A stretch of DNA of 64,000 bases. Origin: an uncultured Heliobacteriaceae bacterium (GTDB lineage Bacteria > Acidobacteriota > Blastocatellia > RBC074). The number at the start of each line of letters is the position of its first letter. Within the stretch, counting starts at the first letter, position 1. Under the pieces are notes generated by a model, which searched no databases, had not been told where the DNA came from, and saw only the letters and a list, made by a program, of their open reading frames with translations. Location: contig CAZWAK010000004.1 of the NCBI GenBank assembly GCA_964631865.1, forward strand, positions 31,278 to 95,277, read 5' to 3'. The position numbers and the translations under genes are program-made. This document shows, in pieces, positions 1 through 64,000 of the stretch.

Positions 1-16
1 GCGGAAGGGAAGGTGA

Positions 17-45
17 GAGGTAGCGCGGCGTTGCCGTGCTACCTC
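17..45. repeat. GTAG...CTAC hairpin (REP-like or terminator) downstream of the CDGSH gene
   Basis: GAGGTAGCGCGGC-GTT-GCCGTGCTACCTC inverted repeat with one G-T pair. Confidence 0.5.
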
Positions 46-58
46 CCGGTCGCAGCCG

Positions 59-295
59 TCAGGCTGCCGGTTTGGGCGCAGGCGGGGGCAAGTCGCGGGC
101 TTCGACTGTAGATTTCCAGCCCTGCCGCGAATGCGAGCCATCGCAAAACGGTTTGTTTTCCGAATGACCGCAGCGGCAAAGCGAAATCGTGTTGCGACCG
201 CCGAGGCCAAAGACGTTGCCGGCCGCGTCTTTCAGTTCAATGTCGCCCGTAATGCGCAAGGGGCCATTGTTATTGCAAGTAATTTCCACTGACAT
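59..295 (-). CDS. CDGSH iron-sulfur domain protein
   Basis: CRCGHSENKPFCDGSH motif; AAGGAG RBS upstream. Confidence 0.93.
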   Translation of the reverse strand: MSVEITCNNNGPLRITGDIELKDAAGNVFGLGGRNTISLCRCGHSENKPFCDGSHSRQGWKSTVEARDLPPPAPKPAA

Positions 296-394
296 TTGTC
301 ATCTCTCCTTTTGCTGATTTGATAATCTCGGTTGCAAGCCACTGGCTTACGTGGAAGGTTTATAGCCGATGGGGGCAGAAAACACAAAACCACC

Positions 395-1858
395 TTAGGC
401 CTCTTTCTTGCGCGGTAATTTGAGCAGCATCGCCAATATTCCTGCGAGCAAAATACACACCGTCAGAAACCACATCCCGCTGGTGTAGGATTTGGTTTCG
501 CTACTTAATTGTCCCACGACCTGCGGGCCGAAATACCCGCCCAGATTGCCAAACGAATTGATGAGTCCAATCGCGGTGGCCGCCATTGCCGAGGTCATAA
601 ACGCCGTCGGCCACGTCCAGAAAACCGGCAGATACGCATGCACTCCAATGCCCACAAAACAGAAAAAGACTACGACCAGCACCAGGTTGCTGCCCGACAG
701 AATGCTCAGCGCCAGCGCCAGCGCCCCCAATAACATCGGCAACACCGTGTGCCAGCGGCGTTCACCGGTTTGATCGGAGTGTTTGGCATTCCACAACATC
801 GCCACCAACCCGCACACGTAGGGCAGCATGGCAATCAATGTTTGTTGGGTCTTGGAAAGCCCCGGCATGATGGCGGTGATCGAAGGGATGAAAAATTGCA
901 AGCCGTAATAGCCCGTCACAATGCAAATGTAAATCAGTGCCAGCAGGATCGTTTCTTTTTTGGCCAGCGCCTTTTTAATCTCCTGCCACATCGTCATGTG
1001 CCCGGCAGCTTGTTTCTCGCGCCGTTCACGTTCCAGTTCGTCGCTGATCCATTTCTTTTCATCTTCCGGCAGCCATTTTGCTTCGTGCGGCCAATCGGTC
1101 AAATAAAACAACACGACAAAGCCGAGAATGACTGAGGGAATGCCTTCGAGGATATAGACCCAGCGCCAGCCCGCAATGCCGCCCCAATTGACGCCATGCA
1201 TAATCCATTGCGAGAGCGGAAAGCCGATGATGGACGCAATCGGCAAGCCGATCATAAATTGCGACTTGGCCTTCGCGCGGTCGGCGTAGCGAAACCAATG
1301 CGAAAGATAAACAATAATGCCAGGAAAGAACCCCGCTTCCGCAATGCCGAGAATAAACCGCAGCACATAAAACTGCTGCACCTCGCACGAACAGTTTTGC
1401 ATATTGGGAGGTTTCCCACCCCACAACGCCGTAACCCAGCCCAGCACGGTCGTGAACGGACGAAACACCGCGCACCAATCCACCACACAGAGGAAATTCA
1501 AATAGGGCGTGCCAATCAATCCCATGATCGAGGCGACGATGCCCCACGAAATCATAATGCGCGCAATCCATTTGCGCGCGCTCCATTTTTCGACGATCAG
1601 CGTGCCCGGAATTTCGAGCAGAAAGTAGCCGATGAAGAAAATCCCCGCGCCGATGCCGATGATCGCGTCGTCAAAGCCCAAGCCGCCTTCGCCCGCCGCT
1701 TTCTTCATATCCAGCGCCGCGACGCCGACATTCGTGCGATCAATGTAGGCGAGGAAATACAGCAATAAGAGAAAGGGCATTAAGCGCCAGGTGATGCGCT
1801 TATGCGCACGCTCCGCCACGGATGAAAGTGATGCAGTTGATGGGACAGCTTGCTCCAT
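395..1858 (-). CDS. MFS transporter, anion:cation symporter (tartrate/phthalate-like) family
   Basis: LAYIDRTNVG, GAGIFFIGYFLLEIP, RFILGIAEAGFFPG, IGLINSFGNLGG motifs; many hydrophobic helices. Confidence 0.9.
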   Translation of the reverse strand: MEQAVPSTASLSSVAERAHKRITWRLMPFLLLLYFLAYIDRTNVGVAALDMKKAAGEGGLGFDDAIIGIGAGIFFIGYFLLEIPGTLIVEKWSARKWIARIMISWGIVASIMGLIGTPYLNFLCVVDWCAVFRPFTTVLGWVTALWGGKPPNMQNCSCEVQQFYVLRFILGIAEAGFFPGIIVYLSHWFRYADRAKAKSQFMIGLPIASIIGFPLSQWIMHGVNWGGIAGWRWVYILEGIPSVILGFVVLFYLTDWPHEAKWLPEDEKKWISDELERERREKQAAGHMTMWQEIKKALAKKETILLALIYICIVTGYYGLQFFIPSITAIMPGLSKTQQTLIAMLPYVCGLVAMLWNAKHSDQTGERRWHTVLPMLLGALALALSILSGSNLVLVVVFFCFVGIGVHAYLPVFWTWPTAFMTSAMAATAIGLINSFGNLGGYFGPQVVGQLSSETKSYTSGMWFLTVCILLAGILAMLLKLPRKKEA

Positions 1859-1999
1859 GTCTTTGAGTCTCCGGTTTCGTTTCAGTTTCGCTTCAGAAGT
1901 TGAAAATGCAGGATTGAAAACGCGTGGCTATGCTACCTGAGAAATGGTAAAAGACAAAGGCACAGCCCGCGTATGCGGGAGAAAAAAGAAGGCTCGCCA

Positions 2000-3436
2000 T
2001 CAAGCCAACAACTCTTTGACCACCAAGCCGTGAACATCGGTGAGGCGAAAATCGCGCCCGGCATAGCGATATGTCAGTCGTTCGTGATCGAAGCCCAGCA
2101 ACTGCAACAACGTCGCGTGCAAATCATGCACGTGAACCGGTTTTTCCTGCGCCGCAAATCCGAATTCATCCGACGCGCCATGCACATAGCCTTTCTTGAT
2201 GCCGCCGCCCGCAAGCCACATCGTGAAGCCGTGATTGTTGTGGTCGCGTCCCCACGTCGCTTCATCCGTGCCGCCCGATGCGCCCGTCAATTCGACAACC
2301 GGCGTGCGTCCGAACTCGCCGCCCCAAATCACCAACGTGTCATCGAGCATCCCGCGTTGCTTCAAATCCGTGAGCAGCGCGGCAATCGGCTTGTCCGTCG
2401 CGGTCGCCAATTGCCGATGACTCGTGACCAGGTATTCGTGACTGTCCCACGGTTGATCTTTGCCTTGCCAAATTTGCACAAAGCGCACGCCGCGTTCGAG
2501 CAACCGCCGCGCCATCAGCGTCTGCCGACCATACAACGTGTTGCCGTACATTTCTCGAATCTTCTCCGGCTCCTGGCTGACATCAAACGCATCGGTCGCT
2601 TCCGTCTGCATGCGAAACGCGAGTTCATAAGATTGGATCTGCGCTTCGATCAATGAATCTTCCTGCCGCTGCTTTTGATAGCGTTGGTTCAGCGCCGCGA
2701 GCAAATCGAGTTGTTTGCGCTGTTGCTCGCGCGAGGTAGATTGGTTTTTGATGTGCGAAATCAACCGCTCGACCTCAGTTTCTTTCGAGTCAATGTACGT
2801 GCCTTGATACACCGACGGCAGGAACCCGGCAGTCCAGTTTTGCGTCCCACTGACCGGATAGCCAAACGGACAAAGCACAATAAAACCGGGCAAATTTTGA
2901 TTCTCGGTGCCGAGTCCGTACGTCAACCACGAACCCAAACTCGGACGCACTTGTCGCTGATCGCCGCAATTCATCAGCAACAACGAAGGCTCGTGATTCG
3001 GCAATTCCGTGTGCATCGAACGAATGATGCAAAGGTCATCTACGTGCTCGGCAACGTGCGGATAGATTTCGCTGACTTCGATGCCGCTCTGCCCATACTT
3101 CTGAAACTTGTACGGCGAACCAAAGCCGACGCCCGTTTTGCGTTCGGTTTTGAGGTGAATCGGCAGCGGCTTGCCGTGATATTTCGTCAGCATCGGCTTC
3201 GGATCAAACGTATCCACCTGCGACGGCCCGCCGTTCATAAAAAAGTGAATCACGCGCTTCACCTTCGGCGCGAAATGCGGCGGTTTCGGTGCAAGCGGAT
3301 TCACGTAACCTTTGTCTTGGGCAAGCGCGGGTTGTAGTTGCGCCAACGCGAGCGCACCGAAGCCCATTCCGCAAGCCTGTAACAACTCGCGGCGAGTTAA
3401 GAAGCGTGACGATAGATCATTGTTTTTTTCTAGCAT
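2000..3436 (-). CDS. DUF1501 domain protein (sulfatase-like fold, Tat-like leader)
   Basis: TRRELL leader, FMNGGPSQVDTFDPKP, GGEFGRTP, GRDH motifs; lies downstream of the DUF1553 gene. Confidence 0.9.
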   Translation of the reverse strand: MLEKNNDLSSRFLTRRELLQACGMGFGALALAQLQPALAQDKGYVNPLAPKPPHFAPKVKRVIHFFMNGGPSQVDTFDPKPMLTKYHGKPLPIHLKTERKTGVGFGSPYKFQKYGQSGIEVSEIYPHVAEHVDDLCIIRSMHTELPNHEPSLLLMNCGDQRQVRPSLGSWLTYGLGTENQNLPGFIVLCPFGYPVSGTQNWTAGFLPSVYQGTYIDSKETEVERLISHIKNQSTSREQQRKQLDLLAALNQRYQKQRQEDSLIEAQIQSYELAFRMQTEATDAFDVSQEPEKIREMYGNTLYGRQTLMARRLLERGVRFVQIWQGKDQPWDSHEYLVTSHRQLATATDKPIAALLTDLKQRGMLDDTLVIWGGEFGRTPVVELTGASGGTDEATWGRDHNNHGFTMWLAGGGIKKGYVHGASDEFGFAAQEKPVHVHDLHATLLQLLGFDHERLTYRYAGRDFRLTDVHGLVVKELLA

Positions 3437-3869
3437 GACGTACCTCTATTTTTGACCGCTCCTCGGCTCGTTCTTTACGCAACTCTTCCACCCAGGAGGG
3501 CGGGCGACCTTCCAGTTGCTCCAGATACTCGGTCAGTAGCAAAAGCGGGGTGTAGGCGATTACGTCATCTTCTTCCCGATAACGAAACACCTTGTGAATA
3601 CAGCCGACTTGAATCGTATTTGGTTCCTCTTCGTAGCGAGGCGAAAATTCGAGCTTGCAATAAATCGAATGTTCCTGGCACGCCTCAAGCACCGCAGCAA
3701 TGATTGCGCCGTGACTGGCCGTGTTTGGTTTGACGGTGATCCATTGGTCGTAATATTTGACCTCGAAACAATCGCCTTCAAGATGATGACAACGTTGCGG
3801 TTCGACCTTCGCCCAATAGGTCAGGAGCGACTGCAAATCGTCTTCGTCCAATTCAAATTCATCAGCCAT
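3417..3869 (-). CDS. hypothetical acidic protein
   Basis: 150-aa ORF with an AAGGA-type RBS between the DUF1553 and DUF1501 genes, overlapping the latter. Confidence 0.65.
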   Translation of the reverse strand: MADEFELDEDDLQSLLTYWAKVEPQRCHHLEGDCFEVKYYDQWITVKPNTASHGAIIAAVLEACQEHSIYCKLEFSPRYEEEPNTIQVGCIHKVFRYREEDDVIAYTPLLLLTEYLEQLEGRPPSWVEELRKERAEERSKIEVRHARKKQ

Positions 3870-3896
3870 CTCATTCCTTCCAATCTGTGGCGTGGT

Positions 3897-6800
3897 TCAA
3901 TCAATAATCAAAAACTCCGCCGCCGCAAATAACACCTGTGCGTATCGTTCCCACGCATTCATCACATTCGCCGCCGGATTGCGAAAGTCGCGCATTGAAT
4001 TCCAATCCTCGTTGCTGCCATCCAATCGCTTGATCGTCACGTCCCATTTGAAGCTGTTGCCGGAACCGCCTTTGCTCGCGTCGGCAATAAAATCAAGGAT
4101 GTCGCCGCGCTGCACAACAATTTCTTTTACCGCCGTTTCAGTTTTCGTCGGCACGGCTGTCCAGTTGCCAACCTTGCCCGTGCGGCTTGAAACGAGGAGG
4201 CCTTGCACGCCTTCGCATTTGCGGCAACCGTTCTCGAAGGTTTGTGCGAGCGTGCCGGTGATGATCACACGCCCATCAAACGGCGCGACCCAGCGGCGCG
4301 TCAATGCTTTCGTTTTGCCTTCGTAGGTGAAGCCGCCTTTGCTGTTCAGCCACGCAACCGACTCGCGCGGATCGCCGGGGAGCGGCGAGTTGCGCCATTC
4401 GCCCTCGAGGAACCACGCGAACTGTGTGAAGGTTTTGACGCGCTCAGCCTTGTCGTCGTATTCGCCTTGCCCGTATTGCCAGTCATCGCATTTTGCGGAT
4501 TGCGGATTGCGGATTGCGGATTGCGGAATTGATGAGTTCGCAGATGACGCAGAAACTTTTGGTGCGTTCCCCGTCTCCCCCGTGGTTGAAATAAAATCAA
4601 GTCCTAGCGCGATTTCATCGGCATTCGGCGCGCGTCCGTACAACAAGCGATACATCTTCGTGATGCGCAAGCGCGGATTTTTCTCCGCCGCGATTTCAGA
4701 CCGTTGCAGCAAGGCTTTGGCTTGTTCGATGACGAACGGGCTGTTCATCAGCAACAACGCCTGTTGCGGCACAGTCGTCAAATATCGTTGCGGGCTGTGC
4801 GCGTCGGGGCTGGCAAAATCGAAGACGCGAAAATCGTTCGGCACGAGCGCGCGATCAATGAACGCATAAATCGTGCGCCGCAGCGAATACGGCCACGCGA
4901 TGGCGCTTGCCGGTAAGCCGCCCATCGTGCGCTCCAACTTGCCGCTCGTGAATAACAGCGAATCGCGCAATTCTTCAAAATCCAAGCGCCGCCGATTCAT
5001 CCGCCACAGCCATTTGTTTTCGGGATCGAGGGAGTTTGGATTGTGGAGTGCGGAGTGCGGAGTGTACGAAGACGACTGTTGATAGGCGCGCGACAGCATC
5101 AGCGTGCGATGGAGCTTTTTGATTGACCAGCCGTTCGCCATGAAATCATTTGCCAAATAATCCAGCAATTCGGGATGTGTTGGCGCGTCGCCGCGTGTGC
5201 CGAAATCGCTCGGCGTGCGCACTAAGCCGTGCCCGAAATGACGTGCCCACACGCGATTCACGAGCACGCGCGCGGTCAGCGGATTATTTTTATCCGCGAT
5301 GGCTTGGGCGAGTTCCAAGCGTCCGCTGCCCTGCGTGAAGCGTGGGCGCTTTTCTCCGGCGAGGATCAGCAGAAATTGCGGAGGCGCTTCATCGCCTTTA
5401 TTTTCGGGCTTGCCGCGCAGAAAGACGTGGCCGGGCTTCGGCTCAGGAACGTCTTCGAGAGCTTGCGCGCGCGGTGGTGCGCCGCGATAGGCTTGGCGCA
5501 AACGCAGGCTTTCGAGCGGGGTGCGTTTGCCGTCTTCGTTTTGCTTGTCCACCGAAACGCGCACGTGGTCGTAATCGCTGAACGGAAAGTTAAGCGGCGA
5601 ATCGGTGCCGTGCAGAATTTGTCGCAACGCCTCTTCGTTCGCATCCTTCAACGGTTCCGCTTTGTCGTATTTGGCGAGCAGCTTCCCGTACGTTTCCGAC
5701 AGGTCTGTCAGCGAACCCGGCGCGTCTTGGAAGGCTTGCGCGACGAGCGGATGCAACTTGCCTACATCAATCGCAGCCAATGTTGACGCGGCTTTCGTGG
5801 CAAATTCTTTTTCGGGCAGCGCGGTCAGCTTGTGCCAAATCGTCCAGACAGAATCTTCGCCTGCTTTCTGCAAATACGCGCGCCAACGTTTCAGCAGGTA
5901 AGCGTTGTAATCTTTTTCGCGCGCGAATTTTTCGATGTCTTCGTCTTTCGTTAGCGCGCGTGCCTCGTAGACGCTGCGCAAACTTTTCGCTACTTCGGGC
6001 GCACTGCGATACAACTCTTTGAGCTTGGGAAAACGGTTTTCGCGCAGCTTGGCGACTTCGGCTTCGACCTTTTTCTCTTCCGCTTTCATCTCGTCGTCCC
6101 ACTTCGTCAGATCGGCTTTCGGATCGAGCAGCGGCAAGGGTTTCGGCTCGCGCGAGTTATTGAAGATCGTGTAGAGCGCGTAATAATCCTTCGTCGGAAT
6201 TGGATCGAATTTGTGATTGTGGCAGCGCGCGCAACTCACCGTCAGCCCCAGCAACCCGCGCGTCACGACATCAATCTTGTCGTCAATCTTTTCGTGCAAG
6301 TTCACGCCCAAACCGCCACGACTCAACGTTACAAAACCGAGCGCCGCCAAATTGCGCGGATCGTTGTTCGGCAATTTGTCCGCCGCGAGTTGTTGCACGA
6401 TGTATTGTTCGTAGGGCAAGTCCTCATTGAACGCGCGAATGACCCAATCGCGGTACGTGTACGCATAGGGAAACCACCCTTGTGTATTGCGTCCGGCGTC
6501 CACCATGCCGAGCGTGTCCGAATAGCGCGCGACATCGAGCCAATGCCGTCCCCAACGTTCACCATACGCGGGCGAGGCGAGCAAACGATCTACAACCTTC
6601 GCAAACGCCGCGGGCGATTTGTCGGCGAGGAAGGCTGCGACTTCTTCGGGGGTGGGCGGCAAGCCCGTCAAATCGAACGTCGCGCGCCGCAACAACGTGC
6701 GTTTGTCGGCGGGCGCATTGAAGGTCAAATTGTTCGCTTCGAGTTTGGCGAGCAAAAAGGCATCTACGGCGTTGTTCGTTGGGCCTTTGACGGTGGGCGG

Positions 6801-7274
6801 CGCAGGATGGCGCACGGCTTGAAATGACCAGAAGGTTTGATGCTCCGGTTTGATGCGGTAGTCGTTTTTGACCGCAGCCGTCGCTGGCCAATGTGCGCCG
6901 TCTTTGATCCACTGCGACAGATCGGCGATTTCGTTGTCCTTGAGCTGCTTGCCGCCTTTCGGCATCTTCAGCGACTCATGCTTGACGGCTTGGATGAGCA
7001 GGCTTTTGTCAGGCTCTCCAACGATGATCGCTGCGCCGCGCTGGCCGCCTTTCAGCAAGGCTTCGCGCGAGTCTACGCGCAAGCCGCTTTTCGCCGCGTC
7101 GCTGTGGCAATCGTAGCAATTCGTCGCCAGCACAGGGCGAATGCGCGTCTCGAAAAATTCATCGCGCGCGTCGTATGTCGCAAAGGTCTTCAGCGAACCC
7201 AGCAAAATCAATAACGCACAAAAGCCCAGAATCAACGCGCCTAATTTGAGATAACGGCGAAGCATAGTGGCCAT
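3897..7274 (-). CDS. planctomycete-type cytochrome c / DUF1549 / DUF1553 (PSCyt1-PSCyt2-PSD1) protein
   Basis: CYDCH and CARCHNHKFDP heme motifs, YGERWGRHWLDVARY, NPLTARVLVNRVW, PTHPELLDYLA. Confidence 0.92.
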   Translation of the reverse strand: MATMLRRYLKLGALILGFCALLILLGSLKTFATYDARDEFFETRIRPVLATNCYDCHSDAAKSGLRVDSREALLKGGQRGAAIIVGEPDKSLLIQAVKHESLKMPKGGKQLKDNEIADLSQWIKDGAHWPATAAVKNDYRIKPEHQTFWSFQAVRHPAPPTVKGPTNNAVDAFLLAKLEANNLTFNAPADKRTLLRRATFDLTGLPPTPEEVAAFLADKSPAAFAKVVDRLLASPAYGERWGRHWLDVARYSDTLGMVDAGRNTQGWFPYAYTYRDWVIRAFNEDLPYEQYIVQQLAADKLPNNDPRNLAALGFVTLSRGGLGVNLHEKIDDKIDVVTRGLLGLTVSCARCHNHKFDPIPTKDYYALYTIFNNSREPKPLPLLDPKADLTKWDDEMKAEEKKVEAEVAKLRENRFPKLKELYRSAPEVAKSLRSVYEARALTKDEDIEKFAREKDYNAYLLKRWRAYLQKAGEDSVWTIWHKLTALPEKEFATKAASTLAAIDVGKLHPLVAQAFQDAPGSLTDLSETYGKLLAKYDKAEPLKDANEEALRQILHGTDSPLNFPFSDYDHVRVSVDKQNEDGKRTPLESLRLRQAYRGAPPRAQALEDVPEPKPGHVFLRGKPENKGDEAPPQFLLILAGEKRPRFTQGSGRLELAQAIADKNNPLTARVLVNRVWARHFGHGLVRTPSDFGTRGDAPTHPELLDYLANDFMANGWSIKKLHRTLMLSRAYQQSSSYTPHSALHNPNSLDPENKWLWRMNRRRLDFEELRDSLLFTSGKLERTMGGLPASAIAWPYSLRRTIYAFIDRALVPNDFRVFDFASPDAHSPQRYLTTVPQQALLLMNSPFVIEQAKALLQRSEIAAEKNPRLRITKMYRLLYGRAPNADEIALGLDFISTTGETGNAPKVSASSANSSIPQSAIRNPQSAKCDDWQYGQGEYDDKAERVKTFTQFAWFLEGEWRNSPLPGDPRESVAWLNSKGGFTYEGKTKALTRRWVAPFDGRVIITGTLAQTFENGCRKCEGVQGLLVSSRTGKVGNWTAVPTKTETAVKEIVVQRGDILDFIADASKGGSGNSFKWDVTIKRLDGSNEDWNSMRDFRNPAANVMNAWERYAQVLFAAAEFLIID
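4493..4586. repeat. composite in-frame repeat tract: (TTGCGGA)x5 plus two pairs of 9-mer units
   Basis: TTGCGGA x5 at 4493-4527; CGCAGATGA/CGCAGAAAC at 4539-4556; CCCCGTCTC/CCCCGTGGT at 4569-4586. Confidence 0.8.
5031..5064. repeat. degenerate heptamer tract (KTGYGGA) in frame in the DUF1553 gene
   Basis: GTTTGGA TTGTGGA GTGCGGA GTGCGGA; encodes TPHSALHNPNS. Confidence 0.65.
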
Positions 7275-7417
7275 CCTTCAGGAACGAACGAAATCGGAAC
7301 GGAAACGTGGGAGTCGCAGTGTAGCACTGACGGCCACGCTGCGACAAAATAAAATCCGCAGCAAGTTCTCACGCGAAACCCGCTGCTGCACAAAACGTGA
7401 GCGAGCGAAAAATCCGC

Positions 7418-8734
7418 TCAATAGCGCGTGCCTTGCCACAGCACTTGCACCAAGTCGGCACCGAAACGTTGGCGCTCCGCAGGCGTTGGTTGATGCCCCA
7501 GCTTCGGATGTTTGGTAATCATCTGCTCAATCAAAAACGCGGGCAATTGGCGGTCGTGCGACAAGCCTTGAATCACGGTCATTCTTCCCGGCTTGCCGAT
7601 GGTTGTGGAAGCTTCGGCCATATTTGGTTGACGTGTCGGCGCGAAGGTGGGGCGGGCGGAAAGCAACTGGAACAGGCGCTGCGTCAAGGCGGCATAACGA
7701 TTGTCGGGCGGCGCTTCGAGATATTCCGACGTTTCGGTGTTGTGCAGCGACAAGAACACATCCACACGCTGACCGCTGTCCACCCAATTGAGAATCGCGT
7801 TTCGTTGCGCCGCGATTTCCGGCATCTTCGTGGCGTCCACCGCATCCCAGTTGCGATTCAGGTCAAAGCCGTTCGCATTGAACCGCACGCCGCCGCGCGC
7901 CACGCCATCGGGATCACACAGCGGGAAGATTTTGAAGATGGCGGTTTGGCGGATGATTTCGGCTGCCGGTGTGTTCGCCAACAAAAAGCGAATTGCGCCG
8001 TCGCCCGCCCACGATGAACCGGCTTCCCAACTGTGCTGGCGAAACATCAGCCAGATCACTTTTTTCTCAACTGCGGGCACGCGCGCATCGGTGATCGTGA
8101 GCAACAACAGATCGCGGCCTTGCACCGACTTGCCGATGATTTGTTGCGCCAAGTGCGGATGTTTTTTGTATTCGTTCAGCAAGCGTTGCAGATGTTGATT
8201 CGTGTACGGCGGGACATGTGCGATCCAGAAACGATTTGTGCGCGGCGTGAGGTGCAGCCGCAAGAGCAGTGTGTCGGCTTGATATTCGACCCTTTCGAGC
8301 GGCTTCCAGTGTTGATTGTCTTCGCTGTACCAGGGCAGCGTGTCGCCCGTGACCGCGCCGCGATTCGGGTGATAGTTGTATTCGCCGGGCAAATCCACGA
8401 GATCAATCGTGAGAGCTTTGCCACGCGCGCCGTCCACGCGAAAGTAGTACCAATTCGCCTGCCGATTGCGCCCGTCCTGATCGCTTTCGCCTTTGACGCC
8501 GCAGCGAAAATGCGTTGCAGTAATTGGCTCAATCTTGCCGAGCGCGCCGCCTTCAAAATGGGTGGAGATGGAGATGGGTTTAGCGGCACTGGCAGACGAG
8601 GCGAAAAGGAAGAGAAAACAGATTTTCACCGCAGAGACGCAAAGATTCCGCCGAGGCTCGCAGAGACTTTTTTTAGGATTTCTCTGCGAAACTCTGCGCT
8701 GTCTCTGCGTCTCTGCGGTGAAAAATCGCTTCAC
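7418..8734 (-). CDS. M14 zinc carboxypeptidase family protein (secreted)
   Basis: RQHSWE (HxxE), PDGVARG, DLNRNW, LSLH motifs; signal peptide interrupted by a palindrome. Confidence 0.85.
   Translation of the reverse strand: MKRFFTAETQRQRRVSQRNPKKSLCEPRRNLCVSAVKICFLFLFASSASAAKPISISTHFEGGALGKIEPITATHFRCGVKGESDQDGRNRQANWYYFRVDGARGKALTIDLVDLPGEYNYHPNRGAVTGDTLPWYSEDNQHWKPLERVEYQADTLLLRLHLTPRTNRFWIAHVPPYTNQHLQRLLNEYKKHPHLAQQIIGKSVQGRDLLLLTITDARVPAVEKKVIWLMFRQHSWEAGSSWAGDGAIRFLLANTPAAEIIRQTAIFKIFPLCDPDGVARGGVRFNANGFDLNRNWDAVDATKMPEIAAQRNAILNWVDSGQRVDVFLSLHNTETSEYLEAPPDNRYAALTQRLFQLLSARPTFAPTRQPNMAEASTTIGKPGRMTVIQGLSHDRQLPAFLIEQMITKHPKLGHQPTPAERQRFGADLVQVLWQGTRY
8623..8724. repeat. 102-bp palindromic element with CGCAGAG/CTCTGCG repeat arms
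   Basis: perfect 19-bp terminal inverted repeat TTTTCACCGCAGAGACGCA / TGCGTCTCTGCGGTGAAAA; internal CTCTGCG units. Confidence 0.9.
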
Positions 8735-8737
8735 AAT

Positions 8738-10165
8738 CTAGTTCTCCGCTAAGCGTCCCGGCTCGCGCACGCCTTTGCCCGTGCGATTCGTGAGCCTGTC
8801 GCCCAAATCGTCGCGCGCCTGTTCGGCCAACGCTTCGAGGCGTTTGACGATATCGGGATGTTTGTCGGCGACGTTGTTTTTCTCGCCGACATCCTGACTC
8901 AAATCGTAGAGTTCAAGACCCGCTTTGACGTTGCTGTATTTCACGGGGATGCCGTCTTTGGCTTTCGCTTGTGTGCCGAGTGTGCGATAGGTGTGCGGCA
9001 GAATCAGTTTCCATTGACCGCTGCGCACGGCTTGGAGTTCATTTGTCGCGTAGTAAAAGAAATACGCCGCGTGCGGATTCTTCGCCTTCGGCTTGCCTTC
9101 GAGCAACGGCCAAATATCCAAGCCGTCAATCTTGTGTTTCGGCAATTCCGCGTTGACGAGTTTGGCAATCGTCGGCAGCAAATCAATGGTCATCGCAGGT
9201 TGTTTCATCACACGACCCGCCGGGATGTTGCCCGGCCAGCGCGCAATGAACGGCACGCGCACGCCGCCTTCCCACGCCGTGCCTTTGCCTTCGCGCAAAC
9301 GTCCCGACGAACCCGCGTGCTCTCCATACGACAGCCACGGGCCGTTGTCCGAGGTGAAAATCACGAGCGTGTTTTCGTCGAGGTTGTGCTTCTTGAGCGT
9401 GTTCAGGATTTCCCCGACGCTCCAATCCACTTCCTGCACGACATCGCCGAACAAACCTGACTTTGATGAGCCTTTGAATTTCTCACCCACGAACAGCGGC
9501 ACGTGAACCATCGTGTGCGGGACATACAAAAAGAACGGCTTGTCTTTGTTGCGTTCGATGAAGCTGACCGCGCGTTCGGTGTATTGTCGCGTGAGTTGCG
9601 CCTGATCGGGCATCAACTGCACGACCTTATCGTTTTCAATCAGCGGCAAATCGGGGTACGTGCCGGGCTTGGCTTCCGGGTGCTTCGGCCACATATCGTT
9701 GGAGTAGGGAAGGCCGAAATATTCATCGAAGCCGTGCCGCGTGGGCAGGAATTGCGGATGATGACCGAGATGCCACTTGCCGTAAATCGCCGTGGCATAG
9801 CCTTTGGTTTTCAGCAGTTCAGCCATCGTGACTTCGTTGTCGTGGATGCCGTGTTTCGCGTTCGGCCCCAACGCGCCGTGCAAGCCCAACCGATTCGGAT
9901 AACAGCCCGTCAGCAAGGCCGTACGCGACGCCGTGCAAACCGCCTGCGCGACATAAAAGTCGGTAAAGCGAATGCCTTCTCTCGCCATCCGATTCAGGTT
10001 CGGCGTCTTGTAGCCTTTCGCGCCGAACGGCTCAATGTCGCCGTAGCCCATATCGTCAATGAAGATGATGACGACGTTGGGCAAGCGTTGTGCGAACGCG
10101 GGCAAACTCGTGGCGGCGATTGTGAGCAGGAGAAACAGGGAGCAGTGTAAGCGTTTCATAAGCAA
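8738..10165 (-). CDS. arylsulfatase A-like sulfatase
   Basis: IDDMGYGD, CTASRTALLTG (formylglycine motif), GKWHLGH, FTSDNGP; signal peptide. Confidence 0.95.
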   Translation of the reverse strand: MLMKRLHCSLFLLLTIAATSLPAFAQRLPNVVIIFIDDMGYGDIEPFGAKGYKTPNLNRMAREGIRFTDFYVAQAVCTASRTALLTGCYPNRLGLHGALGPNAKHGIHDNEVTMAELLKTKGYATAIYGKWHLGHHPQFLPTRHGFDEYFGLPYSNDMWPKHPEAKPGTYPDLPLIENDKVVQLMPDQAQLTRQYTERAVSFIERNKDKPFFLYVPHTMVHVPLFVGEKFKGSSKSGLFGDVVQEVDWSVGEILNTLKKHNLDENTLVIFTSDNGPWLSYGEHAGSSGRLREGKGTAWEGGVRVPFIARWPGNIPAGRVMKQPAMTIDLLPTIAKLVNAELPKHKIDGLDIWPLLEGKPKAKNPHAAYFFYYATNELQAVRSGQWKLILPHTYRTLGTQAKAKDGIPVKYSNVKAGLELYDLSQDVGEKNNVADKHPDIVKRLEALAEQARDDLGDRLTNRTGKGVREPGRLAEN

Positions 10166-10253
10166 TGACTCGTCAGTAAGCGTGTGCTAGAGTAAGACGG
10201 CTGCCAGCTTAGCGCAATGCCGCTAAATCACAAAGCTTGCCGCTTGAGGCGAA

Positions 10254-11069
10254 ATGGAACGAGAACTTGAAATCACCAAAACCATTGCCCGCGAGGCCGG
10301 GCGCATTCTGTTGGACATTTACAGCGGCGACCACAACGTTGAATGGAAAGGCTACGACGATCCGGTCACGGCTGCCGATCACGCGGCGAACAAATTCATC
10401 GTGGCCGAACTGTGCCGATATTTCCCCGACGACGGCATCTTGTCGGAGGAAGCGACCGACGATCAAGCGCGCTTGAGCAAAGCCCGCGTGTGGCTCGTTG
10501 ACCCGATGGATGGCACGAAACAATTCATCGAACGCATCGGCGAATTCGCGGTGATGATCGGCCTGGCGGTGAACGGCAAACCCGAACTCGGCGTTGTTTT
10601 CAATCCGACGACGAACAAAATGTATTACGCCACAACGAGCCTCGGCGCGTATTTGGAAGAGCCGTTGACGACGAAACGTTTGCACGTGTCCACGACCACT
10701 GATCCCGCGAAACTGGTCGCCGCGATGAGCCGTTCGCATCATTCGCCCAAAGTGAATGCGATCAAACAGCGCCTCGGCATTTCGCAACAAATTCAATCGG
10801 GCAGCGTCGGGCTGAAGGTCGGTTTGTTAGCCGAAGGCCACGCCCACGTGTACGTGCATCTCGGCGCGAAGACCAATCAATGGGACACGTGTGCGCCGCA
10901 AGTCATCCTCGAAGCCGCTGGTGGCAGGATGACAGATCGTGACGGGCAGCCGTTGCAATACAACATCGCCGAGATTCGGAACTTGAACGGCGTCGTGGCC
11001 AGCAATGGTGTGCTGCACGAGCGTGTGATCGAAGAGACGCAACAAGTCTTGCGCCCGTCAGGACGTTGA
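10254..11069 (+). CDS. cysQ: 3'(2'),5'-bisphosphate nucleotidase / inositol monophosphatase family
   Basis: PVTAAD, ILSEE, WLVDPMDGT, QWDTCA motifs. Confidence 0.8.
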   Translation: MERELEITKTIAREAGRILLDIYSGDHNVEWKGYDDPVTAADHAANKFIVAELCRYFPDDGILSEEATDDQARLSKARVWLVDPMDGTKQFIERIGEFAVMIGLAVNGKPELGVVFNPTTNKMYYATTSLGAYLEEPLTTKRLHVSTTTDPAKLVAAMSRSHHSPKVNAIKQRLGISQQIQSGSVGLKVGLLAEGHAHVYVHLGAKTNQWDTCAPQVILEAAGGRMTDRDGQPLQYNIAEIRNLNGVVASNGVLHERVIEETQQVLRPSGR

Positions 11070-11106
11070 TTTCGGGCTATGCTAGAATGCGCGCGGAGGT
11101 ATCGTT

Positions 11107-11301
11107 ATGGAAGACACCATCAAAAATCTATTGGCATTAGAACCTGCTTCTGACGATCCGGCAGAGTATCAAAAGTTAGCTGAACTGTACTTCGCGGAGA
11201 TGCGGCGGATGAACGAAAAAATGGCGCAAGACCGCGAGGAATCAGCGCGCTTGAGCCTGGAAATCCGGTCAATGCTCGACCAGCTAAAAAAGGCGGCGTG
11301 A
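11107..11301 (+). CDS. small hypothetical protein (helical)
   Basis: GGAGG RBS; abuts the next ORF (TGA ATG). Confidence 0.65.
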   Translation: MEDTIKNLLALEPASDDPAEYQKLAELYFAEMRRMNEKMAQDREESARLSLEIRSMLDQLKKAA

Positions 11302-11556
11302 ATGTGGAAAGGCTTATTTGATCTCATCAGGCAAATGTTTACCCTCACCGATGCCGTACAAAAAACACAAAGTGATGTCACACAAATCAAACAGGATTTG
11401 CGCGAGTTGACCTTGACGGTGGTTCGTCAAGGCTTTGAAATTCAGATGATGCGGGAGCGCGAAGCTCACGAACGCGAAAAGCAAGAACTGCGCCGGGAAA
11501 TCGAACAACTGCGCTCGCAACTTGCACTCCCGCCTGCCCCTGATGACAAAAAATGA
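11302..11556 (+). CDS. small hypothetical coiled-coil protein
   Basis: 84-aa ORF starting immediately after the previous stop; heptad-like E/R/Q/L content. Confidence 0.65.
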   Translation: MWKGLFDLIRQMFTLTDAVQKTQSDVTQIKQDLRELTLTVVRQGFEIQMMREREAHEREKQELRREIEQLRSQLALPPAPDDKK

Positions 11557-11562
11557 CTTTGA

Positions 11563-12747
11563 ATGTTTGATTACCCCAACCATCAGCCATTGATTGCCGA
11601 ACTTCATCGCTTTCAAACCAAAACAGAATTGCTCGCTTCTGACGAGTATGAAACGCATCGTGCATACCTGACCGAACTCTTTCGCACACCGCACATCTTC
11701 ACTGCCGAAAACGCGCGCCCACATCTCAACAACTTTTTGCGCATCGCGCATTGGAACATCGAGAAAGGCAAATATCTCGACGACGTGATCGCCGCCTTTC
11801 AGCAGCATCCGATTTTGCGCGCGGCGGATTTGCTCTCGATCAACGAAGCCGATGTGGGGATGAATCGTTCGGCCCGAGCGTTTGTCGCGCGCGAGTTGGG
11901 CGCGGCGTTGGGAATGCACGTGGCGTTTGCGCCGTGTTATTTGGAATTCTCGAAAGGCTATGGCGACGATTTGACGATGCCGGGCGAAAACACGGTGGCG
12001 CTGCAAGGCAATGCGATCTTGTCGCGCTATGAATTGCACAATCCGCGCGTGATCGAATTGCCGCTCTGCTATGACCACTTCGAGCACGCGGAAAAGCGCA
12101 TCGGCAATCGCAACGCGCTCGCAGTCGAAATTGAATGCAATGGCCAGCGCCTGAGTTTCGTCACAACGCATCTCGAAGTGCGCAATGCGCCGTCGTGTCG
12201 CGCCCAACAAATCGCGGCGATCATCGCTGCGCTGGAAACACCGGACGCGCCAAACGCGGCCATCATTGCGGGCGATTTCAATAGCAACACGTTTGCGCGC
12301 GGCGGGATGTGGCGCACGTTGGGTGGATTGTTGCGCCTGATGTTTTCGGAGACAGACGTGTTGCGGAGAGCAATTGCCGCACCACAAGCGCGCGAGCCAT
12401 TGTTTGCGCTGCTCAAGCGTCGCGGCTTCACCGACGCGGGCTTCAATAGCGACGATGTGACCTGTTACGTGCCGCTCAGGATTTTGGAAGATCGCGGCAA
12501 GCTCCCGCGCTTGCTGACGGCTGCCATCAATCGGCAAATGGCGCGCTACAACGGGCAACTGGATTTTCGCCTGGATTGGATGGTGGGGCGCGGGGTCAAG
12601 CCGCTCGGCGCACACGAGGTGATAGATGCGGTGACAAACACTGCCAGCCTGCCACCGCAAACGATAGCAGGTTGGCGCAATGCGCATGGTAGGGCAATCA
12701 CCGACCACGATCCGATTACTGTTGATGTGCAACTTGCTCCGCTGTAA
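11563..12747 (+). CDS. endonuclease/exonuclease/phosphatase (EEP) family protein
   Basis: HWNIEKG, INEAD, GNAILSR, THLE, AGDFN, LDW, TDHDPI motifs. Confidence 0.9.
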   Translation: MFDYPNHQPLIAELHRFQTKTELLASDEYETHRAYLTELFRTPHIFTAENARPHLNNFLRIAHWNIEKGKYLDDVIAAFQQHPILRAADLLSINEADVGMNRSARAFVARELGAALGMHVAFAPCYLEFSKGYGDDLTMPGENTVALQGNAILSRYELHNPRVIELPLCYDHFEHAEKRIGNRNALAVEIECNGQRLSFVTTHLEVRNAPSCRAQQIAAIIAALETPDAPNAAIIAGDFNSNTFARGGMWRTLGGLLRLMFSETDVLRRAIAAPQAREPLFALLKRRGFTDAGFNSDDVTCYVPLRILEDRGKLPRLLTAAINRQMARYNGQLDFRLDWMVGRGVKPLGAHEVIDAVTNTASLPPQTIAGWRNAHGRAITDHDPITVDVQLAPL

Positions 12748-12768
12748 TTGCACGCTGCCGAGCGCAGG

Positions 12769-14463
12769 CTATTGAATCGTTATAGCTTGATGTAGCGTGG
12801 CACTACGACCATCCGGGTTGATGACCGTCAGGTCATACGTGCCGGGAGTGGCAAAAGGCGGTATTTCGACAAAGACCCGAAGGTTTGTTTCTGTACCGGA
12901 AGCGGTATAAAACGGGATGATGCCGGAACCGCCGAAGTAGACGCTGGCTTGAGGCGAGAAGCCTGCGCCGACAATGTCCAGAATTTCCGAAGTGCCAACA
13001 AACAGATACGAAGGGGAGACATAATCCACTCGGAGTTGCGGCAGCAGGATTTGTACGCTCGCGGTTGCTGTGGCAGACCCGCCGTGCCCATCATTGACAG
13101 ACAAGACAATCGTGTGCGCACCGAGGCCCAGCTTTACGCTCAACGCGGCTCCTTGCCCAACGACCTGCCCTGCCACGCTCCATGTGTACGTCAGAGGATC
13201 GTTGTCGGGATCGGTTGACGCCGTGCCGTTGAGTTGCACGACGGCTCCCTCGGCGTCAGTGGCCTCGATAGTCGCAGGCAAGGGCGCAATCACTGCGGTT
13301 GGAGGCCGGTTGCTGTTGTTTTGCTCCAGCAGTTCACGCAGGAACGCAAAGCGCGCGTCGGCCCAGGCAGGGAGTTCGGTTTGATATACATAATCGTACC
13401 ACTCCGCGCCTAACGGCAATTGCGGCGAGGCCAGCAGCGTGTCGCGCACCTGCGCATACTTGGCCGCTACCGCCGCTTTCAAAACGCTGGGTTCGAGCAG
13501 CGGCAGCAATTCGCGCAGATACGAACGATACAGCGGGCCGTATTCGGGGTCGTTCACGAGTTCGGTGAAATGCCGCTGCGTGTCGCCCTCGGTGTAAATC
13601 GTCTGAAACGGATTGAAGTACGTGCCGCCGTTCGAGTCAATGGTGTTGTCCATATCGTCGGCCATAAACCAGATTCGTTTGCTGGCGGTCTCCTGCACGA
13701 AGTTGTAGTTGTAGGGGAAGCTCGGATAGTTATCGTTGCTGCCGAGCAGTTGCACGACGGCAGTGGAATACAGAAACGATGGGATTTGCAAATACTGCTG
13801 CGTCTGTGCAGGCGCGTAGATATTGCAAAAGCCATCTATTTCATCTGTGCCGATTCTTCCATAACAACCGCTTTCGTAGATCGTGATTTGGCGCGTGCCG
13901 AGTTGGGGTTCGAGCAAATCTCTGTTCACGTCTTCGAGCAACGTTTGCACGTGATACAACTCGCCGTTGAAATAAACCGCGACGATGTTGGATTTCTTGC
14001 GCAAGACTTTGATGTCGGGGCGACGCTGCGCGGCCTGCTCCATCGTCCGCCACGCCATCCATTCGTGCAGTGTGTAGCAATTGCCGCGATCCGTTTCAAA
14101 CCGGTCGGCGACATAGCCATCAGGGAAGGTGATTTTGCTGGCGAAATCCAACCGAAACTGCCGCTTGTCTCCGCACAGCGACGAATTGCCCAACCGTTGG
14201 CGAATCGTGCCGGTGTAGGTTTGGCCTTGATAGACGAACGTGATCGGCACTCTGGCGGTGCTGCCTGCTTCGAGTACCGCCGCCAAATCGTTCGGGTCAA
14301 TCGTGATGTGAAACTGCGGAAAGTAATCGTCGCGCCAAGTGGTGGGCGATTGTGTTTGCGCGTGCGCGGAAAAAATGGTGAGGATCAAAAAAAAGATTGT
14401 GGTTACGAGACGACTTGGCCAAAAACGCCTGCTCGGCGCTCCGCCAAAGAGATCGCGAATCAT
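12769..14463 (-). CDS. secreted CotH-kinase-like protein with C-terminal PKD and IPT/Ig-like domains
   Basis: signal peptide; KRQFRLDF, VYFNGE, DNY..NY, DMDNT motifs; NRPPTA..LNGTASTDPDNDPLTYTW (PKD); PGTYDLTVINPDG (IPT). Confidence 0.7.
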   Translation of the reverse strand: MIRDLFGGAPSRRFWPSRLVTTIFFLILTIFSAHAQTQSPTTWRDDYFPQFHITIDPNDLAAVLEAGSTARVPITFVYQGQTYTGTIRQRLGNSSLCGDKRQFRLDFASKITFPDGYVADRFETDRGNCYTLHEWMAWRTMEQAAQRRPDIKVLRKKSNIVAVYFNGELYHVQTLLEDVNRDLLEPQLGTRQITIYESGCYGRIGTDEIDGFCNIYAPAQTQQYLQIPSFLYSTAVVQLLGSNDNYPSFPYNYNFVQETASKRIWFMADDMDNTIDSNGGTYFNPFQTIYTEGDTQRHFTELVNDPEYGPLYRSYLRELLPLLEPSVLKAAVAAKYAQVRDTLLASPQLPLGAEWYDYVYQTELPAWADARFAFLRELLEQNNSNRPPTAVIAPLPATIEATDAEGAVVQLNGTASTDPDNDPLTYTWSVAGQVVGQGAALSVKLGLGAHTIVLSVNDGHGGSATATASVQILLPQLRVDYVSPSYLFVGTSEILDIVGAGFSPQASVYFGGSGIIPFYTASGTETNLRVFVEIPPFATPGTYDLTVINPDGRSATLHQAITIQ

Positions 14464-14600
14464 TTTGTGCTCCTATAGATTGTAAAGATGATTGCCGGCT
14501 TTTGGGGAGATAAGTCGGAAGCCCCGCGTTTAGAAATTCCCCCAAACGCACAGTTAAAGACGACGAGCGTTGAGGAACGGTTGCAAAAAGTAAAAGTGGG

Positions 14601-14710
14601 GTAGCGCGATTTGGCAAATCGCGCCACATTTTCTGAGTGATCCGCGTTGGCAAAGTGCGTGAGCGCCGCTGTGGTAGCGCGATTTGGCAAATCGCGCCAC
14701 ATTTTCTGAG
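14601..14710. repeat. two direct copies of a REP-like hairpin GTAGCGCGATTTGGCAAATCGCGCCAC followed by ATTTTCTGAG
   Basis: identical 37-mers at 14601-14637 and 14674-14710. Confidence 0.9.
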
Positions 14711-14722
14711 GCAGGGGCCCAT

Positions 14723-15817
14723 TCAAACGCCTTTGCGTTTGGCGCGGGCGCGTTGTTCGGCAAGTTTCGTGAGCTTCTTCCACTTCTTTTGTTCCTGCCG
14801 TCGCGCCAAATCGTCTTGTCGTAACGCGAGATGATGCACTTCTTTTTGCAGCTTGTGGTAGTTTTCCAATCGCTCGGTGGCGAGCGTTCCGTTTTCCAAT
14901 GCCGCCTGCACAGCACAACGCGGCTCGCTCTGGTGCTGACAATCGCCGAAGAAACATTGCGCGGCCAACGCTTCGATGTCCTCGAACGTCGTTTCGATTC
15001 CGCTTTCGACCTCCCACAATTGCAACTCGCGCATGCCGGGCGTGTCGAGCACCAAGCCACCTTGCGGCAGCAAAATCAATTCGCGGTGGCGCGTCGCGTG
15101 TTGTCCGCGATCATCGTGCGCGCGCACTTCCTTGACTGCCTGTCGCTCGAAGCCCAACAGATGATTGATGAGTGTGGATTTGCCAACGCCGGACATGCCG
15201 ATCAACGCAATCGTTTGCCCGGCGCAACAGTACGAGTGCAATTCGTCGAGTCCCTGCATCGTTTTGACGCTGACGATATGCAGCGGAACGTGCTGCGCCG
15301 CCGTTTGTAACGCTGCCACGCGCGTTTTGATCTCTGCTTCGTCCGGGCACAAATCCGCTTTGCTCAGCACAATCACAGGCCGCGCGCCGCTGTCCCAAAT
15401 CGTTGTCAAATACCGCTCGACTCTCCGCGCATTGAAATCCTGATTGAGCGACGTGACGAGAAAAATCGTGTCCACATTCGCGCCGACGATTTGCGCTTCC
15501 GTTTTCGCGCCCGCCGCTTTGCGCGCAAATTTACTTTGGCGCGGCAGTACGGCTTGAATGCGCGCTTTGTCTTCCGCAGGACGCAACCGCAGCGCGACCC
15601 AATCGCCGACCGCAGGCATATCTTCGGTGCTGACGGCTTCGTAGCGCAGTTTGCCCGCCGCTTCAGCCATCACTTCGCCATCGGCGGTGTAGACGCGATA
15701 GAGATGTTGATTTTGAAACGACACACGACCGGGCAGATATTCGTGCGCGAGGAACGGCTGAAAATGCTGCGCAAAATGCTCGTTCCAACCGAATTGCAGT
15801 AACACTTCAAAATTCAT
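14723..15817 (-). CDS. rsgA: ribosome small subunit-dependent GTPase A
   Basis: circularly permuted GTPase: SKADL, GMSGVGKSTLIN, DTPGMRE; C-terminal CFFGDCQHQSEPRC zinc site; start placed at MNFEV. Confidence 0.92.
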   Translation of the reverse strand: MNFEVLLQFGWNEHFAQHFQPFLAHEYLPGRVSFQNQHLYRVYTADGEVMAEAAGKLRYEAVSTEDMPAVGDWVALRLRPAEDKARIQAVLPRQSKFARKAAGAKTEAQIVGANVDTIFLVTSLNQDFNARRVERYLTTIWDSGARPVIVLSKADLCPDEAEIKTRVAALQTAAQHVPLHIVSVKTMQGLDELHSYCCAGQTIALIGMSGVGKSTLINHLLGFERQAVKEVRAHDDRGQHATRHRELILLPQGGLVLDTPGMRELQLWEVESGIETTFEDIEALAAQCFFGDCQHQSEPRCAVQAALENGTLATERLENYHKLQKEVHHLALRQDDLARRQEQKKWKKLTKLAEQRARAKRKGV

Positions 15818-15867
15818 GTCTGCTCGCTCAATACTCGATAAAAGTTTTATCGTAGTGAATTCCGCGA

Positions 15868-15943
15868 CATTCTTCATTCTCGATTCTGGATTCTTCATTC
15901 TTGGGTAGAAGAATTGAGAATCCAGAATCGAGAATGAAGAATG
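15868..15943. repeat. heptamer-arm palindrome (ATTCTNN / NNAGAAT)
   Basis: perfect 27-bp inverted repeat 15868-15894 / 15917-15943. Confidence 0.92.
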
Positions 15944-15985
15944 AAACCAATGAGCCTTCCTTGAAAACTTATCTTTACAAAGCAC

Positions 15986-17470
15986 TCAATGCCCCAGTTG
16001 CGCCAAAACCGTGTTTTGTTTGAGCGACACGCTCTTGCTGATGCTCAGGCGCGGCGATCCCGAAGCGGTTTGAACTTCCAGCCCGTACGATTTTACGAGT
16101 TGGGCCAATTCAATGTTTTGCGTGCCTTCGACGTAGGCGCGAATGAACTTCTCAAACTTCCCGGCCTTGCGCATCGTGGCCAGCACTTCGCGGTTGCCGA
16201 GGTCGCGTTGCCGATAGTTCCAATACAATTCGCGCAGCACATCCATCACGTTCTGACGGCTCTCGCTTTGCGTGCGCAGTTCCAAATCATACAGCGCGGC
16301 CACCAACGTGCCTTTGCCATAGACCAGATCATAATTCGCCGCGTTGGCAAACTTGCTCTGCGACGCTGCGAGCAGCGACACCTGTTTGCGCAACGGATTG
16401 GCGGCGTAGGTTCCATACTCGAACCCGATTTCGTCCAGGTAGTCGCGCAACGTAATGAAGCGCAGTTGATTCAACGTCAGCAAGGCGACATAGCGCGCCG
16501 TGCCTTCCCAAAACCAATCGAAGTTCTCGCGCGCCTGAAACGCTTCGGGCAAATAAAAGTGAAACAACTCGTGCGCCAGATGTTTTTGATACAGCGCCAG
16601 CGTGCGCCGCGAATCCGCATCCGGATTGAGCATCATCACGATGCTGCGCCCGCGTGTCAGCGCCGAAGAGCGCAGCCCCGTGAGCGGAACCGGAAACGGC
16701 GCGAGCGTCACCAAAAAATCACCGACTTCGCGGCTGCCGATCATCGTGGCCTGTTGTCGCGCGATGGCTTCGACCAGCAGATTGACTTGCACATCGGACA
16801 GGCTCACGTCGCCGGCCAGCGCCACTTGCAGTCTCATCTGTTCGACGTTGATGTTTTGGGTGCGCAATGGGCCGAAGAAAAAAACGGCGCGCTCGACATT
16901 CGCTACATCGTACGCCCCAAATTTTTCCGGCTCGGTCGTGGCCACTTGCCATTCGTCGGGCAATTGGAATTTCAAGCGCACGGCAGAGGATTCGCACGTG
17001 ACTTGATTGACTCCGCAAAGACTCGGCAGCGCGTCCGACAACAGCAGCAAGCCAAACTGCGGGCTGAGACTGGAGGTCAAAGCATATTTGCTCGGATCGC
17101 GCGCGACGCCATTGATTGCGCCGAGCCGCAATTCGTACTCCAATGTGAGGCGCGGCGCAGCGTTCGGATTGACGCGGTAGACGCCGCTGCCCAGAATTTC
17201 CGGCAACAGCCGTTGCCCGTTCGCGTCTGTGATGCGAATGCGGTAGAGCCGCTGGCTCAAGCCGTCGAGTCCGGCAAAACGCTCCACAAAACGCAATTCC
17301 ACTTTGCCCGTCGTCGAGAAATCGGACACAGCGCAACTGACTTTGACGGAACGTTCCGCCGGAGCCGTCGCCGCGATTTGACAGAACATCGTGGCAGCGA
17401 AATTGGGTGCGGAAAAAAGAAGAAGGGCGCTACAAAAAAACAACCACCGGCCACCCCAGACGTTCGGCAT
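15986..17470 (-). CDS. secreted M61/gluzincin-like metallopeptidase
   Basis: AHELFH (HExxH), WFWEGTARY, VYGKG motifs; start ATG overlaps the upstream stop (TGATG). Confidence 0.8.
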   Translation of the reverse strand: MPNVWGGRWLFFCSALLLFSAPNFAATMFCQIAATAPAERSVKVSCAVSDFSTTGKVELRFVERFAGLDGLSQRLYRIRITDANGQRLLPEILGSGVYRVNPNAAPRLTLEYELRLGAINGVARDPSKYALTSSLSPQFGLLLLSDALPSLCGVNQVTCESSAVRLKFQLPDEWQVATTEPEKFGAYDVANVERAVFFFGPLRTQNINVEQMRLQVALAGDVSLSDVQVNLLVEAIARQQATMIGSREVGDFLVTLAPFPVPLTGLRSSALTRGRSIVMMLNPDADSRRTLALYQKHLAHELFHFYLPEAFQARENFDWFWEGTARYVALLTLNQLRFITLRDYLDEIGFEYGTYAANPLRKQVSLLAASQSKFANAANYDLVYGKGTLVAALYDLELRTQSESRQNVMDVLRELYWNYRQRDLGNREVLATMRKAGKFEKFIRAYVEGTQNIELAQLVKSYGLEVQTASGSPRLSISKSVSLKQNTVLAQLGH

Positions 17471-18252
17471 CACCAGTCCTCCAATCGCAAATTGACAACG
17501 TACATCGTGTCCACAATCAACACTGCGATGGGGGGATAAAATAACGCGCTGAAGAAGCCATCCAGCAAAGTGGTTTCGCCCATCAGCGTGTGCGTAAAAT
17601 CTTCGGCCAGCAAGCCTAGCAAAAAGCCCAGTCCTAAAGAAGCCAGATACCCGCCCACCACAAACCACGCGGCAAAGAGGCGGGTGAACGGCTTCTTCTG
17701 CCTGGCTGACCGCGTCACAGACATCATTTCCTGCTGATAGGTGTAATGATCGAAGTGGCGTTTGAGCGTCAAGGCGAGGTGAAAGATGCTGCCGGCGAAC
17801 AACAGTATCAGCACCACGTACCAAAACGGATTGGTCGTTTCGACAATGCCGGGCTTGAACATTGCGACCGCGAATGTCGAGATGAACAGCGTCACGGTCG
17901 TAAACACCGCGTGTCCGCGCGCTTTGGTTTCGGCGCGCTCTTTGGCCAGCCATTCGTTGACGGCACGGTCGGCTTGCGCTTGATAATACGCCCGCCGCGC
18001 GGCGCGTGCCGATTGTTGTGCGCGTTGCACTTTGGCGCGGTCTGCGGTCACGCCTTCGCAGTCATAGAGCTTGCGTCGTTGCGGATCACTCAGGATGTGA
18101 TAGGCGTCCGTGACGCGGGCAAAGCGACGCGCCGAAGCAGGATCAGGATTGACATCAGGGTGATATTTACGCGCCAAGCGGCGATAGGCGGATTTGATTT
18201 CAGTTGGGCTGGCGGTGCGTTGGACGCCCAGCATACGGTATAAATCAGCCAC
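17470..18252 (-). CDS. DnaJ (J-domain) membrane protein
   Basis: YRMLGV..EIKSAYRRLARKYHPD; four C-terminal hydrophobic helices; GTG start with GAGG RBS. Confidence 0.85.
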   Translation of the reverse strand: MADLYRMLGVQRTASPTEIKSAYRRLARKYHPDVNPDPASARRFARVTDAYHILSDPQRRKLYDCEGVTADRAKVQRAQQSARAARRAYYQAQADRAVNEWLAKERAETKARGHAVFTTVTLFISTFAVAMFKPGIVETTNPFWYVVLILLFAGSIFHLALTLKRHFDHYTYQQEMMSVTRSARQKKPFTRLFAAWFVVGGYLASLGLGFLLGLLAEDFTHTLMGETTLLDGFFSALFYPPIAVLIVDTMYVVNLRLEDW

Positions 18253-18447
18253 GTGCGCAACCTCAGAAAAACGACTCAAAACCTTCAGCAGAAACCCGTG
18301 CCGCAGTCCATCGGGGAGGAGTGGAATGAATATCAAGACGGGTCACGGGACGCGCTCTATTGTACGATTTCTGAATGCGGTTGCAAGATGAATGTTGAGG
18401 AAGGCTGACAAAGTGATGGCAAAAGAATGTGCGACCGATGCGCGCCC

Positions 18448-18501
18448 TAAAAGATAACGCCCGTGACCGCGTTCCCCTCACGAATGACCCGGTCACGGGC
18501 G
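18448..18501 (-). terminator. possible intrinsic terminator or structured RNA
   Basis: 12-bp perfect stem CGCCCGTGACCG/CGGTCACGGGCG followed on the - strand by TTATCTTTT. Confidence 0.45.
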
Positions 18502-18651
18502 ACCAGCGGAGACTTGCTGATTCTTCCCGCAAGCCCGCATGCGACTACTCCCAACTCACCTCTCGTCACCCTCATCACTGCTTATATCGCAGGTTGCGGG
18601 GAGGATATTCCCGGCCTCTTTGAAACACGGGGAAATAGTGTAAGGAGGTTT

Positions 18652-18751
18652 CATTTCCCAGTTTCCAATTGTCATTTTTCATTTCTCCTTGGCTGCGGTC
18701 GCATCCCTAAACAATGACAAATGAAAAATCAGAAATGGAAACTGGGAAATG
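18652..18751. repeat. heptamer-arm palindrome downstream of pepA
   Basis: 16-bp terminal inverted repeat CATTTCCCAGTTTCCA/TGGAAACTGGGAAATG with 7-nt periodic arms. Confidence 0.85.
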
Positions 18752-18761
18752 CCCCATTTTC

Positions 18762-20252
18762 TTAGCCCGCCATCTGACTGACCAAATTCACGAGCGTCCG
18801 CACACAAACGCCCGTTGGGCCAACCGACAGATACGGCTTGCTGCTTTCGTTCCAGGCCGTGCCTGCGATGTCCAAATGCGCCCAGGGCGTGTCGCCAACG
18901 AATTCGCGGATGAAGTACGCGCCCGTGATCGTGCCGGCCTTGCGTCCGCCGACGTTTTTGATGTCGGCGATGTCGCTCTTGATTTGATCGCGATATTCGC
19001 GGTCGAGCGGTAACTGCCAAATCTTTTCGCCGGACGCTTTGCCCGCATTGATGACGGCGTCAACCCATTCCTGATTGTTGCCGAGCACCGCGACATAGAC
19101 ATCGCCAAGCGCAATCGAAACTGCGCCCGTCAGTGTCGCCAAATCCACAATCTTTGTCGCGCCGAGCTTGATCGCGTACGCCACTGCATCGCACAGAATC
19201 AAACGGCCTTCGGCGTCGGTGTTGATGACCTCAATCGTTTTGCCGAGCATCGAACGCACGACGTCGCCGGGACGTTGCGCGCGACCACCGGGCATGTTTT
19301 CGACGGCGGGGACGATGCCGATGACATTGACGGCAGGCTTGAGTTGCGCAATCGCGCGCATTGCCGCAATCGTCGTCGCGCCGCCCGCCATATCGTATTT
19401 CATTTTTTCCATGCCATCCGCAGGCTTGATCGAAATGCCGCCCGTATCGAACGTCACGCCTTTGCCGACAATCGCAATCGTTTCGTTCGATGTCGGCTCG
19501 GCGCTCGGCGTGTAGGTCATCACAATCATCTTGGCGGGTTCGGCGCTACCTTGCGCGACGCCGAGCAGTGCGCCCATGCCGAGTTCTTTCATGCGCGCTT
19601 CGTCGAGCACATCCAATTCCAAGCCATATTTCTGCGCGACTTCTTCGGCTTGCCGCGCAAGTTCCGTCGGCGTCATCAGATTGCTCGGTTCGTTGATGAT
19701 TTCGCGCGCGAGGTTCGCGGCTTCGGCGAGGATGCGACCGCGTTCGGCGCTTTGCGCAAGCGATTGCGAATCGCCTTCGACCGTTGCGACGATCATCTGC
19801 TCGATGAGCTTTTCTTCTTTGTCGCTGGTTTTGTATTTGTCGGCATCCCAGAGCGACAACAACGCGCCTTCGACGCCCGCTTGCACAGCTTCGCCGAGCG
19901 GCAATTGCGAGCGGCGCAGGAACGCGAATTTGCGCACGTTTTTCGCGCGCAGGAATCGTGCTGCCGTGCCGATCATGCGCCGCACCACGTCGTTGTTGTA
20001 ATCGCTGAGCTTGCCGCCGCCGAGCAATAACAACCGCTTCGCTGCGATGTCGCCGGGATTGTGCAAATACACCGTTTCGCCGCTCTTGCCCGACAATTCG
20101 CCGTTCTCAATCAATGCCGTAATCAATCCGCCCGACCGTTTGTCAAGTTCGGCTAACGAGCCTTCTTCGGGCTTCTCGCCTTCGTAAATGTTGACGACCA
20201 GCGCGTCACATTCGATTTCATAAAACTTTCTCGCATCTGCTTTGACTTCCAT
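18762..20252 (-). CDS. pepA: leucyl aminopeptidase (M17)
   Basis: VGKGVTFDTGGISIK, MKYDMAG, NTDAEGRL, DLATLTGA, WAHLDIAGT. Confidence 0.97.
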   Translation of the reverse strand: MEVKADARKFYEIECDALVVNIYEGEKPEEGSLAELDKRSGGLITALIENGELSGKSGETVYLHNPGDIAAKRLLLLGGGKLSDYNNDVVRRMIGTAARFLRAKNVRKFAFLRRSQLPLGEAVQAGVEGALLSLWDADKYKTSDKEEKLIEQMIVATVEGDSQSLAQSAERGRILAEAANLAREIINEPSNLMTPTELARQAEEVAQKYGLELDVLDEARMKELGMGALLGVAQGSAEPAKMIVMTYTPSAEPTSNETIAIVGKGVTFDTGGISIKPADGMEKMKYDMAGGATTIAAMRAIAQLKPAVNVIGIVPAVENMPGGRAQRPGDVVRSMLGKTIEVINTDAEGRLILCDAVAYAIKLGATKIVDLATLTGAVSIALGDVYVAVLGNNQEWVDAVINAGKASGEKIWQLPLDREYRDQIKSDIADIKNVGGRKAGTITGAYFIREFVGDTPWAHLDIAGTAWNESSKPYLSVGPTGVCVRTLVNLVSQMAG

Positions 20253-20272
20253 GAGTTCGCTCCTGAAAAAAT

Positions 20273-20339
20273 GTGGCGCGATTTGCCAAATCGCGTTACT
20301 CCATCTAAAAATGGGTTGCGATTTGCCAAATCGCGCTAC
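20273..20339. repeat. two REP-like hairpins between smpB and pepA
   Basis: GTGGCGCGATTTGCCAAATCGCGTTAC (20273-20299) and a degenerate copy at 20313-20339. Confidence 0.88.
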
Positions 20340-20346
20340 GTTCCGA

Positions 20347-20808
20347 TCATTCCTCTCGATTTCTGTGTTTCATTGCTGCGCGCGCTTCGCGTTCCTGATC
20401 TTTGCGGATTTCGGTTTCGCGTTTGTCGTGCAGCTTCTTGCCGCGCGCGACGGCGACTTCGCATTTGATGAAGCCGTTCTTGAAATAAAATTTCGTCGGC
20501 ACGAGCGTCAAGCCCTTCTCCTGAATCTTCGAGCGCAACCGCTCAATCTCGCGTTTGTGCATCAGCAGGCGGCGATTGCGTTCGGGCGCGTGATTTTCGC
20601 GGTTGCCGTGCGAATAGGGGCTGATGTGAACGCTCAGCAACCACAACTCGCCTTTGTCAATCGTGATGTAGCCGTCCTTCAAATTCACACTGCCGAGCCG
20701 CGCCGATTTCACTTCGGTTCCCTGGAGTTGAATCCCTGCTTCGTAGGTTTCGAGGATATGATAGTTATGGTAGGCCGCACGATTGGTGCTGACGATTTTC
20801 TCCGACAT
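20347..20808 (-). CDS. smpB: SsrA-binding protein
   Basis: EAGIQLQGTEVKS, RRLLMHKREI, ARGKKLHDKRE. Confidence 0.97.
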   Translation of the reverse strand: MSEKIVSTNRAAYHNYHILETYEAGIQLQGTEVKSARLGSVNLKDGYITIDKGELWLLSVHISPYSHGNRENHAPERNRRLLMHKREIERLRSKIQEKGLTLVPTKFYFKNGFIKCEVAVARGKKLHDKRETEIRKDQEREARAAMKHRNREE

Positions 20809-20901
20809 GACGTGGACTCTTTACTTCTCAAGCTCAATGCAAACGACGGGGGATGATACCAGCATCGTCACGAGTGGCAAGGCGAATTTTGCAGGCGCAG
20901 A

Positions 20902-22554
20902 TTATTTTTTCGGCGCGCGATAGCCGACGCGCGAACGAATTGCCCAATTGGCATTCGTTCCTTGCACACGAATCTTGCGAAACGTGCCATCGCGCTGGTC
21001 GTTCTTCGAGTAATAACCGAGGCCGTATTGTCGCCGCAATTCTTCGGCAATGCTGGCGAACGCCTGCTTGGCATCGCCAATCGTCGCGGCTTCGTAAAAC
21101 CGCCCGCCGCTGCGATGCGCCAATTCCTGCATATACTTTTCGGCGCGCTGATAATCCGCTTCGGTCGAACCGGGCATGATCATATTTGGCGGCGGTGGCG
21201 CAGCGGAAAGCACTGCGTTGCGCGTGTCGTAATGCAAGGAATACAAAATCGAATTGGATTCTTCGATGCGTTCCATCGTGCTTTGCAGCGTGGCCTGATG
21301 ACTCGCCGTGTCTACGCCGTCGGAAAACAACACGATGGCTTTGCGTCCCTGCACTTTGTTGAGCCGTTCGGTCAACACCAAATCCACTGCGTCGTACACG
21401 CTCGTGCTGCTGCCGGTGCGCGTGCGCAGGATCGCTTTCAGCAGCTTCGTGCGATCATTCGTAAACTCGCAATCTACCCAGACCTTTTGATCGAACGACA
21501 CCACCATCACGCGATCTTGCGGGCGCAGTTGTTCGGTGAACGTCACCGCCGCGTCCTGAATGTCTTCGATCTTGAAGCGCGTGCTGCCCGATGTGTCGAG
21601 CAACAACACGACATTGAACGGATCATCTACGGCGCTGAAATGTTCGATCCCCTGCTCGACGCCGTCTTCGTAGATTTTGAAATCCTTCGCCTGCAAATCC
21701 GGGATGTATTTGCCATCCTTGTCCATCACGCGCACGGGCACATAGATGAGCGTCGTGTCAATTTTCAGCACGTCCGTGTCGGTTGTCTTTTCAGGCGCAG
21801 GTTCCTCCGCAGGCTTCGTTTGCGCATTGGTGAGCGAGGGGCGACGTTTTTCCTGCGGTTCGGCTTCAGGTTTGGCGGGATCAGGTTTCGGAACCTGTAC
21901 TGCCGGAAGCTGCGCATAGTCGCGGTGAAAATTTTTGACGAGTTCGGCAAACGAATTGGGCGTGGGCAATGTCACCAGCGGCACGCCGTTGATGAGTGTG
22001 GTTGTGTTCTTGCCGAGCGGGATATTTTTGTTCGCGGTTGGATCAGGCAAAATTCCCGTCCACATCGCCGCCGCCAGCGCCACATTGACGTCCGCTCCTG
22101 CGCGCAGCACTGCCGCCGGAAGCACACGCCCACAGACAAAGTTCAGCGCATTCGACAATTTCTTCTCGACTATGAATTGCGGCGGAACCGTATCGTCGGT
22201 GTATTGCGCGCAAACGTGAAAAACAAAATCCGCTTTTTCCAGCGTGTCCACAACCGTAAAGATTTTGCGTTGGGCAAATGAATTGCTCACGAATTCGCGC
22301 ACGCCTTCCGGCACTTCCGCGCGTTGCAGGTTGGGGCGTGATGTGTTGTTGGATGGCAATCGTGGCACCAGCACCAACTGATTGTTGGCAAGCGCCCATC
22401 CCGGAGTCGGCTTAAATCTGCATTCGCCTTTGACGACCTGGATGTACACCGCTTGTCCCGGCTTGATGGAAAAGCTGTCGGTCAGCGTGGGTTGACTGTA
22501 AATTGTGAGAGAAAGCGTACAGAGGACGGTAAGTAAGAGAAGGTGGAAACGCAT
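20902..22554 (-). CDS. secreted VWA domain protein (acidobacterial VWFA-related type)
   Basis: LLLDTSGS MIDAS, RKAIVLFSDGVD, ELRRQYGLGYY; signal peptide; AAGGAGG RBS. Confidence 0.88.
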   Translation of the reverse strand: MRFHLLLLTVLCTLSLTIYSQPTLTDSFSIKPGQAVYIQVVKGECRFKPTPGWALANNQLVLVPRLPSNNTSRPNLQRAEVPEGVREFVSNSFAQRKIFTVVDTLEKADFVFHVCAQYTDDTVPPQFIVEKKLSNALNFVCGRVLPAAVLRAGADVNVALAAAMWTGILPDPTANKNIPLGKNTTTLINGVPLVTLPTPNSFAELVKNFHRDYAQLPAVQVPKPDPAKPEAEPQEKRRPSLTNAQTKPAEEPAPEKTTDTDVLKIDTTLIYVPVRVMDKDGKYIPDLQAKDFKIYEDGVEQGIEHFSAVDDPFNVVLLLDTSGSTRFKIEDIQDAAVTFTEQLRPQDRVMVVSFDQKVWVDCEFTNDRTKLLKAILRTRTGSSTSVYDAVDLVLTERLNKVQGRKAIVLFSDGVDTASHQATLQSTMERIEESNSILYSLHYDTRNAVLSAAPPPPNMIMPGSTEADYQRAEKYMQELAHRSGGRFYEAATIGDAKQAFASIAEELRRQYGLGYYSKNDQRDGTFRKIRVQGTNANWAIRSRVGYRAPKK

Positions 22555-22570
22555 CAAACCTCCTTGAGAA

Positions 22571-22795
22571 TCAGGCTGTGTATTTTTCAGGCTGCGCGCA
22601 GATTTCATCAATGGTTGTGATGACATCTGGCTCCAAATAAGTCATCCCACATTGATCGCATTGAATCATAGGTACGTCTTCGATGATGACTGCTTGTTTT
22701 CCGCGCCCATAAAGTTCGTCGCGTTTGATTTGTCGAGCCGCACGCGCGCCACAGTTGCGGCAGATTTCATACGAATGGATTTTTCTCGAAGCCAT
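22571..22795 (-). CDS. YgiT-type (MqsA-like) zinc finger protein
   Basis: CRNCG ... IIEDVPMIQCDQCGMTY. Confidence 0.8.
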   Translation of the reverse strand: MASRKIHSYEICRNCGARAARQIKRDELYGRGKQAVIIEDVPMIQCDQCGMTYLEPDVITTIDEICAQPEKYTA

Positions 22796-22819
22796 AATCG
22801 TCAAACGCGCTCGTATATC

Positions 22820-23818
22820 CTACTCCCCCTTCAGTGGACGATCCATCAATTCTTGCAATAACTGCTGCGGCGTTTTGCCTTCGTAAAGCATTTGGTATAC
22901 GCCTTCGGTGATGGGCATTTCGACGCTGCGGCGTTGCGCGAGTTCGTGCGTCGCCTTCGCCGTCTTCACGCCTTCCGCGACCTGGCGCGTTTCGCTGATG
23001 ATTTGTTCGAGCGTGCGGCCTTGCCCCAACGCGACGCCGACTTGCCGATTGCGCGACAGATTGCCGAGACAGGTCAGCACTAGATCGCCCATTCCCGCCA
23101 AGCCGGCCAACGTTTCGCCGCGCCCGCCCAAGCGTACCGCGAGCCGCGTCATCTCCGCCAAGCCCCGCGTAATCAGCGCCGTCACGCTGTTGTAGCCCAA
23201 GCCCAAACCGTGTACGACACCCGTCGCAATCGCCATCACGTTTTTGACTGCGCCGCCGATTTCGACGCCGACGACATCCGTGTTCGTGTAGACGCGAAAA
23301 CGGCTCGAAGACAGCGCCGCCTGCACCGCTTGCGCCGCTTCCATGTCCGACGAAGCCGCGACGATGGCCGAAGGCTGATCCTGCGCAACTTCCAAAGCAA
23401 AGCTGGGGCCGGAAAGCGCGACATAACGTGGTGCGAATGTGGCTTGCAACACATCGCGCACGACTTCTTCCATCCGCATTTGCGTGTGAATTTCGATGCC
23501 TTTCGTCGCGCTCACAAAAATCATTTCGGCACGCAAATGCGGCAGCATGTTCGTGTAGACTTCGCGGCAAACGTGCGAAGGAATCGCGGTGAAAACCAAT
23601 TCTGCTTTGTGCAAAGCTTCGTGCAAATCGTGCGTCGGCGCGATGTTTTCCGGCAACGCAAAGCCGGGCAAATAGACTAGGTTTTCGCGCTTGGTGGTCA
23701 GCAGTTTGGCGACTTCAGGATCGTGCGCCCAGAGCTTGATGCGATGATGACTGCGCGCCGCAACTAACGCGAGCGCGGTTCCGTAACTGCCTGCTCCGAT
23801 GATAGCGATCTGTTTCAT
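22820..23818 (-). CDS. gpsA: NAD(P)H-dependent glycerol-3-phosphate dehydrogenase
   Basis: IIGAGSYGTALA, SGPSFA, GGAVKNV, GLAGMGDLVLTC, SRN. Confidence 0.97.
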   Translation of the reverse strand: MKQIAIIGAGSYGTALALVAARSHHRIKLWAHDPEVAKLLTTKRENLVYLPGFALPENIAPTHDLHEALHKAELVFTAIPSHVCREVYTNMLPHLRAEMIFVSATKGIEIHTQMRMEEVVRDVLQATFAPRYVALSGPSFALEVAQDQPSAIVAASSDMEAAQAVQAALSSSRFRVYTNTDVVGVEIGGAVKNVMAIATGVVHGLGLGYNSVTALITRGLAEMTRLAVRLGGRGETLAGLAGMGDLVLTCLGNLSRNRQVGVALGQGRTLEQIISETRQVAEGVKTAKATHELAQRRSVEMPITEGVYQMLYEGKTPQQLLQELMDRPLKGE

Positions 23819-23822
23819 CCCA

Positions 23823-23860
23823 CAATCTCAAATTTCAAATCTCAAATTTCAAATCTCAAA
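23823..23860. repeat. heptamer tandem tract (AAATYTC)x5, single arm
   Basis: CAATCTC AAATTTC AAATCTC AAATTTC AAATCTC AAA; contains the plsY stop codon. Confidence 0.85.
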
Positions 23861-24485
23861 CAGGCTTCGCCGCCCCGAATTTATTTTCCGTCCCGCTCAT
23901 CAATCGTTGGATGTTTTCGTGATGCTTGAAAACGATCACCGCTGCCACAATCGTGATCGCCACAAGCATTTGCGTCAGATATGGACTCGGCCACACCCAA
24001 CCATTCCAAAACCAAATCAGCGGAATCATAATCACGCTGCCGATGATGGAACCAAGTGAAATGTAGTGAGTCTTCGCTACAATGCCGATGAAGATTGCAA
24101 ATGCACACAACGCGGCAACCGGCGCGATGGCGAGGAACACGCCAAGCCCTGTCGCTACGCCCTTGCCCGCTTTGAAGCCGAGCCAGACGGGAAAGATGTG
24201 ACCGAGGATGGCTAAAATCGCGGCTCCGGCCACAATCCACGTCGTTTCGCCCCAGCCCACCTTCGTCAGCCAACGCGCGAGCAGCACGGCAACAACACCT
24301 TTCACGATGTCGAGCGCGAACGTCAGAATCCCCAGCGTCTTGCCCGCCGTGCGCAACACATTCGTCGCGCCGGTCGCACCGCTGCCCGAAGCACGCACAT
24401 CCTGGCCGGTTTTGAGTTTGACGATGATGTGTCCGAACGGAATCGAGCCGAGGAAGTAAGCAAGAATCAGGGCAATGTAGTTCAT
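23856..24485 (-). CDS. plsY: glycerol-3-phosphate acyltransferase
   Basis: YFLGSIPFG, GSGATGATN, GHIFP, GKGVATG, KHHENIQRL. Confidence 0.96.
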   Translation of the reverse strand: MNYIALILAYFLGSIPFGHIIVKLKTGQDVRASGSGATGATNVLRTAGKTLGILTFALDIVKGVVAVLLARWLTKVGWGETTWIVAGAAILAILGHIFPVWLGFKAGKGVATGLGVFLAIAPVAALCAFAIFIGIVAKTHYISLGSIIGSVIMIPLIWFWNGWVWPSPYLTQMLVAITIVAAVIVFKHHENIQRLMSGTENKFGAAKPV

Positions 24486-24488
24486 AAA

Positions 24489-24556
24489 GTAGTCGGTAGT
24501 CGGTAGTCGGTAGTCGGTAGTCGAAGATTCTACTGTCTACCGTCTACTGTCTACCG
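24489..24556. repeat. heptamer-arm quasi-palindrome (GTAGTCG)x5 ... (CTACYGT)x4
   Basis: read directly; includes the cinA stop codon. Confidence 0.9.
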
Positions 24557-25786
24557 AATTCTCCTTCTAATCATATCCAGCGCCGCATTCACCGCCAGCG
24601 TGCGAATGAATTGCCGATCACCGGGAAACAAAAACTTGCGCGATGAGCTTTGCACTTCGTCGGCAATGCCAATGTACACCAGTCCGACGGGCTTTTCGTC
24701 ACTGCCGCCGCCGGGGCCGGCGATGCCGGTGATGCCGATGCCGATGGTCGTGCGGGCGCGGCGACGAATGCCAATCGCCATCGCTTCGGCGACTTCGGGA
24801 CTGACTGCGCCGTGCTTTTCGATCAGGCGATTCGGCACGCCGAGCAACTCTACTTTCGCTTCGTTGGCGTATGCGATAACGCCTTCTTTGAAGTATTCGG
24901 AACTGCCCGGCACTTCGGTGATGCGCCCTGCCAACAAGCCTCCGGTGCAGCTTTCCGCCGTCGCCAATGTGTATTGCTTGAAGCTCAGCAATTCGCCGAC
25001 AACTTCTTCGAGTTCCTGATTGCGCAACGAAAACACATTGTCGCCGAGCACCATTTCCAACTTGCCGGAAAGTTCCTCGAGCAACTTGTTCGCTTCGGCT
25101 TCGGTCTTGGCTTGCGCGGTCAAATGCAATTCGATTTGGCCTTTGCCGAAGAGGATCGTGGTCGTTGGATTTTTGTAGTTTTTGTAGATCGGCGCGGCGC
25201 GTTCGTCTACACCAGATTCGGTCAGGCCGAAGATGCTGAGTTGTCGGCGCAACAACACGATGTCGCCCGCGCGCTCGCGCAGCTTCGGCATCACTTGCTC
25301 TGTAAACATCGGCTTCATTTCGCGCGGCGGCCCCGGCAGCAGCACGAACGTGCATTTGCCTTCGGTCATCAAAATGCCCGGCGCGGTGCCGTTGTTGTTT
25401 TCCATCGCGGTTGCGCGGTCGGGAATCAACGCTTGCCGCGAATTGATTTCGGGCATCTTCATATCGCGTTTGGCAAAGCGTGCTTGAATTTTGGCGAGCA
25501 CCGCGTCATTCAACACCATTCGCCGTTGCAGCACGCGCGAAAAAACTTTCTTCGTGATGTCATCTTCGGTTGGGCCAAGTCCGCCGGTCGAGATGATAAT
25601 CTGTGAGCGCTTCATCGCGTCCCGAATCGCTTCTTCCAAAATGGATTCGTCATCGCCGACGACGCTTTTGAATTTGACTTCAATGCCGATGGAATTGAGT
25701 TTTTCGGTGAGCCAGAGCGAGTTCGTATCGGTGCGATACGGCGTGAGCATTTCCGAACCAATAGCAATAATTTCAGCGTGCAGCAT
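24551..25786 (-). CDS. cinA: competence/damage-inducible protein A (MocF + PncC domains)
   Basis: GSEML, GGLGPTEDD, LPGPPREM, AESCTGG, TGIAGPGG. Confidence 0.95.
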   Translation of the reverse strand: MLHAEIIAIGSEMLTPYRTDTNSLWLTEKLNSIGIEVKFKSVVGDDESILEEAIRDAMKRSQIIISTGGLGPTEDDITKKVFSRVLQRRMVLNDAVLAKIQARFAKRDMKMPEINSRQALIPDRATAMENNNGTAPGILMTEGKCTFVLLPGPPREMKPMFTEQVMPKLRERAGDIVLLRRQLSIFGLTESGVDERAAPIYKNYKNPTTTILFGKGQIELHLTAQAKTEAEANKLLEELSGKLEMVLGDNVFSLRNQELEEVVGELLSFKQYTLATAESCTGGLLAGRITEVPGSSEYFKEGVIAYANEAKVELLGVPNRLIEKHGAVSPEVAEAMAIGIRRRARTTIGIGITGIAGPGGGSDEKPVGLVYIGIADEVQSSSRKFLFPGDRQFIRTLAVNAALDMIRRRIR

Positions 25787-25790
25787 AAAT

Positions 25791-25870
25791 CGGTTGTCGG
25801 TGGTTGGTGGTCGGTGGTCGGTTCGTGAGTTGCGGCGAGAACCGGCAACTGACAACCGGCAACCGACAAC
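25791..25870. repeat. heptamer-arm palindrome (GGTKGTC / RCAACCG)
   Basis: CGGTTGTCGGTGGTTGGTGGTCGGTGGTCGG ... CCGGCAACTGACAACCGGCAACCGACAAC. Confidence 0.85.
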
Positions 25871-25872
25871 TT

Positions 25873-26394
25873 TCAGTAAAGAAGTTGTGGTGCAACGAGC
25901 GGCACGAATGATAGCACTACTGCGGCGTAAATGCCCGCCACGATGTCATCAAACATCACGCCCAATCCGGCGGGCAAATCCTGGAGTTGTTTGATTGGAT
26001 ATGGCTTCCAAATATCGAACGCGCGAAAGAGAACAAAGCCAATCATCATCACAATGGTCGGATTGCTGAGTTCGGCGACGAGCAGCGGTGCGATGAGGAT
26101 GAACGAAATCAATTGGCCTGCGACTTCGTCCACAACAATTCGTTGCGCATCCTTTTCGCCAAAGATTTTCTCACCGCGATTGCCTGCCCAAACGCCGAGT
26201 GCAGAAATGATGATGCTGATGACGATGAGGACGGATTGAAAATATTGTGGAGCCGTTTTACAAATAGCGAAAACGCCGTAAAAAATGGCGAGGCCAAGTG
26301 CCGCGCCAAACGTGCCGGGGGCGAAGGGGATTAAGCCTACGCCACAAGTGCAAATGGCAGCGGCGAGGCGGTCAGGAATAGTTTGAGTTTGCAT
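25873..26394 (-). CDS. pgpA: phosphatidylglycerophosphatase A
   Basis: APGTFG, IVVDEVAG, FRAFDIWKPYPI, GVMFDDIVAG. Confidence 0.95.
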   Translation of the reverse strand: MQTQTIPDRLAAAICTCGVGLIPFAPGTFGAALGLAIFYGVFAICKTAPQYFQSVLIVISIIISALGVWAGNRGEKIFGEKDAQRIVVDEVAGQLISFILIAPLLVAELSNPTIVMMIGFVLFRAFDIWKPYPIKQLQDLPAGLGVMFDDIVAGIYAAVVLSFVPLVAPQLLY

Positions 26395-26409
26395 TGATTC
26401 GGGGAACTT

Positions 26410-26496
26410 CAACGCAAAGGATCAAAGGCGCAAGGGGACAAAGAGAATCTGTTTTGTTTGTCCTTCGTTGACCCTTTGTCTCTTTGATACGTTGCC
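26410..26496. repeat. octamer-arm imperfect palindrome (CAAAGNNN / NNCTTTG)
   Basis: CAAAGGAT CAAAGGCG CAAGGGGA CAAAGAGA ... CCTTTGTC TCTTTGAT ACGTTG. Confidence 0.65.
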
Positions 26497-26508
26497 TTTT
26501 TCTTTGTG

Positions 26509-27885
26509 CTAAATCACGCGCGCGATCAAATCGTATTCGTGCGCTTCGGTAATTTCGAGGTTGATGAACGTGCCCGGCTGAACGTCAAAGCCGTCTGGCA
26601 CATCGTTGATGAGAATGTGCCCGTCCACTTCGGGCGCTTGCGTTTCCAATCGCGCTTGCAGGAGCAGTTGGCTTTCTTCGGACACGCCTTCCAGCAGCGC
26701 GCGGAATCGCTGGCCGATCATCGCTTTGTTTTTGCGTTTGGAGATTTTTTGTTGTTCGCGCATCAGCTTCGCGCGGCGGGAACGCATCGTTTTTGCCGCG
26801 ACTTTGCCGTCCAATTCAAAGCCGTGCGTGCCTTCTTCGTCGGAGTAGGTGAACACGCCGACGCGGTCGAATTCGATGTCTTTGATGAACTGCATTAACT
26901 CTTCAAAGTCTTCATCCGTTTCGCCGGGAAAGCCGACGATGAAGGTCGTGCGCAGCGCGATGTCGGGCACGAATTTGCGCGCACGGTTCAGAAGCTTTTC
27001 GAGCATCGCGCGATTGCCGCCGCGTCGCATCCGCTTGAGCATGTTTGCGCTCGCGTGTTGGAGCGGCATATCGAGGTAGTTACAAACTTTCGATTCTTCC
27101 GCCATCACCGCCAGCGTCGCATCGCTCAATGAATTCGGGTACGTGTACATCACGCGAATCCATTCGATGCCGTCTACTTGCGCCAGGCCTTTCAGCAAAT
27201 CCGCGAGACCGTCCTTCAAGCCCAAATCCAAACCGTACTGCGTCGAGTCCTGCGAAATCAGCACGAGTTCTTTGACGCCTTGCGCGGCGAGTTGCTGGGC
27301 TTCATTGATGATCGAACCGGCACGGCGCGAACGATATTTCCCGCGCATCTGCGGAATCGCGCAAAACGCGCAGGTGTGATCGCAGCCTTCGGCAATTTTC
27401 ACATACGCAAAATGCTTCGGCGTCGCCAGCACACGCGGCGCGTTTTCGTCGTAAATGTAGGTCGGCAAGCCGCGCGTCATCCAACTGTTGGAAGCGATGA
27501 ACGCGGCGTCTTGTTGGGCTACAGCAGCCGGATCAACAGCAGCGACGATCTTTTCAATCTCGCTTGTGCCAAGCACCGCATCCACTTCGGGCAGTTGATT
27601 CAGCAAATCCTGCCGATAGCGTTCGACCAAGCAACCCGCGACAACCAATCGTTTCAAGTTCGCGGAATCTTTCAGCGCCGCCATTTCCAGAATCGTGTCA
27701 ATGGATTCCTGTTTGGCGGAATCAATGAAGCCGCAAGTGTTCACAACCATCACGTCGGCCTCTTCGCGCGCCGTCGTGAGTTCGTAGCCGTGCAATTTGA
27801 GTTGCCCCATCATCACTTCGCTGTCCACTAAATTTTTCGGACAACCGAGGCTGACGAAGCCGATTTTTGCAATGTCAGATTTCAT
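26509..27885 (-). CDS. rimO: ribosomal protein S12 methylthiotransferase
   Basis: [41 protein letters not shown]-terminal TRAM (APEVDG). Confidence 0.96.
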
Positions 27886-28222
27886 TTTCTGTTTCTTCAT
27901 CAAGCTCCAACGCCGCTCGCAATGCCTGATGGAGTTCTTGGATTTTTTCCGGGGAAAGCGCGCCAACGTAATTGGTCAACAGTGATTTCGGCAAACTGAC
28001 TAATTCATCGCAATGGATGCTGCTGTCGTGCTTCAATCCCTCATCAATTCCGGCACGCACCTGCGTTTCTAGACCGTCGTGGTGTGAATAAACCGGGGCG
28101 CAAATGACAGAGGAAAAGCGCGAGTCAATCAACATTTGTCGGCTCACGATCACAAACACCCGATTCCGCTTGGGATCACGCCCGGAAGGCATTGGCACAC
28201 GATATAATTCGCCGCGTCTCAT
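27875..28222 (-). CDS. PemK/MazF family toxin
   Basis: [41 protein letters not shown] pattern. Confidence 0.88.
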
Positions 28223-28452
28223 AGCTGAATTTGATATTTCAGTACATCCATTGCTTCTTCGTTCAACCGGTCGGCGTTGCGGTTGATGATCTCCATATCT
28301 TTTGCATCGCGCTCAGCTTTTGATAAGCGTTTGGTTTTAGCCACTACAGCGGGGATTACGTTAATCGCTACTTTCTCCCCCTCCGCTAATCTAAGCGGCT
28401 GGAGCGGACGCAAAATACCATGTTCATAAACGGCTTCGATTTTAATATTCAT
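28219..28452 (-). CDS. antitoxin, DUF104/AF2212-like
   Basis: [24 protein letters not shown]; 4-nt overlap with the toxin gene. Confidence 0.85.
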
Positions 28453-28757
28453 AGTTAAGCCCCTTTCTTGCTTTGCAAGCCTGCCTTTCAGCCGTGAAGT
28501 ATAGCATCAAGTTCGATACCACAAACAAACCCGTGCCAGCAGCCGCTCAAACCCCGTGACAAATTCTGTCGCCGCCTGCGCCAAAGATTGTTATTCGTGA
28601 AATGCGAATCTGCTGGTATATTCTCCGCGCTCTGGCTGTCCGCCCTGCCCTCCCACATGGGACAGAGACCAAAACTACCGCGACTCCCGCTGCCGTTGCA
28701 GTACACCACTCCTGGCTCGAACCCACATCCTTTTTATTTCCACCAAAGGAGTCAATC

Positions 28758-30020
28758 GTGTACAAAAGATTCGTTACTTTCAATTTGCTGCTCTTCCTTT
28801 TCCTCCTCGGCGTTCAGGCACAGGAAAATCCGGCTCCGGTTGCGCCCGAAAAAATGCCAATGACCATTCCCGTCGGCTCAGACGATAAGGCGAAAGAGGA
28901 AAAGGCCAATAAAGACGTGGGCACAACCGTCACGGCAGGACAGCCCGTCAGCAGCGATCCGACCAGCGCCCCTACGCTGGTTTCCGCGCCGACCAGCTTC
29001 GCCAGGCAGATCAATTGGACGATCATCGCGGACGGGTATTACACCTACAATTTCAATCGTCCGGACGACAACTTCAACGCCGGATTTTATATGGAACCGC
29101 GCCATAATCGTCCGACGCTCAATATGGTGAAGTTGAATCTGGAAAAAGCCTCCACGTTGGACAGTCCGTTCGGCTTCCGCGTGGATTTGGTCGGCGGCCC
29201 CTCGAATCAGCTTTTGCTGGGCACCAAAGACCGTGCGCGCGGCTTGGAGGCGACGCGCGTGTTGTGGCAAGGCTATGTCAGCTACACGGCTCCGGTGGGC
29301 AACGGCTTGACCGTTGATTTCGGCAAATATGCCACGCCCATCGGCGCAGAAGTCGTGGATACGAAAGACAACTTCAACTATTCGCATTCGTACTTGTTTG
29401 CCTATGGGCCGTTCTATCACACCGGATTGCGCGCCAAATATGCCTTCACCGACAAAGTTTCGGTCACGGGGTATCTGGTCAATGCGTGGGATTCGATAGG
29501 CGATACGAACAGCGGCAAGACCATTGGCTTTACGGTCAGCGTCGCGCCGCACAAAAAATTCAGCTTGTCGCAAACCTATCTGGCCGGCCCGGAAAATCCG
29601 CGCGACAACGGCAACTGGCGGCATTTGTTCAATACGATTGCGACCTTTGCGGCGAATGACAAATGGACGTTGATGGGCGATTTTGTCTATGGCAATGATC
29701 GCGTCACGCTCGCGCCTCAACGTGGCCATTGGACGGGCTTTGCGGGCTATGTGAAACACACGTTCAATGAACGCTTCGCATTGGCCGGGCGTTATGATGT
29801 CTTCCGCGACGAAAACGCTTTGTTTACGGGCTTAGGACAAACGTTGCACGGCTTCACTGCGACGCAGGAAGTGAAGCTGATGAACAATCTGATTTCCAAA
29901 TTGGAATTCCGGCGCGGCGTGTCGAATCAGAATTTCTTCACGGCGTCCAACAACCGCTTGTCGAAAAATCAAAACGTCGCGCTGGTCGGCCTGACGTGGT
30001 TCTTCACGAATAAAAAATAA
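28758..30020 (+). CDS. outer membrane beta-barrel porin (BBP2/OmpL-like)
   Basis: GTG start with AAGGAG; signal peptide; DGYYTYNFN, DFGKYATPIGAE, NYSHSYLF, PFYHTG, KLEFR. Confidence 0.85.
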   Translation: MYKRFVTFNLLLFLFLLGVQAQENPAPVAPEKMPMTIPVGSDDKAKEEKANKDVGTTVTAGQPVSSDPTSAPTLVSAPTSFARQINWTIIADGYYTYNFNRPDDNFNAGFYMEPRHNRPTLNMVKLNLEKASTLDSPFGFRVDLVGGPSNQLLLGTKDRARGLEATRVLWQGYVSYTAPVGNGLTVDFGKYATPIGAEVVDTKDNFNYSHSYLFAYGPFYHTGLRAKYAFTDKVSVTGYLVNAWDSIGDTNSGKTIGFTVSVAPHKKFSLSQTYLAGPENPRDNGNWRHLFNTIATFAANDKWTLMGDFVYGNDRVTLAPQRGHWTGFAGYVKHTFNERFALAGRYDVFRDENALFTGLGQTLHGFTATQEVKLMNNLISKLEFRRGVSNQNFFTASNNRLSKNQNVALVGLTWFFTNKK

Positions 30021-30115
30021 TGCGAAAACGTTTGCGCAAGCAGACGCGAGCACGAGCAGGATACCCAGGTGTCCTGCTCGTTTTTTTTGCGCAGCAGACG
30101 TTTGAGCTTGCCCGC

Positions 30116-30889
30116 TCAGCGCCGGGCTGGATGGGTCTGGCGGGCGACGCGCTTTTCTTCCCAGCGCAAATAAAATCGCCTGGTTTGGTCGCTGTCCGTG
30201 CGCGTAAAGATGAGTTGCGCCATCAGGGTGCGGCCTGCCCCGAACGCTTCTCCCTGCACGCGCGGGTTGTAGCCTTGTCGCTCCGGCAACGCGAGTTCGC
30301 GGCGCATTTGATTGATGACCGCATCGCACGCGCCGAGTTCTGTGCTCGCGCCGCCGACATCGTGCAAGCCCAGCACGCCGTGCGACAATTCGTGCAACAC
30401 CGCAAAGCCAACGTCGAAGGCCGCGCGCACTTCGTGATCGCCGCGCAACTCCACAAAGTCCGCAAAGTCCAGTTGCAACTGCTGCACTTCCAAACGGGTG
30501 TTCGTTTGATGGCGATAGTGGACGGTTCCGACCGTGATGCAGGCGAAGGCAAGCGCAGCAGCGTGGTTGTGCGCTTCCAACTCAAAGGCTTTGGCCCCGT
30601 CCACCGTTGCCGCGAGCAATTCCCGCGCGGTGGCCGAACCGCCCGCCAGGCGTGTGCGGTCGCCCAGCACGAGAAAGCCCGCGTCATCGAATTGCAATTC
30701 GCGCCAACCCGTTTTCTGGCGCAGGCTCTCGGCGAGCAAGCGCAGTTGCGCTTCGTTCAGACGCTGTTTGCCGGGGCTGTTGCGCAAGCCCGGACGGAAG
30801 CGCCAGGGATCGTGGCTGGATGATGTGGCGGAACAGACGAGCGAAGAAAAGATGCTGAGGAGCGCGAGCGTCAAAATGGCTTTGGTCAT
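30116..30889 (-). CDS. secreted hypothetical protein with HExxH motif
   Basis: signal peptide; VLHELSHGVLGLHD. Confidence 0.7.
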   Translation of the reverse strand: MTKAILTLALLSIFSSLVCSATSSSHDPWRFRPGLRNSPGKQRLNEAQLRLLAESLRQKTGWRELQFDDAGFLVLGDRTRLAGGSATARELLAATVDGAKAFELEAHNHAAALAFACITVGTVHYRHQTNTRLEVQQLQLDFADFVELRGDHEVRAAFDVGFAVLHELSHGVLGLHDVGGASTELGACDAVINQMRRELALPERQGYNPRVQGEAFGAGRTLMAQLIFTRTDSDQTRRFYLRWEEKRVARQTHPARR

Positions 30890-31123
30890 ACAAACCCCCA
30901 GGAAAAGCTTTTGCAATCAAGCGTTCTTCGCAGGCGCAACGGAGCGTTCGATCCGTTGCCCTACACTTTCTAAGGCGGCACTGGTGCGCAAAATCCGACA
31001 TGCCGCCGCAAGTTTTTTTTGTCTCGCCTGGCTCGCACAGGGGATGTCGCAAAGAAGGTGCTATAATGCGCGCCGCTTTTTCCTGATCGCATTTATCTCC
31101 ACGTAGGCAGAAGGTTCTGAAAC

Positions 31124-31891
31124 ATGCAAAACCGCTTCTTCCTTTTTCTCCTCGTCGTGATGACAATGGCTGCTGAGGCCAAGCCGAAGGACTATGTTTG
31201 TTATCGCACGGCCAATCGGATCACGGTGGACGGCAAGCTGAATGAATGGCGCAAGGTTCCGGCCACCGATGTCTTCGTGGACATCGAAGGCGATGCCAAG
31301 CCGCGCCCGCGCTTCACGACGCGCGCGAAGATGCTCTGGGACGAGCAATACTTTTACATCGCCGCTGAACTGGAAGAGCCGCACGTCTGGGGCACGTTGA
31401 CGAAACGCGATTCGGTGATTTTTCACGACAATGATTTTGAAGTCTTCCTTGATCCGAACGGCGACCGCAACGAGTATTACGAATTCGAGATCAATGCTTT
31501 GAATACCGGCTGGGATTTGTTTTTGCCCAAGCCCTACCGCGACAGCGGCAAAGCCAACAACGCCTGGGACATCACGGGGCTGAAAACCGCCGTGTACATC
31601 AACGGCACGCTGAACGATCCGCGTGATACGGACATTGGCTGGACGGTCGAAATCGCCATGCCCTGGAAAGCTCTTGCGGAGTATGCGCACAAAGCCGCGC
31701 CGCCGAATGACGGTGACGAATGGCGCGTCAATTTTTCGCGCGTCGAATGGCAACACGAAATCGTGGGCGGCAAATATCGCAAAGTCGCCCACACGAAAGA
31801 AGACAACTGGGTTTGGTCGCCACAAGGCGTCATAGATATGCACCGCCCGGAAATGTGGGGCGTCGTGCGCTTCACCACCCGGAAACGATGA
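31124..31891 (+). CDS. carbohydrate-binding family 9-like (DOMON-like) protein
   Basis: ITVDGKLNEW, AKMLWD..YFYI, DFEVFLDP, WTVEIAMPW, WRVNFSR. Confidence 0.85.
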   Translation: MQNRFFLFLLVVMTMAAEAKPKDYVCYRTANRITVDGKLNEWRKVPATDVFVDIEGDAKPRPRFTTRAKMLWDEQYFYIAAELEEPHVWGTLTKRDSVIFHDNDFEVFLDPNGDRNEYYEFEINALNTGWDLFLPKPYRDSGKANNAWDITGLKTAVYINGTLNDPRDTDIGWTVEIAMPWKALAEYAHKAAPPNDGDEWRVNFSRVEWQHEIVGGKYRKVAHTKEDNWVWSPQGVIDMHRPEMWGVVRFTTRKR

Positions 31892-31899
31892 AATAAGGC

Positions 31900-31926
31900 G
31901 TAACGCGATTTGCCAAATCGCACTAC
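31900..31926. repeat. REP-like hairpin
   Basis: GTAACGCGATTTGCCAAATCGCACTAC. Confidence 0.85.
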
Positions 31927-31947
31927 TTTTTCTAAGGAGACAATCAC

Positions 31948-32892
31948 GTGCGAGTTCTTACTGCTCTTCTTTTTTGTCTGATGACCAGCGTTTGCTTGCG
32001 AGCACAAAGCTGGACGCCGCCGACCGATGCCGAGCGTTGCCCGTGCAAATGGGGCGCGCAGGATCAACGCGGCTCGGCCAATCACATGAAACCCGAAACT
32101 GTGCTGCGCGCGACCAAACTCATTCGCACGGGCAAAGTCATCGAACTCGGCCAGGTGCTGAGTCCGACGATGCCGTTCTTTGGCACACGCCGCTTTGAAG
32201 TGCATACCAAACGCACATTCATGAACCCGCAGTCGAATCGGCGCGGCAGCAATGAAGAATACGTCACGGGCGAGATCGGACAAGTCGGTACGCAATTCGA
32301 TGGCTTCGCGCATCAGACCATCGGCGACAGTTTGTACAATTGCTTCAAGCTCGACGAGATCGCCACGCGCAATGGCTTTGAAAAACTCGGCATCCAAAAC
32401 GTCGGAGCCTTGTTCACACGCGGCGTGTTGCTTGACATTGCCGGATTGAAAGGCGTCGAGATGTTGTCGGACGCTTACGAAATCACGGTGCAGGACATCG
32501 AACAAGCCTTAGCCAAACAGAAGCTGACGCTTCAACCCGGCGATGCTGTGATCCTGCACACGGGTTGGGGCAAGTTGTGGAATAAAGACAACGCGCGTTA
32601 TGCCAAAGGCCATCCCGGCATCGGCATCGCGGCGGCCAATTGGATTGCCAAACAAGACCCGATGTTGGTCGGCGCAGACAACGGCGGCGTCGAAGTGAAT
32701 CCGAACCCTGATGCGAAACTCTCGTTGCCTGTGCATCAAATCATGCTCGTCGTGAACGGTATTCATTTGCTCGAAAATTTGAAGCTCGATGAACTCGCCG
32801 CCAACCGCATTCACGAATTCGCCTTCATCGTACAGCCCTTGAAAATACAGGGCGGCACGGGTTCGACGGTCGCGCCGATAGCTGTATATTGA
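31948..32892 (+). CDS. cyclase family (kynurenine formamidase-like) protein, secreted
   Basis: GTQFDGFAH, RGVLLD, GDAVILHTGW, VGADN, LENL, PLKIQGGTGS. Confidence 0.88.
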   Translation: MRVLTALLFCLMTSVCLRAQSWTPPTDAERCPCKWGAQDQRGSANHMKPETVLRATKLIRTGKVIELGQVLSPTMPFFGTRRFEVHTKRTFMNPQSNRRGSNEEYVTGEIGQVGTQFDGFAHQTIGDSLYNCFKLDEIATRNGFEKLGIQNVGALFTRGVLLDIAGLKGVEMLSDAYEITVQDIEQALAKQKLTLQPGDAVILHTGWGKLWNKDNARYAKGHPGIGIAAANWIAKQDPMLVGADNGGVEVNPNPDAKLSLPVHQIMLVVNGIHLLENLKLDELAANRIHEFAFIVQPLKIQGGTGSTVAPIAVY

Positions 32893-32910
32893 GCGCTCCC
32901 AATCAGTCCT

Positions 32911-34497
32911 TTATGACGCCGTGATTTTGGATGCGATCATCTCTGCCGCGCGGTACGCGATCATCGCCACGACGGCGTTCGGATGCCCGCGCGGAACCGC
33001 AGGCATCACGGAAGCGTCAGCGACCCACAAGCCGTCCACGCCACGCACGCGCAATTGCGAATCCACGACAGAACGCGGATCGCTTCCCATCCGGCAAGTG
33101 CTTGTCGGGTGATAGACAGTTTGAATTTCGGACGTAAGCTTGGCGAGCAATTCGGCATCGTCGTTGATGTTTGCGCCGGGAAAGATTTCCTGCTCGACCA
33201 AATCGGCGAGCGGCGCAAGCGTGGCAATCTTGCGAGCCAAGCGCGCTCCGGCGAGCGTGGCTGCCGCGTCTTTGCCTTCCGCATCGGTCAGCAAGCCGAA
33301 ATCAATGCGCGGCGCGTCCAGCGGATTCGCGCTGCGCAACCGCAGGCTGCCCCGCGAGCGCGGCGCAACGACTGCGACGCCGAAGCTGACGGCATCCACT
33401 TGCGGCGGTTCCAACCCCTGGTTGTACCATTGGAACGGAGCCAGAATCAGTTCGATGTCCGGCGCAGTGCCCGGCGTACCGTTTGACCGCGTGAAGGCAA
33501 AGGCTTCGACCGCATTGGACGCGAGCATCCCGCGTTTGAAGAGCAAATAGCGCAACAGGCTGAGCGGCGATTCCGCTTTTTTGAGAGTGTCGGTTCCGCG
33601 CGTCGAAAAGATCACAGGAACCATCGGATGATCTTGCAAGTTCTCGCCGACTTCGGGCGCATCGTAATAGACCGGAAGGCCCAGCTCGCGCAGTCTTCGC
33701 GCTGGCCCGATGCCGGAGAGCATCAATGTTTGCGGCGAACCGAACGCGCCTGCTGCCAGAATCACTCCGCGCGCCGAGAAGGTTTTTTCTACGCCGTTTT
33801 GACGCACCGTCACACCCGTTGCGCGACCATTCGCCATCTCCACGCGCAGCACCTGCGCTTCACGCACGACTTCCAGGTTCGCACGTTGCAGCGAGGGTTT
33901 CAGGTACGCATCGAACGCGCTGAATCGTTGTCCATCTTTGTGCGCCAACTCCGTCAGCCACGCGCCTGCAAACGCATCGCCGTTGTAATGCGGCTGATCG
34001 CCCAAGCCCGCCGCGCGTGCCGCTGCGACAAACGCCTTCGATAACTGGTGCGCGTTGTGGTTGGGCGAAATCATCATCGGGCCGCTACGTCCGCGCGTGC
34101 CATTCCCTTCTTCGCCAAGCCAGCATTCCTGCGCGCGAAAAACCGGCGCGACATCTTCCCAGCCCCAGCCCGTCGCGCCCGCCGTGACCCATTCGTCGTA
34201 ATCCGCCGGATGACACCACTGATGAATTTGCGCGTTCATATTCGACGAACCGCCGAGCATCTTGCCGCGCGGCGTAAAGATGCGTCGTCCGTTCGCGGCG
34301 GTCTGCGGTTCGCTTTCAAAATTCCAGTCCAGTTTGCTCTTGAAGAGCTTGGCAAAGCCCGCCGGGATTTTGACGAACGGGCTGGACGGTTTGCCGCCCG
34401 CTTCGACCAGCCGCACGCGGAATTTGCCGGAGCTGGTCAATCGTTCGGCCAGCACACAGCCCGCCGTGCCAGCGCCTACAATGATTAAGTCGGTCAT
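32911..34497 (-). CDS. GMC family oxidoreductase (choline dehydrogenase-like)
   Basis: IVGAGTAGCVLA, RGKMLGGSSNMN, SPQTLMLSGIG, GENLQDH, YHPTSTCRMG, DASVMP. Confidence 0.93.
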   Translation of the reverse strand: MTDLIIVGAGTAGCVLAERLTSSGKFRVRLVEAGGKPSSPFVKIPAGFAKLFKSKLDWNFESEPQTAANGRRIFTPRGKMLGGSSNMNAQIHQWCHPADYDEWVTAGATGWGWEDVAPVFRAQECWLGEEGNGTRGRSGPMMISPNHNAHQLSKAFVAAARAAGLGDQPHYNGDAFAGAWLTELAHKDGQRFSAFDAYLKPSLQRANLEVVREAQVLRVEMANGRATGVTVRQNGVEKTFSARGVILAAGAFGSPQTLMLSGIGPARRLRELGLPVYYDAPEVGENLQDHPMVPVIFSTRGTDTLKKAESPLSLLRYLLFKRGMLASNAVEAFAFTRSNGTPGTAPDIELILAPFQWYNQGLEPPQVDAVSFGVAVVAPRSRGSLRLRSANPLDAPRIDFGLLTDAEGKDAAATLAGARLARKIATLAPLADLVEQEIFPGANINDDAELLAKLTSEIQTVYHPTSTCRMGSDPRSVVDSQLRVRGVDGLWVADASVMPAVPRGHPNAVVAMIAYRAAEMIASKITAS

Positions 34498-34680
34498 AGT
34501 TTCTCCTGATTTTAGAAGTCGTCAACCAGAGGCGAGTCGCGCAGAGTAACGACTTCCTTCGCTACGATTACGCCTACACGATACGCCCCTTCCGTGTCCA
34601 GCGTCTTGAGGTCGTTCTGAGATTTTCTTGAAGTTTTTTTGAAGTCGCGGTAGGCAAGTGCGCAAGCGTTTTTTTCCAGC

Positions 34681-34806
34681 GTGCCGATAGCTTTTTCGCC
34701 AGCCATGATTGCCACAAGCGACAGAACCGTTTACCTTTCTGGACCGATGGCTTGGGATGCAAACCCACAAATCGTCGGCGACAACGGCTTGGGCGCACAA
34801 TTGCGA
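34681..34806 (+). pseudogene. RidA/YjgF family N-terminal remnant, in frame with the SDR
   Basis: AFSPAMIATSDRTVYLSGPMAWDANPQIVGDNGLGAQ resembles the Rid-family FSQAV..RTVYLSGQ..WD...IVG..DL.AQ segment. Confidence 0.5.
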
Positions 34807-34860
34807 TCCCCGGGCTTAACGAAAGCAAAATCACCAATGGAAGGAAAGGCCTCTTCTCCC

Positions 34861-35634
34861 ATGAGACTGAAAGACAAAGTGGCTCTCATCACCGGAGCCA
34901 GCGGCGGCATTGGCCGCGAAACCGCGTTGTTATTTGCCCGCGAAGGCGCAAGCATCGTCTGCGTAGACGTCAACGACAAAGAAGGCAAAAAGACCGTCAA
35001 GCTGATTCAGGACGCGGGCGGTGCGGCAGCCTACAAACACGCCGATGTGTCGAGCGCAAATGACTGCGCCGCGATGGTGCGCTTCGCTGAAAAGAAATTC
35101 GGGCAACTCCACATCCTCTTCAACAACGCCGGCATCATGCATCACAGCGATGACAACGCCGTTACGACCGAAGAGGCCATTTGGGATTTGACCATGAACA
35201 TCAATGCAAAAGGCGTGTTTTTGGGCTGTAAATTCGGCATTCCCGCGCTGCGTCGCGCAGGCGGCGGCTCCGTCATCAACACCGCTTCGTTCGTCGCCGT
35301 ACTCGGAGCCGCCACGCCGCAAATCGCTTACACCGCGAGCAAAGGCGCAGTGCTTTCGATGACGCGCGAACTTGCCGTCATTCACGCGCGCGAAAACATT
35401 CGCGTCAACGCGCTCTGTCCGGGGCCGCTGCGCACCGAATTGCTGATGAGTTATCTGAACACGGAAGAGAAAAAGCAACGTCGTCTGGTTCACATTCCGA
35501 TGGGACGGTTTGGGGAAGCGAAAGAAATCGCGTATGCCGCGTTGTATCTGGCTTCGGATGAATCGTCGTATGTGACCGGCACAGAGTTTTTGGTGGACGG
35601 CGGCATCACTGCGGCGTATGTGACGCCGGAGTAA
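34861..35634 (+). CDS. short-chain dehydrogenase/reductase
   Basis: ITGASGGIG, NNAGI, YTASK, VNALCPG, VDGG. Confidence 0.93.
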   Translation: MRLKDKVALITGASGGIGRETALLFAREGASIVCVDVNDKEGKKTVKLIQDAGGAAAYKHADVSSANDCAAMVRFAEKKFGQLHILFNNAGIMHHSDDNAVTTEEAIWDLTMNINAKGVFLGCKFGIPALRRAGGGSVINTASFVAVLGAATPQIAYTASKGAVLSMTRELAVIHARENIRVNALCPGPLRTELLMSYLNTEEKKQRRLVHIPMGRFGEAKEIAYAALYLASDESSYVTGTEFLVDGGITAAYVTPE

Positions 35635-35697
35635 TCGGTTGTTTCCGCCTCTGCAACTGACTATCTTCAAACAACCAAAATTTGTTGAGGTGAAAGG

Positions 35698-35946
35698 ATG
35701 AGCGTACAAATTGAAATTCCAGGGGAAACTGCGAAGCTCCTCCAATCCAATGCCACTATCCGCAACGTTGATCTGGATGCTGACTTGCGTGCGTTGGTTG
35801 AGACGGAGGCACGACTCGCAACAAGTGATTCGCTGGCCTTAGCCGAATTTGATCGTGATATGGAGGCGCTTACTTTACCGACAGAATCGCTCCCGATTTT
35901 GCCCCTAGACTTTTCTCGCCGCGATCTTTGCGACGAGCAGGACTAA
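35698..35946 (+). CDS. putative antitoxin (hypothetical)
   Basis: 82-aa acidic ORF coupled (TAATG) to a PIN-like ORF. Confidence 0.6.
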   Translation: MSVQIEIPGETAKLLQSNATIRNVDLDADLRALVETEARLATSDSLALAEFDRDMEALTLPTESLPILPLDFSRRDLCDEQD

Positions 35947-36134
35947 TGCGCTATCTGGTTGATACCAACATTCTCTTGCGGTTTCTCAATCGCACTGACC
36001 CGCATTCCACTGCGGCGCGAGCTGCCGTGCGCATTCTCAAAGCACGCGGAGACGAGACTTTTGGGGCCTTGAGACGGGCGTGCGATTGGATTCAACGCAA
36101 AACGAATAAACGGCGATATGCAAACCGCCTGTAG
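35946..36134 (+). pseudogene. truncated PIN/VapC toxin
   Basis: MRYLVDTNILLR..H...RAAV..L start; similarity lost after about 38 codons; far shorter than a PIN domain. Confidence 0.7.
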
Positions 36135-36185
36135 CCAGTTCACCCCAGCAGAAATCTCTGCCGGGGTGAACCGTTAGCCGATCTC

Positions 36186-36527
36186 TTACCGCACGGCTTC
36201 GAGGAAACGATAATCGTACCTCCAAGCTTCATCCGGCTCGTTACTGAGCACCGCAATACGACCAGTGGTGAGAAAGGCCAGCTTGAAGATTTCCCATTCC
36301 CCCTCGGAAATGCCCCCCTGCTGTGAGGTCACGCCTCCCTCTTCCCAGATGATAACCACTTCCCGCCCGCCCCCAAGCTCGAAATTTCCCAGGCGAGTGA
36401 CCCGGCCATAGTGCCAGTTATATTCACTCCCGGCCTGCTTTGCCTGCGCGGCTTCCACTGCCTCTGAGCTGACCTCGCGGAGCTGTGATGAGTCCTTGGC
36501 TCCCTTTTTGGTTTTCTTACTCGCCAT
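36186..36527 (-). CDS. hypothetical protein
   Basis: GGAGG RBS before MASKK; 113 aa. Confidence 0.65.
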   Translation of the reverse strand: MASKKTKKGAKDSSQLREVSSEAVEAAQAKQAGSEYNWHYGRVTRLGNFELGGGREVVIIWEEGGVTSQQGGISEGEWEIFKLAFLTTGRIAVLSNEPDEAWRYDYRFLEAVR

Positions 36528-36855
36528 TCGTTTGTCCTCCATAAATTTGTTGAGAGTGCCCGTTTGGGCGGCGGGATTGTAGCTGGCGAGTTGATCTTTG
36601 GCAAGGTACTAAGAGTAGCAGAAGGCTTTATCGGGGGGTACGAAATGAAAGTTGGTAGAATCAGGGGGGGCGAATGGCAGATGATCCATCTCCGCCGACG
36701 ATGCGCAGACAAGATACGACGCCACATTGAAAAGCAGAATCCCCACCTTACACCCCCAGCAACCCGAAGTGAATGACCGTACACCACAAGAGCGCACTGC
36801 GAACCAATTCGATAGTCATACATAACCTCCCACTGGCTTCTACGCAGCAAGCAAT

Positions 36856-37836
36856 TCATTTGTTCGTTGCCATCTTCGCCCGCTCCTCTTTGATCAAGCC
36901 TTCGAGCGAGGCTTTGCCGTCCGGTTTCAGCAGCAGGCATTGTTGGAAGTCGCGCTCGGCGGCGGCTTCCTCGCCTTGTCGCATTCGCGCCAGCCCGCGA
37001 TGGCAATACGCATCGGCGAAGCGCGCATCCAGCGCCAGGAGTTGATCGTAGTCGGCGATGGCTTTGGCCCACTCGCCCCGTTCGCGCCAAATCAGCGCAC
37101 GATTGAAGTAGGTCGTAGTCAATGATGGTTTCAAGGCAATGGCTCGTTGATAGTCGGCTAAGGCCCCGTCTGCCTCGCCATTGGCGTACCGCGCTACGCC
37201 GCGATCACAATAGGCAACCGCCGCATCAGGAGCCAGCTTGATTTCACGAGTGTAATCACTGATGGCACCCGCCAGATCGCGCTGGCGCAAGCGCGTCATG
37301 CCACGACTGCCCCAGATTTTGGCAATGTGTGGATTAAGTTTGAGCGCCTGATCCAAGTCAGCCAGCGCGCCCGCCAGGTCGCCTTTGTCGCACCGCGCCT
37401 GACCACGATTGGCCCAGGCTTCGGCCAGACGCGGATTGAGTTCGATGGCTTTGTCGCCGTCACTGATGGCCCCCTCCAGATCGCCCAACAAATATCGCAC
37501 CGCGCCGCGATTCATATACGCCTCAATAATTCGCGGATTGAGTTGGAGGGCACGGTCAAAATCGGCCAGCGCCTCAGCCGACTTGCCCAATTGGTGGCGC
37601 GTCGTAGCGCGATTGTAATACGCCTCGGCACAGCCGGGATCGCTGGCGATGGCGAGGTCGAAATCGGCTTCGGCGCGTGCATAGTCGCTTTTGGCAAACC
37701 ATTGGTTGCCGCGCTCGATGTAAGAAGCCGCCGTCGCCGCGCGAAAGTTTTGGGCTTGTGCCGTCACTGTAGCTGCCGCGAGCCAGCCGATGGACTGGCA
37801 GAGAATAAAAGCGAGCAGGCTGAGTCTGCGTTTCAT
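36856..37836 (-). CDS. secreted tetratricopeptide repeat protein
   Basis: signal peptide; repeated AY.NRG..A..D..A..LNP units. Confidence 0.92.
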   Translation of the reverse strand: MKRRLSLLAFILCQSIGWLAAATVTAQAQNFRAATAASYIERGNQWFAKSDYARAEADFDLAIASDPGCAEAYYNRATTRHQLGKSAEALADFDRALQLNPRIIEAYMNRGAVRYLLGDLEGAISDGDKAIELNPRLAEAWANRGQARCDKGDLAGALADLDQALKLNPHIAKIWGSRGMTRLRQRDLAGAISDYTREIKLAPDAAVAYCDRGVARYANGEADGALADYQRAIALKPSLTTTYFNRALIWRERGEWAKAIADYDQLLALDARFADAYCHRGLARMRQGEEAAAERDFQQCLLLKPDGKASLEGLIKEERAKMATNK

Positions 37837-37955
37837 GGTTTTCCTCCTGGAATAATGGTTCCGTGTGTGCTTCCTCTGAAGGCTGATGGAGGGAGCAACG
37901 CACGATTGCGACAGTCAATAGGCGCTGGCTCACACCAAATTATGCCGCTCGATAT

Positions 37956-38410
37956 TCAGCGCGCGATGAGCGTGTTCTGATCCTGCATGATCCGCCATTT
38001 GCCGCTCCGCTTTAGCACCACAAACGTCCTGAGATGGCGCTCATTCTCGTGCCTCACTTTGTCGGGCGTAATGTAGGTGGTCATCTGGCTGGTCACGGTC
38101 ACCACTGCCACCTCCGGCGTGGCAAAGCGAACGTCCATCTCTTCCATCGTGTCCGTGACGCCTTTGAGAAACGTGCTATGGACTTCCTTCAGTTCCTTGA
38201 GCACCGCCTCGCGTCCGCGTGTTCGACCGCCAAATGGGTTGAGGTGATTCCAGTCTTCGGTGGTGAACTCCGGCACGCGCCCGAAGTCGTGGGAGTTGAA
38301 GGCATCATAGAAGGACTGCACCGCTTTGCGTACCGGAACTTCCTGCGTAGTCGGTTGTGCGGGCAGCCCCATGACAATCATTAGACCGACAGCAATTAGA
38401 ACCCGTCTCA
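37956..38410 (-). CDS. NTF2-like (DUF4440 / SgcJ-EcaC type) secreted protein
   Basis: YDAFNSHD..FTTED, DVRFATPEVAVV, GKWRI; AAGGA RBS. Confidence 0.8.
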
Positions 38411-38456
38411 TGTTTGTGTCCTTTCTTGCTTGATTGAGCGCGAAACCCGCCACTCA

Positions 38457-39077
38457 CTACCGCGGCGGCGTGATGTTCTGGCATTGCTGCGCGAGCGGTT
38501 CAATCTTGATGCGTTCGGCCTTGATTGTGGCGCACCGAATGATGTCCGCGATGTTTCCGGCGGGGTCGCGAAATTCACGGCTCCCCACACCGACAAATCC
38601 ATCCTTTCCTGTCAGCCTGAGTCTCGTATTGATTTTGCCCGTGCCCAGAAAATTCCCCTGTGCATCAAATTCGTCCCGAATGGCAGTGAGGGCAAATTCA
38701 TTGCCGCCCAGGTGTTCCCACACGCCGTGTTGTTCGCCGTAAAAGGGGCCGCTGGGCCCGGTGCGGATGTAGACACTGATTCCACCACCACGAGCAATGG
38801 TGATGTAAGCGCGTTGGGACGGAGGCTGCGGCACACCGGGCGGAACCACCGGCGTGACAGTGTACGCCCACGCACCTTCCAGCCGCTGGGCCTGTAACTC
38901 TCGCAAGCTTCCGCGCGAGGCTAGGGATTCAGACTGCGCCTCAGTTTGTCCGGTTAACTGGTCATTGGCTTCCTGGCTTGATTGTGCGCGCAGTAAGGCT
39001 GTCGAGATGGCTAACACTGCGGCCAGCGTCAAGGCGAACAAAATATTTTTTGCGGTCAAGAACTGTGACTCTTTCAT
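38457..39077 (-). CDS. secreted hypothetical protein
   Basis: signal peptide; LEGAW, HGVW beta-rich pattern; AGGAG RBS. Confidence 0.75.
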   Translation of the reverse strand: MKESQFLTAKNILFALTLAAVLAISTALLRAQSSQEANDQLTGQTEAQSESLASRGSLRELQAQRLEGAWAYTVTPVVPPGVPQPPSQRAYITIARGGGISVYIRTGPSGPFYGEQHGVWEHLGGNEFALTAIRDEFDAQGNFLGTGKINTRLRLTGKDGFVGVGSREFRDPAGNIADIIRCATIKAERIKIEPLAQQCQNITPPR

Positions 39078-39240
39078 GGGTTCTCCTATTGGTTTTGCTC
39101 AGGCGAAGGACTACACTGATCGCCTGTCAGCTTCGTTTGAATGCTAAGGCGCTGCTTGCGCTGAGAATGTTGAGCAGCTTTTGCTCTCACTTATACAAAC
39201 GAGAAGCCGCCGCGAAAGCGGAAAGCCTGGCGAAAAAAAT

Positions 39241-39822
39241 ATGGAGACCGCTGCACTGTCAGTCAGTCAATTGCTACAACGCTGGAGCGAGGGTGACGGC
39301 AGCGCGCTCGACCAATTGACGCCGCTGGTCTACGACGAACTGCACCGGATGGCACGGCGCTACATGCAGCAACAGCCTGCCGGTCACACGCTGCAAACAA
39401 CGGCGTTGATCCACGAGGCATATTTGCGATTGATCGGGCAGCAAGAGAAGCACTGGGAGAATCGCGCGCATTTCTTCGGCGTCGCGGCGCAGGCGATGCG
39501 CCACATCCTGGTGGATTACGCGCGCGCACGGAAGATGGTCAAACGCGGCGGCGGTGCGCAGCAGGTTTCGCTGGATGAAGCTTTGACTATCAGCCCGGAA
39601 CATAGTGACGATCTGGTGGCACTCCATGACGCGCTGATCGCGCTGGCCGCACTTGATCCGCGACAGAGCCGGATTGTCGAGTTGCGCTTTTTTGGTGGAC
39701 TGACCGAGGAAGAGATCGGCGAAGTCTTGCAACTTTCAGCGCGCACGGTGCGCAGCGACTGGCGCTTGGCCCGGTCGTGGCTGCTGCGGGAATTGGATCG
39801 CGGGGAGCGTGATGACGCCTGA
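39241..39822 (+). CDS. ECF RNA polymerase sigma factor (TIGR02999-like, kinase-associated)
   Basis: LTPLVYDELHRMA, TLQTTALIHEAYLRL, MRHILVDYAR, VELRFFGGLT, DWRLARSWL. Confidence 0.92.
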   Translation: METAALSVSQLLQRWSEGDGSALDQLTPLVYDELHRMARRYMQQQPAGHTLQTTALIHEAYLRLIGQQEKHWENRAHFFGVAAQAMRHILVDYARARKMVKRGGGAQQVSLDEALTISPEHSDDLVALHDALIALAALDPRQSRIVELRFFGGLTEEEIGEVLQLSARTVRSDWRLARSWLLRELDRGERDDA

Positions 39823-42800
39823 ACGATACAAAGAAGTCGGTCGCCTTTACCGCGCTGCGCTGGAGCTTGCGCCGCCGCGGTGGGCGGATTATTTGGCCGA
39901 TGCTTGTGGCGGCGATGAAGCGTTGCGGCAAGAGGCCGAGTCGCTGCTCGCTTACGAGGCGCGCGGTGAAAGGTTGATTGACCAGCCTGCGATGGAGGCG
40001 GCAGCCAAAGCGATGGCTGAAGATCAGGCCGTGCCTGAAGCCCCATCCTTGATTGGGCAAAGTATTGGCCACTACGGGATTCTCTCGCTACTGGGGAAAG
40101 GCGGGATGGGCGAAGTCTGGCTGGCCGAAGACATACATCTTGGCCGCAAAGTCGCCGTCAAACTCTTGCCCGCCGAGTTCACCGCCGATGCCGACCGCCT
40201 GCGACGCTTCGCGCAGGAAGCGCACGCGGCTTCGGCGCTCAATCATCCGAACATCCTCACGATTCACGACATCGGCGTGGCCGAAGGTACGCATTACATC
40301 GTCACGGAGTACGTCGCGGGCGAGACGCTGCGCCAACGGCTGACAGGCGCGCCGGAACAGCGGATCAAGCTGGCGGAGGCGATTGAGTTGGCTGCGCAGG
40401 TGGCCGCTGCGCTCGCCGCCGCACACGAAGCCGGGATTACGCACCGCGACATCAAGCCCGAAAACGTGATGTTGCGCAACGATGGCATCGTGAAGGTGTT
40501 GGATTTCGGGCTGGCCAAACTGCTTGGGAAGGATGAAGGCGGAAGGATGAAGGATGAACCAAGCATAGACTCCCCCCTTCATCCTTCATCCCTCATCCTT
40601 CATCCTTCCACAATTCCTGGCGCAGTGATGGGCACCCCCCGCTACATGTCGCCGGAGCAGGCGCGCGGCGAGTTGGTGGATGCGCGCACGGACATCTTCA
40701 GCCTGGGCGTGATGCTTTACGAGATAATTGCGGGCCGCGCTCCGTTTGCAGGCGCAACAACAAGCGAGGTGATTGCGGCGCTCCTGCGGGACGCACCGCC
40801 GCCGCTGACCGAATATGCGCCCGATGTGCCGCCGGAGATGGGGCGTATCCTCAGCAGATCGCTCCACAAAGACCGCGACGAGCGGTATCAAACGGTCAAA
40901 GAGTTGCTGCTTGACCTGAAGGATTTGACGGAGGATCGCGCGTTTGAAGCCAGATTGGAACGCTCTGCACCACTGGACAACCATCCAACGAATGACTGGA
41001 CATTGCCGCCACCGCCAGTCGAGCCGCGTAGCAACGAGTCGGCAGTGAAACCCTGGCAACGAAAGAGCGCGTGGGGAATGACCGCCGTGTTGTTGCTGGC
41101 GGTGGTCGCAGCGTGGCGGGTCTGGCCATCGCGGCAGACGGTTGCGCCGCACGCGATCAAGGTGGCGCGTTTGACCAACGGTGGTTACATCACTAATGCA
41201 GTGCTCGCGCCCGATGGCAAATTCTTCGCTTACACCGTTCAGGATGGCGAGGTTGCGCACCTGTGGCTACGGCAAGTCGCGGGTGGCCCACCGCTCAGTC
41301 TCGTGCCAGAGCTTAAGGGACTCCTGCTGGGCCTGACCTTCGCGCCTGACGGCCAGGCGGTCTATTTCGTGACGTATGAGCGGGACACTCCGCTGGGCGC
41401 GCTCTATCGCGTGCCGACGCTGGGCGGGCCACTGACAAAAGTGCTGATGGGGATCGTTTCACCCGTCACCTTTGCGCCCGATGGCCTACACTTGGCTTTC
41501 ATCCGCCTGGATTCGGCGGGTGAAGCCACCAGCCTGGTTATCACCGATCTGACGGGCGGCAATGAACGGATTGTGCTGACGCAGAGCGGGCCGGAACTAT
41601 TGCTTGCGAACGGCCCAAGCTGGTCGCCCGATGGCAAGCAGATCGCCTGTCAACTTGAGCGCGGGCAGACACTGACCAACGTCGCGGTCTGTCGGGTGGT
41701 GGGCGTGGACGTAGCAAGCGGTGCGCAAAGGTCGCTGACCACGCAGATGTGGGATAGTTGCGCGCGACTGGTCTGGCTGCGCGATGGGAGTGGTCTGGTC
41801 ATGGTCGGCACCAAACAGGGGGAATCGGGCACGGGCGCGCGCGACGCCGTCTGGTTCATCACGCAACCGGACGGCACCATCCGCCGGATCACCACCGACC
41901 TGAGCCGCCATTTCTACCGCTCACTCAGTGTGAGTGACGACGGTCAGGCGATGCTGGTCATTCCGTTCAATCGCAGTTCGCAAATCTGGTCGGTCGCCGC
42001 GCGCGGGTCAGGCGCAAAGCTGAGTTACGCTGCCTCCAGCGCCGTGCAATTGACAACAGGTACGGGGGAAGGGCGCGGCGGGATTGTCAGTTTGGACGAT
42101 GGCAGTCTGGTTTACGCTGCGCGTACCGGCGAACATGTTGACCTCTGGCAAATGCGTAACGCCAGTAGCCCGCCGCAACAATTGACGACTGACCCGCCTT
42201 TTCTGGAAGAAGTTTCCGCGCCGTCGGATGGTCGCTATCTTGTCTTTGCTGCGAAGCGCGGCGGCTTCAGCCATCTATTCCGCGTGAACCGTAACGGCAC
42301 CAACTTGCAGCAGGTGACGAGTGGCGAGCGCCAGGAGATTGATTCGGATTGCTCGCCGGACGGGCGTTGGATTGTCTACGCTTCGCAGGCTGTCGAGCCG
42401 GGCAAGAGCGCGGAGTTCAAACTCTGGAAAATTCCGGCTGAGGGCGGCGTGCCGGTTAGCCTGACGACAGACCATAACGCCCGTACACCGCACTTTTCGC
42501 CCGACGGCCAATGGGTCTCTTATGTTTACCACGACACCCTGGGGCGCTGGCACGCAGTGGTCATACCGGCCACGGGCGGCGCGCTGGTAAAAACCTTCGC
42601 GTTGCCCCTGACGGTGGAATCGGGGATTGGCTGCCGTTGGACGCCCGATGGACAGGCGCTGACCTTTCTCGTGAAGGGCAAGGCCTTCGATAATCTCTGG
42701 CTTCAACCGTTGACTGGCAGCGCTCCGCGTCCGCTGACCGACTTCAACTCCGGCGAGATTTATAACTACACGTTTAGCCGCGACGGCCAGCAGCTTTTTC

Positions 42801-42853
42801 TGGCGCGCGGCTATTCTATTCGGGATGTTTTATTGATCCAGGAATTTCGGTGA
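39809..42853 (+). CDS. membrane Ser/Thr protein kinase with extracytoplasmic TolB/WD40-like (PD40) repeats
   Basis: GKGGMGEV, VAVK, HRDIKPEN, DFG, YMSPEQ; one TM helix; multiple SPDG repeats. Confidence 0.95.
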   Translation: MMTPERYKEVGRLYRAALELAPPRWADYLADACGGDEALRQEAESLLAYEARGERLIDQPAMEAAAKAMAEDQAVPEAPSLIGQSIGHYGILSLLGKGGMGEVWLAEDIHLGRKVAVKLLPAEFTADADRLRRFAQEAHAASALNHPNILTIHDIGVAEGTHYIVTEYVAGETLRQRLTGAPEQRIKLAEAIELAAQVAAALAAAHEAGITHRDIKPENVMLRNDGIVKVLDFGLAKLLGKDEGGRMKDEPSIDSPLHPSSLILHPSTIPGAVMGTPRYMSPEQARGELVDARTDIFSLGVMLYEIIAGRAPFAGATTSEVIAALLRDAPPPLTEYAPDVPPEMGRILSRSLHKDRDERYQTVKELLLDLKDLTEDRAFEARLERSAPLDNHPTNDWTLPPPPVEPRSNESAVKPWQRKSAWGMTAVLLLAVVAAWRVWPSRQTVAPHAIKVARLTNGGYITNAVLAPDGKFFAYTVQDGEVAHLWLRQVAGGPPLSLVPELKGLLLGLTFAPDGQAVYFVTYERDTPLGALYRVPTLGGPLTKVLMGIVSPVTFAPDGLHLAFIRLDSAGEATSLVITDLTGGNERIVLTQSGPELLLANGPSWSPDGKQIACQLERGQTLTNVAVCRVVGVDVASGAQRSLTTQMWDSCARLVWLRDGSGLVMVGTKQGESGTGARDAVWFITQPDGTIRRITTDLSRHFYRSLSVSDDGQAMLVIPFNRSSQIWSVAARGSGAKLSYAASSAVQLTTGTGEGRGGIVSLDDGSLVYAARTGEHVDLWQMRNASSPPQQLTTDPPFLEEVSAPSDGRYLVFAAKRGGFSHLFRVNRNGTNLQQVTSGERQEIDSDCSPDGRWIVYASQAVEPGKSAEFKLWKIPAEGGVPVSLTTDHNARTPHFSPDGQWVSYVYHDTLGRWHAVVIPATGGALVKTFALPLTVESGIGCRWTPDGQALTFLVKGKAFDNLWLQPLTGSAPRPLTDFNSGEIYNYTFSRDGQQLFLARGYSIRDVLLIQEFR
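40527..40609. repeat. heptamer-arm palindrome (AGGATGA / TCATCCT) inside the kinase activation segment
   Basis: 13-bp perfect terminal inverted repeat GGAAGGATGAAGG / CCTTCATCCTTCC, four units per arm. Confidence 0.9.
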
Positions 42854-42928
42854 GCGCAATCGAACTTGAACGTTTACGCGCGTCATTCAGCCGCCACCCG
42901 CGCCGCCATGAGCGTGAAAGGACGAGAG

Positions 42929-43040
42929 ATGAACCCGATTTCCACCGCAGCCGCACGACGCCTATTCCTCGGCGCACAAGGCTTGCTCGCTGATCCCACA
43001 CGCAAAGCCACGCGCGCCACGCGCCCCCAGCTCATCAAGA
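42929..43040 (+). pseudogene. N-terminal remnant of a YcaQ/AlkZ-like winged-helix DNA glycosylase
   Basis: AAAGGA RBS then MNPISTAAARRLFLGAQGLL, a typical start for this family, then divergence. Confidence 0.5.
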
Positions 43041-43152
43041 CGGCAGCCAATGGCAGTCCCGCCTGCGTTTCACGTTGGCATTCGGTCACTGCGCAGGCTA
43101 CAATGCCTGTCACTTCGGCCCCTGAAACCCTTGCGTGCCCCGCCTGGAATCT

Positions 43153-44166
43153 ATGCCACGAATTGGAATCGAACTGAATAACGTTTGTAATTTGGATTGC
43201 GGTCACTGCTTTCGCGATATTTATCGCGGCGTGGGCGACAAAAGCGATTTGTTTTTTCCGCTCGAACTGCTCGATCAAATCCTGACCGATGCGAAGCCGC
43301 TCGGTTACAACCACGTCGCGATCACAGGCGGCGAACCACCGCTGCATCCGAAGTTTGGCGACGCGCTCGACCTCATTGCCGGGCACGGCTTCACGTATCA
43401 CTTTCTAACCAACGCGCGCAACTTCGCCAAGACGCTCAAAGCCATCACGCCGAAAAAACGCCGCGACGGGCTGACGAACGTTTCGATCAGTATTGACGGG
43501 GCGACGGAAGCTACGCACGACGGGATTCGCGGCCAGGGATCGTATCGCGAATGCGTGGCGGCGATGGCGATTTGTCAGAAGCTGGGCATTCGCGTGGCGT
43601 TGATTTCGACGATCAATCGCGCCAATCGGCACGAGTTGGATCAACTGGCGTTGATGGGCGCGCATCTCGGCGTGTACAAGCACATCTTCGTCCATCAAAA
43701 CCCGACGCAGCATAATTTCAGCAACGATCTCGTCTTGCCGCTGAGCGAATGGCGCGGGATTGAACGCGATGTGGCGCGGCTGCGCAATGAATTTCGGCAC
43801 GACATCGAAATGGCCATCGGCTTTTACACCGATTACTATTTGCCGCGTTGCGCGCCGCTGACGTTGGACGATTTGAATATTGATTACAAAGGCCGCTTGA
43901 CGTTGTGCTGTCAAATCTCGAACTATCGCGACGGCGATCACGACGGCGAAGATGTGGTCGGCGATTTGCGCCGCGAACGCTTGCCCGTTGCGTTGTCGCG
44001 TTTGATGACGCTGGTCAATCAAGTGCATCAGGAACGATTGGAGATGGCGGTTGATCCGACGCGCCGCGAACAATTGCACTATCCGTGTTTGGCGTGTTTG
44101 GAGCGGTTCGGGAAAACGAAAGAAGAATCGTTTGTGCAACTGCAAGGGCTGAAAGTAGGAAGCTAA
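43153..44166 (+). CDS. radical SAM protein with C-terminal SPASM/twitch-like cysteines
   Basis: [25 protein letters not shown]; C-terminal C..IDYKG.LTLCC..CLAC. Confidence 0.9.
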
Positions 44167-44571
44167 ATGGCCGGTTATTCGGAAACTCCGCTGGCGAAAA
44201 AGTTAGGCATCAAAGCAGGCTTTCGCGTCACGTTTCTGAACGCGCCCGATGGCTTTCGCGAGAGCCTGGGCGAACTGCCCGCGCACGTCAAAATCATCGG
44301 CGTGCAAAAGCCGCTCGACCTGATTGTCTTTTTTCCGAAATCTGTCGAAGACCTCGAAAACAAATTTCCCAAGCTGAAAGAAAAGCTCGCGTCGGCGGGA
44401 ATGTTCTGGGTGGCGTGGCCGAAAAAAAGCGCGGGCGTCGAGACCGATTTGACGTTCGACGCCGTGCAGCAAACGGGGTTGGGCTTGGGTTTGGTGGACA
44501 ACAAAGTGTGCGCAATCAGCGACGTGCATTCGGGCTTGCGCTTTGTCTATCGCGTTGTAGATCGCGCGTAG
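44167..44571 (+). CDS. DUF3052 family protein
   Basis: GYSETPLAKKLGIK, WVAWPKK, GLVDNKVCA. Confidence 0.85.
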   Translation: MAGYSETPLAKKLGIKAGFRVTFLNAPDGFRESLGELPAHVKIIGVQKPLDLIVFFPKSVEDLENKFPKLKEKLASAGMFWVAWPKKSAGVETDLTFDAVQQTGLGLGLVDNKVCAISDVHSGLRFVYRVVDRA

Positions 44572-44577
44572 GCAAAC

Positions 44578-44687
44578 ACATTCTCAATTCTCAATTCTTC
44601 ATTCTTCATTCTTTTCCAAAGGAAAATTACTGAATCATTTTCTCTCTGGAAAGGAATGAAGAATTGAGAATGAAGAATGAAGAATGT
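44578..44687. repeat. heptamer-arm palindrome (ATTCTCA/ATTCTTC) between convergent genes
   Basis: five units per arm; same unit family as 15868-15943. Confidence 0.9.
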
Positions 44688-44697
44688 TTGTTGCTTG

Positions 44698-45477
44698 CTA
44701 TCGTTTGGGTTTGCTCTTGGGGATGGTTTTCTGGCGGGCAATTTTGGCCGGAGCAGTTGATTTTACAGGCTCTGGCGTGGCGGTTGCCTTTCCTGCCTTG
44801 ACCAAAAATGAGACTTCCAATACGTCCTGATTCGGATCGTCGGTCATCAATTTGACCAGCAGTTTGTGCGTGCCTGCCGGAAGCTTGTCCGCGCTTTTGA
44901 CCAGCAGCTTGAACTCCTTGCCGGGCGTGACGGTTTCTACTTGTGCTGTAAACGCTGGGTTGTCAGTCACCACCTTTTTGATCTCTGCGACACGACCGCT
45001 GCTCACGTAAATTCCGACTTGGCCTGCGTAGGTTTTGTCGGGCGCAAGCGTCGCTTCGATTTCGTTGGTAGGATCAAACAGATATGACCCAACGCGGTAG
45101 CCTTTCGGGATGAACGGTTCAAATTTCACCGTGAGCCGAAATTCGCCGAGCCGCGCATCGTTCGTGTAGACGGTCGCGTATTTTGTGTGAACGCCCGGGC
45201 CCACAGGCGTGATGGTGAGCGTGATTTTGCCCGCCTGACCAGGCGGGATGACTTTGTCAAAGTCACTGGCGGCACACCCTCAGCTTGGCGCGACGGCTTC
45301 GATCAGCACATCGGCTGTGCCTTCGTTTTTGAGCGTGAACGAGTGGCTGACTTTGGTGTTTTCTTTGACTCTGCCGAAGTCATGCTCAAACGTTTCCAGC
45401 ACGAGCTTCGGCGCTTTGTCCTGCGCGCTGGCCGTGACCGTGCAGAGCAACAGCAGAGCGGTGAGGCATTGTTTCAT
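44698..45477 (-). CDS. secreted DUF1573/Ig-like protein with an in-frame TGA (candidate selenoprotein, 259 aa)
   Basis: ORFs 45280..45516 and 44698..45204 share a frame and are separated only by TGA at 45280-45282; read-through gives HDFG..HSFTLKNEG..IEAVAPS-U-GCAASDFDKVIPPGQAGKI. Confidence 0.8.
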
Positions 45478-45499
45478 GGCGACGAACTCCTTAGAAAAT

Positions 45500-45526
45500 G
45501 TAGCGCGATTTGCCAAATCGCGTTAC
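45500..45526. repeat. REP-like hairpin
   Basis: GTAGCGCGATTTGCCAAATCGCGTTAC. Confidence 0.88.
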
Positions 45527-45617
45527 GCCGCATGTCTTGCAATTTAGGGCGTGCGGCAGTGTAGCAAAAGCGGTGAGAATTGGACAAAGTAAATCTGACC
45601 TGCTAAAAACGGCTGCG

Positions 45618-46790
45618 ATGATTCCGAACTTCGCCAATCGCATGGAACAAGTGCAAACGCCCGTCATTCCGGTCGTCGGCGAATTGATTCGTAATAATCC
45701 CGGCACGATTTCTTTGGGGCAGGGCATCGTGCATTACAGCCCGCCACCGCAAGCGTTCGCGCGGATTCCCGAACTCTTGCGCGATCCTGAAGTGCATAAA
45801 TATCAGGCTGTTCACGGCATCCCGGAATTGCTCGCGGAGATTGAAAAAAAGCTTGCGCACGACAACGGCGTCACGATGGATGACGGCAACTGCATCGTCG
45901 TCACAGCGGGCGGCAATATGGCGTTTATGAATGCGGTGCTGGCAATCACGCAGCCGGGCGACGAAATCATTTTGAATGTGCCGTATTACTTCAATCACGA
46001 GATGGCGATTATGATGGCGAGTTGCAAGTCGGTGCTCGTGGCGACAGATGAGAACTATCAATTGCGACCGGAAGCATTGGAGGCCGCGATTACGAGCCGG
46101 ACGCGCGCGATTGTGACTGTGTCGCCGAACAATCCAACGGGCGCGGCGTATTCCGAAAATGCACTGCGTGCCGTGAATGAAATCTGTCGCCGGCACGGCC
46201 TCTATCACATCAACGACGAAGCGTATGATTACTTCGTCTACGATGATGCAAAGCATTTTTCACCCGCTGCAATTGCGGGCAGCGGTGAACACACGATCTC
46301 GCTCTATTCGCTCTCGAAAGCGTATGGCTTCGCGGGCTGGCGCATCGGCTTTATGGTCATCCCGCAGCATCTGTTCACTGCCGTGCGCAAGATTCAAGAC
46401 ACGATCCTGATTTGCCCAACCGTCATTTCGCAGCACGTTGCCGCAGGCGCAATGCAGGTCGGTGCGGAGTATTGTCGCGGTTATTTGTCCGAGTTGGCCG
46501 ACGTGCGCCAGTTAGTGATGCAGGAGTTGACGCACATCCATTCGTTCTGCGAAGTGCCGCCTGCCGATGGCGCGTTTTATTTTCTGCTGCGGCTGGATAC
46601 AAAGCTGAAGCCGCTCGCGTTGGTCGAACGATTGGTGCGCGAACATCGCGTCGCGGCAATTCCGGGCGATGCGTTCGGGATGCACGACGGCTGTTACTTG
46701 CGCGTGGCGTACGGCGCGCTGCAAAAAGAAACCGTCGCAGAAGGCATCGGGCGCTTAGTCAGCGGACTCACAACAATCATAGGAGCTTAG
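45618..46790 (+). CDS. PLP-dependent class I/II aminotransferase
   Basis: ISLGQG, SPNNPTG, DEAY, SLSKAYGFAGWRIG. Confidence 0.93.
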   Translation: MIPNFANRMEQVQTPVIPVVGELIRNNPGTISLGQGIVHYSPPPQAFARIPELLRDPEVHKYQAVHGIPELLAEIEKKLAHDNGVTMDDGNCIVVTAGGNMAFMNAVLAITQPGDEIILNVPYYFNHEMAIMMASCKSVLVATDENYQLRPEALEAAITSRTRAIVTVSPNNPTGAAYSENALRAVNEICRRHGLYHINDEAYDYFVYDDAKHFSPAAIAGSGEHTISLYSLSKAYGFAGWRIGFMVIPQHLFTAVRKIQDTILICPTVISQHVAAGAMQVGAEYCRGYLSELADVRQLVMQELTHIHSFCEVPPADGAFYFLLRLDTKLKPLALVERLVREHRVAAIPGDAFGMHDGCYLRVAYGALQKETVAEGIGRLVSGLTTIIGA

Positions 46791-46793
46791 TTT

Positions 46794-47573
46794 ATGAACG
46801 TCGTTTGTCTACAACTCAATTGCGTGTGGGAAAACAAACAGGCCAATCACAGCAAGGTCAGCGAACTGATCGCCGCCGCCAAACCCAAACGCGATTCGCT
46901 CGTCATCCTGCCGGAAATGTTCGCGTCGGGCTTTAGTATGAACGTCGCCGCGATCACCGACAGCACGACGAATGAGTCGTACAACTTTCTCGCGCGCCTC
47001 GCAGAAATTTATGGCGTGTATTTGATGGCAGGCATCGTCACGACGGACGCGAGCGGCAAGGGGCGCAACGAATGCGTGACGTTTGCGCCCGATGGAACAG
47101 AAGCCTCGCGGTACTGCAAACTGCATCCGTTCACGCTCGGCGGCGAGTTGGACAACTATGTCAAAGGCACAGACGTAGTGACCTTCCAATGTCAGGAATT
47201 CGTCGTCGCGCCGTTTATTTGTTATGACCTGCGCTTTCCCGAAGCGTTTCGCGTGGCAACATTGCGCGGCGCGAATTTGATTACGGTGATGGCGAGTTGG
47301 CCCAACGCGCGGCATCATCATTGGACGAAGCTGTTGCACGCGCGCGCGATTGAAAACGAAGCGTATGTCGTCGGCGTGAATCGCTGCGGCTGGGACCCGA
47401 AACTGGAACACGCTGGTGGCAGCCTCATCATTGATCCGCAAGGCAACACGCTCGTCGAAGCAGGCAGCGGCGAATGTGCCATCAGTGCGGAATTGAGTTT
47501 GCCGGAGTTATTGAGTTATCGGGAACGTTTGCCGTTCCTGAACGACATTCGCCCGGATTTTTTGCGGGCGTGA
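46794..47573 (+). CDS. carbon-nitrogen hydrolase (omega-amidase-like, nitrilase superfamily)
   Basis: LPEMF, YCKLH, ICYDLRFPE, ARAIEN; paired with an aminotransferase. Confidence 0.9.
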   Translation: MNVVCLQLNCVWENKQANHSKVSELIAAAKPKRDSLVILPEMFASGFSMNVAAITDSTTNESYNFLARLAEIYGVYLMAGIVTTDASGKGRNECVTFAPDGTEASRYCKLHPFTLGGELDNYVKGTDVVTFQCQEFVVAPFICYDLRFPEAFRVATLRGANLITVMASWPNARHHHWTKLLHARAIENEAYVVGVNRCGWDPKLEHAGGSLIIDPQGNTLVEAGSGECAISAELSLPELLSYRERLPFLNDIRPDFLRA

Positions 47574-47612
47574 CGAGGCGCGTGAAGTTGTGATGAACGA
47601 TGGAGTGGCCTG

Positions 47613-47672
47613 CCAAAAGTAATCATCGCAAGGCAGGGAAAGCCGTTGGCTCGTCCGCAAAACTTATGGTAA
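47613..47672 (+). pseudogene. Phd/YefM antitoxin fragment
   Basis: KVIIARQGKPLAR with no in-frame start. Confidence 0.45.
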
Positions 47673-47681
47673 ATTCAGCCT

Positions 47682-47924
47682 ATGATTCAGACACTAGAAG
47701 CCATCGTGAATGAAGCAGGCAAGATTCACTTGCTGACAGAAGTGCGTTTGAAGACCAGCCGCCGCGCTCTGGTGACGATTTTGGATGAAGCGCCGAAAAT
47801 CCCTGCCGCCCCCCAGAAAGAAAAGCTGCGCGCGGTATTCAGCAAAATGCACGCGGTAGAAATGTTTCGTAGCATTGAAGACCCAAAAATCTGGCAGAAG
47901 ACTTTACGCGATGAATGGGAATAG
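47682..47924 (+). CDS. putative antitoxin
   Basis: MIQTLEAIVNEAGKIHL...WQKTLRDEWE; overlaps the PIN gene. Confidence 0.75.
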   Translation: MIQTLEAIVNEAGKIHLLTEVRLKTSRRALVTILDEAPKIPAAPQKEKLRAVFSKMHAVEMFRSIEDPKIWQKTLRDEWE

Positions 47925-48303
47925 CGCTGTTCTCAACCGCAACACCGTCATTTATGCTTCCAAGCGAACGATTGATGTAGAGAAACTGCTCGCGGCTTAC
48001 GACAAATTTTATGTTTCTATCATCACGTATATGGAGGTCTATGCCTATGATTTTACGGATGCCGCCGAAAAGATGTTGATAGACGAGCTTTTTGCCAGTC
48101 TGGAAATCATCGAGATTACTCGCGACATTGCTGACTTGGCGATTACCTACCGCAAAAACAAACACAAAAAGATCAAGTTGCCAGACGCCATCATTTTGGC
48201 CACTACAAAATACCTGAACGCCGACTTACTGACAGATGATTACGACGATTTTCAAACGGTTGATCCGAGTGTGAAGGTTCTGAGTCTTGACGATTTTAGA
48301 TAA
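47911..48303 (+). CDS. VapC/PIN domain toxin (first acidic residue altered)
   Basis: SIITYMEV, KIKLPDAIILAT, LLTDD..DF; N-terminal VLNRN in place of the usual LD(T/S)N. Confidence 0.8.
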   Translation: MNGNSAVLNRNTVIYASKRTIDVEKLLAAYDKFYVSIITYMEVYAYDFTDAAEKMLIDELFASLEIIEITRDIADLAITYRKNKHKKIKLPDAIILATTKYLNADLLTDDYDDFQTVDPSVKVLSLDDFR

Positions 48304-48389
48304 CTACGAAGCTGTGGGATAAATCACTCGTTTTGGCACACGGCGATTTCATCTATTTCAAACAAGTCGGATGGCAAGAGCGGGTAAGA

Positions 48390-49406
48390 TTAACTCTGCG
48401 GCGCAAAGTTGCGGGTCAGGATTGCGTCCAAATCCGGGATCACGAGCGGGCTGCCTTCCAGATCGAAAATTCCCAACACCAAATTGTGCGCCAATGACAA
48501 GCGTTGCTCGTGCCGTTGATACGGGATCGGCAGCGGGAAGGCTTTGACTTGCGGATGAATGGGCACGCCTAACAATCCGCTGGGCGCGCGCGCAATCAGC
48601 AAGCGGCTTTTGGGGTGAATCTGATGCGCAGCGACGGCTTCGTGACGCAATCCCAGGCGCGTTGGCAAATCGAGGATCGGCAGCGGCAGACCGCGCCAGT
48701 TGGCCAGGCCGAACACGTACTTCGGCGCACGCGGAACGGAAATGATCGGCAACAGGTGGGAGATTTCCTGCACTTGCATGAGGCTCAGCCCGAAAACCAT
48801 GGGTTGCGGTTCGCTGACCGCCTCCAAGCTTTGCGCCGCCGAGAAGAGCATGATTTGCGCGCGCGATTTGCGCGGGGCGGCGGGCGCGTTCATGACACGC
48901 GGCGGTGGCTTGGGCAGCGTGGTCAGTGGCGCAGCTTCCGTCCGATGCAATTGGGCGGCGTTGGCGCACAATACCCATTTGTCGGCCAGCTTGACGACGC
49001 CTGTGAACAGCTTGTCGGCGGTGGGTTCGGCAATGTGCGGCAGCGCGACGATTTGTGATGACTCGATTTCAATGTTGCCAATGATGCGGTCAACGCGCAG
49101 GCCAAAGGGCTGTGCCGCGTTGACCAACACGACGAACCCGTCATGAAAATTTGCGGAACCCGTGCCGATGGCAAGTTGCACGGCCAGATCGAAGACAGGG
49201 TATTTCTGTTGTTGCGCGGCGATCCAGCCCATCGCCCCCGGCGGCGTCGCCACGCCTTCCAAGGTGGGCTGAAAGGCGAATTGATGCAGCCGTCCGATGC
49301 TGCGCACTGCCGTAATCTCCAAACAATATTCCTGCTCCTGGACGGCGCAACGAACCAGGCGGAGTGTTTGGGGAGCGACCTGGTTTGTGCTGGATGCGTT
49401 CCTCAT
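48390..49406 (-). CDS. cheW: tandem CheW-CheW protein
   Basis: two CheW-like units (YCLEITAV..GWI..PVFDL; VPRAPKYVFGLANWRG..LPILDL). Confidence 0.8.
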   Translation of the reverse strand: MRNASSTNQVAPQTLRLVRCAVQEQEYCLEITAVRSIGRLHQFAFQPTLEGVATPPGAMGWIAAQQQKYPVFDLAVQLAIGTGSANFHDGFVVLVNAAQPFGLRVDRIIGNIEIESSQIVALPHIAEPTADKLFTGVVKLADKWVLCANAAQLHRTEAAPLTTLPKPPPRVMNAPAAPRKSRAQIMLFSAAQSLEAVSEPQPMVFGLSLMQVQEISHLLPIISVPRAPKYVFGLANWRGLPLPILDLPTRLGLRHEAVAAHQIHPKSRLLIARAPSGLLGVPIHPQVKAFPLPIPYQRHEQRLSLAHNLVLGIFDLEGSPLVIPDLDAILTRNFAPQS

Positions 49407-49432
49407 AAAGTTTCCAATGGTGGAAGACGTGG

Positions 49433-50545
49433 CTACACGCCTGACAACAACAACTGCGCGATTTGTTGCGGCGGCGCGACGTGATCCACGACCCCCGCTT
49501 CAATCGCGCGTTGCGGCATGCCTTTGACCGTGCAGGTTTCCAACGTCTGGGCAAACGTGACGCCGCCGCGCGCGCGAATCGCCGCCAAACCTTCTACGCC
49601 GTCTTGTCCCATCCCGGTCAGCAACACGCCACGCGCTTTGGCTCCATAGACGGCGGCGACCGATTGCATCGTCAAATTGATCGAAGGCAAATTGCCATCA
49701 GGGGCTGCGCCTGCGCGCAATTGCACCGAACCGTAGGCGCTCAATTGCACGTTCATGCCGCCGGGCGCGATCAGGATGGTGCCGCGTTGCAAGCCGTCAC
49801 CCGTTTCAGCTTCTTTGACGCGGAACGGCAATTGGCGCTGCAATTGTTCGGCCAGCACGGCGGTGAACATGGCGGGCAAATGTTGGATGACGAGCACGCT
49901 GCTCGCAAAATTTTCGGGCAACTGCACCAGCAGTTGTTGCAGCGCAACCGGGCCGCCCGTCGAAGCGCCGATGACGATGATTTTTTCCGGCGACAATTTG
50001 GTCGAAGGCTCGGCCCCCGCCCAGACATCCACGGCGCTGGTGCTAGTCGCGCCCGAACCGGTGAGACGCGGGTTCGCTTTGGTCGTCGTGCCCGGCTTGA
50101 TGTCGTTGTTCGGCGCGGGCAGGGCAATGCCCGCAACGGGCGGCGTAATGTTGGCTGCGAGGCGCACCTTGTTGATGATTTCCTGCCGCAGATGCGCTGG
50201 ATCAACTGCCGCGCCGGGCGTGAATTTGAAGACGAAGTCCACCGCGCCGTGATGCATCGCTTCCAACGTCAGCGCCGCCGCGTGCATATTCGCGCCGCTG
50301 ATGACGATGGCCGGCGTAAAGCGAATTTGCTGTGTTGCCTTGAGCGCGTCCAGCCCGCTCATATCCGGCATTTCCAGCCCCAATGTCACGACGTCCGGGC
50401 GCGCGGTTTCGACCATCTCCACCAGTTGCTGCCCCTTGTGCGCTGCGCCCAGCACCCGAATGTCGGGTGCCGATTCCAGATGACTTTTTAGCAGACGGCA
50501 GACGATGGGAGAACTGTCCGCGACCAGAACGCTAATTGGCTTCAT
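49433..50545 (-). CDS. cheB: chemotaxis methylesterase with a degenerate receiver domain
   Basis: GASTGGP, IQHLP, LTGMGQDG catalytic motifs; receiver has VADSS and TLGLEMP. Confidence 0.9.
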   Translation of the reverse strand: MKPISVLVADSSPIVCRLLKSHLESAPDIRVLGAAHKGQQLVEMVETARPDVVTLGLEMPDMSGLDALKATQQIRFTPAIVISGANMHAAALTLEAMHHGAVDFVFKFTPGAAVDPAHLRQEIINKVRLAANITPPVAGIALPAPNNDIKPGTTTKANPRLTGSGATSTSAVDVWAGAEPSTKLSPEKIIVIGASTGGPVALQQLLVQLPENFASSVLVIQHLPAMFTAVLAEQLQRQLPFRVKEAETGDGLQRGTILIAPGGMNVQLSAYGSVQLRAGAAPDGNLPSINLTMQSVAAVYGAKARGVLLTGMGQDGVEGLAAIRARGGVTFAQTLETCTVKGMPQRAIEAGVVDHVAPPQQIAQLLLSGV

Positions 50546-50588
50546 AGCAATTCATAAGTTTGACAAGCGCGCCGAGCCGACCGCGCGC

Positions 50589-53500
50589 TTATTGCTGACT
50601 TTCTCTGACCAAGCGACGAATCAGCGTCACCACATTGTCTTCCTGATAAGGTTTGACCAGATATTCAGTCGCGCCCAGATCGAAGGCTTTCTGCCGATGC
50701 TTCTCGCTCGAACGCGACGAGACAATGACGACCGGCAAGTTGCGATACGCCGGGAGCGAGCGCACCGAACTGAGGAATTGATAACCGTCCATGCGCGGCA
50801 TTTCGATGTCGAGCAGAATCAAGTCCGGCGGCAGTTCGTTGGCTTGCAATTGCTCCAACGCATCGAGACCGTCTTTGGCCTGCGCCGGAATCCAACCAAT
50901 GTTCTTAATCATATTGGAACTGACGCGCCGCACGCTGGGCGAATCATCCACGATCATCACCGTCAGCGTTTGATTCAGTGTCTTCGGCTTCGCGGGCGTC
51001 GGCGTCGGCGCAATCATGTCCGTCGGCGGCAGGTCGTGCGCCGCCGACACAGGTGGTGTTGGGGCCACCATGTTACTGCCTTGCGCTTCGCCCGGATGGT
51101 TCGTCGGACTGTTGATGGCCGCGCGACGTGGCAGCGCGCGCACTGTGCCGCGCAACAATTCGGCGAGGTTGAGAATTAACACGACTTCGCCATCGCCCAT
51201 CAACGTCGCGCCCATCACGCCGTGAATTTTGCGCAAGTGATTGCCGAGCGTCTTGATCACGACTTCGCGTCCGCCCATCAATTGATCCACGATGACGACG
51301 ACTTCTTTGCCTTCGACGCTGAGCAACAAGGCGGGCGGGCGCAGCGCCACTTCGTCGGTCGGCTGGCGCAAATTGAGCAAGCGGCTCAGCATCAGCAACG
51401 GATACACTTTGCCGCCCAACCGTATGACGGGTTCCTGGCCGATGCGTTCCACTTTGCTCATTTCGAGCCGCATAATTTGCGTCACGACATCGAGCGGAAT
51501 CGCAAAGCTCTGGCCGTTGGCTTTGACCATCAGCGAGCGCGTCACGGCCAGTGTCAGCGGCAGACGAATCGTGAACGTCGTGCCCGCGTCCGGCTGCGAA
51601 TCAATCGTGATCGTGCCTTTCAGCTTTTGCACGGTCGTCTGCACGACGTCCATCCCGACGCCGCGCCCGGAGATTTCGCTAACGGTCGCGGCGGTGCTGA
51701 AACCGGGCGTGAAAATCAGCGCCCAGAGTTCCTGCTGCGACATCGTTTCGGCTTCGACAGACGTAATCAGCGCGAGTTCCAGCGCGCGATTGCGAATCCT
51801 GTTGGCATCCAAACCCTGTCCATCGTCGCGCAGTTGCAGGACGACTTGCGAGCCTTCGTAAAACGCGCGTAGCGTGATTTTGCCGAGCGGCGCTTTGCCT
51901 TTGGCGGTGCGCACGTGAGGCGCTTCAATGCCGTGATCCACCGCGTTGCGCAGCAGATGCAGCAACGGGTCGGTCATTTCCTGCAACGCGGTCGTGTCGA
52001 GCGCCGTCGCTTCGCCTTCCAAAATCAATTCGACGTCTTTGTCCCGTTGCACAGCGACCGTGCGCACGGTGCGATGAAGGCGCGGTGCTAAGCTCGCCAG
52101 CGGAACCATGCGTAGCCGCATCAAGCGATCCTGCAAATCGCTGTAGACGCGGCCTTGCCGATTCAGATAGCTCAGGAAATCGCTGTTGAGATGATTCAAT
52201 TCGCGTCCGAGCGTTTGAATGTCGGTTGAGGATTCGACCAACTCGCGCGACACCAAATGGAATTCGGTATAGCGGTCAAATTCCAAATCATCAAACCCGT
52301 GCGTGTGGCTTGTGACCAGCGCGTTCACCAGTCCCGGCGCGACCAACGCGGCGGCGGGCAAATGGGACGGCGCGTTGTTGGGCACGAACGATGGGCGTCC
52401 GCCGCCGAGTGTGCTGGCTTCGTATTTCGATTCGAGGTTCGACGACGCGCGGCGCAAACGTGTGCCGGTGATTTGCAATTCTTCGACCTGATGCCCGAAG
52501 TCGGCGAGCCGCTGCTCGAACATCGTGCGCGTGATAATCATTTCGCTGATGAGCTTAACGATTTCATCGAGCCGTTCGATGGGCACGCGCACAAACTGAC
52601 TGGATGTTTGCGCCATCGCACCCGTTTGCGCAGGCGGCAGCACTTCCGGTTCGTGAACGTGAACCGGCGCGGACTCCGCCGCTTCAGCAACGGTCGTTGG
52701 CGCGGTGACGGTGGTTTCTGCAACCGACGGTTCGCTGGGGACGACGATGGCTTCGGCGACTACAGCGGTGGGCGCAACAGATGGCTCTGCGATCATCGGC
52801 GCGACGGGCACAGAGAATTCTTCCAAGGCCGCCGATTCGGTCAGCGATTGCGGCCAATCCGGCAACCTGGCTGCCGCCGTGTTGGCTGCTTCGAGCGGCG
52901 TTTCGGCGTGATCGAAAACGGCGGGAAGCTCGACTGGCCCAAGCGCCGCGACCGCTTCGGTGTCCTCTGCGGCGGGCTGTGTGAAGACGAGGTCAGCGGT
53001 TGTGTCAGGCGCACATTCCAGTTCGGGCCCCGTTTCGGCAAGAGCTTCGGCAAGAGCTTCGGGCGTTGCGGTGCTCGTGAACTCTTCGGCTCTCGCAGCC
53101 GCAGCGGAATGCTCTGCCAACAAACGTGCAAAGGCGGCGTAGAGGCGTTGGACTTCGCCCGTTTTCACCTGCCCATTCGACATGTCTTCGAGCGCGTCGG
53201 TCGCTTGCATCAGCAACAGCGTGCGCTCCGGCGTCAATTGCATTTCGCCGTCGTACATCAAATCCAGCACATCTTCCATGCGATGCGCCAGTTGCATAAT
53301 GTTGTCCAACCCGACCACCGCTGCGGTGCCTTTGAGCGAATGCGAACTGCGGCGCACTTCCTGCAACAACTCGCGGTTGTGCGGATTTTTGTAGAGCACG
53401 CGCAACGACGTGTGCAGATTTTGCAGATGCTCTTCGGCTTCCAGCAAAAACGTTTCCATCAACTCTTCCGCCATGTCATCGGAAATGACCGGCGACGCCA

Positions 53501-54971
53501 GCGGCGCGGGCAGGGAAGCGGCGGGCGCAGAAGTTGTGACGGGTTCGGGCGTTGGCTCAGGCAGCGCAGTCGCGAGGTCGAAGCTTTCCGCCTCGCCTTG
53601 CGTCTCGCCCTCGGTCGGCGCAATTAACTCGGACAGACTGGGCAGCGGCAACAACTCCGGCAAGGTTTCATCGAAGGCCAGCGCGGGCCAGTTCGGTTCT
53701 TCGACGTCCACTGTCGTCGGGCATTGCGCGTCTGGCACAGCGGGAACGGCTTCCGCGTTGTCTGCTTCGACTTCGGGCGCGACGACGAACGTATCGCCTT
53801 GCACCCCGTTTTCAAGCGATGGAGGCGCGCTGGCCGCCGGTTCGGTCAGCAAATCTTCTGCGAGTTGATCGGCCAGATTGTCAATGGCGAGATCGGCTGT
53901 CGGAGTGGGCGCGCTGTCTTCTAACACATCTGGCAAGACCTGCGGCGCTTCTGCTAACGACGCCGTCTCGGTCGGCGCAGCCGCGTCCGATGCGGGCGTG
54001 AGTTGTATTTCCGGCAGCCCCGCCATCAATTCATCGGGCAGCGCGAATTCCGGTTGCAGCGGCGGCGGATAAGCGCCAAAGCTTTCTTTCAATTCTTTGG
54101 CGACGTCGTGTAAATCCACGTCGCCAATCGTCGGCGTCTCGGTCGCTTCCGGCAACGACACTGAAAAGGCAGCGTCGTTGAGTAGCGCCACCAACGGTTC
54201 TTCGGTTTCGAGCGCCGCTAATTCCGGGGGCGTCAGCGCCGCCCAGGGCGCGCGGGCTTCGGGCAGGAGATCGTCTTCGGCTTCGGTGGGCAGCAGGAAC
54301 GTTTCGCCTTTTTCTTCGTAGTCGTCCAATGCTTCGGGGTCTTCTACCGGGTCTAAGGCTGGGGGCGTGAAGGAAAAGTCGGGCAGCGCAAGCTCGTGAG
54401 GTTCTAACGCGGGAGGGGTGACGGAAATTTCCGGCAGCGCGAACTCATTGTCGGGTTGTGCTGGAGTGGTCGCTTCGGTCGGCTCGGCGGCAAGTGGTTC
54501 CAGCGGTAACAATTCTGGCAGTGCCAGTTTAGCAATAGACGATTCATCGGTTGACAGTTCACTCGTTGACAATTCGTTCGTTGACAGTTGCTCGGTTGAC
54601 AGTTCATTGGTTGACGATATAACTTCCGCCGGAATCTCCGCCAACGATTGATCCAGCAAATCGGCTAAGTCGCTGACGTTTTGGCAGAGGTCTTCCAGCA
54701 ATTCCTGCGACAAGGGCAGATTTTCTTCGCAGAGCATTTCGAGCGCGACTTCGAGTTGATAGGCGACCTCGCTGATTTGCATGAAGCCGAGCATCGAGGC
54801 CGCGCCTTTGATGATATGCGCGAAGCGAAACGCTTCGCGCAGGGCATCCAGTTGCGTCGCATCCGCCGCGAAGGACTCCAGCCCCAGCATGATTTCCGGC
54901 AAATAGCCTTTGGCTTCGCTGAAAAAGCCGACGACCACTTCCTGGTCGAGATGATGATTCATAACGGTCAT
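50589..54971 (-). CDS. cheA: ChpA/CheA-like hybrid kinase (2 Hpt, acidic linkers, HATPase, CheW, REC)
   Basis: AHIIKGAA and SHSLKGTA Hpt motifs, HLLRNAVDHGIE, DDGQG, GRGVGMDVV, LLDIEMP. Confidence 0.93.
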   Translation of the reverse strand: MTVMNHHLDQEVVVGFFSEAKGYLPEIMLGLESFAADATQLDALREAFRFAHIIKGAASMLGFMQISEVAYQLEVALEMLCEENLPLSQELLEDLCQNVSDLADLLDQSLAEIPAEVISSTNELSTEQLSTNELSTSELSTDESSIAKLALPELLPLEPLAAEPTEATTPAQPDNEFALPEISVTPPALEPHELALPDFSFTPPALDPVEDPEALDDYEEKGETFLLPTEAEDDLLPEARAPWAALTPPELAALETEEPLVALLNDAAFSVSLPEATETPTIGDVDLHDVAKELKESFGAYPPPLQPEFALPDELMAGLPEIQLTPASDAAAPTETASLAEAPQVLPDVLEDSAPTPTADLAIDNLADQLAEDLLTEPAASAPPSLENGVQGDTFVVAPEVEADNAEAVPAVPDAQCPTTVDVEEPNWPALAFDETLPELLPLPSLSELIAPTEGETQGEAESFDLATALPEPTPEPVTTSAPAASLPAPLASPVISDDMAEELMETFLLEAEEHLQNLHTSLRVLYKNPHNRELLQEVRRSSHSLKGTAAVVGLDNIMQLAHRMEDVLDLMYDGEMQLTPERTLLLMQATDALEDMSNGQVKTGEVQRLYAAFARLLAEHSAAAARAEEFTSTATPEALAEALAETGPELECAPDTTADLVFTQPAAEDTEAVAALGPVELPAVFDHAETPLEAANTAAARLPDWPQSLTESAALEEFSVPVAPMIAEPSVAPTAVVAEAIVVPSEPSVAETTVTAPTTVAEAAESAPVHVHEPEVLPPAQTGAMAQTSSQFVRVPIERLDEIVKLISEMIITRTMFEQRLADFGHQVEELQITGTRLRRASSNLESKYEASTLGGGRPSFVPNNAPSHLPAAALVAPGLVNALVTSHTHGFDDLEFDRYTEFHLVSRELVESSTDIQTLGRELNHLNSDFLSYLNRQGRVYSDLQDRLMRLRMVPLASLAPRLHRTVRTVAVQRDKDVELILEGEATALDTTALQEMTDPLLHLLRNAVDHGIEAPHVRTAKGKAPLGKITLRAFYEGSQVVLQLRDDGQGLDANRIRNRALELALITSVEAETMSQQELWALIFTPGFSTAATVSEISGRGVGMDVVQTTVQKLKGTITIDSQPDAGTTFTIRLPLTLAVTRSLMVKANGQSFAIPLDVVTQIMRLEMSKVERIGQEPVIRLGGKVYPLLMLSRLLNLRQPTDEVALRPPALLLSVEGKEVVVIVDQLMGGREVVIKTLGNHLRKIHGVMGATLMGDGEVVLILNLAELLRGTVRALPRRAAINSPTNHPGEAQGSNMVAPTPPVSAAHDLPPTDMIAPTPTPAKPKTLNQTLTVMIVDDSPSVRRVSSNMIKNIGWIPAQAKDGLDALEQLQANELPPDLILLDIEMPRMDGYQFLSSVRSLPAYRNLPVVIVSSRSSEKHRQKAFDLGATEYLVKPYQEDNVVTLIRRLVRESQQ
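54541..54615. repeat. 15-bp coding tandem repeat (STxEL pentapeptide) x5
   Basis: GTTGAC recurs every 15 nt (54550, 54565, 54580, 54595, 54610). Confidence 0.8.
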
Positions 54972-55001
54972 CCTGTTTGTGGTTAGCTCTCCGGCTAACG
55001 C

Positions 55002-56429
55002 TTAGCGGTTGTTCGGGAGCCGGAAGGACGCGACCGAAGCGCGTAGTTCATCGGCGAGCGAGGCCATATTTTGCACTGAAGCGTTAGAGCGTTTGATCCC
55101 GTCGGTCGTACGTTCGGTAATCGCTGAGATTTGCGACATCGCGTTGACCACTGACGCCGAACTTTGACTTTGTTCGGTGGCGGCCTGCGAAATCGCGGCG
55201 ATCAGTTCGGCCAGTCGTTCCGACACCGATTCGATTTCGTGCAACGCCTGCCCGGCCTGATTGGCCAGTTGCGAGCCGTCCACGACTTCGCGCGTGCTTT
55301 CTTCCATCGCGGAGATCGCTTCGTTTGCGCCGATCTGAATGGTTTTGACGAGGTTGTTGATGCTCTTTGTCGCGTCGGCGGAACGTTTGGCGAGGCGTTC
55401 GATTTCGTCGGCCACCACCGCGAATCCCTGTCCGGCTTCACCGGCTTCAGCGGCCTGAATGGCCGCGTTCAGCGCGAGGTACGACGTACGTTTGGAGATG
55501 CCGCCGATGATCTGCACGATCTCGCCGATTTCCTGCGAATTTTCGCCGAGCCGTTTGAGCTTCTTGGACGTTTCCTGCACCTGGCCGCGAATACGCTGCA
55601 TGCCTTCGATGGTATTTTGCACGGCTTCCGTGCCCTGTTTGGCGTTGCTCAGCGATTGCTGGGCGACGGTGGCAGAGAGCAACGCGCCGTCGGTGACTTG
55701 TCGAATCGAACTCGACATGGTTTCAATCGCGCGCGTCGTTTGGGCGATGTGATGCGCCTGCACTTCGGCTTCCTGCGCGAGCACAGCGGTGTTGCGTTGC
55801 GTGATGTCAGTCGTTTTGGCCACCTGTTCGGTCACGGTTTGCACTTGTCCGACGATGCGGCGCAGTTCGGCAATCATGTAGTTGAACGAATCGGCCAACG
55901 TGCCCGTCATATCGCCGCTGACCGAAACTTCGCGCGTCAAATCGCCCTCGGCGACTTTGCCCACCTGATCCAACAAGTGAATGATGGCCGTCTGCAACTC
56001 GCTGCGTTTTTCTTCGGATTGCACCAGGCTGTCGGAGTTTTCCAACATGCTGTTCATCGCCGTGAGCAGTTGGCCAATTTCATCTTGCGACGTGACCGGG
56101 AGGGCTTCGGTGGGAACGCCGTGTGCCAGGTTGTCGGCGAACTGCGCGGCGGCTTTGAGCGGTTTGGTCAGGCGACCGGACAGATACCATAGCACGCAAA
56201 GCGCCACGCCCAACAGGCACAGGAAAAGCATGATTTGTTTCGACAAAAGCGCATTGAGCGCCGCATTGGCCAATTCCGCGCCCGCCTGCCCATTCGGTTT
56301 GGTTTGCGTTGTGCTGAGGATCACGTCTTTGGTGGCGAAGGCGGAATACCCGATGAAAGCCGCTCCGACCAGCACCAAACAGGCTCCGGCCCAGAACGTG
56401 ATTTTGACTTGGATTGATTTCAATTGCAT
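55002..56429 (-). CDS. methyl-accepting chemotaxis protein (PilJ-like signalling domain, very short periplasmic loop)
   Basis: two TM helices, [42 protein letters not shown]. Confidence 0.92.
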
Positions 56430-56443
56430 AGCATCTCTCCTTC

Positions 56444-56511
56444 GAGTAGACGGTAGACGGTAAACGGTAGACGGTAGAAAAGAGCTACCGACTACCGACT
56501 ACCGACTACTC
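56444..56511. repeat. heptamer-arm quasi-palindrome (GTAGACG)x4 ... (CTACCGA)x3
   Basis: reverse-orientation relative of 24489-24556; fills the gap between the two MCP genes. Confidence 0.9.
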
Positions 56512-58740
56512 TTATAGACGACTGCTCCCCGGCAGTTTGAAGGACGCGACGGAAGCGCGCAGATCATCGGCCAACGAGGTCAAACCATTGATCGTGACGG
56601 CGGATTGTTGAATGCCCGTCGTCGTTTCCGTGATGATGTGCGAGATGTCGGTCATCGCTTTGGACAGCGTTTCCGAACTGTTGGTTTGTTTGCGCGACGC
56701 CTGCGAAATGCTTTGAATCAGTTCGGCCAGCCGCTCCGACACGTTTTCGATTTCGGTCAGCGATTGACCGGCCTGCAACGCCAGCTTCGAGCCTTCGACC
56801 ACTTCCTTGTTGTTTTCTTCCATCGCGGAGATGGCCTCGTTCGTGCCGGCCTGAATGGATTTGACGAGGCTGGAGATTTTGGCTGTCGCTTGCGAAGCGC
56901 GTTCGGCGAGTTGCTCGATTTCTTCGGCGACGACGGCGAATCCGCGTCCGGCTTCTCCGGCGGTCGCGGCTTGAATCGAAGCGTTGAGCGCGAGGATGGA
57001 CGTCTGGTCGGCGATTTCGTCAATGAGCTGCACGATCTCGCCGATTTCCTGCGAGCTTTCACCAAGACGGCGGATGTGGCCGGAGGTTTCCTGCACCTGC
57101 TCGCGGATGCGGTTCATGCCTTTGATCGTATCTTGCACGGCCTTCGCGCCTTGTCGTGCGTTGACGAGCGATTGTTGCGCTACTGAGGCGGACAGCACAG
57201 CGCCTTGCGAAACTTCCTGAATCGAAGTGGTCATTTCTTCGAGCGCCTGCGACGTGAGGTGAATTTGTTCGGATTGCTGTTCGGCTTTCTGCACCAGTTC
57301 ACTCGAACTCGATTGCGTCGTGGTCGCGGCGTTTGTGACCTGCACTGTCACTTCTTTCACCTGCCCGATGACGCGGCGCAACTCGACAATCATAAAGTTG
57401 AAGGAGTCGGCAATCGCGCCCGTGATGTCTTCGGTCACAGCGGCTTCGCGCGTCAGATCGCCTTCGGCCACCGTGCTCACTTCTTCGAGCAGGCGCATGA
57501 TCGAACGTTGAATCGAGTCGCGTTCGGCGCGCGACTGCAACAGACCGCGCGTGTTGTCGAGCGTCGTGTTGAAGGACGTGGCCAGCGCGCCCAATTCGTC
57601 TTGCGCGAGCACTTCGGCGCGCGCATCCACGTTGCCGAGTTCAATCTGCTTCACGAGATATGACAGCGAGTTCACCTGACTGCCGATGCCGCGCACGATA
57701 ACGAAGGCGGTGGCCAGGCTGAGGCACAATGCGACGAGCACCATCGCCAACACAAAGTTGCGGTCGTTCTTGAACCCGTTGATGCGTTTGTAGAGCAATT
57801 CTTCCAAACTGTTGCGCGAAGCGTCGTAGAGCATGACCAACCGATCCGTCGCTTTGGTGCCTTCCGCGAACACCTGTTCGGCATTGCCCGCCGTCGCGTT
57901 GAAATTCTCGCCTTTTTTGAGGAAGGCTTTGGCTTCGCGCACAGCGTCGCTGACGACTTGTTGTTGCTTGGAGGCGAGGTCGCCGCCCGTCGCGGCGTTG
58001 GCGTCGAAGGCTTTGCGCATACCGGTTTCGACGTTGCCGACAGCGGTGAGCGCGCGTGCCATTTGGAAATTCAGTTGCGATTGTTCTTGCGGCGTGATGG
58101 CTTTGCCGCTGATCGCACCAGCCATCAAGCCGCGCGCCTGGCCAAGCGCGTCTACGGCGTTGGGCAATTGCACGATGACCGCGTCCATCAAGTAGTATGT
58201 GTCGAGATCAGGGTCGAGAATCAGGTTCGATTTATCGCCGACGTGGACGATCAAATCGTTGATGCTGGTCATCAGCCGATTGTGCTGCTCAAAGACTTCC
58301 GGCGCGCTGGTCGAATTGGTCGTTTTGGCGCGCACGGCTTCCCACTCGCGCTTCAGCGCGTTGACCTTGTCCGACGATTCAAACAAAGTGCCGTAGGTCG
58401 TGCCTTCGACCGCCCGTGTATCAATGTCGCTGAGAGATTGAAACGCCGCATTGATGGCTTGTTCGTTCGCGGGCATCTGATCTTTCATGGCGCTGTTGCC
58501 GTGCAGATAGCCATTCGCCAGGCCGCGATGTTTGGCCACCTGCTCGTGCAATTTCCGCAAGGGCGGCAAATACTCCGCGCCGTAAATTTCCTTCTGCCCG
58601 AATTTAATTTCCTTGTTTCTGGCTTCGACCAATTTGTAGGTCGTATAGGCCAGCGCAGGAACTGACAACGAAGCAATGATGGTCAATTTCCATCCTAATT
58701 TTAGTTTCCCGAATACGTTGAATAACTTCAGGTGTTTCAT
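56512..58740 (-). CDS. methyl-accepting chemotaxis protein (PilJ-like) with a large periplasmic sensor
   Basis: [16 protein letters not shown] sensor motif; HAMP; [26 protein letters not shown]. Confidence 0.93.
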
Positions 58741-58957
58741 GGTCTCTCCGTGATGCGTGAGGAGCGGCGGCTCTCCGGGTTACGTTTGCGCGCGTAGCGA
58801 GATGAGAGCGTCGTGCGGCTCGTCAGCCGAGTTGCGTTTCAAGCAAGAAGTGGCTTTTCTTGCTGAGGATGAAAAGAGGTTTTTTCAGGGGGCAGCGGCT
58901 ACGGTTGGGCGTAGCGCGTGCGGCAAGCCAGATGCGTTGCCAAAGCGGAAGGCGGAG

Positions 58958-59590
58958 CTATTGCTTTAACTCCATCGAGGACAGCAGTCCTTCCAAATTC
59001 AAAACATTCAGCATCTGCCCGTCGTGATCGTAGACCCCGTGTAAATAGGGGATCAAACGATCACCCAACGAGGCTTGCGGCAGGACAATCAACTCTTCGG
59101 CCAAATTCAACATGCCTTCGATGCGATCCACCATCAGACTGGTCGTCAGATTGCGCTGCCGGTTGCGCACGACACACATGCTGCTGACTTCGGGCGTAAT
59201 CTTGTCGTGCAAATGCAGGAACGCGCCGCAATCTACGACCGAGATAATATCGCCGCGCAAATTCGTCACGCCCAGCACCCACTCCGGCACATTCGGCACG
59301 GGCGTGATACGTTGGGCTTCGCCCACTTCGAGCACTTGATTGATCGGCACGGCATAGCGCGCCTCGGCGAGCGAAAAGATAATGTATCTCTCTTGTGCGG
59401 CGACGGACGCTGTGCGTTGTCCCGCGCGCCCAAGGGTTGGTGCGTCGGCTAGCGAAGCAGTTACAGGAGGCGCGGCAGTAATGGATTGGTCTATTTCGGC
59501 AATGATCGTTTCCAGCGTCGGCGCAGGCATCTCAGTTGCAGAGACGTTACCGCTGAACGCCGGCGCGTGGTGTAGTTTTTCGTCCGTCAT
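58958..59590 (-). CDS. cheW: CheW (PilI-like) coupling protein
   Basis: ITPVPNVPEWVLGVTNLRGDIISVVD. Confidence 0.92.
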   Translation of the reverse strand: MTDEKLHHAPAFSGNVSATEMPAPTLETIIAEIDQSITAAPPVTASLADAPTLGRAGQRTASVAAQERYIIFSLAEARYAVPINQVLEVGEAQRITPVPNVPEWVLGVTNLRGDIISVVDCGAFLHLHDKITPEVSSMCVVRNRQRNLTTSLMVDRIEGMLNLAEELIVLPQASLGDRLIPYLHGVYDHDGQMLNVLNLEGLLSSMELKQ

Positions 59591-59608
59591 AAAAAGTACC
59601 CAGTTTCT

Positions 59609-59974
59609 CTACAGATGTCGGGCCACAGCAGTCAGCAATTCTGCTTCGACAAACGGTTTCGTCAAATAGGCATCTGCGCCTTGCCGCATGCCCCAGAATT
59701 TATCGCTGTCCTGATTCTTGCTGGTCAGCATAATGACCGGAATGTTTTTGGTATTGTCCGTCGTTTTCAATGTGCGGCAAATCTGAAAGCCGTTTTGGCC
59801 GGGCAAAATCACGTCCAGCACAATCAGATCGGGCTGCTCGGCGGAGGCTTTGCGCAGTGCTTCCTCGCCGTCCACCGCCGTGATGAGGCGATAGCCTTGC
59901 GTTTCCAGACAACTGGTGGCCAGTTTCATTTGAGTCGGGCTGTCATCCACGACCAGAATTTTCGCTTGAGGCAT
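59609..59974 (-). CDS. single-domain response regulator (PilH-like)
   Basis: VVDDSPT, VLDVILP..NGFQICR, DKFWGMRQGADAYLTKPF; AAGGAG RBS. Confidence 0.9.
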   Translation of the reverse strand: MPQAKILVVDDSPTQMKLATSCLETQGYRLITAVDGEEALRKASAEQPDLIVLDVILPGQNGFQICRTLKTTDNTKNIPVIMLTSKNQDSDKFWGMRQGADAYLTKPFVEAELLTAVARHL

Positions 59975-59994
59975 AAGATTACTCCTTTGGAAAG

Positions 59995-60021
59995 GTAGCG
60001 CGATTTGGCAAATCGCGTTAC
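59995..60021. repeat. REP-like hairpin
   Basis: GTAGCGCGATTTGGCAAATCGCGTTAC. Confidence 0.88.
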
Positions 60022-60054
60022 GTTCATTGTTCAGTTGCGGAGCCGTGTTGAGCA

Positions 60055-61407
60055 TTAAACGCTCTGCGCCTGTTGGCAGTGCATATCAATGAGCTGCAAC
60101 AGGCTGTCAATTTCAAATGGTTTGGTGATGTACGCGGTCGCCCCGACCATGCGCCCGCGCAGCTTGTCGAAGATGCCATCTTTGCCCGACAGCATAATGA
60201 CGGGCACGCTGCGTGTGATGGCGTTGCCGCGAATCATTTTGCAAAGCTGATAGCCGTCCATGTGCGGCATATTGATGTCGGACAAAATCAAGTCCGGCAC
60301 GACTTCTTTGAGCTTGTTCAGCGCGTCCAATCCGTTCGTGGCGGACAGCACCTGATGCCCGTATTTTTCCAACGTCATCTTCACGAGCTTGCGAATCGTC
60401 GGGCTGTCATCCACGACCAGAATCGTGTATGCGCCCGCTGCTTCTGGCGCGGAAATGGATGTGGGGTCAGCGAGCGGAGACGGTGTGTTGGTGGCGGCGG
60501 TCAACGCCTGTTCGGACAAGGCTGCCGATTCGCTGACGCGCTCCAACAAACTTTCGACCTGCGCTTTGAGGCGCGCGTCTTTGAGCTTTAGCTCCGACGC
60601 ACGGCGCAGATATTTCGCGCCCTCGTCGAGCCGATTCAAATTCAAATAACCCAGCCCCAGATGGAACAGCGTGTGGTACTCGACCTGCTCTCCGGCGGCT
60701 TCGTATTGGTCTTCGAGCCGTCGCACCGCCTCGCGCACCAACGAGAGATTGACTGCTTTGTTGTCGAGAATTTCGTCCAGACTCGTCAGCGATATGACGG
60801 CCTGACAATGCGGGCAACGCGGCATCGCGCACATCGCTTCGTATTCGCAAAGCGGACAGCACCAGCCCGAAGACGAATGCGTACTCGCAGAGGCAGACGC
60901 CGCGACAGTCGTCGGCGCGTAGGTTGGTGGTTGTACGGCAGGCCGCAATTTTTCCAGCCAGGCCTGCGCGCGTTCGTTCTGCGGGTTGATTTGCAACACG
61001 TGCGTCGTGTAGCGCGCGGCTTCGTCCACATCTTTCGCCAGCGTGGCCAGCCATAACCACGCGACTTCATTGCGCGCATCGAGTTGCGTCAGTTCCAATA
61101 ACAATTCGCGCGCTTCTTCTTTGCGATTGTGGCGCGCGGCGTGGATGCCTTCCTGCAACAGCAGTCGTTTCAAACCACTGACGGCTTGTTCCTGCTGCGG
61201 GTTGAGTTGGCAAACCCGCCGCCAGCACCGCAGGGTTTCCTGGGGCGTGACCGCCACCGAGGCCAGCCATAACCAGGCTAGTTCATTGTCCGGGTGCGTG
61301 GCCGTCACTTGTTCCAGCAACACGCGCGCGGCTTGCTTATCGCCCGACAGTGCTGAGGCAATGGCTTCTTGCAGGAGCGCTACTTTGGGATGTGCGGATG
61401 AGTTCAT
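60055..61407 (-). CDS. PilG-like response regulator with N-terminal TPRs and a zinc ribbon
   Basis: NELAWLWLA x2 TPRs; CPLC..CPHC; REC VVDDSPTIRK, LSDINMP, LSGKDGIFDKLRGRMVGA. Confidence 0.88.
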   Translation of the reverse strand: MNSSAHPKVALLQEAIASALSGDKQAARVLLEQVTATHPDNELAWLWLASVAVTPQETLRCWRRVCQLNPQQEQAVSGLKRLLLQEGIHAARHNRKEEARELLLELTQLDARNEVAWLWLATLAKDVDEAARYTTHVLQINPQNERAQAWLEKLRPAVQPPTYAPTTVAASASASTHSSSGWCCPLCEYEAMCAMPRCPHCQAVISLTSLDEILDNKAVNLSLVREAVRRLEDQYEAAGEQVEYHTLFHLGLGYLNLNRLDEGAKYLRRASELKLKDARLKAQVESLLERVSESAALSEQALTAATNTPSPLADPTSISAPEAAGAYTILVVDDSPTIRKLVKMTLEKYGHQVLSATNGLDALNKLKEVVPDLILSDINMPHMDGYQLCKMIRGNAITRSVPVIMLSGKDGIFDKLRGRMVGATAYITKPFEIDSLLQLIDMHCQQAQSV

Positions 61408-61638
61408 CGTCTACTCTTTGGCCTCTCTCTTTTGAGCTTTCTACGGGATTACCGTGGCAGGCCCGGGCAAGAGACGGGCGCAAAGACTCCGAGCGGTGCA
61501 GGGCAATTTTCGTACCACCGCTACAGGCAAGGAATTGTTAGGGTTTTGGCAGCTTTTTGCCGCAATTCGGGGCGGAGTGACATTCTCCGGCAAAGCCTAA
61601 GTACCGCGATTTGTCAGCGATTGAGGCCGGAACAGTGC

Positions 61639-61827
61639 TGCGAGCGGTAGCGCACTGGGATGAAGCTAACGAATGGGGGAGGAAAAGAGAGATTACGAAA
61701 CACACGAAATAAACAAAACATACGAAAAAGCCTCCGGTTCTCCCTCGAACTTCCGTCTCTTTCGTTCTTTTCGTGTGTTTCGTAATCTCTTCTTTCTTAG
61801 CTTCATCCCAGTGCGCTACCGCTCGCA
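61639..61827. repeat. nested palindrome: 31-bp outer inverted repeat enclosing a nonamer-arm palindrome
   Basis: TGCGAGCGGTAGCGCACTGGGATGAAGCTAA at 61639-61669 / 61797-61827; inner 22-bp inverted repeat 61688-61709 / 61769-61790 with ACGAAA 9-mers. Confidence 0.93.
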
Positions 61828-62051
61828 CGTACTCGTCCGGCAAAGAAATGTAAGAGCTTTATTAGACCTCTGTCTCAGCATTCTTTGCTAGATTACGCGC
61901 CTCAGCGGAGTCTGGGCGCTCCCCCTCCGACTCGGCGTGGCAATCCTTTGGTGAGCCTCTGATAGGATTGCCAGCAAGTGGCAGCGCCACAACCCTTCCG
62001 CGTGCTTGTTCTGCCACGGCCTCACGAGATGAATCGTACTTGTCGAGTTGC

Positions 62052-64000
62052 ATGATAACCGTACCCTTGCCAGCGAATGAAGATGCCCGGCTGACGGCGT
62101 TGCACCAGGCCCATATCCTAGACACGCCGCCCGAAGAGCGTTTCGACCGCCTTGCCCAATGCGCCGCCGAAATGTGCGAAGTGTCCCACGCTGCCATCTG
62201 CTTTGTGACGGCGGATTCGTGTTGGCCGAAGTCGCAGTACGGTTGTGAACTGACGGAGATTCCGCGCGATGACAGCTTCGCGGGCTGGGTGGTGGCGGGG
62301 ACAGAACCTTTGCTGGTTCCCGATACGACGCTGGATGACCGCTTCAAAAATAATCCGTGCCTGACGAATGAAATGCCTGTCCGCTTTTATGCGGGCGTGC
62401 CGCTCGTCACGTCGGACGGCTATGCGATTGGCGTCCTGGCCGTCTTTGATGTGCAACCGCGCGTCCTGGAACCGGCGCGGATCAAGTTGCTTCAGCATCT
62501 GGCCAATTTGGTGATGGGGCAAATCAACCTGAACGGCCTGGCACAGGCATTGACCGCTGCTACCGTTGAATGTGAACAACTCAAGACGCGGCTGGCACTC
62601 AACGAAAAGCTGCTGCACCGCGTGGAAGAACACGGCACGCGGCAAGCGCAAAACATTCTCGCCCTCAAACAAAAGCTCCAGGATTTGGAAACCGATGGCG
62701 AGCGGTACTCGCTCATTGCCCAAAGCTCCAACGATGGCATTTGGGACTGGGATTTGAAGACGGACAAAGTCTTTTTTGATGAACGCTGGAGAGCGATTGT
62801 CGGATACGAGGCGCAGGATGAGTGGACGGATTCGATCAACGAATGGATGGATCGTATTCACGCCGAAGACCTGGAACTGTTCAAGACCGAGATCGAAGCC
62901 TGTTTGACCGGCTGGACGTCCACCTTTAAAAATGAGCATCGCTTGCAACATCACGATGGCTCGCATCGGTGGGTGTTGGCGCGTGGGATGGCCGCGCGGC
63001 ACGAAGATGGCACGGTCTATCGCGTGGCCGGTTCCATCATTGACATCACGGACAACAAAGGGGCCGAGCAGCAATTGCTGCACAATGCGTTTCACGATGT
63101 GTTGACGGGCTTGCCGAACCGCGCCTTGTTTATGGATCGGCTCAAACGGTCGCTCAATCGCGCGAAATATCGGCCCGATTATTTGTTCGCCGCCTTGTTC
63201 TTAGACCTGGATCGCTTCAAGGTCATCAACGACAGCTTAGGCCATCAGGTGGGCGATGAACTGTTGGTGGGCATTGCGCGGCGGCTGGAAAAATGCATGC
63301 GTCCGGGCGATATGATCGCGCGGCTCGGCGGCGACGAATTTGCCGTGATTCTCGATAATCTGAAAAGCACTGATGACGCAATTCACGCGGCGGATCGTTT
63401 GCACCAGGAGATGACCGTGCCGTATCTGCTGAGCGGACGTGAAGTCTACGCTTCGGCCAGCATTGGCGTGGCGCTGAGTCAGGCGCATCACGAAAGTGCG
63501 CAGGATTTTTTGCGCGCGGCAGACACGGCGATGTATCACGCCAAGAGTCGCGGGCGCGGTTGTGTCGAGTTGTTCGATACGGAAATGCACGCGCGTGCGC
63601 TCGGACAATTGCAAATCGAAACCGATTTGCGCCGCGCGTTGCAACGCGAAGAGTTTCGCATTTTCTATCAGCCGATTGTTTCGACCGAGTCGCGGCAAGT
63701 GCGCGGCTTTGAAGCGTTGGTGCGCTGGGAGCATCCCGAAGAAGGTTTGTTGTCGCCCATCCGATTTATGCAGGTGGCCGAAGAAACCGGTCTGGTGCTG
63801 CCGATAGATCAATGGGTGTTGCACGATGCGTGTTTGCAATTGCGTGCCTGGCAAAACGAGTTTCCCATGAACCCGCTGCTTTCGGTGAGCGTGAACTTGT
63901 CGGGCAAACAATTCGCGCATCCTGATTTGTGCGACAAAGTGCGCGCGATTCTCGATGAAACCGGCGTGATCCCGCTCAGCGTCAAATTGGAGATCACGGA
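62052..64000 (+). CDS. GAF-PAS-GGDEF-EAL c-di-GMP signalling protein (3' end outside the window)
   Basis: absent from the ORF track because no stop lies in the window; MITVPLPANEDARL..ILDTPPEERFD (GAF), GIWDWD (PAS), RPGD..RLGGDEF, GFEALVRW. Confidence 0.92.
   Translation, partial: MITVPLPANEDARLTALHQAHILDTPPEERFDRLAQCAAEMCEVSHAAICFVTADSCWPKSQYGCELTEIPRDDSFAGWVVAGTEPLLVPDTTLDDRFKNNPCLTNEMPVRFYAGVPLVTSDGYAIGVLAVFDVQPRVLEPARIKLLQHLANLVMGQINLNGLAQALTAATVECEQLKTRLALNEKLLHRVEEHGTRQAQNILALKQKLQDLETDGERYSLIAQSSNDGIWDWDLKTDKVFFDERWRAIVGYEAQDEWTDSINEWMDRIHAEDLELFKTEIEACLTGWTSTFKNEHRLQHHDGSHRWVLARGMAARHEDGTVYRVAGSIIDITDNKGAEQQLLHNAFHDVLTGLPNRALFMDRLKRSLNRAKYRPDYLFAALFLDLDRFKVINDSLGHQVGDELLVGIARRLEKCMRPGDMIARLGGDEFAVILDNLKSTDDAIHAADRLHQEMTVPYLLSGREVYASASIGVALSQAHHESAQDFLRAADTAMYHAKSRGRGCVELFDTEMHARALGQLQIETDLRRALQREEFRIFYQPIVSTESRQVRGFEALVRWEHPEEGLLSPIRFMQVAEETGLVLPIDQWVLHDACLQLRAWQNEFPMNPLLSVSVNLSGKQFAHPDLCDKVRAILDETGVIPLSVKLEIT

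Follow-up and report, generated by a model that had tools for sequence, protein, structure and literature searches.

The window analysed here, a stretch of 64,000 nt from an uncultured Heliobacteriaceae bacterium, raises the question of what the short palindromes are that are scattered over its whole length. A sequence-only reading had described about a dozen of them, with one architecture but different unit sequences, and had proposed that they belong to a family of non-autonomous mobile hairpin elements. We located tandem arrays on the window with TRF, and the fold-backs were folded as single-stranded DNA and compared with 200 shuffles each. Elements are named by their start coordinates (e.g. 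E18649), G000 is this genome, and other G-numbers denote the genomes compared.

Repeat elements in the window and in the genome

The window contains 10 fold-backs and three single arms, built from tandem 7-mers and some 8-10-mers (Table 1), so that the earlier count was borne out. All 10 fold-backs have z-scores between -3.5 and -11.0, and none of the 200 shuffles equalled the native sequence in any case. TRF arrays are present at all heptamer sites that had been named; the elements at 8623 and 26410 have a weak or no TRF score, are visible by eye, and fold as hairpins. None of the 13 elements bears an ORF, and the loops comprise 6-40 nt.

Table 1. Tandem-repeat elements of the window, with positions counted from its first nucleotide.
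Element	Position	Type and unit	Location	TRF arms	Fold z-score
E4493	4493..4527	single arm, TTGCGGA x5.0, 100% match	within PSCyt/PSD1 ORF (3897-7274, minus strand)	detected
E5031	5031..5064	single arm, related unit GTGCGGA/TTGTGGA	same PSCyt/PSD1 ORF	5045-5064 (x2.9)
E8623	8623..8722	fold-back, 9-10-mer CGCAGAG units	sulfatase / M14 peptidase spacer		-8.98
E15868	15868..15945	heptamer fold-back, NATTCTN	between rsgA and the gene upstream of rsgA	15868-15902, 15908-15945	-11.0
E18649	18649..18741	heptamer fold-back, complex arm (TTTCATT, TCCCAGT, TTCCAAT, TGTCATT, TTTCATT)		18649-18684, 18713-18741	-3.5
E23824	23824..23860	single arm, AATCTCA/AATTTCA x5.3	occupies plsY>gpsA spacer	detected
E24489	24489..24556	heptamer fold-back, GTAGTCG vs TCTACYG	occupies cinA>plsY spacer	24489-24523, 24529-24556	-6.9
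E25790	25790..25870	heptamer fold-back, GGTKGTC	occupies pgpA>cinA spacer	25790-25822, 25836-25870	-3.9
E26410	26410..26500	degenerate octamer fold-back, CAAAGGNN (CAAAG type)	miaB>pgpA spacer	absent from output	-4.0
E40527	40527..40608	heptamer fold-back, AGGATGA	in frame in Ser/Thr kinase activation loop, directly after DFGLAKL	40527-40558, 40576-40608	-7.0
E44579	44572..44694	heptamer fold-back, CATTCTT family	between convergent genes	44579-44613, 44654-44686	-6.4
E56444	56444..56511	heptamer fold-back, GTAGACG vs CTACCGA, GA...TC termini	between two MCP genes	56446-56478, 56485-56509	-6.6
E61688	61634..61836	composite of ~200 nt, nonamer (ACGAAACAN) arms	 	61695-61727 (9-mer x3.7)	-7.0

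Two descriptions had to be extended. The nonamer arms of E61688 were found as described, but the element is really a composite, with a 24-bp perfect outer inverted repeat outside the arms. E44579 is indeed a heptamer fold-back, and the first reading had missed that, in it and its family, additional paired termini flank the heptamers on the outside. At 4493 and 5031 the arms do not form a fold-back with each other; they are same-strand arrays in one ORF that translate as PQSAIRNPQS-like peptides, i.e. IPQSAIRNPQSAK (residues 916-928) and YTPHSALHNPNS (residues 737-748), respectively. The single arm at 23824 starts within the plsY stop codon (read on the gene strand), and the stem of E24489 is mismatched once per 7 nt.

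The existence of a genome-wide family was confirmed. The genome contains 1,235 period-7 arrays with at least three copies, compared with 156 arrays of period 6, 100 of period 8, and 28 period-7 arrays in a simulated genome of the same size (third-order Markov). Array pairs separated by less than 100 bp are reverse-complementary in 366 cases, versus nine same-strand pairs as a control. In total, 369 fold-backs and 500 single arms were identified. They represent about 20 unit families, with CATTCTT, GGTGGTC, GAGATTT, GCGGATT, and GTAGACG as the leading units, and some families have defined termini and common loops. The median arm length is 32 nt (interquartile range 27-35), and the mean RNA fold energy is about -46.5 kcal/mol (229 elements). 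In variant-rich families, the two arms of one copy resemble each other more than they resemble the arms of other copies, the only result with a bearing on the self-templating that the earlier reading had named as an alternative to mobility.

Fold-backs lie outside ORFs in 73% of the cases, compared with 11.5% of random positions, and another 18% fall within the initial 240 nt of ORFs that are over-extended. Many are situated inside operons, while 68 elements are found in spacers between convergent genes and 25 in the interior of ORFs. Altogether, 131 arrays were located within ORFs, hot spots being the activation loops of kinases and the PSD1 proteins. As had been stated before, no transposase was found among the 49 window ORFs scanned against Pfam, and no transposase, integrase or recombinase was found associated with the elements. 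Direct repeats were visible neither in the 15-nt flanks of 44 copies of the GTAGACG family nor at filled and empty sites, the exact boundaries being uncertain.

Turnover among congeners

Orthologous positions were compared in congeners, which are non-independent samples. Of the 11 junctions and sites that were compared, 10 showed differences between congeners; orthologous junctions carry other units, one arm, or 2-22 nt only. Empty sites, which the earlier reading had proposed to look for, were found at several loci. The E15868 junction has 174 nt in G000 versus 11 nt in G010, 84 repeat-free nt in G002, and 1,101 nt in G004, and the element is also present in a strain diverged by 1-3% (run X7). 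The junction of E44579 has 144 nt in G000 versus 22-23 nt in G010 and G002, that of pgpA>cinA has 16-18 nt in G021 and G015 and holds at least five other repeat units in relatives, and the E18649 site comprises 49 nt in G010. At plsY>gpsA, G010 has a TGATG overlap, and six other congeners have an 8-9-mer fold-back. E24489 is common to G000 and G010, with one arm in G002 and none in G005.

Other positions have different content. G002 contains a different purine/pyrimidine fold-back at the position of E40527, and the E56444 site is variously occupied in relatives; G002 and G004, for example, have arms of the 8-mer CTCCCCAT there. In the G002 orthologue of the PSCyt/PSD1 ORF, both arrays are absent and the sites are 54 nt (at 4493) and 15 nt (at 5031) shorter. 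E61688-type copies are found at about 66 places in G000 and dozens in G002, G004, and G005, and E61688 itself is missing from the orthologous sites of G010 and G005. E8623, an old element, is retained at its site in G000, G005, G010, and G011, and its arms show paired changes (AGAGAC/GTCTCT versus AGCGGC/GCCGCT) in the congener comparison. The comparison documents gain, loss and replacement at the same sites.

The copy number also varies widely between congeners. Three congeners have 195, 90, and 84 matches to (GTAGACG)x3, another seven have 4-15, and four have none; outside the genus, 26 of 27 genomes have none and one has a single match. G004 has 90 of these matches, and its best match to the cognate protein of the cassettes described below is 40% identical (the assembly is 91% complete, in 1,450 contigs). 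Being array-rich without a close cognate homologue, G004 shows that abundance does not cleanly track the cassette. In G016, which has no TIGR02436 match, one junction nevertheless carries a heptamer-like fold-back. The proposal of a non-autonomous mobile hairpin family is supported by this comparison, from which we infer that the elements are mobile.

Cassettes with a gene between the arms

The earlier reading had suggested that, in other genomes, similar 7-mer and 8/9-mer arms flank four-helix-bundle (4HB, TIGR02436) and GxxExxY genes. This proved correct, because complementary 7- or 8-mer arms bracket nine of the 10 PF05635/TIGR02436 genes of G000, and 9-10-mer arms bracket its complete GxxExxY (PF13366) gene. 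GxxExxY is a PD-(D/E)XK-superfamily protein, and PF05635/TIGR02436 is the family encoded in 23S rRNA intervening sequences (IVS), related to Avd. Matched arms were found for 38 of 49 4HB cassettes examined in the genus and, across many phyla, for 51 of 80 4HB loci, 79 of which have at least one adjacent array (median 4.7 copies). The protein of cassette C20 matches the PF05635 profile with 6e-36. Stop codons break two of the 10 4HB genes of G000.

The suggestion that the gene-less elements are empty forms of such cassettes is strengthened by E18649. Each of its two arms matches that of the C13 4HB cassette at about 90% identity or more, with a 24-nt loop compared with a 437-nt interior, and E18649 is the empty counterpart of C13. 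The earlier reading had named three findings as fatal to it, i.e. elements fixed at orthologous sites, no further copies, and no cargo gene family; all three turned out to be the opposite.

The gene is inherited, and duplicated, along with its arms. On the 4HB tree, the unit label changes 25 times, the minimum being 22 and the mean of shuffled labels 36, and none of 200 shuffles was as low. The clade that includes the GTAGACG cassettes of this genome has the unit consensus GWCAGRA with a fixed strand relative to the gene; the pairwise unit distance is 2.02 within this clade and 3.48 to other clades, whereas shuffled units give 3.03 (sd 0.02). The unit distance increases from 0.09 to 2.96 as protein identity drops from 90% or more to less than 55%. 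These values show that each 4HB protein clade has its own unit sequence and that unit and protein diverge in parallel across phyla, a relation that is new here. The co-divergence could instead reflect co-inheritance and concerted evolution rather than binding.

To our knowledge, no catalytic activity has been described for the 4HB family, which counts against the explanation that we favour. We consider it probable that the window elements belong, as cargo-less (“empty”) forms, to a family of small cassettes that can insert and whose ends are complementary arrays of about five tandem units. One loaded form encodes a PF05635/TIGR02436 4HB protein between heptamer or octamer arms, the other a GxxExxY protein between 9-10-mer arms. 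Loaded and empty forms have the same arms, and elements occur genome-wide at gene junctions and in some cases in frame inside genes. Relatives of the 4HB protein in the PDB are 2gsc (E 1.5e-18) and 2rld, with five chains each, and a homopentameric toroid is described in PMC4990558. Given about five units per arm and a homopentameric solved relative, we infer that the 4HB protein binds its own arms. The toroidal pentamer would recognise its unit array with about one unit per subunit, and by this recognition it could act both on the cassette that encodes it and, in trans, on empty copies, similar to a transposase acting on MITEs or RAYT on REPINs. The stem of about 32 bp might enable transcripts to tolerate the element, probably via excision by RNase III, by analogy with rRNA intervening sequences.

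Other explanations and known systems

An empty fold-back could also be the in-situ relic of a loaded cassette, immobile and without a trans factor, from which the gene was deleted between the arms. We regard this as unlikely, although E18649 retains cassette arms around a short loop, two 4HB genes of G000 are broken, the spacers of the GTAGACG family are mostly unrelated to one another, and G004 is array-rich without a cognate gene. About 370 independent cassette insertions would be required, and convincing matches between spacers and cassette interiors are not in excess (396 short matches versus 246 for shuffled spacers, all of 9-11 nt). Spacer-to-spacer matches, in contrast, amount to 128 pairs, versus two for shuffled spacers (296 spacers), and outer termini are also common to many copies, which indicates that the empty form itself was copied. 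Quite improbable, in our estimate, is an origin by slippage, with replication-favoured heptamers from which the host keeps immobile hairpins that are useful at operon junctions (processing, insulation, stability). A bacterial heptamer excess and a slippage hypothesis have been published (cited in PMC4679880 and PMC4692102), and elements span from stop codon to start codon, the median distance from the stop codon being 5 nt. Many congeners have a hairpin at the same junction, and pairing in E8623 was kept through changes on both arms. However, the hairpin is dispensable, as seen from close relatives with junctions of 2-22 nt, a few unit families have defined termini and common loops, one unit family ranges from 0 to 195 matches among congeners, and identical arms surround one specific gene family across phyla. 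Nor do the elements qualify as intrinsic (Rho-independent) terminators (a GC-rich hairpin and a T-run), since T-runs are not enriched: T4+ within 12 nt was found on the two sides of 32 and 29 of 369 fold-backs, i.e. 8-9% compared with 5.9% of random intergenic 12-mers. There is no strand bias, sense and antisense hairpins being of equal stability (108 versus 120, p = 0.63), and an RNA-level role on the coding strand receives no support.

Movement of REP/REPIN-type elements by a RAYT or an IS200/IS605-type tyrosine (HUH) transposase from another part of the genome would fit palindromic, intergenic elements, Y1_Tnp matches at three genome loci, and a family that begins with GTAG and ends with CTAC, reminiscent of the GTAG-tagged REPs of PMC3733652. 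It is very unlikely nonetheless, as no period-7 array lies within 1.5 kb of any of the three loci and no fold-back within 3 kb, and the arms are tandem arrays of about 32 nt with many unrelated units, unlike the 20-40-bp REPs. The chances are equally slim that the arrays are sites for a host RNA/DNA-binding regulator (e.g. of the cold-shock or S1 type, one heptamer each) that tunes downstream translation. This was proposed for TAACTGA repeats in Beggiatoaceae, heptamers ending just upstream of start codons (PMC4679880), and the elements described here end a few nt before start codons. Yet about 20 unit families would demand equally many regulators, the elements between convergent genes and inside ORFs do not fit, and the unit sequence follows the cassette protein clade.

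The preferred reading, i.e. empty members of a cassette family, can be compared with several known systems. PMC4990558 describes the IVS in helix 45 of the Coxiella burnetii 23S rRNA, which carries an S23p ORF and tandem GACAGAT heptamers, has a stem of 28 bp, and is excised by RNase III. The loaded cassettes resemble it in the PF05635 cargo family, a terminal complementary stem of about 28-32 bp, and end heptamers of variable number, and GACAGAT is one or two changes from GWCAGRA. A long terminal-complementary stem was found in 10 of 10 window fold-backs; an S23p/PF05635 ORF is present in the loaded cassettes elsewhere in the genome and in none of the 13 window elements. Unlike IVS in 23S rRNA (helix 25 or 45), the elements lie between or inside protein genes, most copies are ORF-less, and there are hundreds in about 20 unit families; no Rfam family reaches the gathering score in the 10 4HB loci of G000.

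Heptamers in inverted pairs are already published for Xanthomonas (GGGAATC, 70 pairs in Xcc) and Nostoc (GGGGA(C/T)T) in PMC4692102, the available part of which takes them to form G-quadruplexes in regions of unusual stability, draws no connection to mobile elements or 4HB cassettes, contains no occurrence of “intervening sequence”, and mentions neither IVS nor S23p. The elements share with these repeats intergenic tandem heptamers, often in convergent opposite-strand pairs, and genus-specific abundance. They differ in that sites turn over fast and most families are not G-rich. Most of the leading units lack G-runs, so that the elements do not qualify as G-rich, G-quadruplex-forming repeats.

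MITEs and REPIN/REP with RAYT (PMC3733652) are likewise short non-coding dispersed palindromes with related copies loaded with a single gene between the same repeats, family specificity, and abundance that varies among close relatives, and dispersed copies with terminal inverted repeats and filled versus empty sites were found here as well. In contrast to these systems, the arms are tandem arrays rather than unique inverted repeats, no Y1_Tnp locus is flanked by these arrays, and the cargo consists of PF05635 or PF13366 proteins instead of a transposase, arguing against derivation from an autonomous transposase-encoding element.

Rickettsia palindromic elements (RPE) form a single conserved sequence family, about 100-150 bp long, that is not known to have tandem-repeat arms, and cyanobacterial STRR are described as direct arrays of heptamers, not as fold-backs with cargo. 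The elements appear to resemble RPE as palindromes tolerated in frame inside ORFs, and STRR as intergenic tandem heptamers. The bracketing of a PF05635/TIGR02436 gene by complementary tandem-repeat arms is common in G000, in the genus, and across phyla, and the window elements, with the same arms, are to all appearances the gene-less form of this heptamer-armed 4HB cassette.

Architecture, abundance and gene positions of the fold-backs

The elements of the window had been described, from the sequence alone, as an arm of short tandem units, a spacer and a complementary arm, i.e. as fold-backs. TRF and direct reading of the window recovered this architecture at every site named, with about 4–5 tandem 7-mers per arm, 8-10-mers at three sites and one arm only at three others (see table). 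The heptamer units vary at about two of the seven positions (GTAGNCR, RATTKGA, NATTCTN). Folded as single-stranded DNA, all 10 window fold-backs had z-scores between −3.5 and −11.0, and none of 200 shuffles was as good. A periodic stem of 6 bp plus one mismatch is found in three window elements and in a minority genome-wide (15 of 323 fold-backs); the spacing of stem mismatches peaks at 7 and 14. The statement that no transposase is present also held, as transposase and integrase family matches are absent among the 49 window ORFs that were scanned. One window gene encodes a PIN domain (PF01850, 8.9e-11) and may belong to a toxin-antitoxin pair as its toxin. The N-terminal part of a CheA-like ORF contains a tandem repeat of 15/30 nt (GTTGACAGTTCACTC-like, 2.6–4.4 copies), which is of a class different from the heptamer elements.

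Coordinates of the features in the assembly containing the window (G000) and lengths of the respective sites in G000 and in relatives (other G numbers). C numbers are G000 contigs, and positions without a contig are window positions
Feature	Position	Site in G000 (nt)	Site in relatives (nt)	Remark
E4493	4493	159	105 (G002)	one arm only
E5031	5031			one arm only
E8623	8623			8-10-mers
E15868	15868	174	11 (G010)	
E18649	18649	169	49 (G010)	
Part of E18649 loop	18691-18711			apparent strain variation
E23824	23824			one arm only
E24489	24489			
E26410	26410			8-10-mers
E40527	40527-40608			kinase-loop copy; others on C142, C32, C43, C6, C70, C191, C233, C37 and elsewhere
E44579	44579	144	22-23 (G010, G002)	
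PIN-domain gene	47875-48303			
15/30-nt repeat	54538-54615			GTTGACAGTTCACTC-like
E61688	61688	249	119-120 (G010, G005)	8-10-mers
Nonamer cluster	C10:28000-35000			CACGAATTA-type
C20 cassette	C20:56922-57513			
36-nt repeat	C34:41751-41915			

Throughout the assembly (8.36 Mb, 377 contigs), period 7 dominates the tandem repeats, with 1,235 arrays of at least three copies versus 156, 100 and 274 for periods 6, 8 and 9; a third-order Markov genome of equal size contained 28 period-7 arrays. Copy numbers peak at 4–5, the median arm is 32 nt long (interquartile range 27–35) and the median element 99 nt. There are 450 reverse-complement array pairs within 3 kb, of which 366 are <100 bp apart, while the same-strand control gave 9 pairs at that distance. 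After merging, about 53 kb in total are taken up by 369 fold-backs and 500 single arms. Many of the “single” arms are decayed fold-backs, because 82 of 200 sampled had a complementary match of at least 12/14 within 170 nt, compared with 4 for reversed arms. Five unit families account for 934 of 1,313 period-7 arrays (71%), i.e. the CATTCTT-like (324), GGTGGTC-like (220), GAGATTT-like (155), GCGGATT-like (125) and GTAGACG-like (110) families.

Based on crude longest-ORF calls with over-extended starts, 268 of the 369 fold-backs lie outside ORFs, 65 in the first 240 nt of an ORF, 11 at an ORF 3′ end and 25 internally, while just 11.5% of random positions are intergenic. Co-directional junctions (4,095 in all) carry 229 fold-backs and convergent junctions (1,112) carry 68; with 29 fold-backs at 958 junctions, divergent spacers are under-used relative to the other types. 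The median distance from the upstream stop codon to an element is 5 nt (quartiles 0–19), and the elements end a few nucleotides upstream of the next start codon. An enrichment of T-runs beside the fold-backs was not found (32 and 29 of 369 on the two sides, versus 5.9%).

Cassettes, empty forms and the coupling of unit to protein

The window elements are gene-less members of a family of cassettes that share their arms and carry either a four-helix-bundle (4HB) protein gene (PF05635/TIGR02436) or a GxxExxY gene, as the sequence-only reading had proposed. Nine of the 10 TIGR02436 genes of G000 lie between complementary 7-mer arms (8-mers in one case), and the tenth is flanked on just one side, by a nonamer fold-back. 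The single complete GxxExxY gene (TIGR04256, PF13366, PD-(D/E)XK superfamily) lies between complementary AATTCGTG-type 9-10-mers, and the remaining array pairs 200–1,000 bp apart in G000 merely bracket ordinary genes. The term “empty form” proved apt for E18649, which has both arms of the cassette on contig C13, including the non-trivial order of variant heptamers, but a loop of 24 nt versus 437 nt; the 4HB gene of the C13 cassette is broken. Each of the top five unit families has a 4HB gene with that unit, which taken alone is weak evidence because these families hold 71% of the arrays. The downstream arm of the C20 cassette has 12.3 copies and its upstream arm-plus-leader segment is duplicated, which points to an expanded arm and to partial reduplication. 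On contig C10, nonamer arrays of the CACGAATTA type cluster around the GxxExxY gene, and among them are pairs 160–365 nt apart with no ORF between them.

The G000 4HB proteins match PF05635 (6e-36) and TIGR02436 (2e-34) and, weakly, the model of the DGR accessory protein Avd (9e-5), to which PF05635 is reported to be related in the consulted parts of PMC10053308. The nearest solved structures are 2gsc (E 1.5e-18) and 2rld, each deposited with five chains; the Xanthomonas protein is described as a homopentameric toroid of four-helix bundles (PMC4990558, consulted in part).

The repeat unit co-diverges with the cargo protein. Within the genus, 49 cassettes were compared, i.e. 40 of the 51 4HB matches listed for G001–G013 and nine of the 10 of G000 (the C137 copy was omitted), and 38 had matched arms. 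On a tree of 45 of the 49 proteins (four were dropped as short ORFs or for want of a unit), the unit label changes 25 times, with a minimum of 22 and a shuffled mean of 36, and none of 200 shuffles was as low, although near-copies and orthology inflate this test. All six GTAGACG cassettes fall in a single clade (99/97), sister to one with the unit GAAGTCG. Gene and arms duplicate as a unit, because G000 and G010 each have two copies at different loci.

A broader sample, drawn from many phyla, comprised 80 relatives of a single 4HB protein, 57–91% identical to the query and thus of one 4HB clade only. Matched arms were present in 51 of 80 (49 heptamer, 2 octamer) and at least one adjacent array in 79, with a median of 4.7 copies. 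For 46 heptamer cassettes (three near-identical congeners omitted), the upstream unit has the consensus G-W-C-A-G-R-A, with the C, A, G and final A each conserved in 40–46, and on the gene strand the upstream array is always the purine-rich one. The mean pairwise distance between units is 2.02 within this clade, versus 3.03 (sd 0.02) for letter-shuffled units and 3.48 to 27 units of other clades. It rises from 0.09 at protein identities of 90% or more to 1.27 (75–90%), 1.96 (65–75%), 2.24 (55–65%) and 2.96 (below 55%). The unit is therefore constrained beyond mere pairing and clade-specifically, since unconstrained DNA would be randomised at these divergences.

Turnover at junctions, in-frame copies and probable copying of empty forms

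Comparison of the conserved gpsA-plsY-cinA-pgpA-miaB block across 16 relatives showed a rapid turnover of the elements at gene junctions. The pgpA>cinA junction has GGTKGTC arms in G000, GATGCTR arms in G010, G005, G003 and G008, GCGAAT 9-10-mers in G002 and G004, CACGAAT 8-10-mers in G001, G006 and G018, and TTTCGRG arms in G007 and G012. It comprises just 16–18 nt in G021 and G015, and G021 alone suffices for the statement that the site is empty. At cinA>plsY, a GTAGACG-type fold-back is common to G000 and G010, one arm is present in G002 and none in G005, while nine relatives have unrelated inserts of 275–1,427 nt; at plsY>gpsA, a five-unit arm in G000 stands against a TGATG overlap in G010. 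In other congeners (loci L034–L048), the cinA>plsY and miaB>pgpA junctions, which have fold-backs in G000, contain unrelated inserts of 275–2,327 nt with small ORFs, and these two junctions are general insertion hot spots. Five further window sites are shorter in relatives (see table). E8623 has been retained in four genomes, where its two arms show paired changes. A target duplication was not seen at the sites inspected, including E61688, for which filled and empty sites were aligned base by base.

In four metagenome runs, the contigs were short and ended at elements, and no clean presence/absence variant was seen among them. A strain 1–3% diverged retains E15868 and E23824. Element loops appear to vary between strains: 19 nt of the E18649 loop are missing from one contig (run X4), and in two runs the E24489 loop is flanked by 1-nt indels.

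Across relatives, only the GTAGACG family was counted, as matches to three units with at most 2 mismatches on both strands. G000 has 195 matches, G004 90 and G010 84, seven congeners have 4–15 and four have none; outside the genus, 26 of 27 genomes have none and G029 has one. Reversed-pattern controls gave at most 4. Cassettes of this family are present in G000 (two), G010 (two), G007 and G008. In G004, whose assembly is fragmented and 91% complete, no such cassette was found and the best protein match is 40% identical. A link between abundance and cassette presence is suggestive only.

A simple text search for DFG motifs placed 20 of the 131 ORF-internal arrays within the 25 residues that follow such a motif. 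Inspection showed at least 12 of these to be in Ser/Thr kinase activation loops, including E40527, as fold-backs or single arms of differing unit families that add peptides like MRNAE.GMRNEE...PQSAIRNPQS. The orthologue of the window kinase in G002 has a different fold-back at the same position. Several of the 20 lie in PSD1/DUF1553 proteins, where the stretch behind “LLDWLAVEF” is another hot spot. The “planctomycete” gene families PSCyt/PSD1/DUF1501 and sulfatases are abundant in G000, an Acidobacteriota (Blastocatellia) genome.

Empty forms share more than their units. When the 296 spacers with a length of 18 nt or more were compared, 128 pairs matched, versus 2 after shuffling, and the E61688 type occurs at about 66 places in G000 and at dozens in G002, G004 and G005. 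In the CATTCTT/CCTTCTT family, the loop and the outer paired termini beyond the heptamers are common to the copies, while the order of heptamer variants differs from copy to copy. In variant-rich families, an element's own arms fit each other better than the arms of other copies (0.818 vs 0.720 and 0.856 vs 0.755); in uniform families the difference is small.

Possible mechanism and comparison with known systems

Rival enzymes and other explanations were considered. Y1 (HUH) transposase genes occur at three loci in G000, without a heptamer array near any of them, and the sole reverse transcriptase match is broken. Upstream of one of the Y1 genes are 4.6 tandem copies of a 36-nt unit, which may form a separate repeat system. 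Replacement by insertion into existing loops is not supported, because just 8 of 330 fold-backs contain another array in the loop. The derivation of spacers from cassette interiors was not convincing, with word matches of only 9–11 nt (396 real vs 246 shuffled). A hairpin acting at the RNA level on the coding strand was not favoured: the G·U versus A·C strand test revealed no asymmetry (G·U pairs 532 vs 572), and stability does not differ between sense and antisense hairpins (108 vs 120, Wilcoxon p = 0.63).

In the favoured reading, the pentamer would bind about five cognate units and act in trans on empty copies, and the elements would be excised from transcripts, as the intervening sequences (IVSs) of 23S rRNA are. 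A bolder reading, to which we give less than even weight, is that the heptamer arrays serve as a code that toroidal 4HB pentamers read out, with one 7-nt unit per subunit and 4–5 constrained bases per unit, and that each clade with its cognate arms is a transposase-less selfish element whose gene-less copies spread in trans. A 4HB protein that bound its own array would represent a new type of module for the sequence-specific recognition of nucleic acids, and would define a mobile element that lacks a classical transposase. On the practical side, the elements interrupt short-read assemblies, change operon junctions within short times and put in-frame peptides into kinase activation loops.

In the literature searched, which did not cover subscription papers, no treatment of dispersed heptamer fold-backs as gene-less 4HB cassettes was found; there was no paper on TIGR02436, and the one on PF05635 plus repeats was unrelated to arms. 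In the parts consulted, PMC4692102 describes the Xanthomonas heptamer inverted pairs without a link to cargo or mobility, PMC4679880 describes TAACTGA arrays and cites the bacterial heptamer excess, and PMC3733652 covers REPs and RAYTs. Three loose ends, all decades old, are not linked in this literature: the excess of 7-base tandem repeats in bacteria, heptamer inverted pairs without a known function, such as those of Xanthomonas, and the Avd-related orphan family named “23S rRNA intervening-sequence protein”. G000 shows all three as one high-copy system. If the read-out code were true, one widespread uncharacterised protein family would explain the bacterial heptamer excess, the cyanobacterial STRRs, the GGGAATC pairs of Xanthomonas and the ORF-bearing rRNA IVSs. 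The unit of the Coxiella IVS, GACAGAT, as given in the part of PMC4990558 consulted, is within 1–2 changes of the GWCAGRA clade consensus.

Follow-up and report, generated by a model that had tools for sequence, protein, structure and literature searches.

A complete gene interrupted by a single in-frame TGA, located in a window of 64,000 nt (the whole stretch of DNA analysed) from an uncultured bacterium of the Blastocatellia (Acidobacteriota), most probably constitutes a genuine selenoprotein gene of the OS_HP2/DUF1573 'UGC' type, whose UGA would be recoded with the aid of two hairpins and whose product would be an exported protein of redox type; judging from comparative sequence analysis, we assign this overall explanation a probability of roughly 85%. 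With this assignment, an annotation error that recurs across the Blastocatellia (Acidobacteriota) lineage is corrected. Further, the comparison between the selenocysteine (Sec) and cysteine (Cys) forms of the gene points to a two-hairpin signal, with its key loop placed slightly beyond the consensus spacing, and the predicted exported U-G-C protein offers a tractable entry to the function of DUF1573, a domain to which the literature searched assigns none.

Reading frame, in-frame TGA and selenocysteine machinery

The gene lies on the minus strand, where the frame read from the sequence starts with the ATG at 45477-45475 and ends with the TAG at 44700-44698 (Table 1). Its sole in-frame stop is the TGA of codon 66 (45282-45280), surrounded by GCG CCA AGC TGA GGG TGT GCC, in which the TGT at 45276-45274 corresponds to Cys68 of the U-G-C motif, and 193 codons follow in the same frame. 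A previous sequence-only reading of this DNA had joined two ORF fragments into one frame, broken only by the TGA and continuing for about 190 codons beyond it, had proposed AAGGAG as ribosome-binding site, and had anticipated that standard annotation would split the gene. The three claims are borne out, as the frame is continuous, the hexamer is found ahead of the ATG, and gene callers report only the 168-aa C-terminal piece, which is identical to database entry P0003, the product of this very locus. As a separate observation, the AAGGAG hexamer constitutes the final 6 nt of a dispersed 41-nt repeat.

Table 1. Coordinates of the gene, its predicted product domains and its RNA elements in the window.
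Feature	Position	Strand	Details and basis
Complete gene, predicted selenoprotein	44698..45477	-	259 codons plus TAG, with a single in-frame TGA as Sec; full-length ortholog alignment
Shine-Dalgarno-like hexamer AAGGAG	45487..45492	-	9 nt 5' of the ATG; read from sequence
Signal-peptide-like N-terminus, codons 1-18, MKQCLTALLLLCTVTASA	45424..45477	-	A-x-A before Q19; read by eye
DUF1573 (PF07610) Ig-like domain, residues 27-116, containing U66-G67-C68	45130..45399	-	Pfam; beta-sandwich in the model
TGA codon 66, predicted selenocysteine U66 of the U-G-C motif	45280..45282	-	TGA/Cys column in relatives
Hairpin 1, GUGACUUU-GAC-AAAGUCAU	45248..45266	-	8-bp stem; GAC loop 21 nt after the UGA
Hairpin 2, CCCGCCU-GGUC-AGGCGGG	45230..45247	-	7-bp stem; GGUC tetraloop 39 nt after the UGA
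168-aa fragment with GTG start, called in place of the whole gene	44698..45204	-	ORF list
Second Ig-like beta-sandwich domain, residues about 125-230	44788..45105	-	AlphaFold2; pLDDT mostly >90
Disordered Lys/Pro-rich C-terminal tail, residues 233-259	44701..44781	-	pLDDT <50 at residues 233-251

The same truncation is common elsewhere. Among the close relatives found in public protein collections, 25 of 28 are C-terminal fragments recorded as 'hypothetical protein' and with no domain, and in a sample of 301 Acidobacteriota genomes an in-frame TGA was present in 46 of 150 among the matches listed. Fragmentary records together with such frequent in-frame TGA codons imply that the use of selenium by these abundant soil and freshwater bacteria is under-counted.

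At the column of codon 66, relatives carry either TGA or Cys, which were the two states that the sequence-only reading had proposed to look for. The alignment of 21 relatives comprises 19 TGA and 2 Cys forms, and a wider set of 84 matches at the site displays 55 U, 28 C and 1 S; these two sets overlap, with many genomes in common, and the relatives are not independent of one another. The close Cys forms P0002 and P0004 show 65-70% identity. Cys-form relatives read V-A-P-S-C-G-C at the motif, hence the TGA occupies the first Cys of a DUF1573 SCGC-type motif, as had been claimed. In all 13 genomes of the same genus, the best match contains one TGA (45-74% identity), and the 20 more distant TGA-bearing Acidobacteriota matches that were fetched all have it in the same column, ahead of G-C. 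The TGA is therefore not unique to this assembly, being common to 13/13 congeners and to many distant relatives. Nor does it appear to be a base-call error, since independent contigs from 4 coded runs, belonging to 4 studies, show no different letter at 45280-45282. The runs listed for the stretch included none of RNA, a result that speaks neither for nor against expression.

Third codon positions were variable in 38/42 cases (0.90) upstream of the TGA and in 140/144 (0.97) downstream of it, and among codons 67-84, the 18 that follow the TGA, in only 9/18 (0.50). From these patterns, the sequence on both sides of the TGA evolves as coding sequence in the same frame. These data bear directly on the proposal that the TGA is a true stop, either within a pseudogene or separating two products (a secreted peptide of 65 residues and the fragment of 168 residues), which we consider extremely improbable. 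TGA is indeed used as an ordinary stop in this genome, terminating 13 of the 43 long frames of the window, and callers give only the downstream fragment, both here and in the 25 of 28 close database relatives mentioned above. However, relatives with as little as about 25-45% identity hold the TGA in one column, and others have Cys there; the DUF1573 domain (residues 27-116) runs across it, and the internal GTG start of the fragment falls within this same domain; codon-position periodicity is kept in one frame on both sides; and a Sec-specific RNA structure is found 3' of the TGA, as described below.

The genome also harbors the components needed for selenocysteine decoding. A search for selA, selB, selC and selD had been suggested together with the original claim, and all four were found: selA (575.6 bits), selB (375.5 bits) and selD (366 bits), each above its curated cut-off, and a tRNA-Sec with 64.1 bits, also above the curated cut-off, for which ARAGORN gives the anticodon tca (UCA). 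The selD gene has its own in-frame TGA and is Sec-containing. With TIGR01553, no TGA-bearing fdhA was found in the genome that could serve as internal SECIS control; instead, selD and two PrdB-like genes were taken for this use, and a PrdB-like TGA gene of the same genome also displays a GGUC loop, in this case 20 nt after the UGA.

An error in sequencing or assembly would likewise be a most implausible explanation, as would some other decoding of the codon (through reassignment of the code, or by near-cognate read-through to give Trp, Cys or Gly). One public record, P0005, renders the homologous TGA as W, presumably by the gene caller's choice of code. Against error or alternative decoding stand the agreement of the site among the contigs of the 4 runs and 4 studies, the TGA shared by all 13 congeners, the 13/43 long window frames that end in TGA, and the presence in the genome of the full Sec machinery along with a Sec-linked hairpin.

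Two hairpins downstream of the UGA

The sequence-only reading had pointed out two hairpins 3' of the UGA, and both are present as described and conserved among Sec forms. The minimum free energy (MFE) fold contains the two of them (-25.2 kcal/mol, z = -2.27, with 4 of 200 shuffles folding as well), and when folded alone hairpin 1 reaches -5.6 kcal/mol and hairpin 2 -12.5 kcal/mol. Pairing across 19 Sec-form sequences amounts to 94.4% for the two hairpins together, and both partners have changed in 5 of their 15 pairs; this level was reached by none of 500 shuffles, slid controls gave 31-53%, and RNAalifold independently recovered both elements. Considered separately, hairpin 1 is 91% paired across Sec forms and hairpin 2 98.4%, the latter with 3 pairs in which both sides changed. 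In the MFE fold, GGGUGUG after the UGA also pairs with CACGCUC after hairpin 2 to give a three-way junction, which was rejected because pairing of its basal helix reaches just 59.5% in the 19 Sec forms. No Rfam family was matched at gathering score anywhere in the window, and around the site just two irrelevant matches were obtained at E <= 10.

Beyond the site, the peptide encoded by Sec and Cys forms is often identical, which provides a clean natural experiment on the synonymous positions constrained by the SECIS. The GGUC loop of hairpin 2 was present in 51/54 Sec forms vs 0/28 Cys forms and, where the same P-P-G peptide is encoded, in 41/44 Sec forms vs 0/8 Cys forms. Furthermore, hairpin 2 tracked Sec in all 7 of the Sec/Cys contrasts that are phylogenetically independent (p = 0.016). 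As for hairpin 1, peptide-matched Cys forms retain 4-7 of its 8 pairs, and much of it is explained by the self-complementarity of the codons for the conserved D-F-x-K-V peptide. The emphasis previously placed on hairpin 1 is thus upheld only in part: the hairpin exists and has the 21-nt spacing attributed to it, but the comparative evidence links hairpin 2 to Sec. Codon insertions in relatives fall within hairpin 1, with hairpin 2 remaining abutting, and in three distant relatives the loop of hairpin 2 is located 42-45 nt from the UGA.

We propose that SelB and Sec-tRNA(Sec) would decode UGA-66 as selenocysteine, with a recoding signal made of two abutting hairpins within the 18 codons past the UGA. 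Hairpin 2 (7 bp, GGUC) is the Sec-specific element and probably the site bound by SelB, and hairpin 1, lying between the UGA and hairpin 2, may fold as a compact spacer, which would leave just 13 unpaired nt between the UGA and the foot of the structure.

According to the Fig. 2A legend of PMC13188914, the consensus model of the bacterial SECIS considers an upper stem of 4-16 bp capped by an apical loop of 3-9 nt, a G at loop position one or two (mostly G[G/U]), a distance of 16-37 nt from the UGA to the apical loop, and an MFE of -7.5 kcal/mol or lower. When compared with these values, both hairpins have suitable loop and stem sizes (8 bp and 3 nt in hairpin 1, 7 bp and 4 nt in hairpin 2). 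The loop G is displayed by hairpin 2, while the loop of hairpin 1 is GAC here and such a G is absent in several relatives; regarding spacing, hairpin 1 (21 nt) falls inside the range and hairpin 2 (39 nt) outside; and regarding energy, hairpin 2 (-12.5 kcal/mol) lies below the limit and hairpin 1 (-5.6 kcal/mol) does not. Consequently, neither hairpin singly agrees with all four features of the model, in the form given in that legend.

It is conceivable, if doubtful, that hairpin 1 (GAC, +21 nt) is itself the SelB-binding SECIS and that hairpin 2 is accessory, for instance in ribosome pausing or in stabilising the fold. The 21-nt spacing, the 3-nt loop and the G at its first position fit the published model, within the available part of PMC13188914. 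Distant Sec forms keep a first hairpin at 18-21 nt despite quite different sequences, and in 4 of 20 of them this hairpin has a GUC or AGUU loop, with a second hairpin that does not belong to the GGU type; it is this canonical distance, together with the G-U-type loop in these 4/20, that could make hairpin 1 the true SelB site. In addition, at least 7 of the 8 pairs of hairpin 1 occur in 45/53 Sec forms vs 1/8 peptide-matched Cys forms. On the other hand, hairpin 1 alone is of merely -5.6 kcal/mol, its loop is not conserved, its 5-bp core is dictated by the D-F-x-K-V codons and is complete in 5/8 Cys forms, and the element lost from every Cys form is hairpin 2, not hairpin 1.

With hairpin 2 as the probable SelB-binding element, we tentatively suggest that the family may use a distinct bipartite bacterial SECIS, in which a Sec-only GGUC/GGU hairpin located 39-45 nt after the UGA, beyond the 16-37 nt window, is brought into range by the intervening hairpin. 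The latter would fold out of the way and absorb codon insertions, and the layout would be imposed by the coding requirements of the conserved peptide x-x-S-D-F-D-K-V-I-P-P-G-Q-x-G. If true, genes of this kind would receive low scores from SECIS predictors that are tuned to one hairpin.

Predicted product, neighbourhood and candidate role

The N-terminus, MKQCLTALLLLCTVTASA followed by QD, begins, as read by eye, with basic residues, which are followed by a hydrophobic core and an A-S-A site, and the A-x-A-Q pattern is repeated in orthologs, consistent with the signal peptide claimed in the sequence-only reading. The AlphaFold2 model (pLDDT 84) consists of two beta-sandwiches, with low pLDDT at residues 1-18 and order from about residue 20. 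Pfam gave no match past residue 118 of the protein, and in the alignment of 21 relatives a comparable C-terminal tail was found only in the closest orthologs. The protein would be built from two beta-sandwich domains of Ig-like type and end in a disordered, basic tail, with U66-G-C68 on the turn joining two strands of the first domain, and would be exported by means of a cleavable signal peptide.

No solved structure was matched by sequence at E <= 0.01, and the Foldseek matches listed against the PDB correspond only to generic tandem Ig/ASH folds (HYDIN-like ciliary proteins, titin and 2qsv), with no functional lead. The best bacterial match listed was 2qsv (E = 5.1e-10, TM 0.34/0.40), a structural genomics entry from Porphyromonas gingivalis that resembles the predicted protein in its two-domain Ig-like architecture and similar length, but differs from it in having 13% identity and in being, by its entry title, a protein of unknown function and not a selenoprotein.

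The flanking genes are encoded on the opposite strand, those upstream coding for an aminotransferase and a C-N hydrolase, and those downstream being a radical SAM gene and a small ORF; family-level relatives have lptE and holA upstream. A convergent radical SAM/SPASM-like gene is found at 38 of 100 loci, beside Sec and Cys forms alike, and no NCBIfam family fits it (best match 80.7 bits vs a cut-off of 400); we take this neighbour as shared synteny, with no partnership implied. No functional clue was obtained from the neighbours, either in the window or in the 100 related loci.

By motif analogy only, the product may be a periplasmic selenol/thiol redox protein with an Ig fold, a role for which we consider the odds evenly balanced. 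The sequence-only reading had suggested a redox- or metal-reactive UxC site, which is a reasonable conjecture. Its U-G-C triad would cycle between the selenol/thiol and selenenylsulfide states, as a periplasmic oxidoreductase, in the manner of the CxC of CsgC. If true, selenium would for the first time be present in a member of the small group of envelope Ig-fold proteins with redox activity. The U-G-C could instead form a soft-metal centre (Cu(I), Hg(II), Zn or Cd) within a periplasmic metal chaperone or scavenger, a role that we regard as possible and rather unlikely. A vicinal selenolate/thiolate pair is a good ligand for soft metals, and the available tables of catalogued selenoprotein families include metal-related ones alongside this family (MerP/MerT-like, CopZ-like and a cation ATPase). 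There is also a weak cupredoxin-like match (E = 0.006, 17 bits vs a cut-off of 27); however, it is below threshold and probably echoes the beta-sandwich common to both, conservation near the site extends to two ligands only, and no metal-resistance or transport genes adjoin the gene in the window or in the 100 related loci.

Family assignment and comparison with known systems

The DUF1573 (PF07610) match of residues 27-116 scored 74.8 bits in Pfam, vs a cut-off of 26.1. The best NCBIfam match was NF041425 (OS_HP2_seleno) with 83.1 bits, under its curated cut-off of 100, and for 18 of 18 aligned relatives the best NCBIfam match was also the OS_HP2 model (lowest E-value 2.5e-31). The A-P-S-U-G-C at the site agrees with the U-G-C/UxC motif given in the family tables, in the parts available. 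In those parts, the OS_HP2/DUF1573 selenoprotein with a UGC motif is first listed in 2007 by Zhang & Gladyshev (PMC1976440, Table 2), and the family is also tabulated in the GOS study of 2008 (PMC2398784) and in reviews (PMC9312934, PMC13188914). The window protein is therefore a well-supported added member of the OS_HP2/DUF1573 family, and not the discovery of a new family, which answers the question, raised by the sequence-only reading, of whether this Sec family was catalogued. A text search of the literature returned nothing relevant for selenoproteins of Blastocatellia. An earlier drawing of the OS_HP2 SECIS may exist in print, in figures or supplements outside our comparison.

The window protein shares with the OS_HP2 family, as described in the available parts of these sources, the PF07610 domain and a Sec in U-G-C where other members have C-G-C. 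The family was defined from marine deltaproteobacterial symbionts and ocean samples, whereas the protein studied here comes from Blastocatellia (Acidobacteriota); further points of difference are its basic tail and an Ig-like domain additional to DUF1573.

The recoding signal resembles the SECIS of E. coli fdhF in that a stem-loop, located downstream of the UGA inside the coding region, has a GGUC apical tetraloop and a G+C-rich closing stem. Nevertheless, the GGUC of fdhF starts 18 nt after the UGA and here it starts at 39 nt, a separate 19-nt hairpin lies here between the UGA and the GGUC hairpin, and a basal helix that would take in UGA-proximal bases lacks conservation in the present family (59.5% paired).

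For the proposed redox role, the reference is CsgC, which combines an Ig fold with a CxC motif and has an E0' of -139 mV, compared with -167 mV for a CGC tripeptide, according to the available part of PMC3173608. The resemblance to CsgC and nDsbD, meant as a 'works like' analogy, consists of a vicinal redox pair (CxC in CsgC) carried on a loop of an Ig-like beta-sandwich that is exported. As for kinship, no PDB entry was matched by sequence, and CsgC and DsbD were absent among the Foldseek matches listed. Later work reportedly ascribes the role of CsgC to amyloid inhibition instead of redox activity. Unlike CsgC and nDsbD, the window protein would have Sec as the first residue of the motif, with Gly as the middle one.

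Reading frame and selenocysteine machinery

The DUF1573 gene forms one minus-strand frame broken solely by TGA codon 66 (U66 when read as selenocysteine, Sec), as claimed from the sequence alone; the AAGGAG ribosome-binding site proposed there is also present, and the N-terminus (MKQCLTALLLLCTVTASA followed by QD) resembles by eye the type I signal peptide that had been suggested. A lipoprotein is unlikely, because the aligned orthologs do not share the Cys of the hydrophobic core. The gene is divided by the ORF list into two pieces, one on either side of the TGA, as had been expected of standard annotation.

Features of the selenoprotein locus and TGA-containing genes elsewhere in the host genome (window positions, or locus and contig)
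Feature	Position	Strand	Sequence or arrangement
Selenoprotein gene	45477-44698	minus	259 codons; ATG 45477-45475, TAG 44700-44698
TGA codon 66	45282-45280	minus	GCG CCA AGC TGA GGG TGT GCC
First ORF-list piece		minus	78 codons, up to the TGA
Second ORF-list piece	45204-44698	minus	168 codons, GTG-started
AAGGAG	45492-45487	minus	9 nt 5' of ATG
Hairpin 1	45266-45248	minus	GUGACUUU-GAC-AAAGUCAU; loop 21 nt after UGA
Hairpin 2	45247-45230	minus	CCCGCCU-GGUC-AGGCGGG; loop 39 nt after UGA
Dispersed repeat, ~41 nt	45487-45527	minus	hairpin CGCGATTTGGCAAATCGCG; 3' end ...TTTCTAAGGAG
AT-rich imperfect palindrome	44578-44687		~110 nt; 49-nt arms 80% complementary
ORF without family	44167-44571	+	134 codons; directly after radical SAM gene
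Radical SAM/SPASM-like gene	43135-44166	+	convergent to selenoprotein gene
ORF pair	47682-48303	+	80 aa and 142 aa
selD (L011)	G000:C17:29624-30550		C-A-G-U-A-A-K; loop GUU, 33 nt after UGA
PrdB-like ORF (L125)	G000:C202:5787-6437		G-G-U-P-N-V-C; loop GGUC, 20 nt after UGA
PrdB-like ORF (L126)	G000:C20:17378-17989		P-M-U-P-M-C; loop GUU, 18 nt after UGA; hairpin GCAGACC-GUU-GGUCUGC

The host genome (8.36 Mb, 377 contigs) was checked for selA, selB, selC and selD, as the sequence-only reading had proposed, and all four were found: SelA (575.6 bits), SelB (375.5 bits, spanning model positions 1-575 of 581), SelD (366 bits, with one in-frame TGA of its own) and tRNA-Sec (64.1 bits; anticodon tca, ARAGORN). 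Within the window TGA is a normal stop, closing 13 of the 43 stop-to-stop frames that reach 300 codons. Regarding a base-call error, contigs of four coded runs, each from a different study and one possibly the source of the assembly itself, carry no alternative letter at 45280-45282, and two of the contigs covering these positions (858-860 nt) show 0 differences.

Relatives were searched in 41 genomes (the host and 40 others), with a match in 28. The best match carried one TGA in 13 of 13 same-genus genomes (45-74% identity; that of G009 has an additional TAA close to its end), and among 11 other same-family genomes it had a TGA in 6, lacked it in 4 (including G015, counted in that tally alone) and was absent in 1. 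For the proposed comparison of TGA and Cys, 21 sequences from 20 fetched loci (one with two tandem copies) were aligned with TGA translated as U; residue 66 was U in 19 (Sec forms) and Cys in 2 (Cys forms, from G019 and G021), always followed by G-C. A scan with two conserved peptide patterns, using one genome per species, returned 80 loci, many from the same genomes as the previous search; the 84 matches that span residue 66 comprised 55 U, 28 C and 1 S, a ratio that is no frequency estimate because one pattern held C-G-C and found Cys forms only. Of 301 sampled Acidobacteriota genomes, 144 had a match at E <= 1e-10, and 46 of the 150 matches listed contained a TGA (G064, with one match lacking it, enters this tally alone); the TGA position was checked in 20 of these 46, which were fetched and belong to other families of Acidobacteriota, and it occupied the identical column in all 20. 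Among 14 Sec-form orthologs, the fraction of variable sites at codon positions 1/2/3 was 0.55/0.50/0.90 upstream and 0.73/0.60/0.97 downstream of the TGA, a coding-type variation on either side in one common frame. Given the conserved TGA/Cys column, this coding pattern, the Sec machinery and the concordant contigs, it is very unlikely that the locus represents a pseudogene, a sequence error or an alternative code, and a real selenoprotein gene split by standard annotation is well supported.

Two hairpins downstream of the UGA

Both hairpins match their earlier description exactly, are contained in the minimum free energy (MFE) fold (-25.2 kcal/mol, z = -2.27) and are recovered by RNAalifold. 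Over codons 1-18 after the TGA, third-position variability is down to 0.50 (9/18). Pairing in the two hairpins reaches 94.4% across 19 Sec forms in an ungapped alignment, with both-side changes in 5 of 15 pairs (among others, hairpin 1: U-A to C-G, G-C to A-U; hairpin 2: C-G to A-U, G-U/G-C to U-A); 0 of 500 shuffles equalled the real alignment in pairing or in covariation score, and slid-partner controls gave 31-53% pairing. The basal helix of the window-sequence MFE fold was discarded, being only 59.5% paired and not conserved. No Rfam family matched the window or the site.

Of 54 Sec forms, 51 have the GGUC loop in hairpin 2, which encodes P-P-G-Q-x-G, and 53 keep 6 or more of its 7 pairs; among 28 Cys forms neither this loop nor more than 5 pairs was present in any; where the same P-P-G is encoded, the loop occurs in 41 of 44 Sec versus 0 of 8 Cys forms. 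A quick maximum-likelihood tree (LG+G4, 79 rows, hairpin-encoding columns kept in; matches below 90 residues, the short locus L108 and the Ser row left out) displayed at least 8 Sec/Cys changes, with hairpin 2 accompanying Sec in 7 of 7 independent contrasts (sign test p = 0.016). In the congener locus L036 (G008:C221:8578-10244), each of two tandem gene copies has the TGA and both hairpins, hairpin 2 of the second copy being CCCUCCC-GGUC-GGGUUGGG.

Hairpin 1 encodes S-D-F-D-K-V-I, with codons GAC-UUU and AAA-GUC that are mutually reverse-complementary. Of its 8 pairs, peptide-matched Cys forms retain 4-7, and the 5-bp core is intact in 5 of 8 of them; the hairpin is nevertheless tighter in Sec forms, with at least 7 pairs in 45 of 53 versus 1 of 8 Cys forms. 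The loop sequence varies: GAC or GAU within the genus, and CACA, CACG or UCACGCG at the family level. The MFE folds of 20 distant Sec forms were also read. In 4 of them the first hairpin is strong, its loop at 18-20 nt is GUC or AGUU, and the second hairpin is of another kind; in the other 16, the loop of the second hairpin is GGUC, GGUA, GGU or GUU and lies 39-45 nt past the UGA. In three cases with one or two inserted codons, hairpin 1 is larger, contains the extra bases and remains directly adjacent to hairpin 2. That hairpin 1 itself is the SelB site seems doubtful to us. We favor, with a probability of roughly 60%, a bipartite signal in which hairpin 2 would be the Sec-specific element, probably bound by SelB, and hairpin 1 would fold as a compact spacer, leaving 13 unpaired nt from the UGA to the base of the structure.

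Protein features and genomic surroundings

In Pfam, DUF1573 (PF07610) was matched at residues 27-116 (74.8 bits against a cut-off of 26.1); the related HYDIN/VesB Ig-like family gave a match too. An AlphaFold2 model from 18 relatives (mean pLDDT 84) predicts two beta-sandwich domains, spanning about residues 20-122 and 125-230, followed by a tail (233-259) that is disordered and rich in Lys and Pro, placing U66-G-C68 between strands 57-64 and 68-73. Foldseek matches were generic tandem Ig/ASH folds only, the best bacterial one being 2qsv, a P. gingivalis protein without known function; a sequence search of solved structures gave no match, and the second domain, with no Pfam family, is entered in databases as 'hypothetical protein'. 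A literature search on DUF1573 returned no paper on its function.

Functional inference rests on the motif because the neighborhood, at the own locus and in relatives, gives no clue: the gene is isolated between opposite-strand genes, and the relatives' synteny is housekeeping (lptE and holA upstream, a convergent radical SAM gene downstream and an ECF sigma factor beyond). By analogy, an exported Ig-like domain in which Sec takes the place of the first Cys in C-G-C points to a selenol/thiol-selenenylsulfide redox couple, and we give a redox role even odds. In the CsgC paper (PMC3173608), CsgC is described as a periplasmic protein of Ig fold whose CxC is invariant and whose E0' is -139 mV, the tripeptide CGC is quoted at -167 mV, and CsgC is compared with the Ig-like N-terminal domain of DsbD; it thus offers a redox-active Ig-fold precedent, by analogy and with no homology. 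Soft-metal binding by the U-G-C protein would be the less probable role, and any other function takes the remaining share.

The radical SAM/SPASM-like gene could not be placed in any NCBIfam family (top score 80.7 bits; cut-off 400), and in 38 of 100 related loci the same cluster is found beside the DUF1573 gene, whether this is a Sec or a Cys form. The palindrome, composed of ATTCTTC/ATTCTCA-like heptamers, separates the 3' end of the 134-codon ORF from that of the convergent selenoprotein gene and is dispersed in the own genome (77 matches, both strands counted, 70-80% identity). The 41-nt repeat, at which public contigs end, gives 70 matches across the own genome (85-100% identity), with tandem arrays among them (e.g., G000:C1:89290-89486), and its final six bases are the AAGGAG presumed to serve as ribosome-binding site. 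Elsewhere in the window, a small ORF without family overlaps the start of a PIN-domain ORF, in a VapBC-like toxin-antitoxin layout.

Family assignment and comparison with known SECIS elements

The gene belongs to a selenoprotein family known since 2007, OS_HP2 ('Olavius symbiont's hypothetical protein 2'), one of six new families in Zhang and Gladyshev (PMC1976440), where Table 2 gives 2 selenoproteins and 0 Cys homologs; the corresponding entry in the 2008 ocean survey reads 'OS_HP2, pfam07610, UxC' (PMC2398784). It is a family member by the criteria of the reviews (PF07610 plus UGC; PMC9312934, PMC13188914) and a near relative by the NCBIfam cut-off, as the window protein scores 83.1 bits against 100 for NF041425 ('OS_HP2 family (seleno)protein'), a model matched by 18 of 18 aligned relatives (best E-value 2.5e-31). 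Literature searches returned no text on DUF1573 selenoproteins in Acidobacteria and nothing relevant on selenoproteins with Blastocatellia; a drawing of the SECIS or a list of taxa may already have been published. At 50% identity or more, a protein-collection search limited to lengths of 142-454 residues gave 28 relatives: 25 C-terminal fragments of 143-199 residues without a Pfam domain, 2 Cys forms (P0002 and P0004, 65-70% identity) and 1 reading W. In the public record P0005 (256 aa) the homologous TGA is rendered as Trp (A-P-S-W-G-C), probably because the gene caller settled on a TGA=Trp code for its 1.3-kb contig.

The newest element is the two-hairpin SECIS, with a Sec-specific GGUC loop slightly beyond consensus spacing. 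The consensus model of PMC13188914 calls for 3-9 nt in the loop, 4-16 bp in the stem, G at one of loop positions 1 and 2, a spacing of 16-37 nt and an MFE of -7.5 or lower; hairpin 1 fails in energy (-5.6 kcal/mol alone), and hairpin 2 (-12.5 kcal/mol) fails in spacing. The E. coli fdhF SECIS has an apical GGUC tetraloop, as does hairpin 2, but there it begins 18 nt after the UGA instead of 39 nt, and the PrdB-like TGA gene L125 of the host genome likewise has a GGUC loop, at 20 nt.
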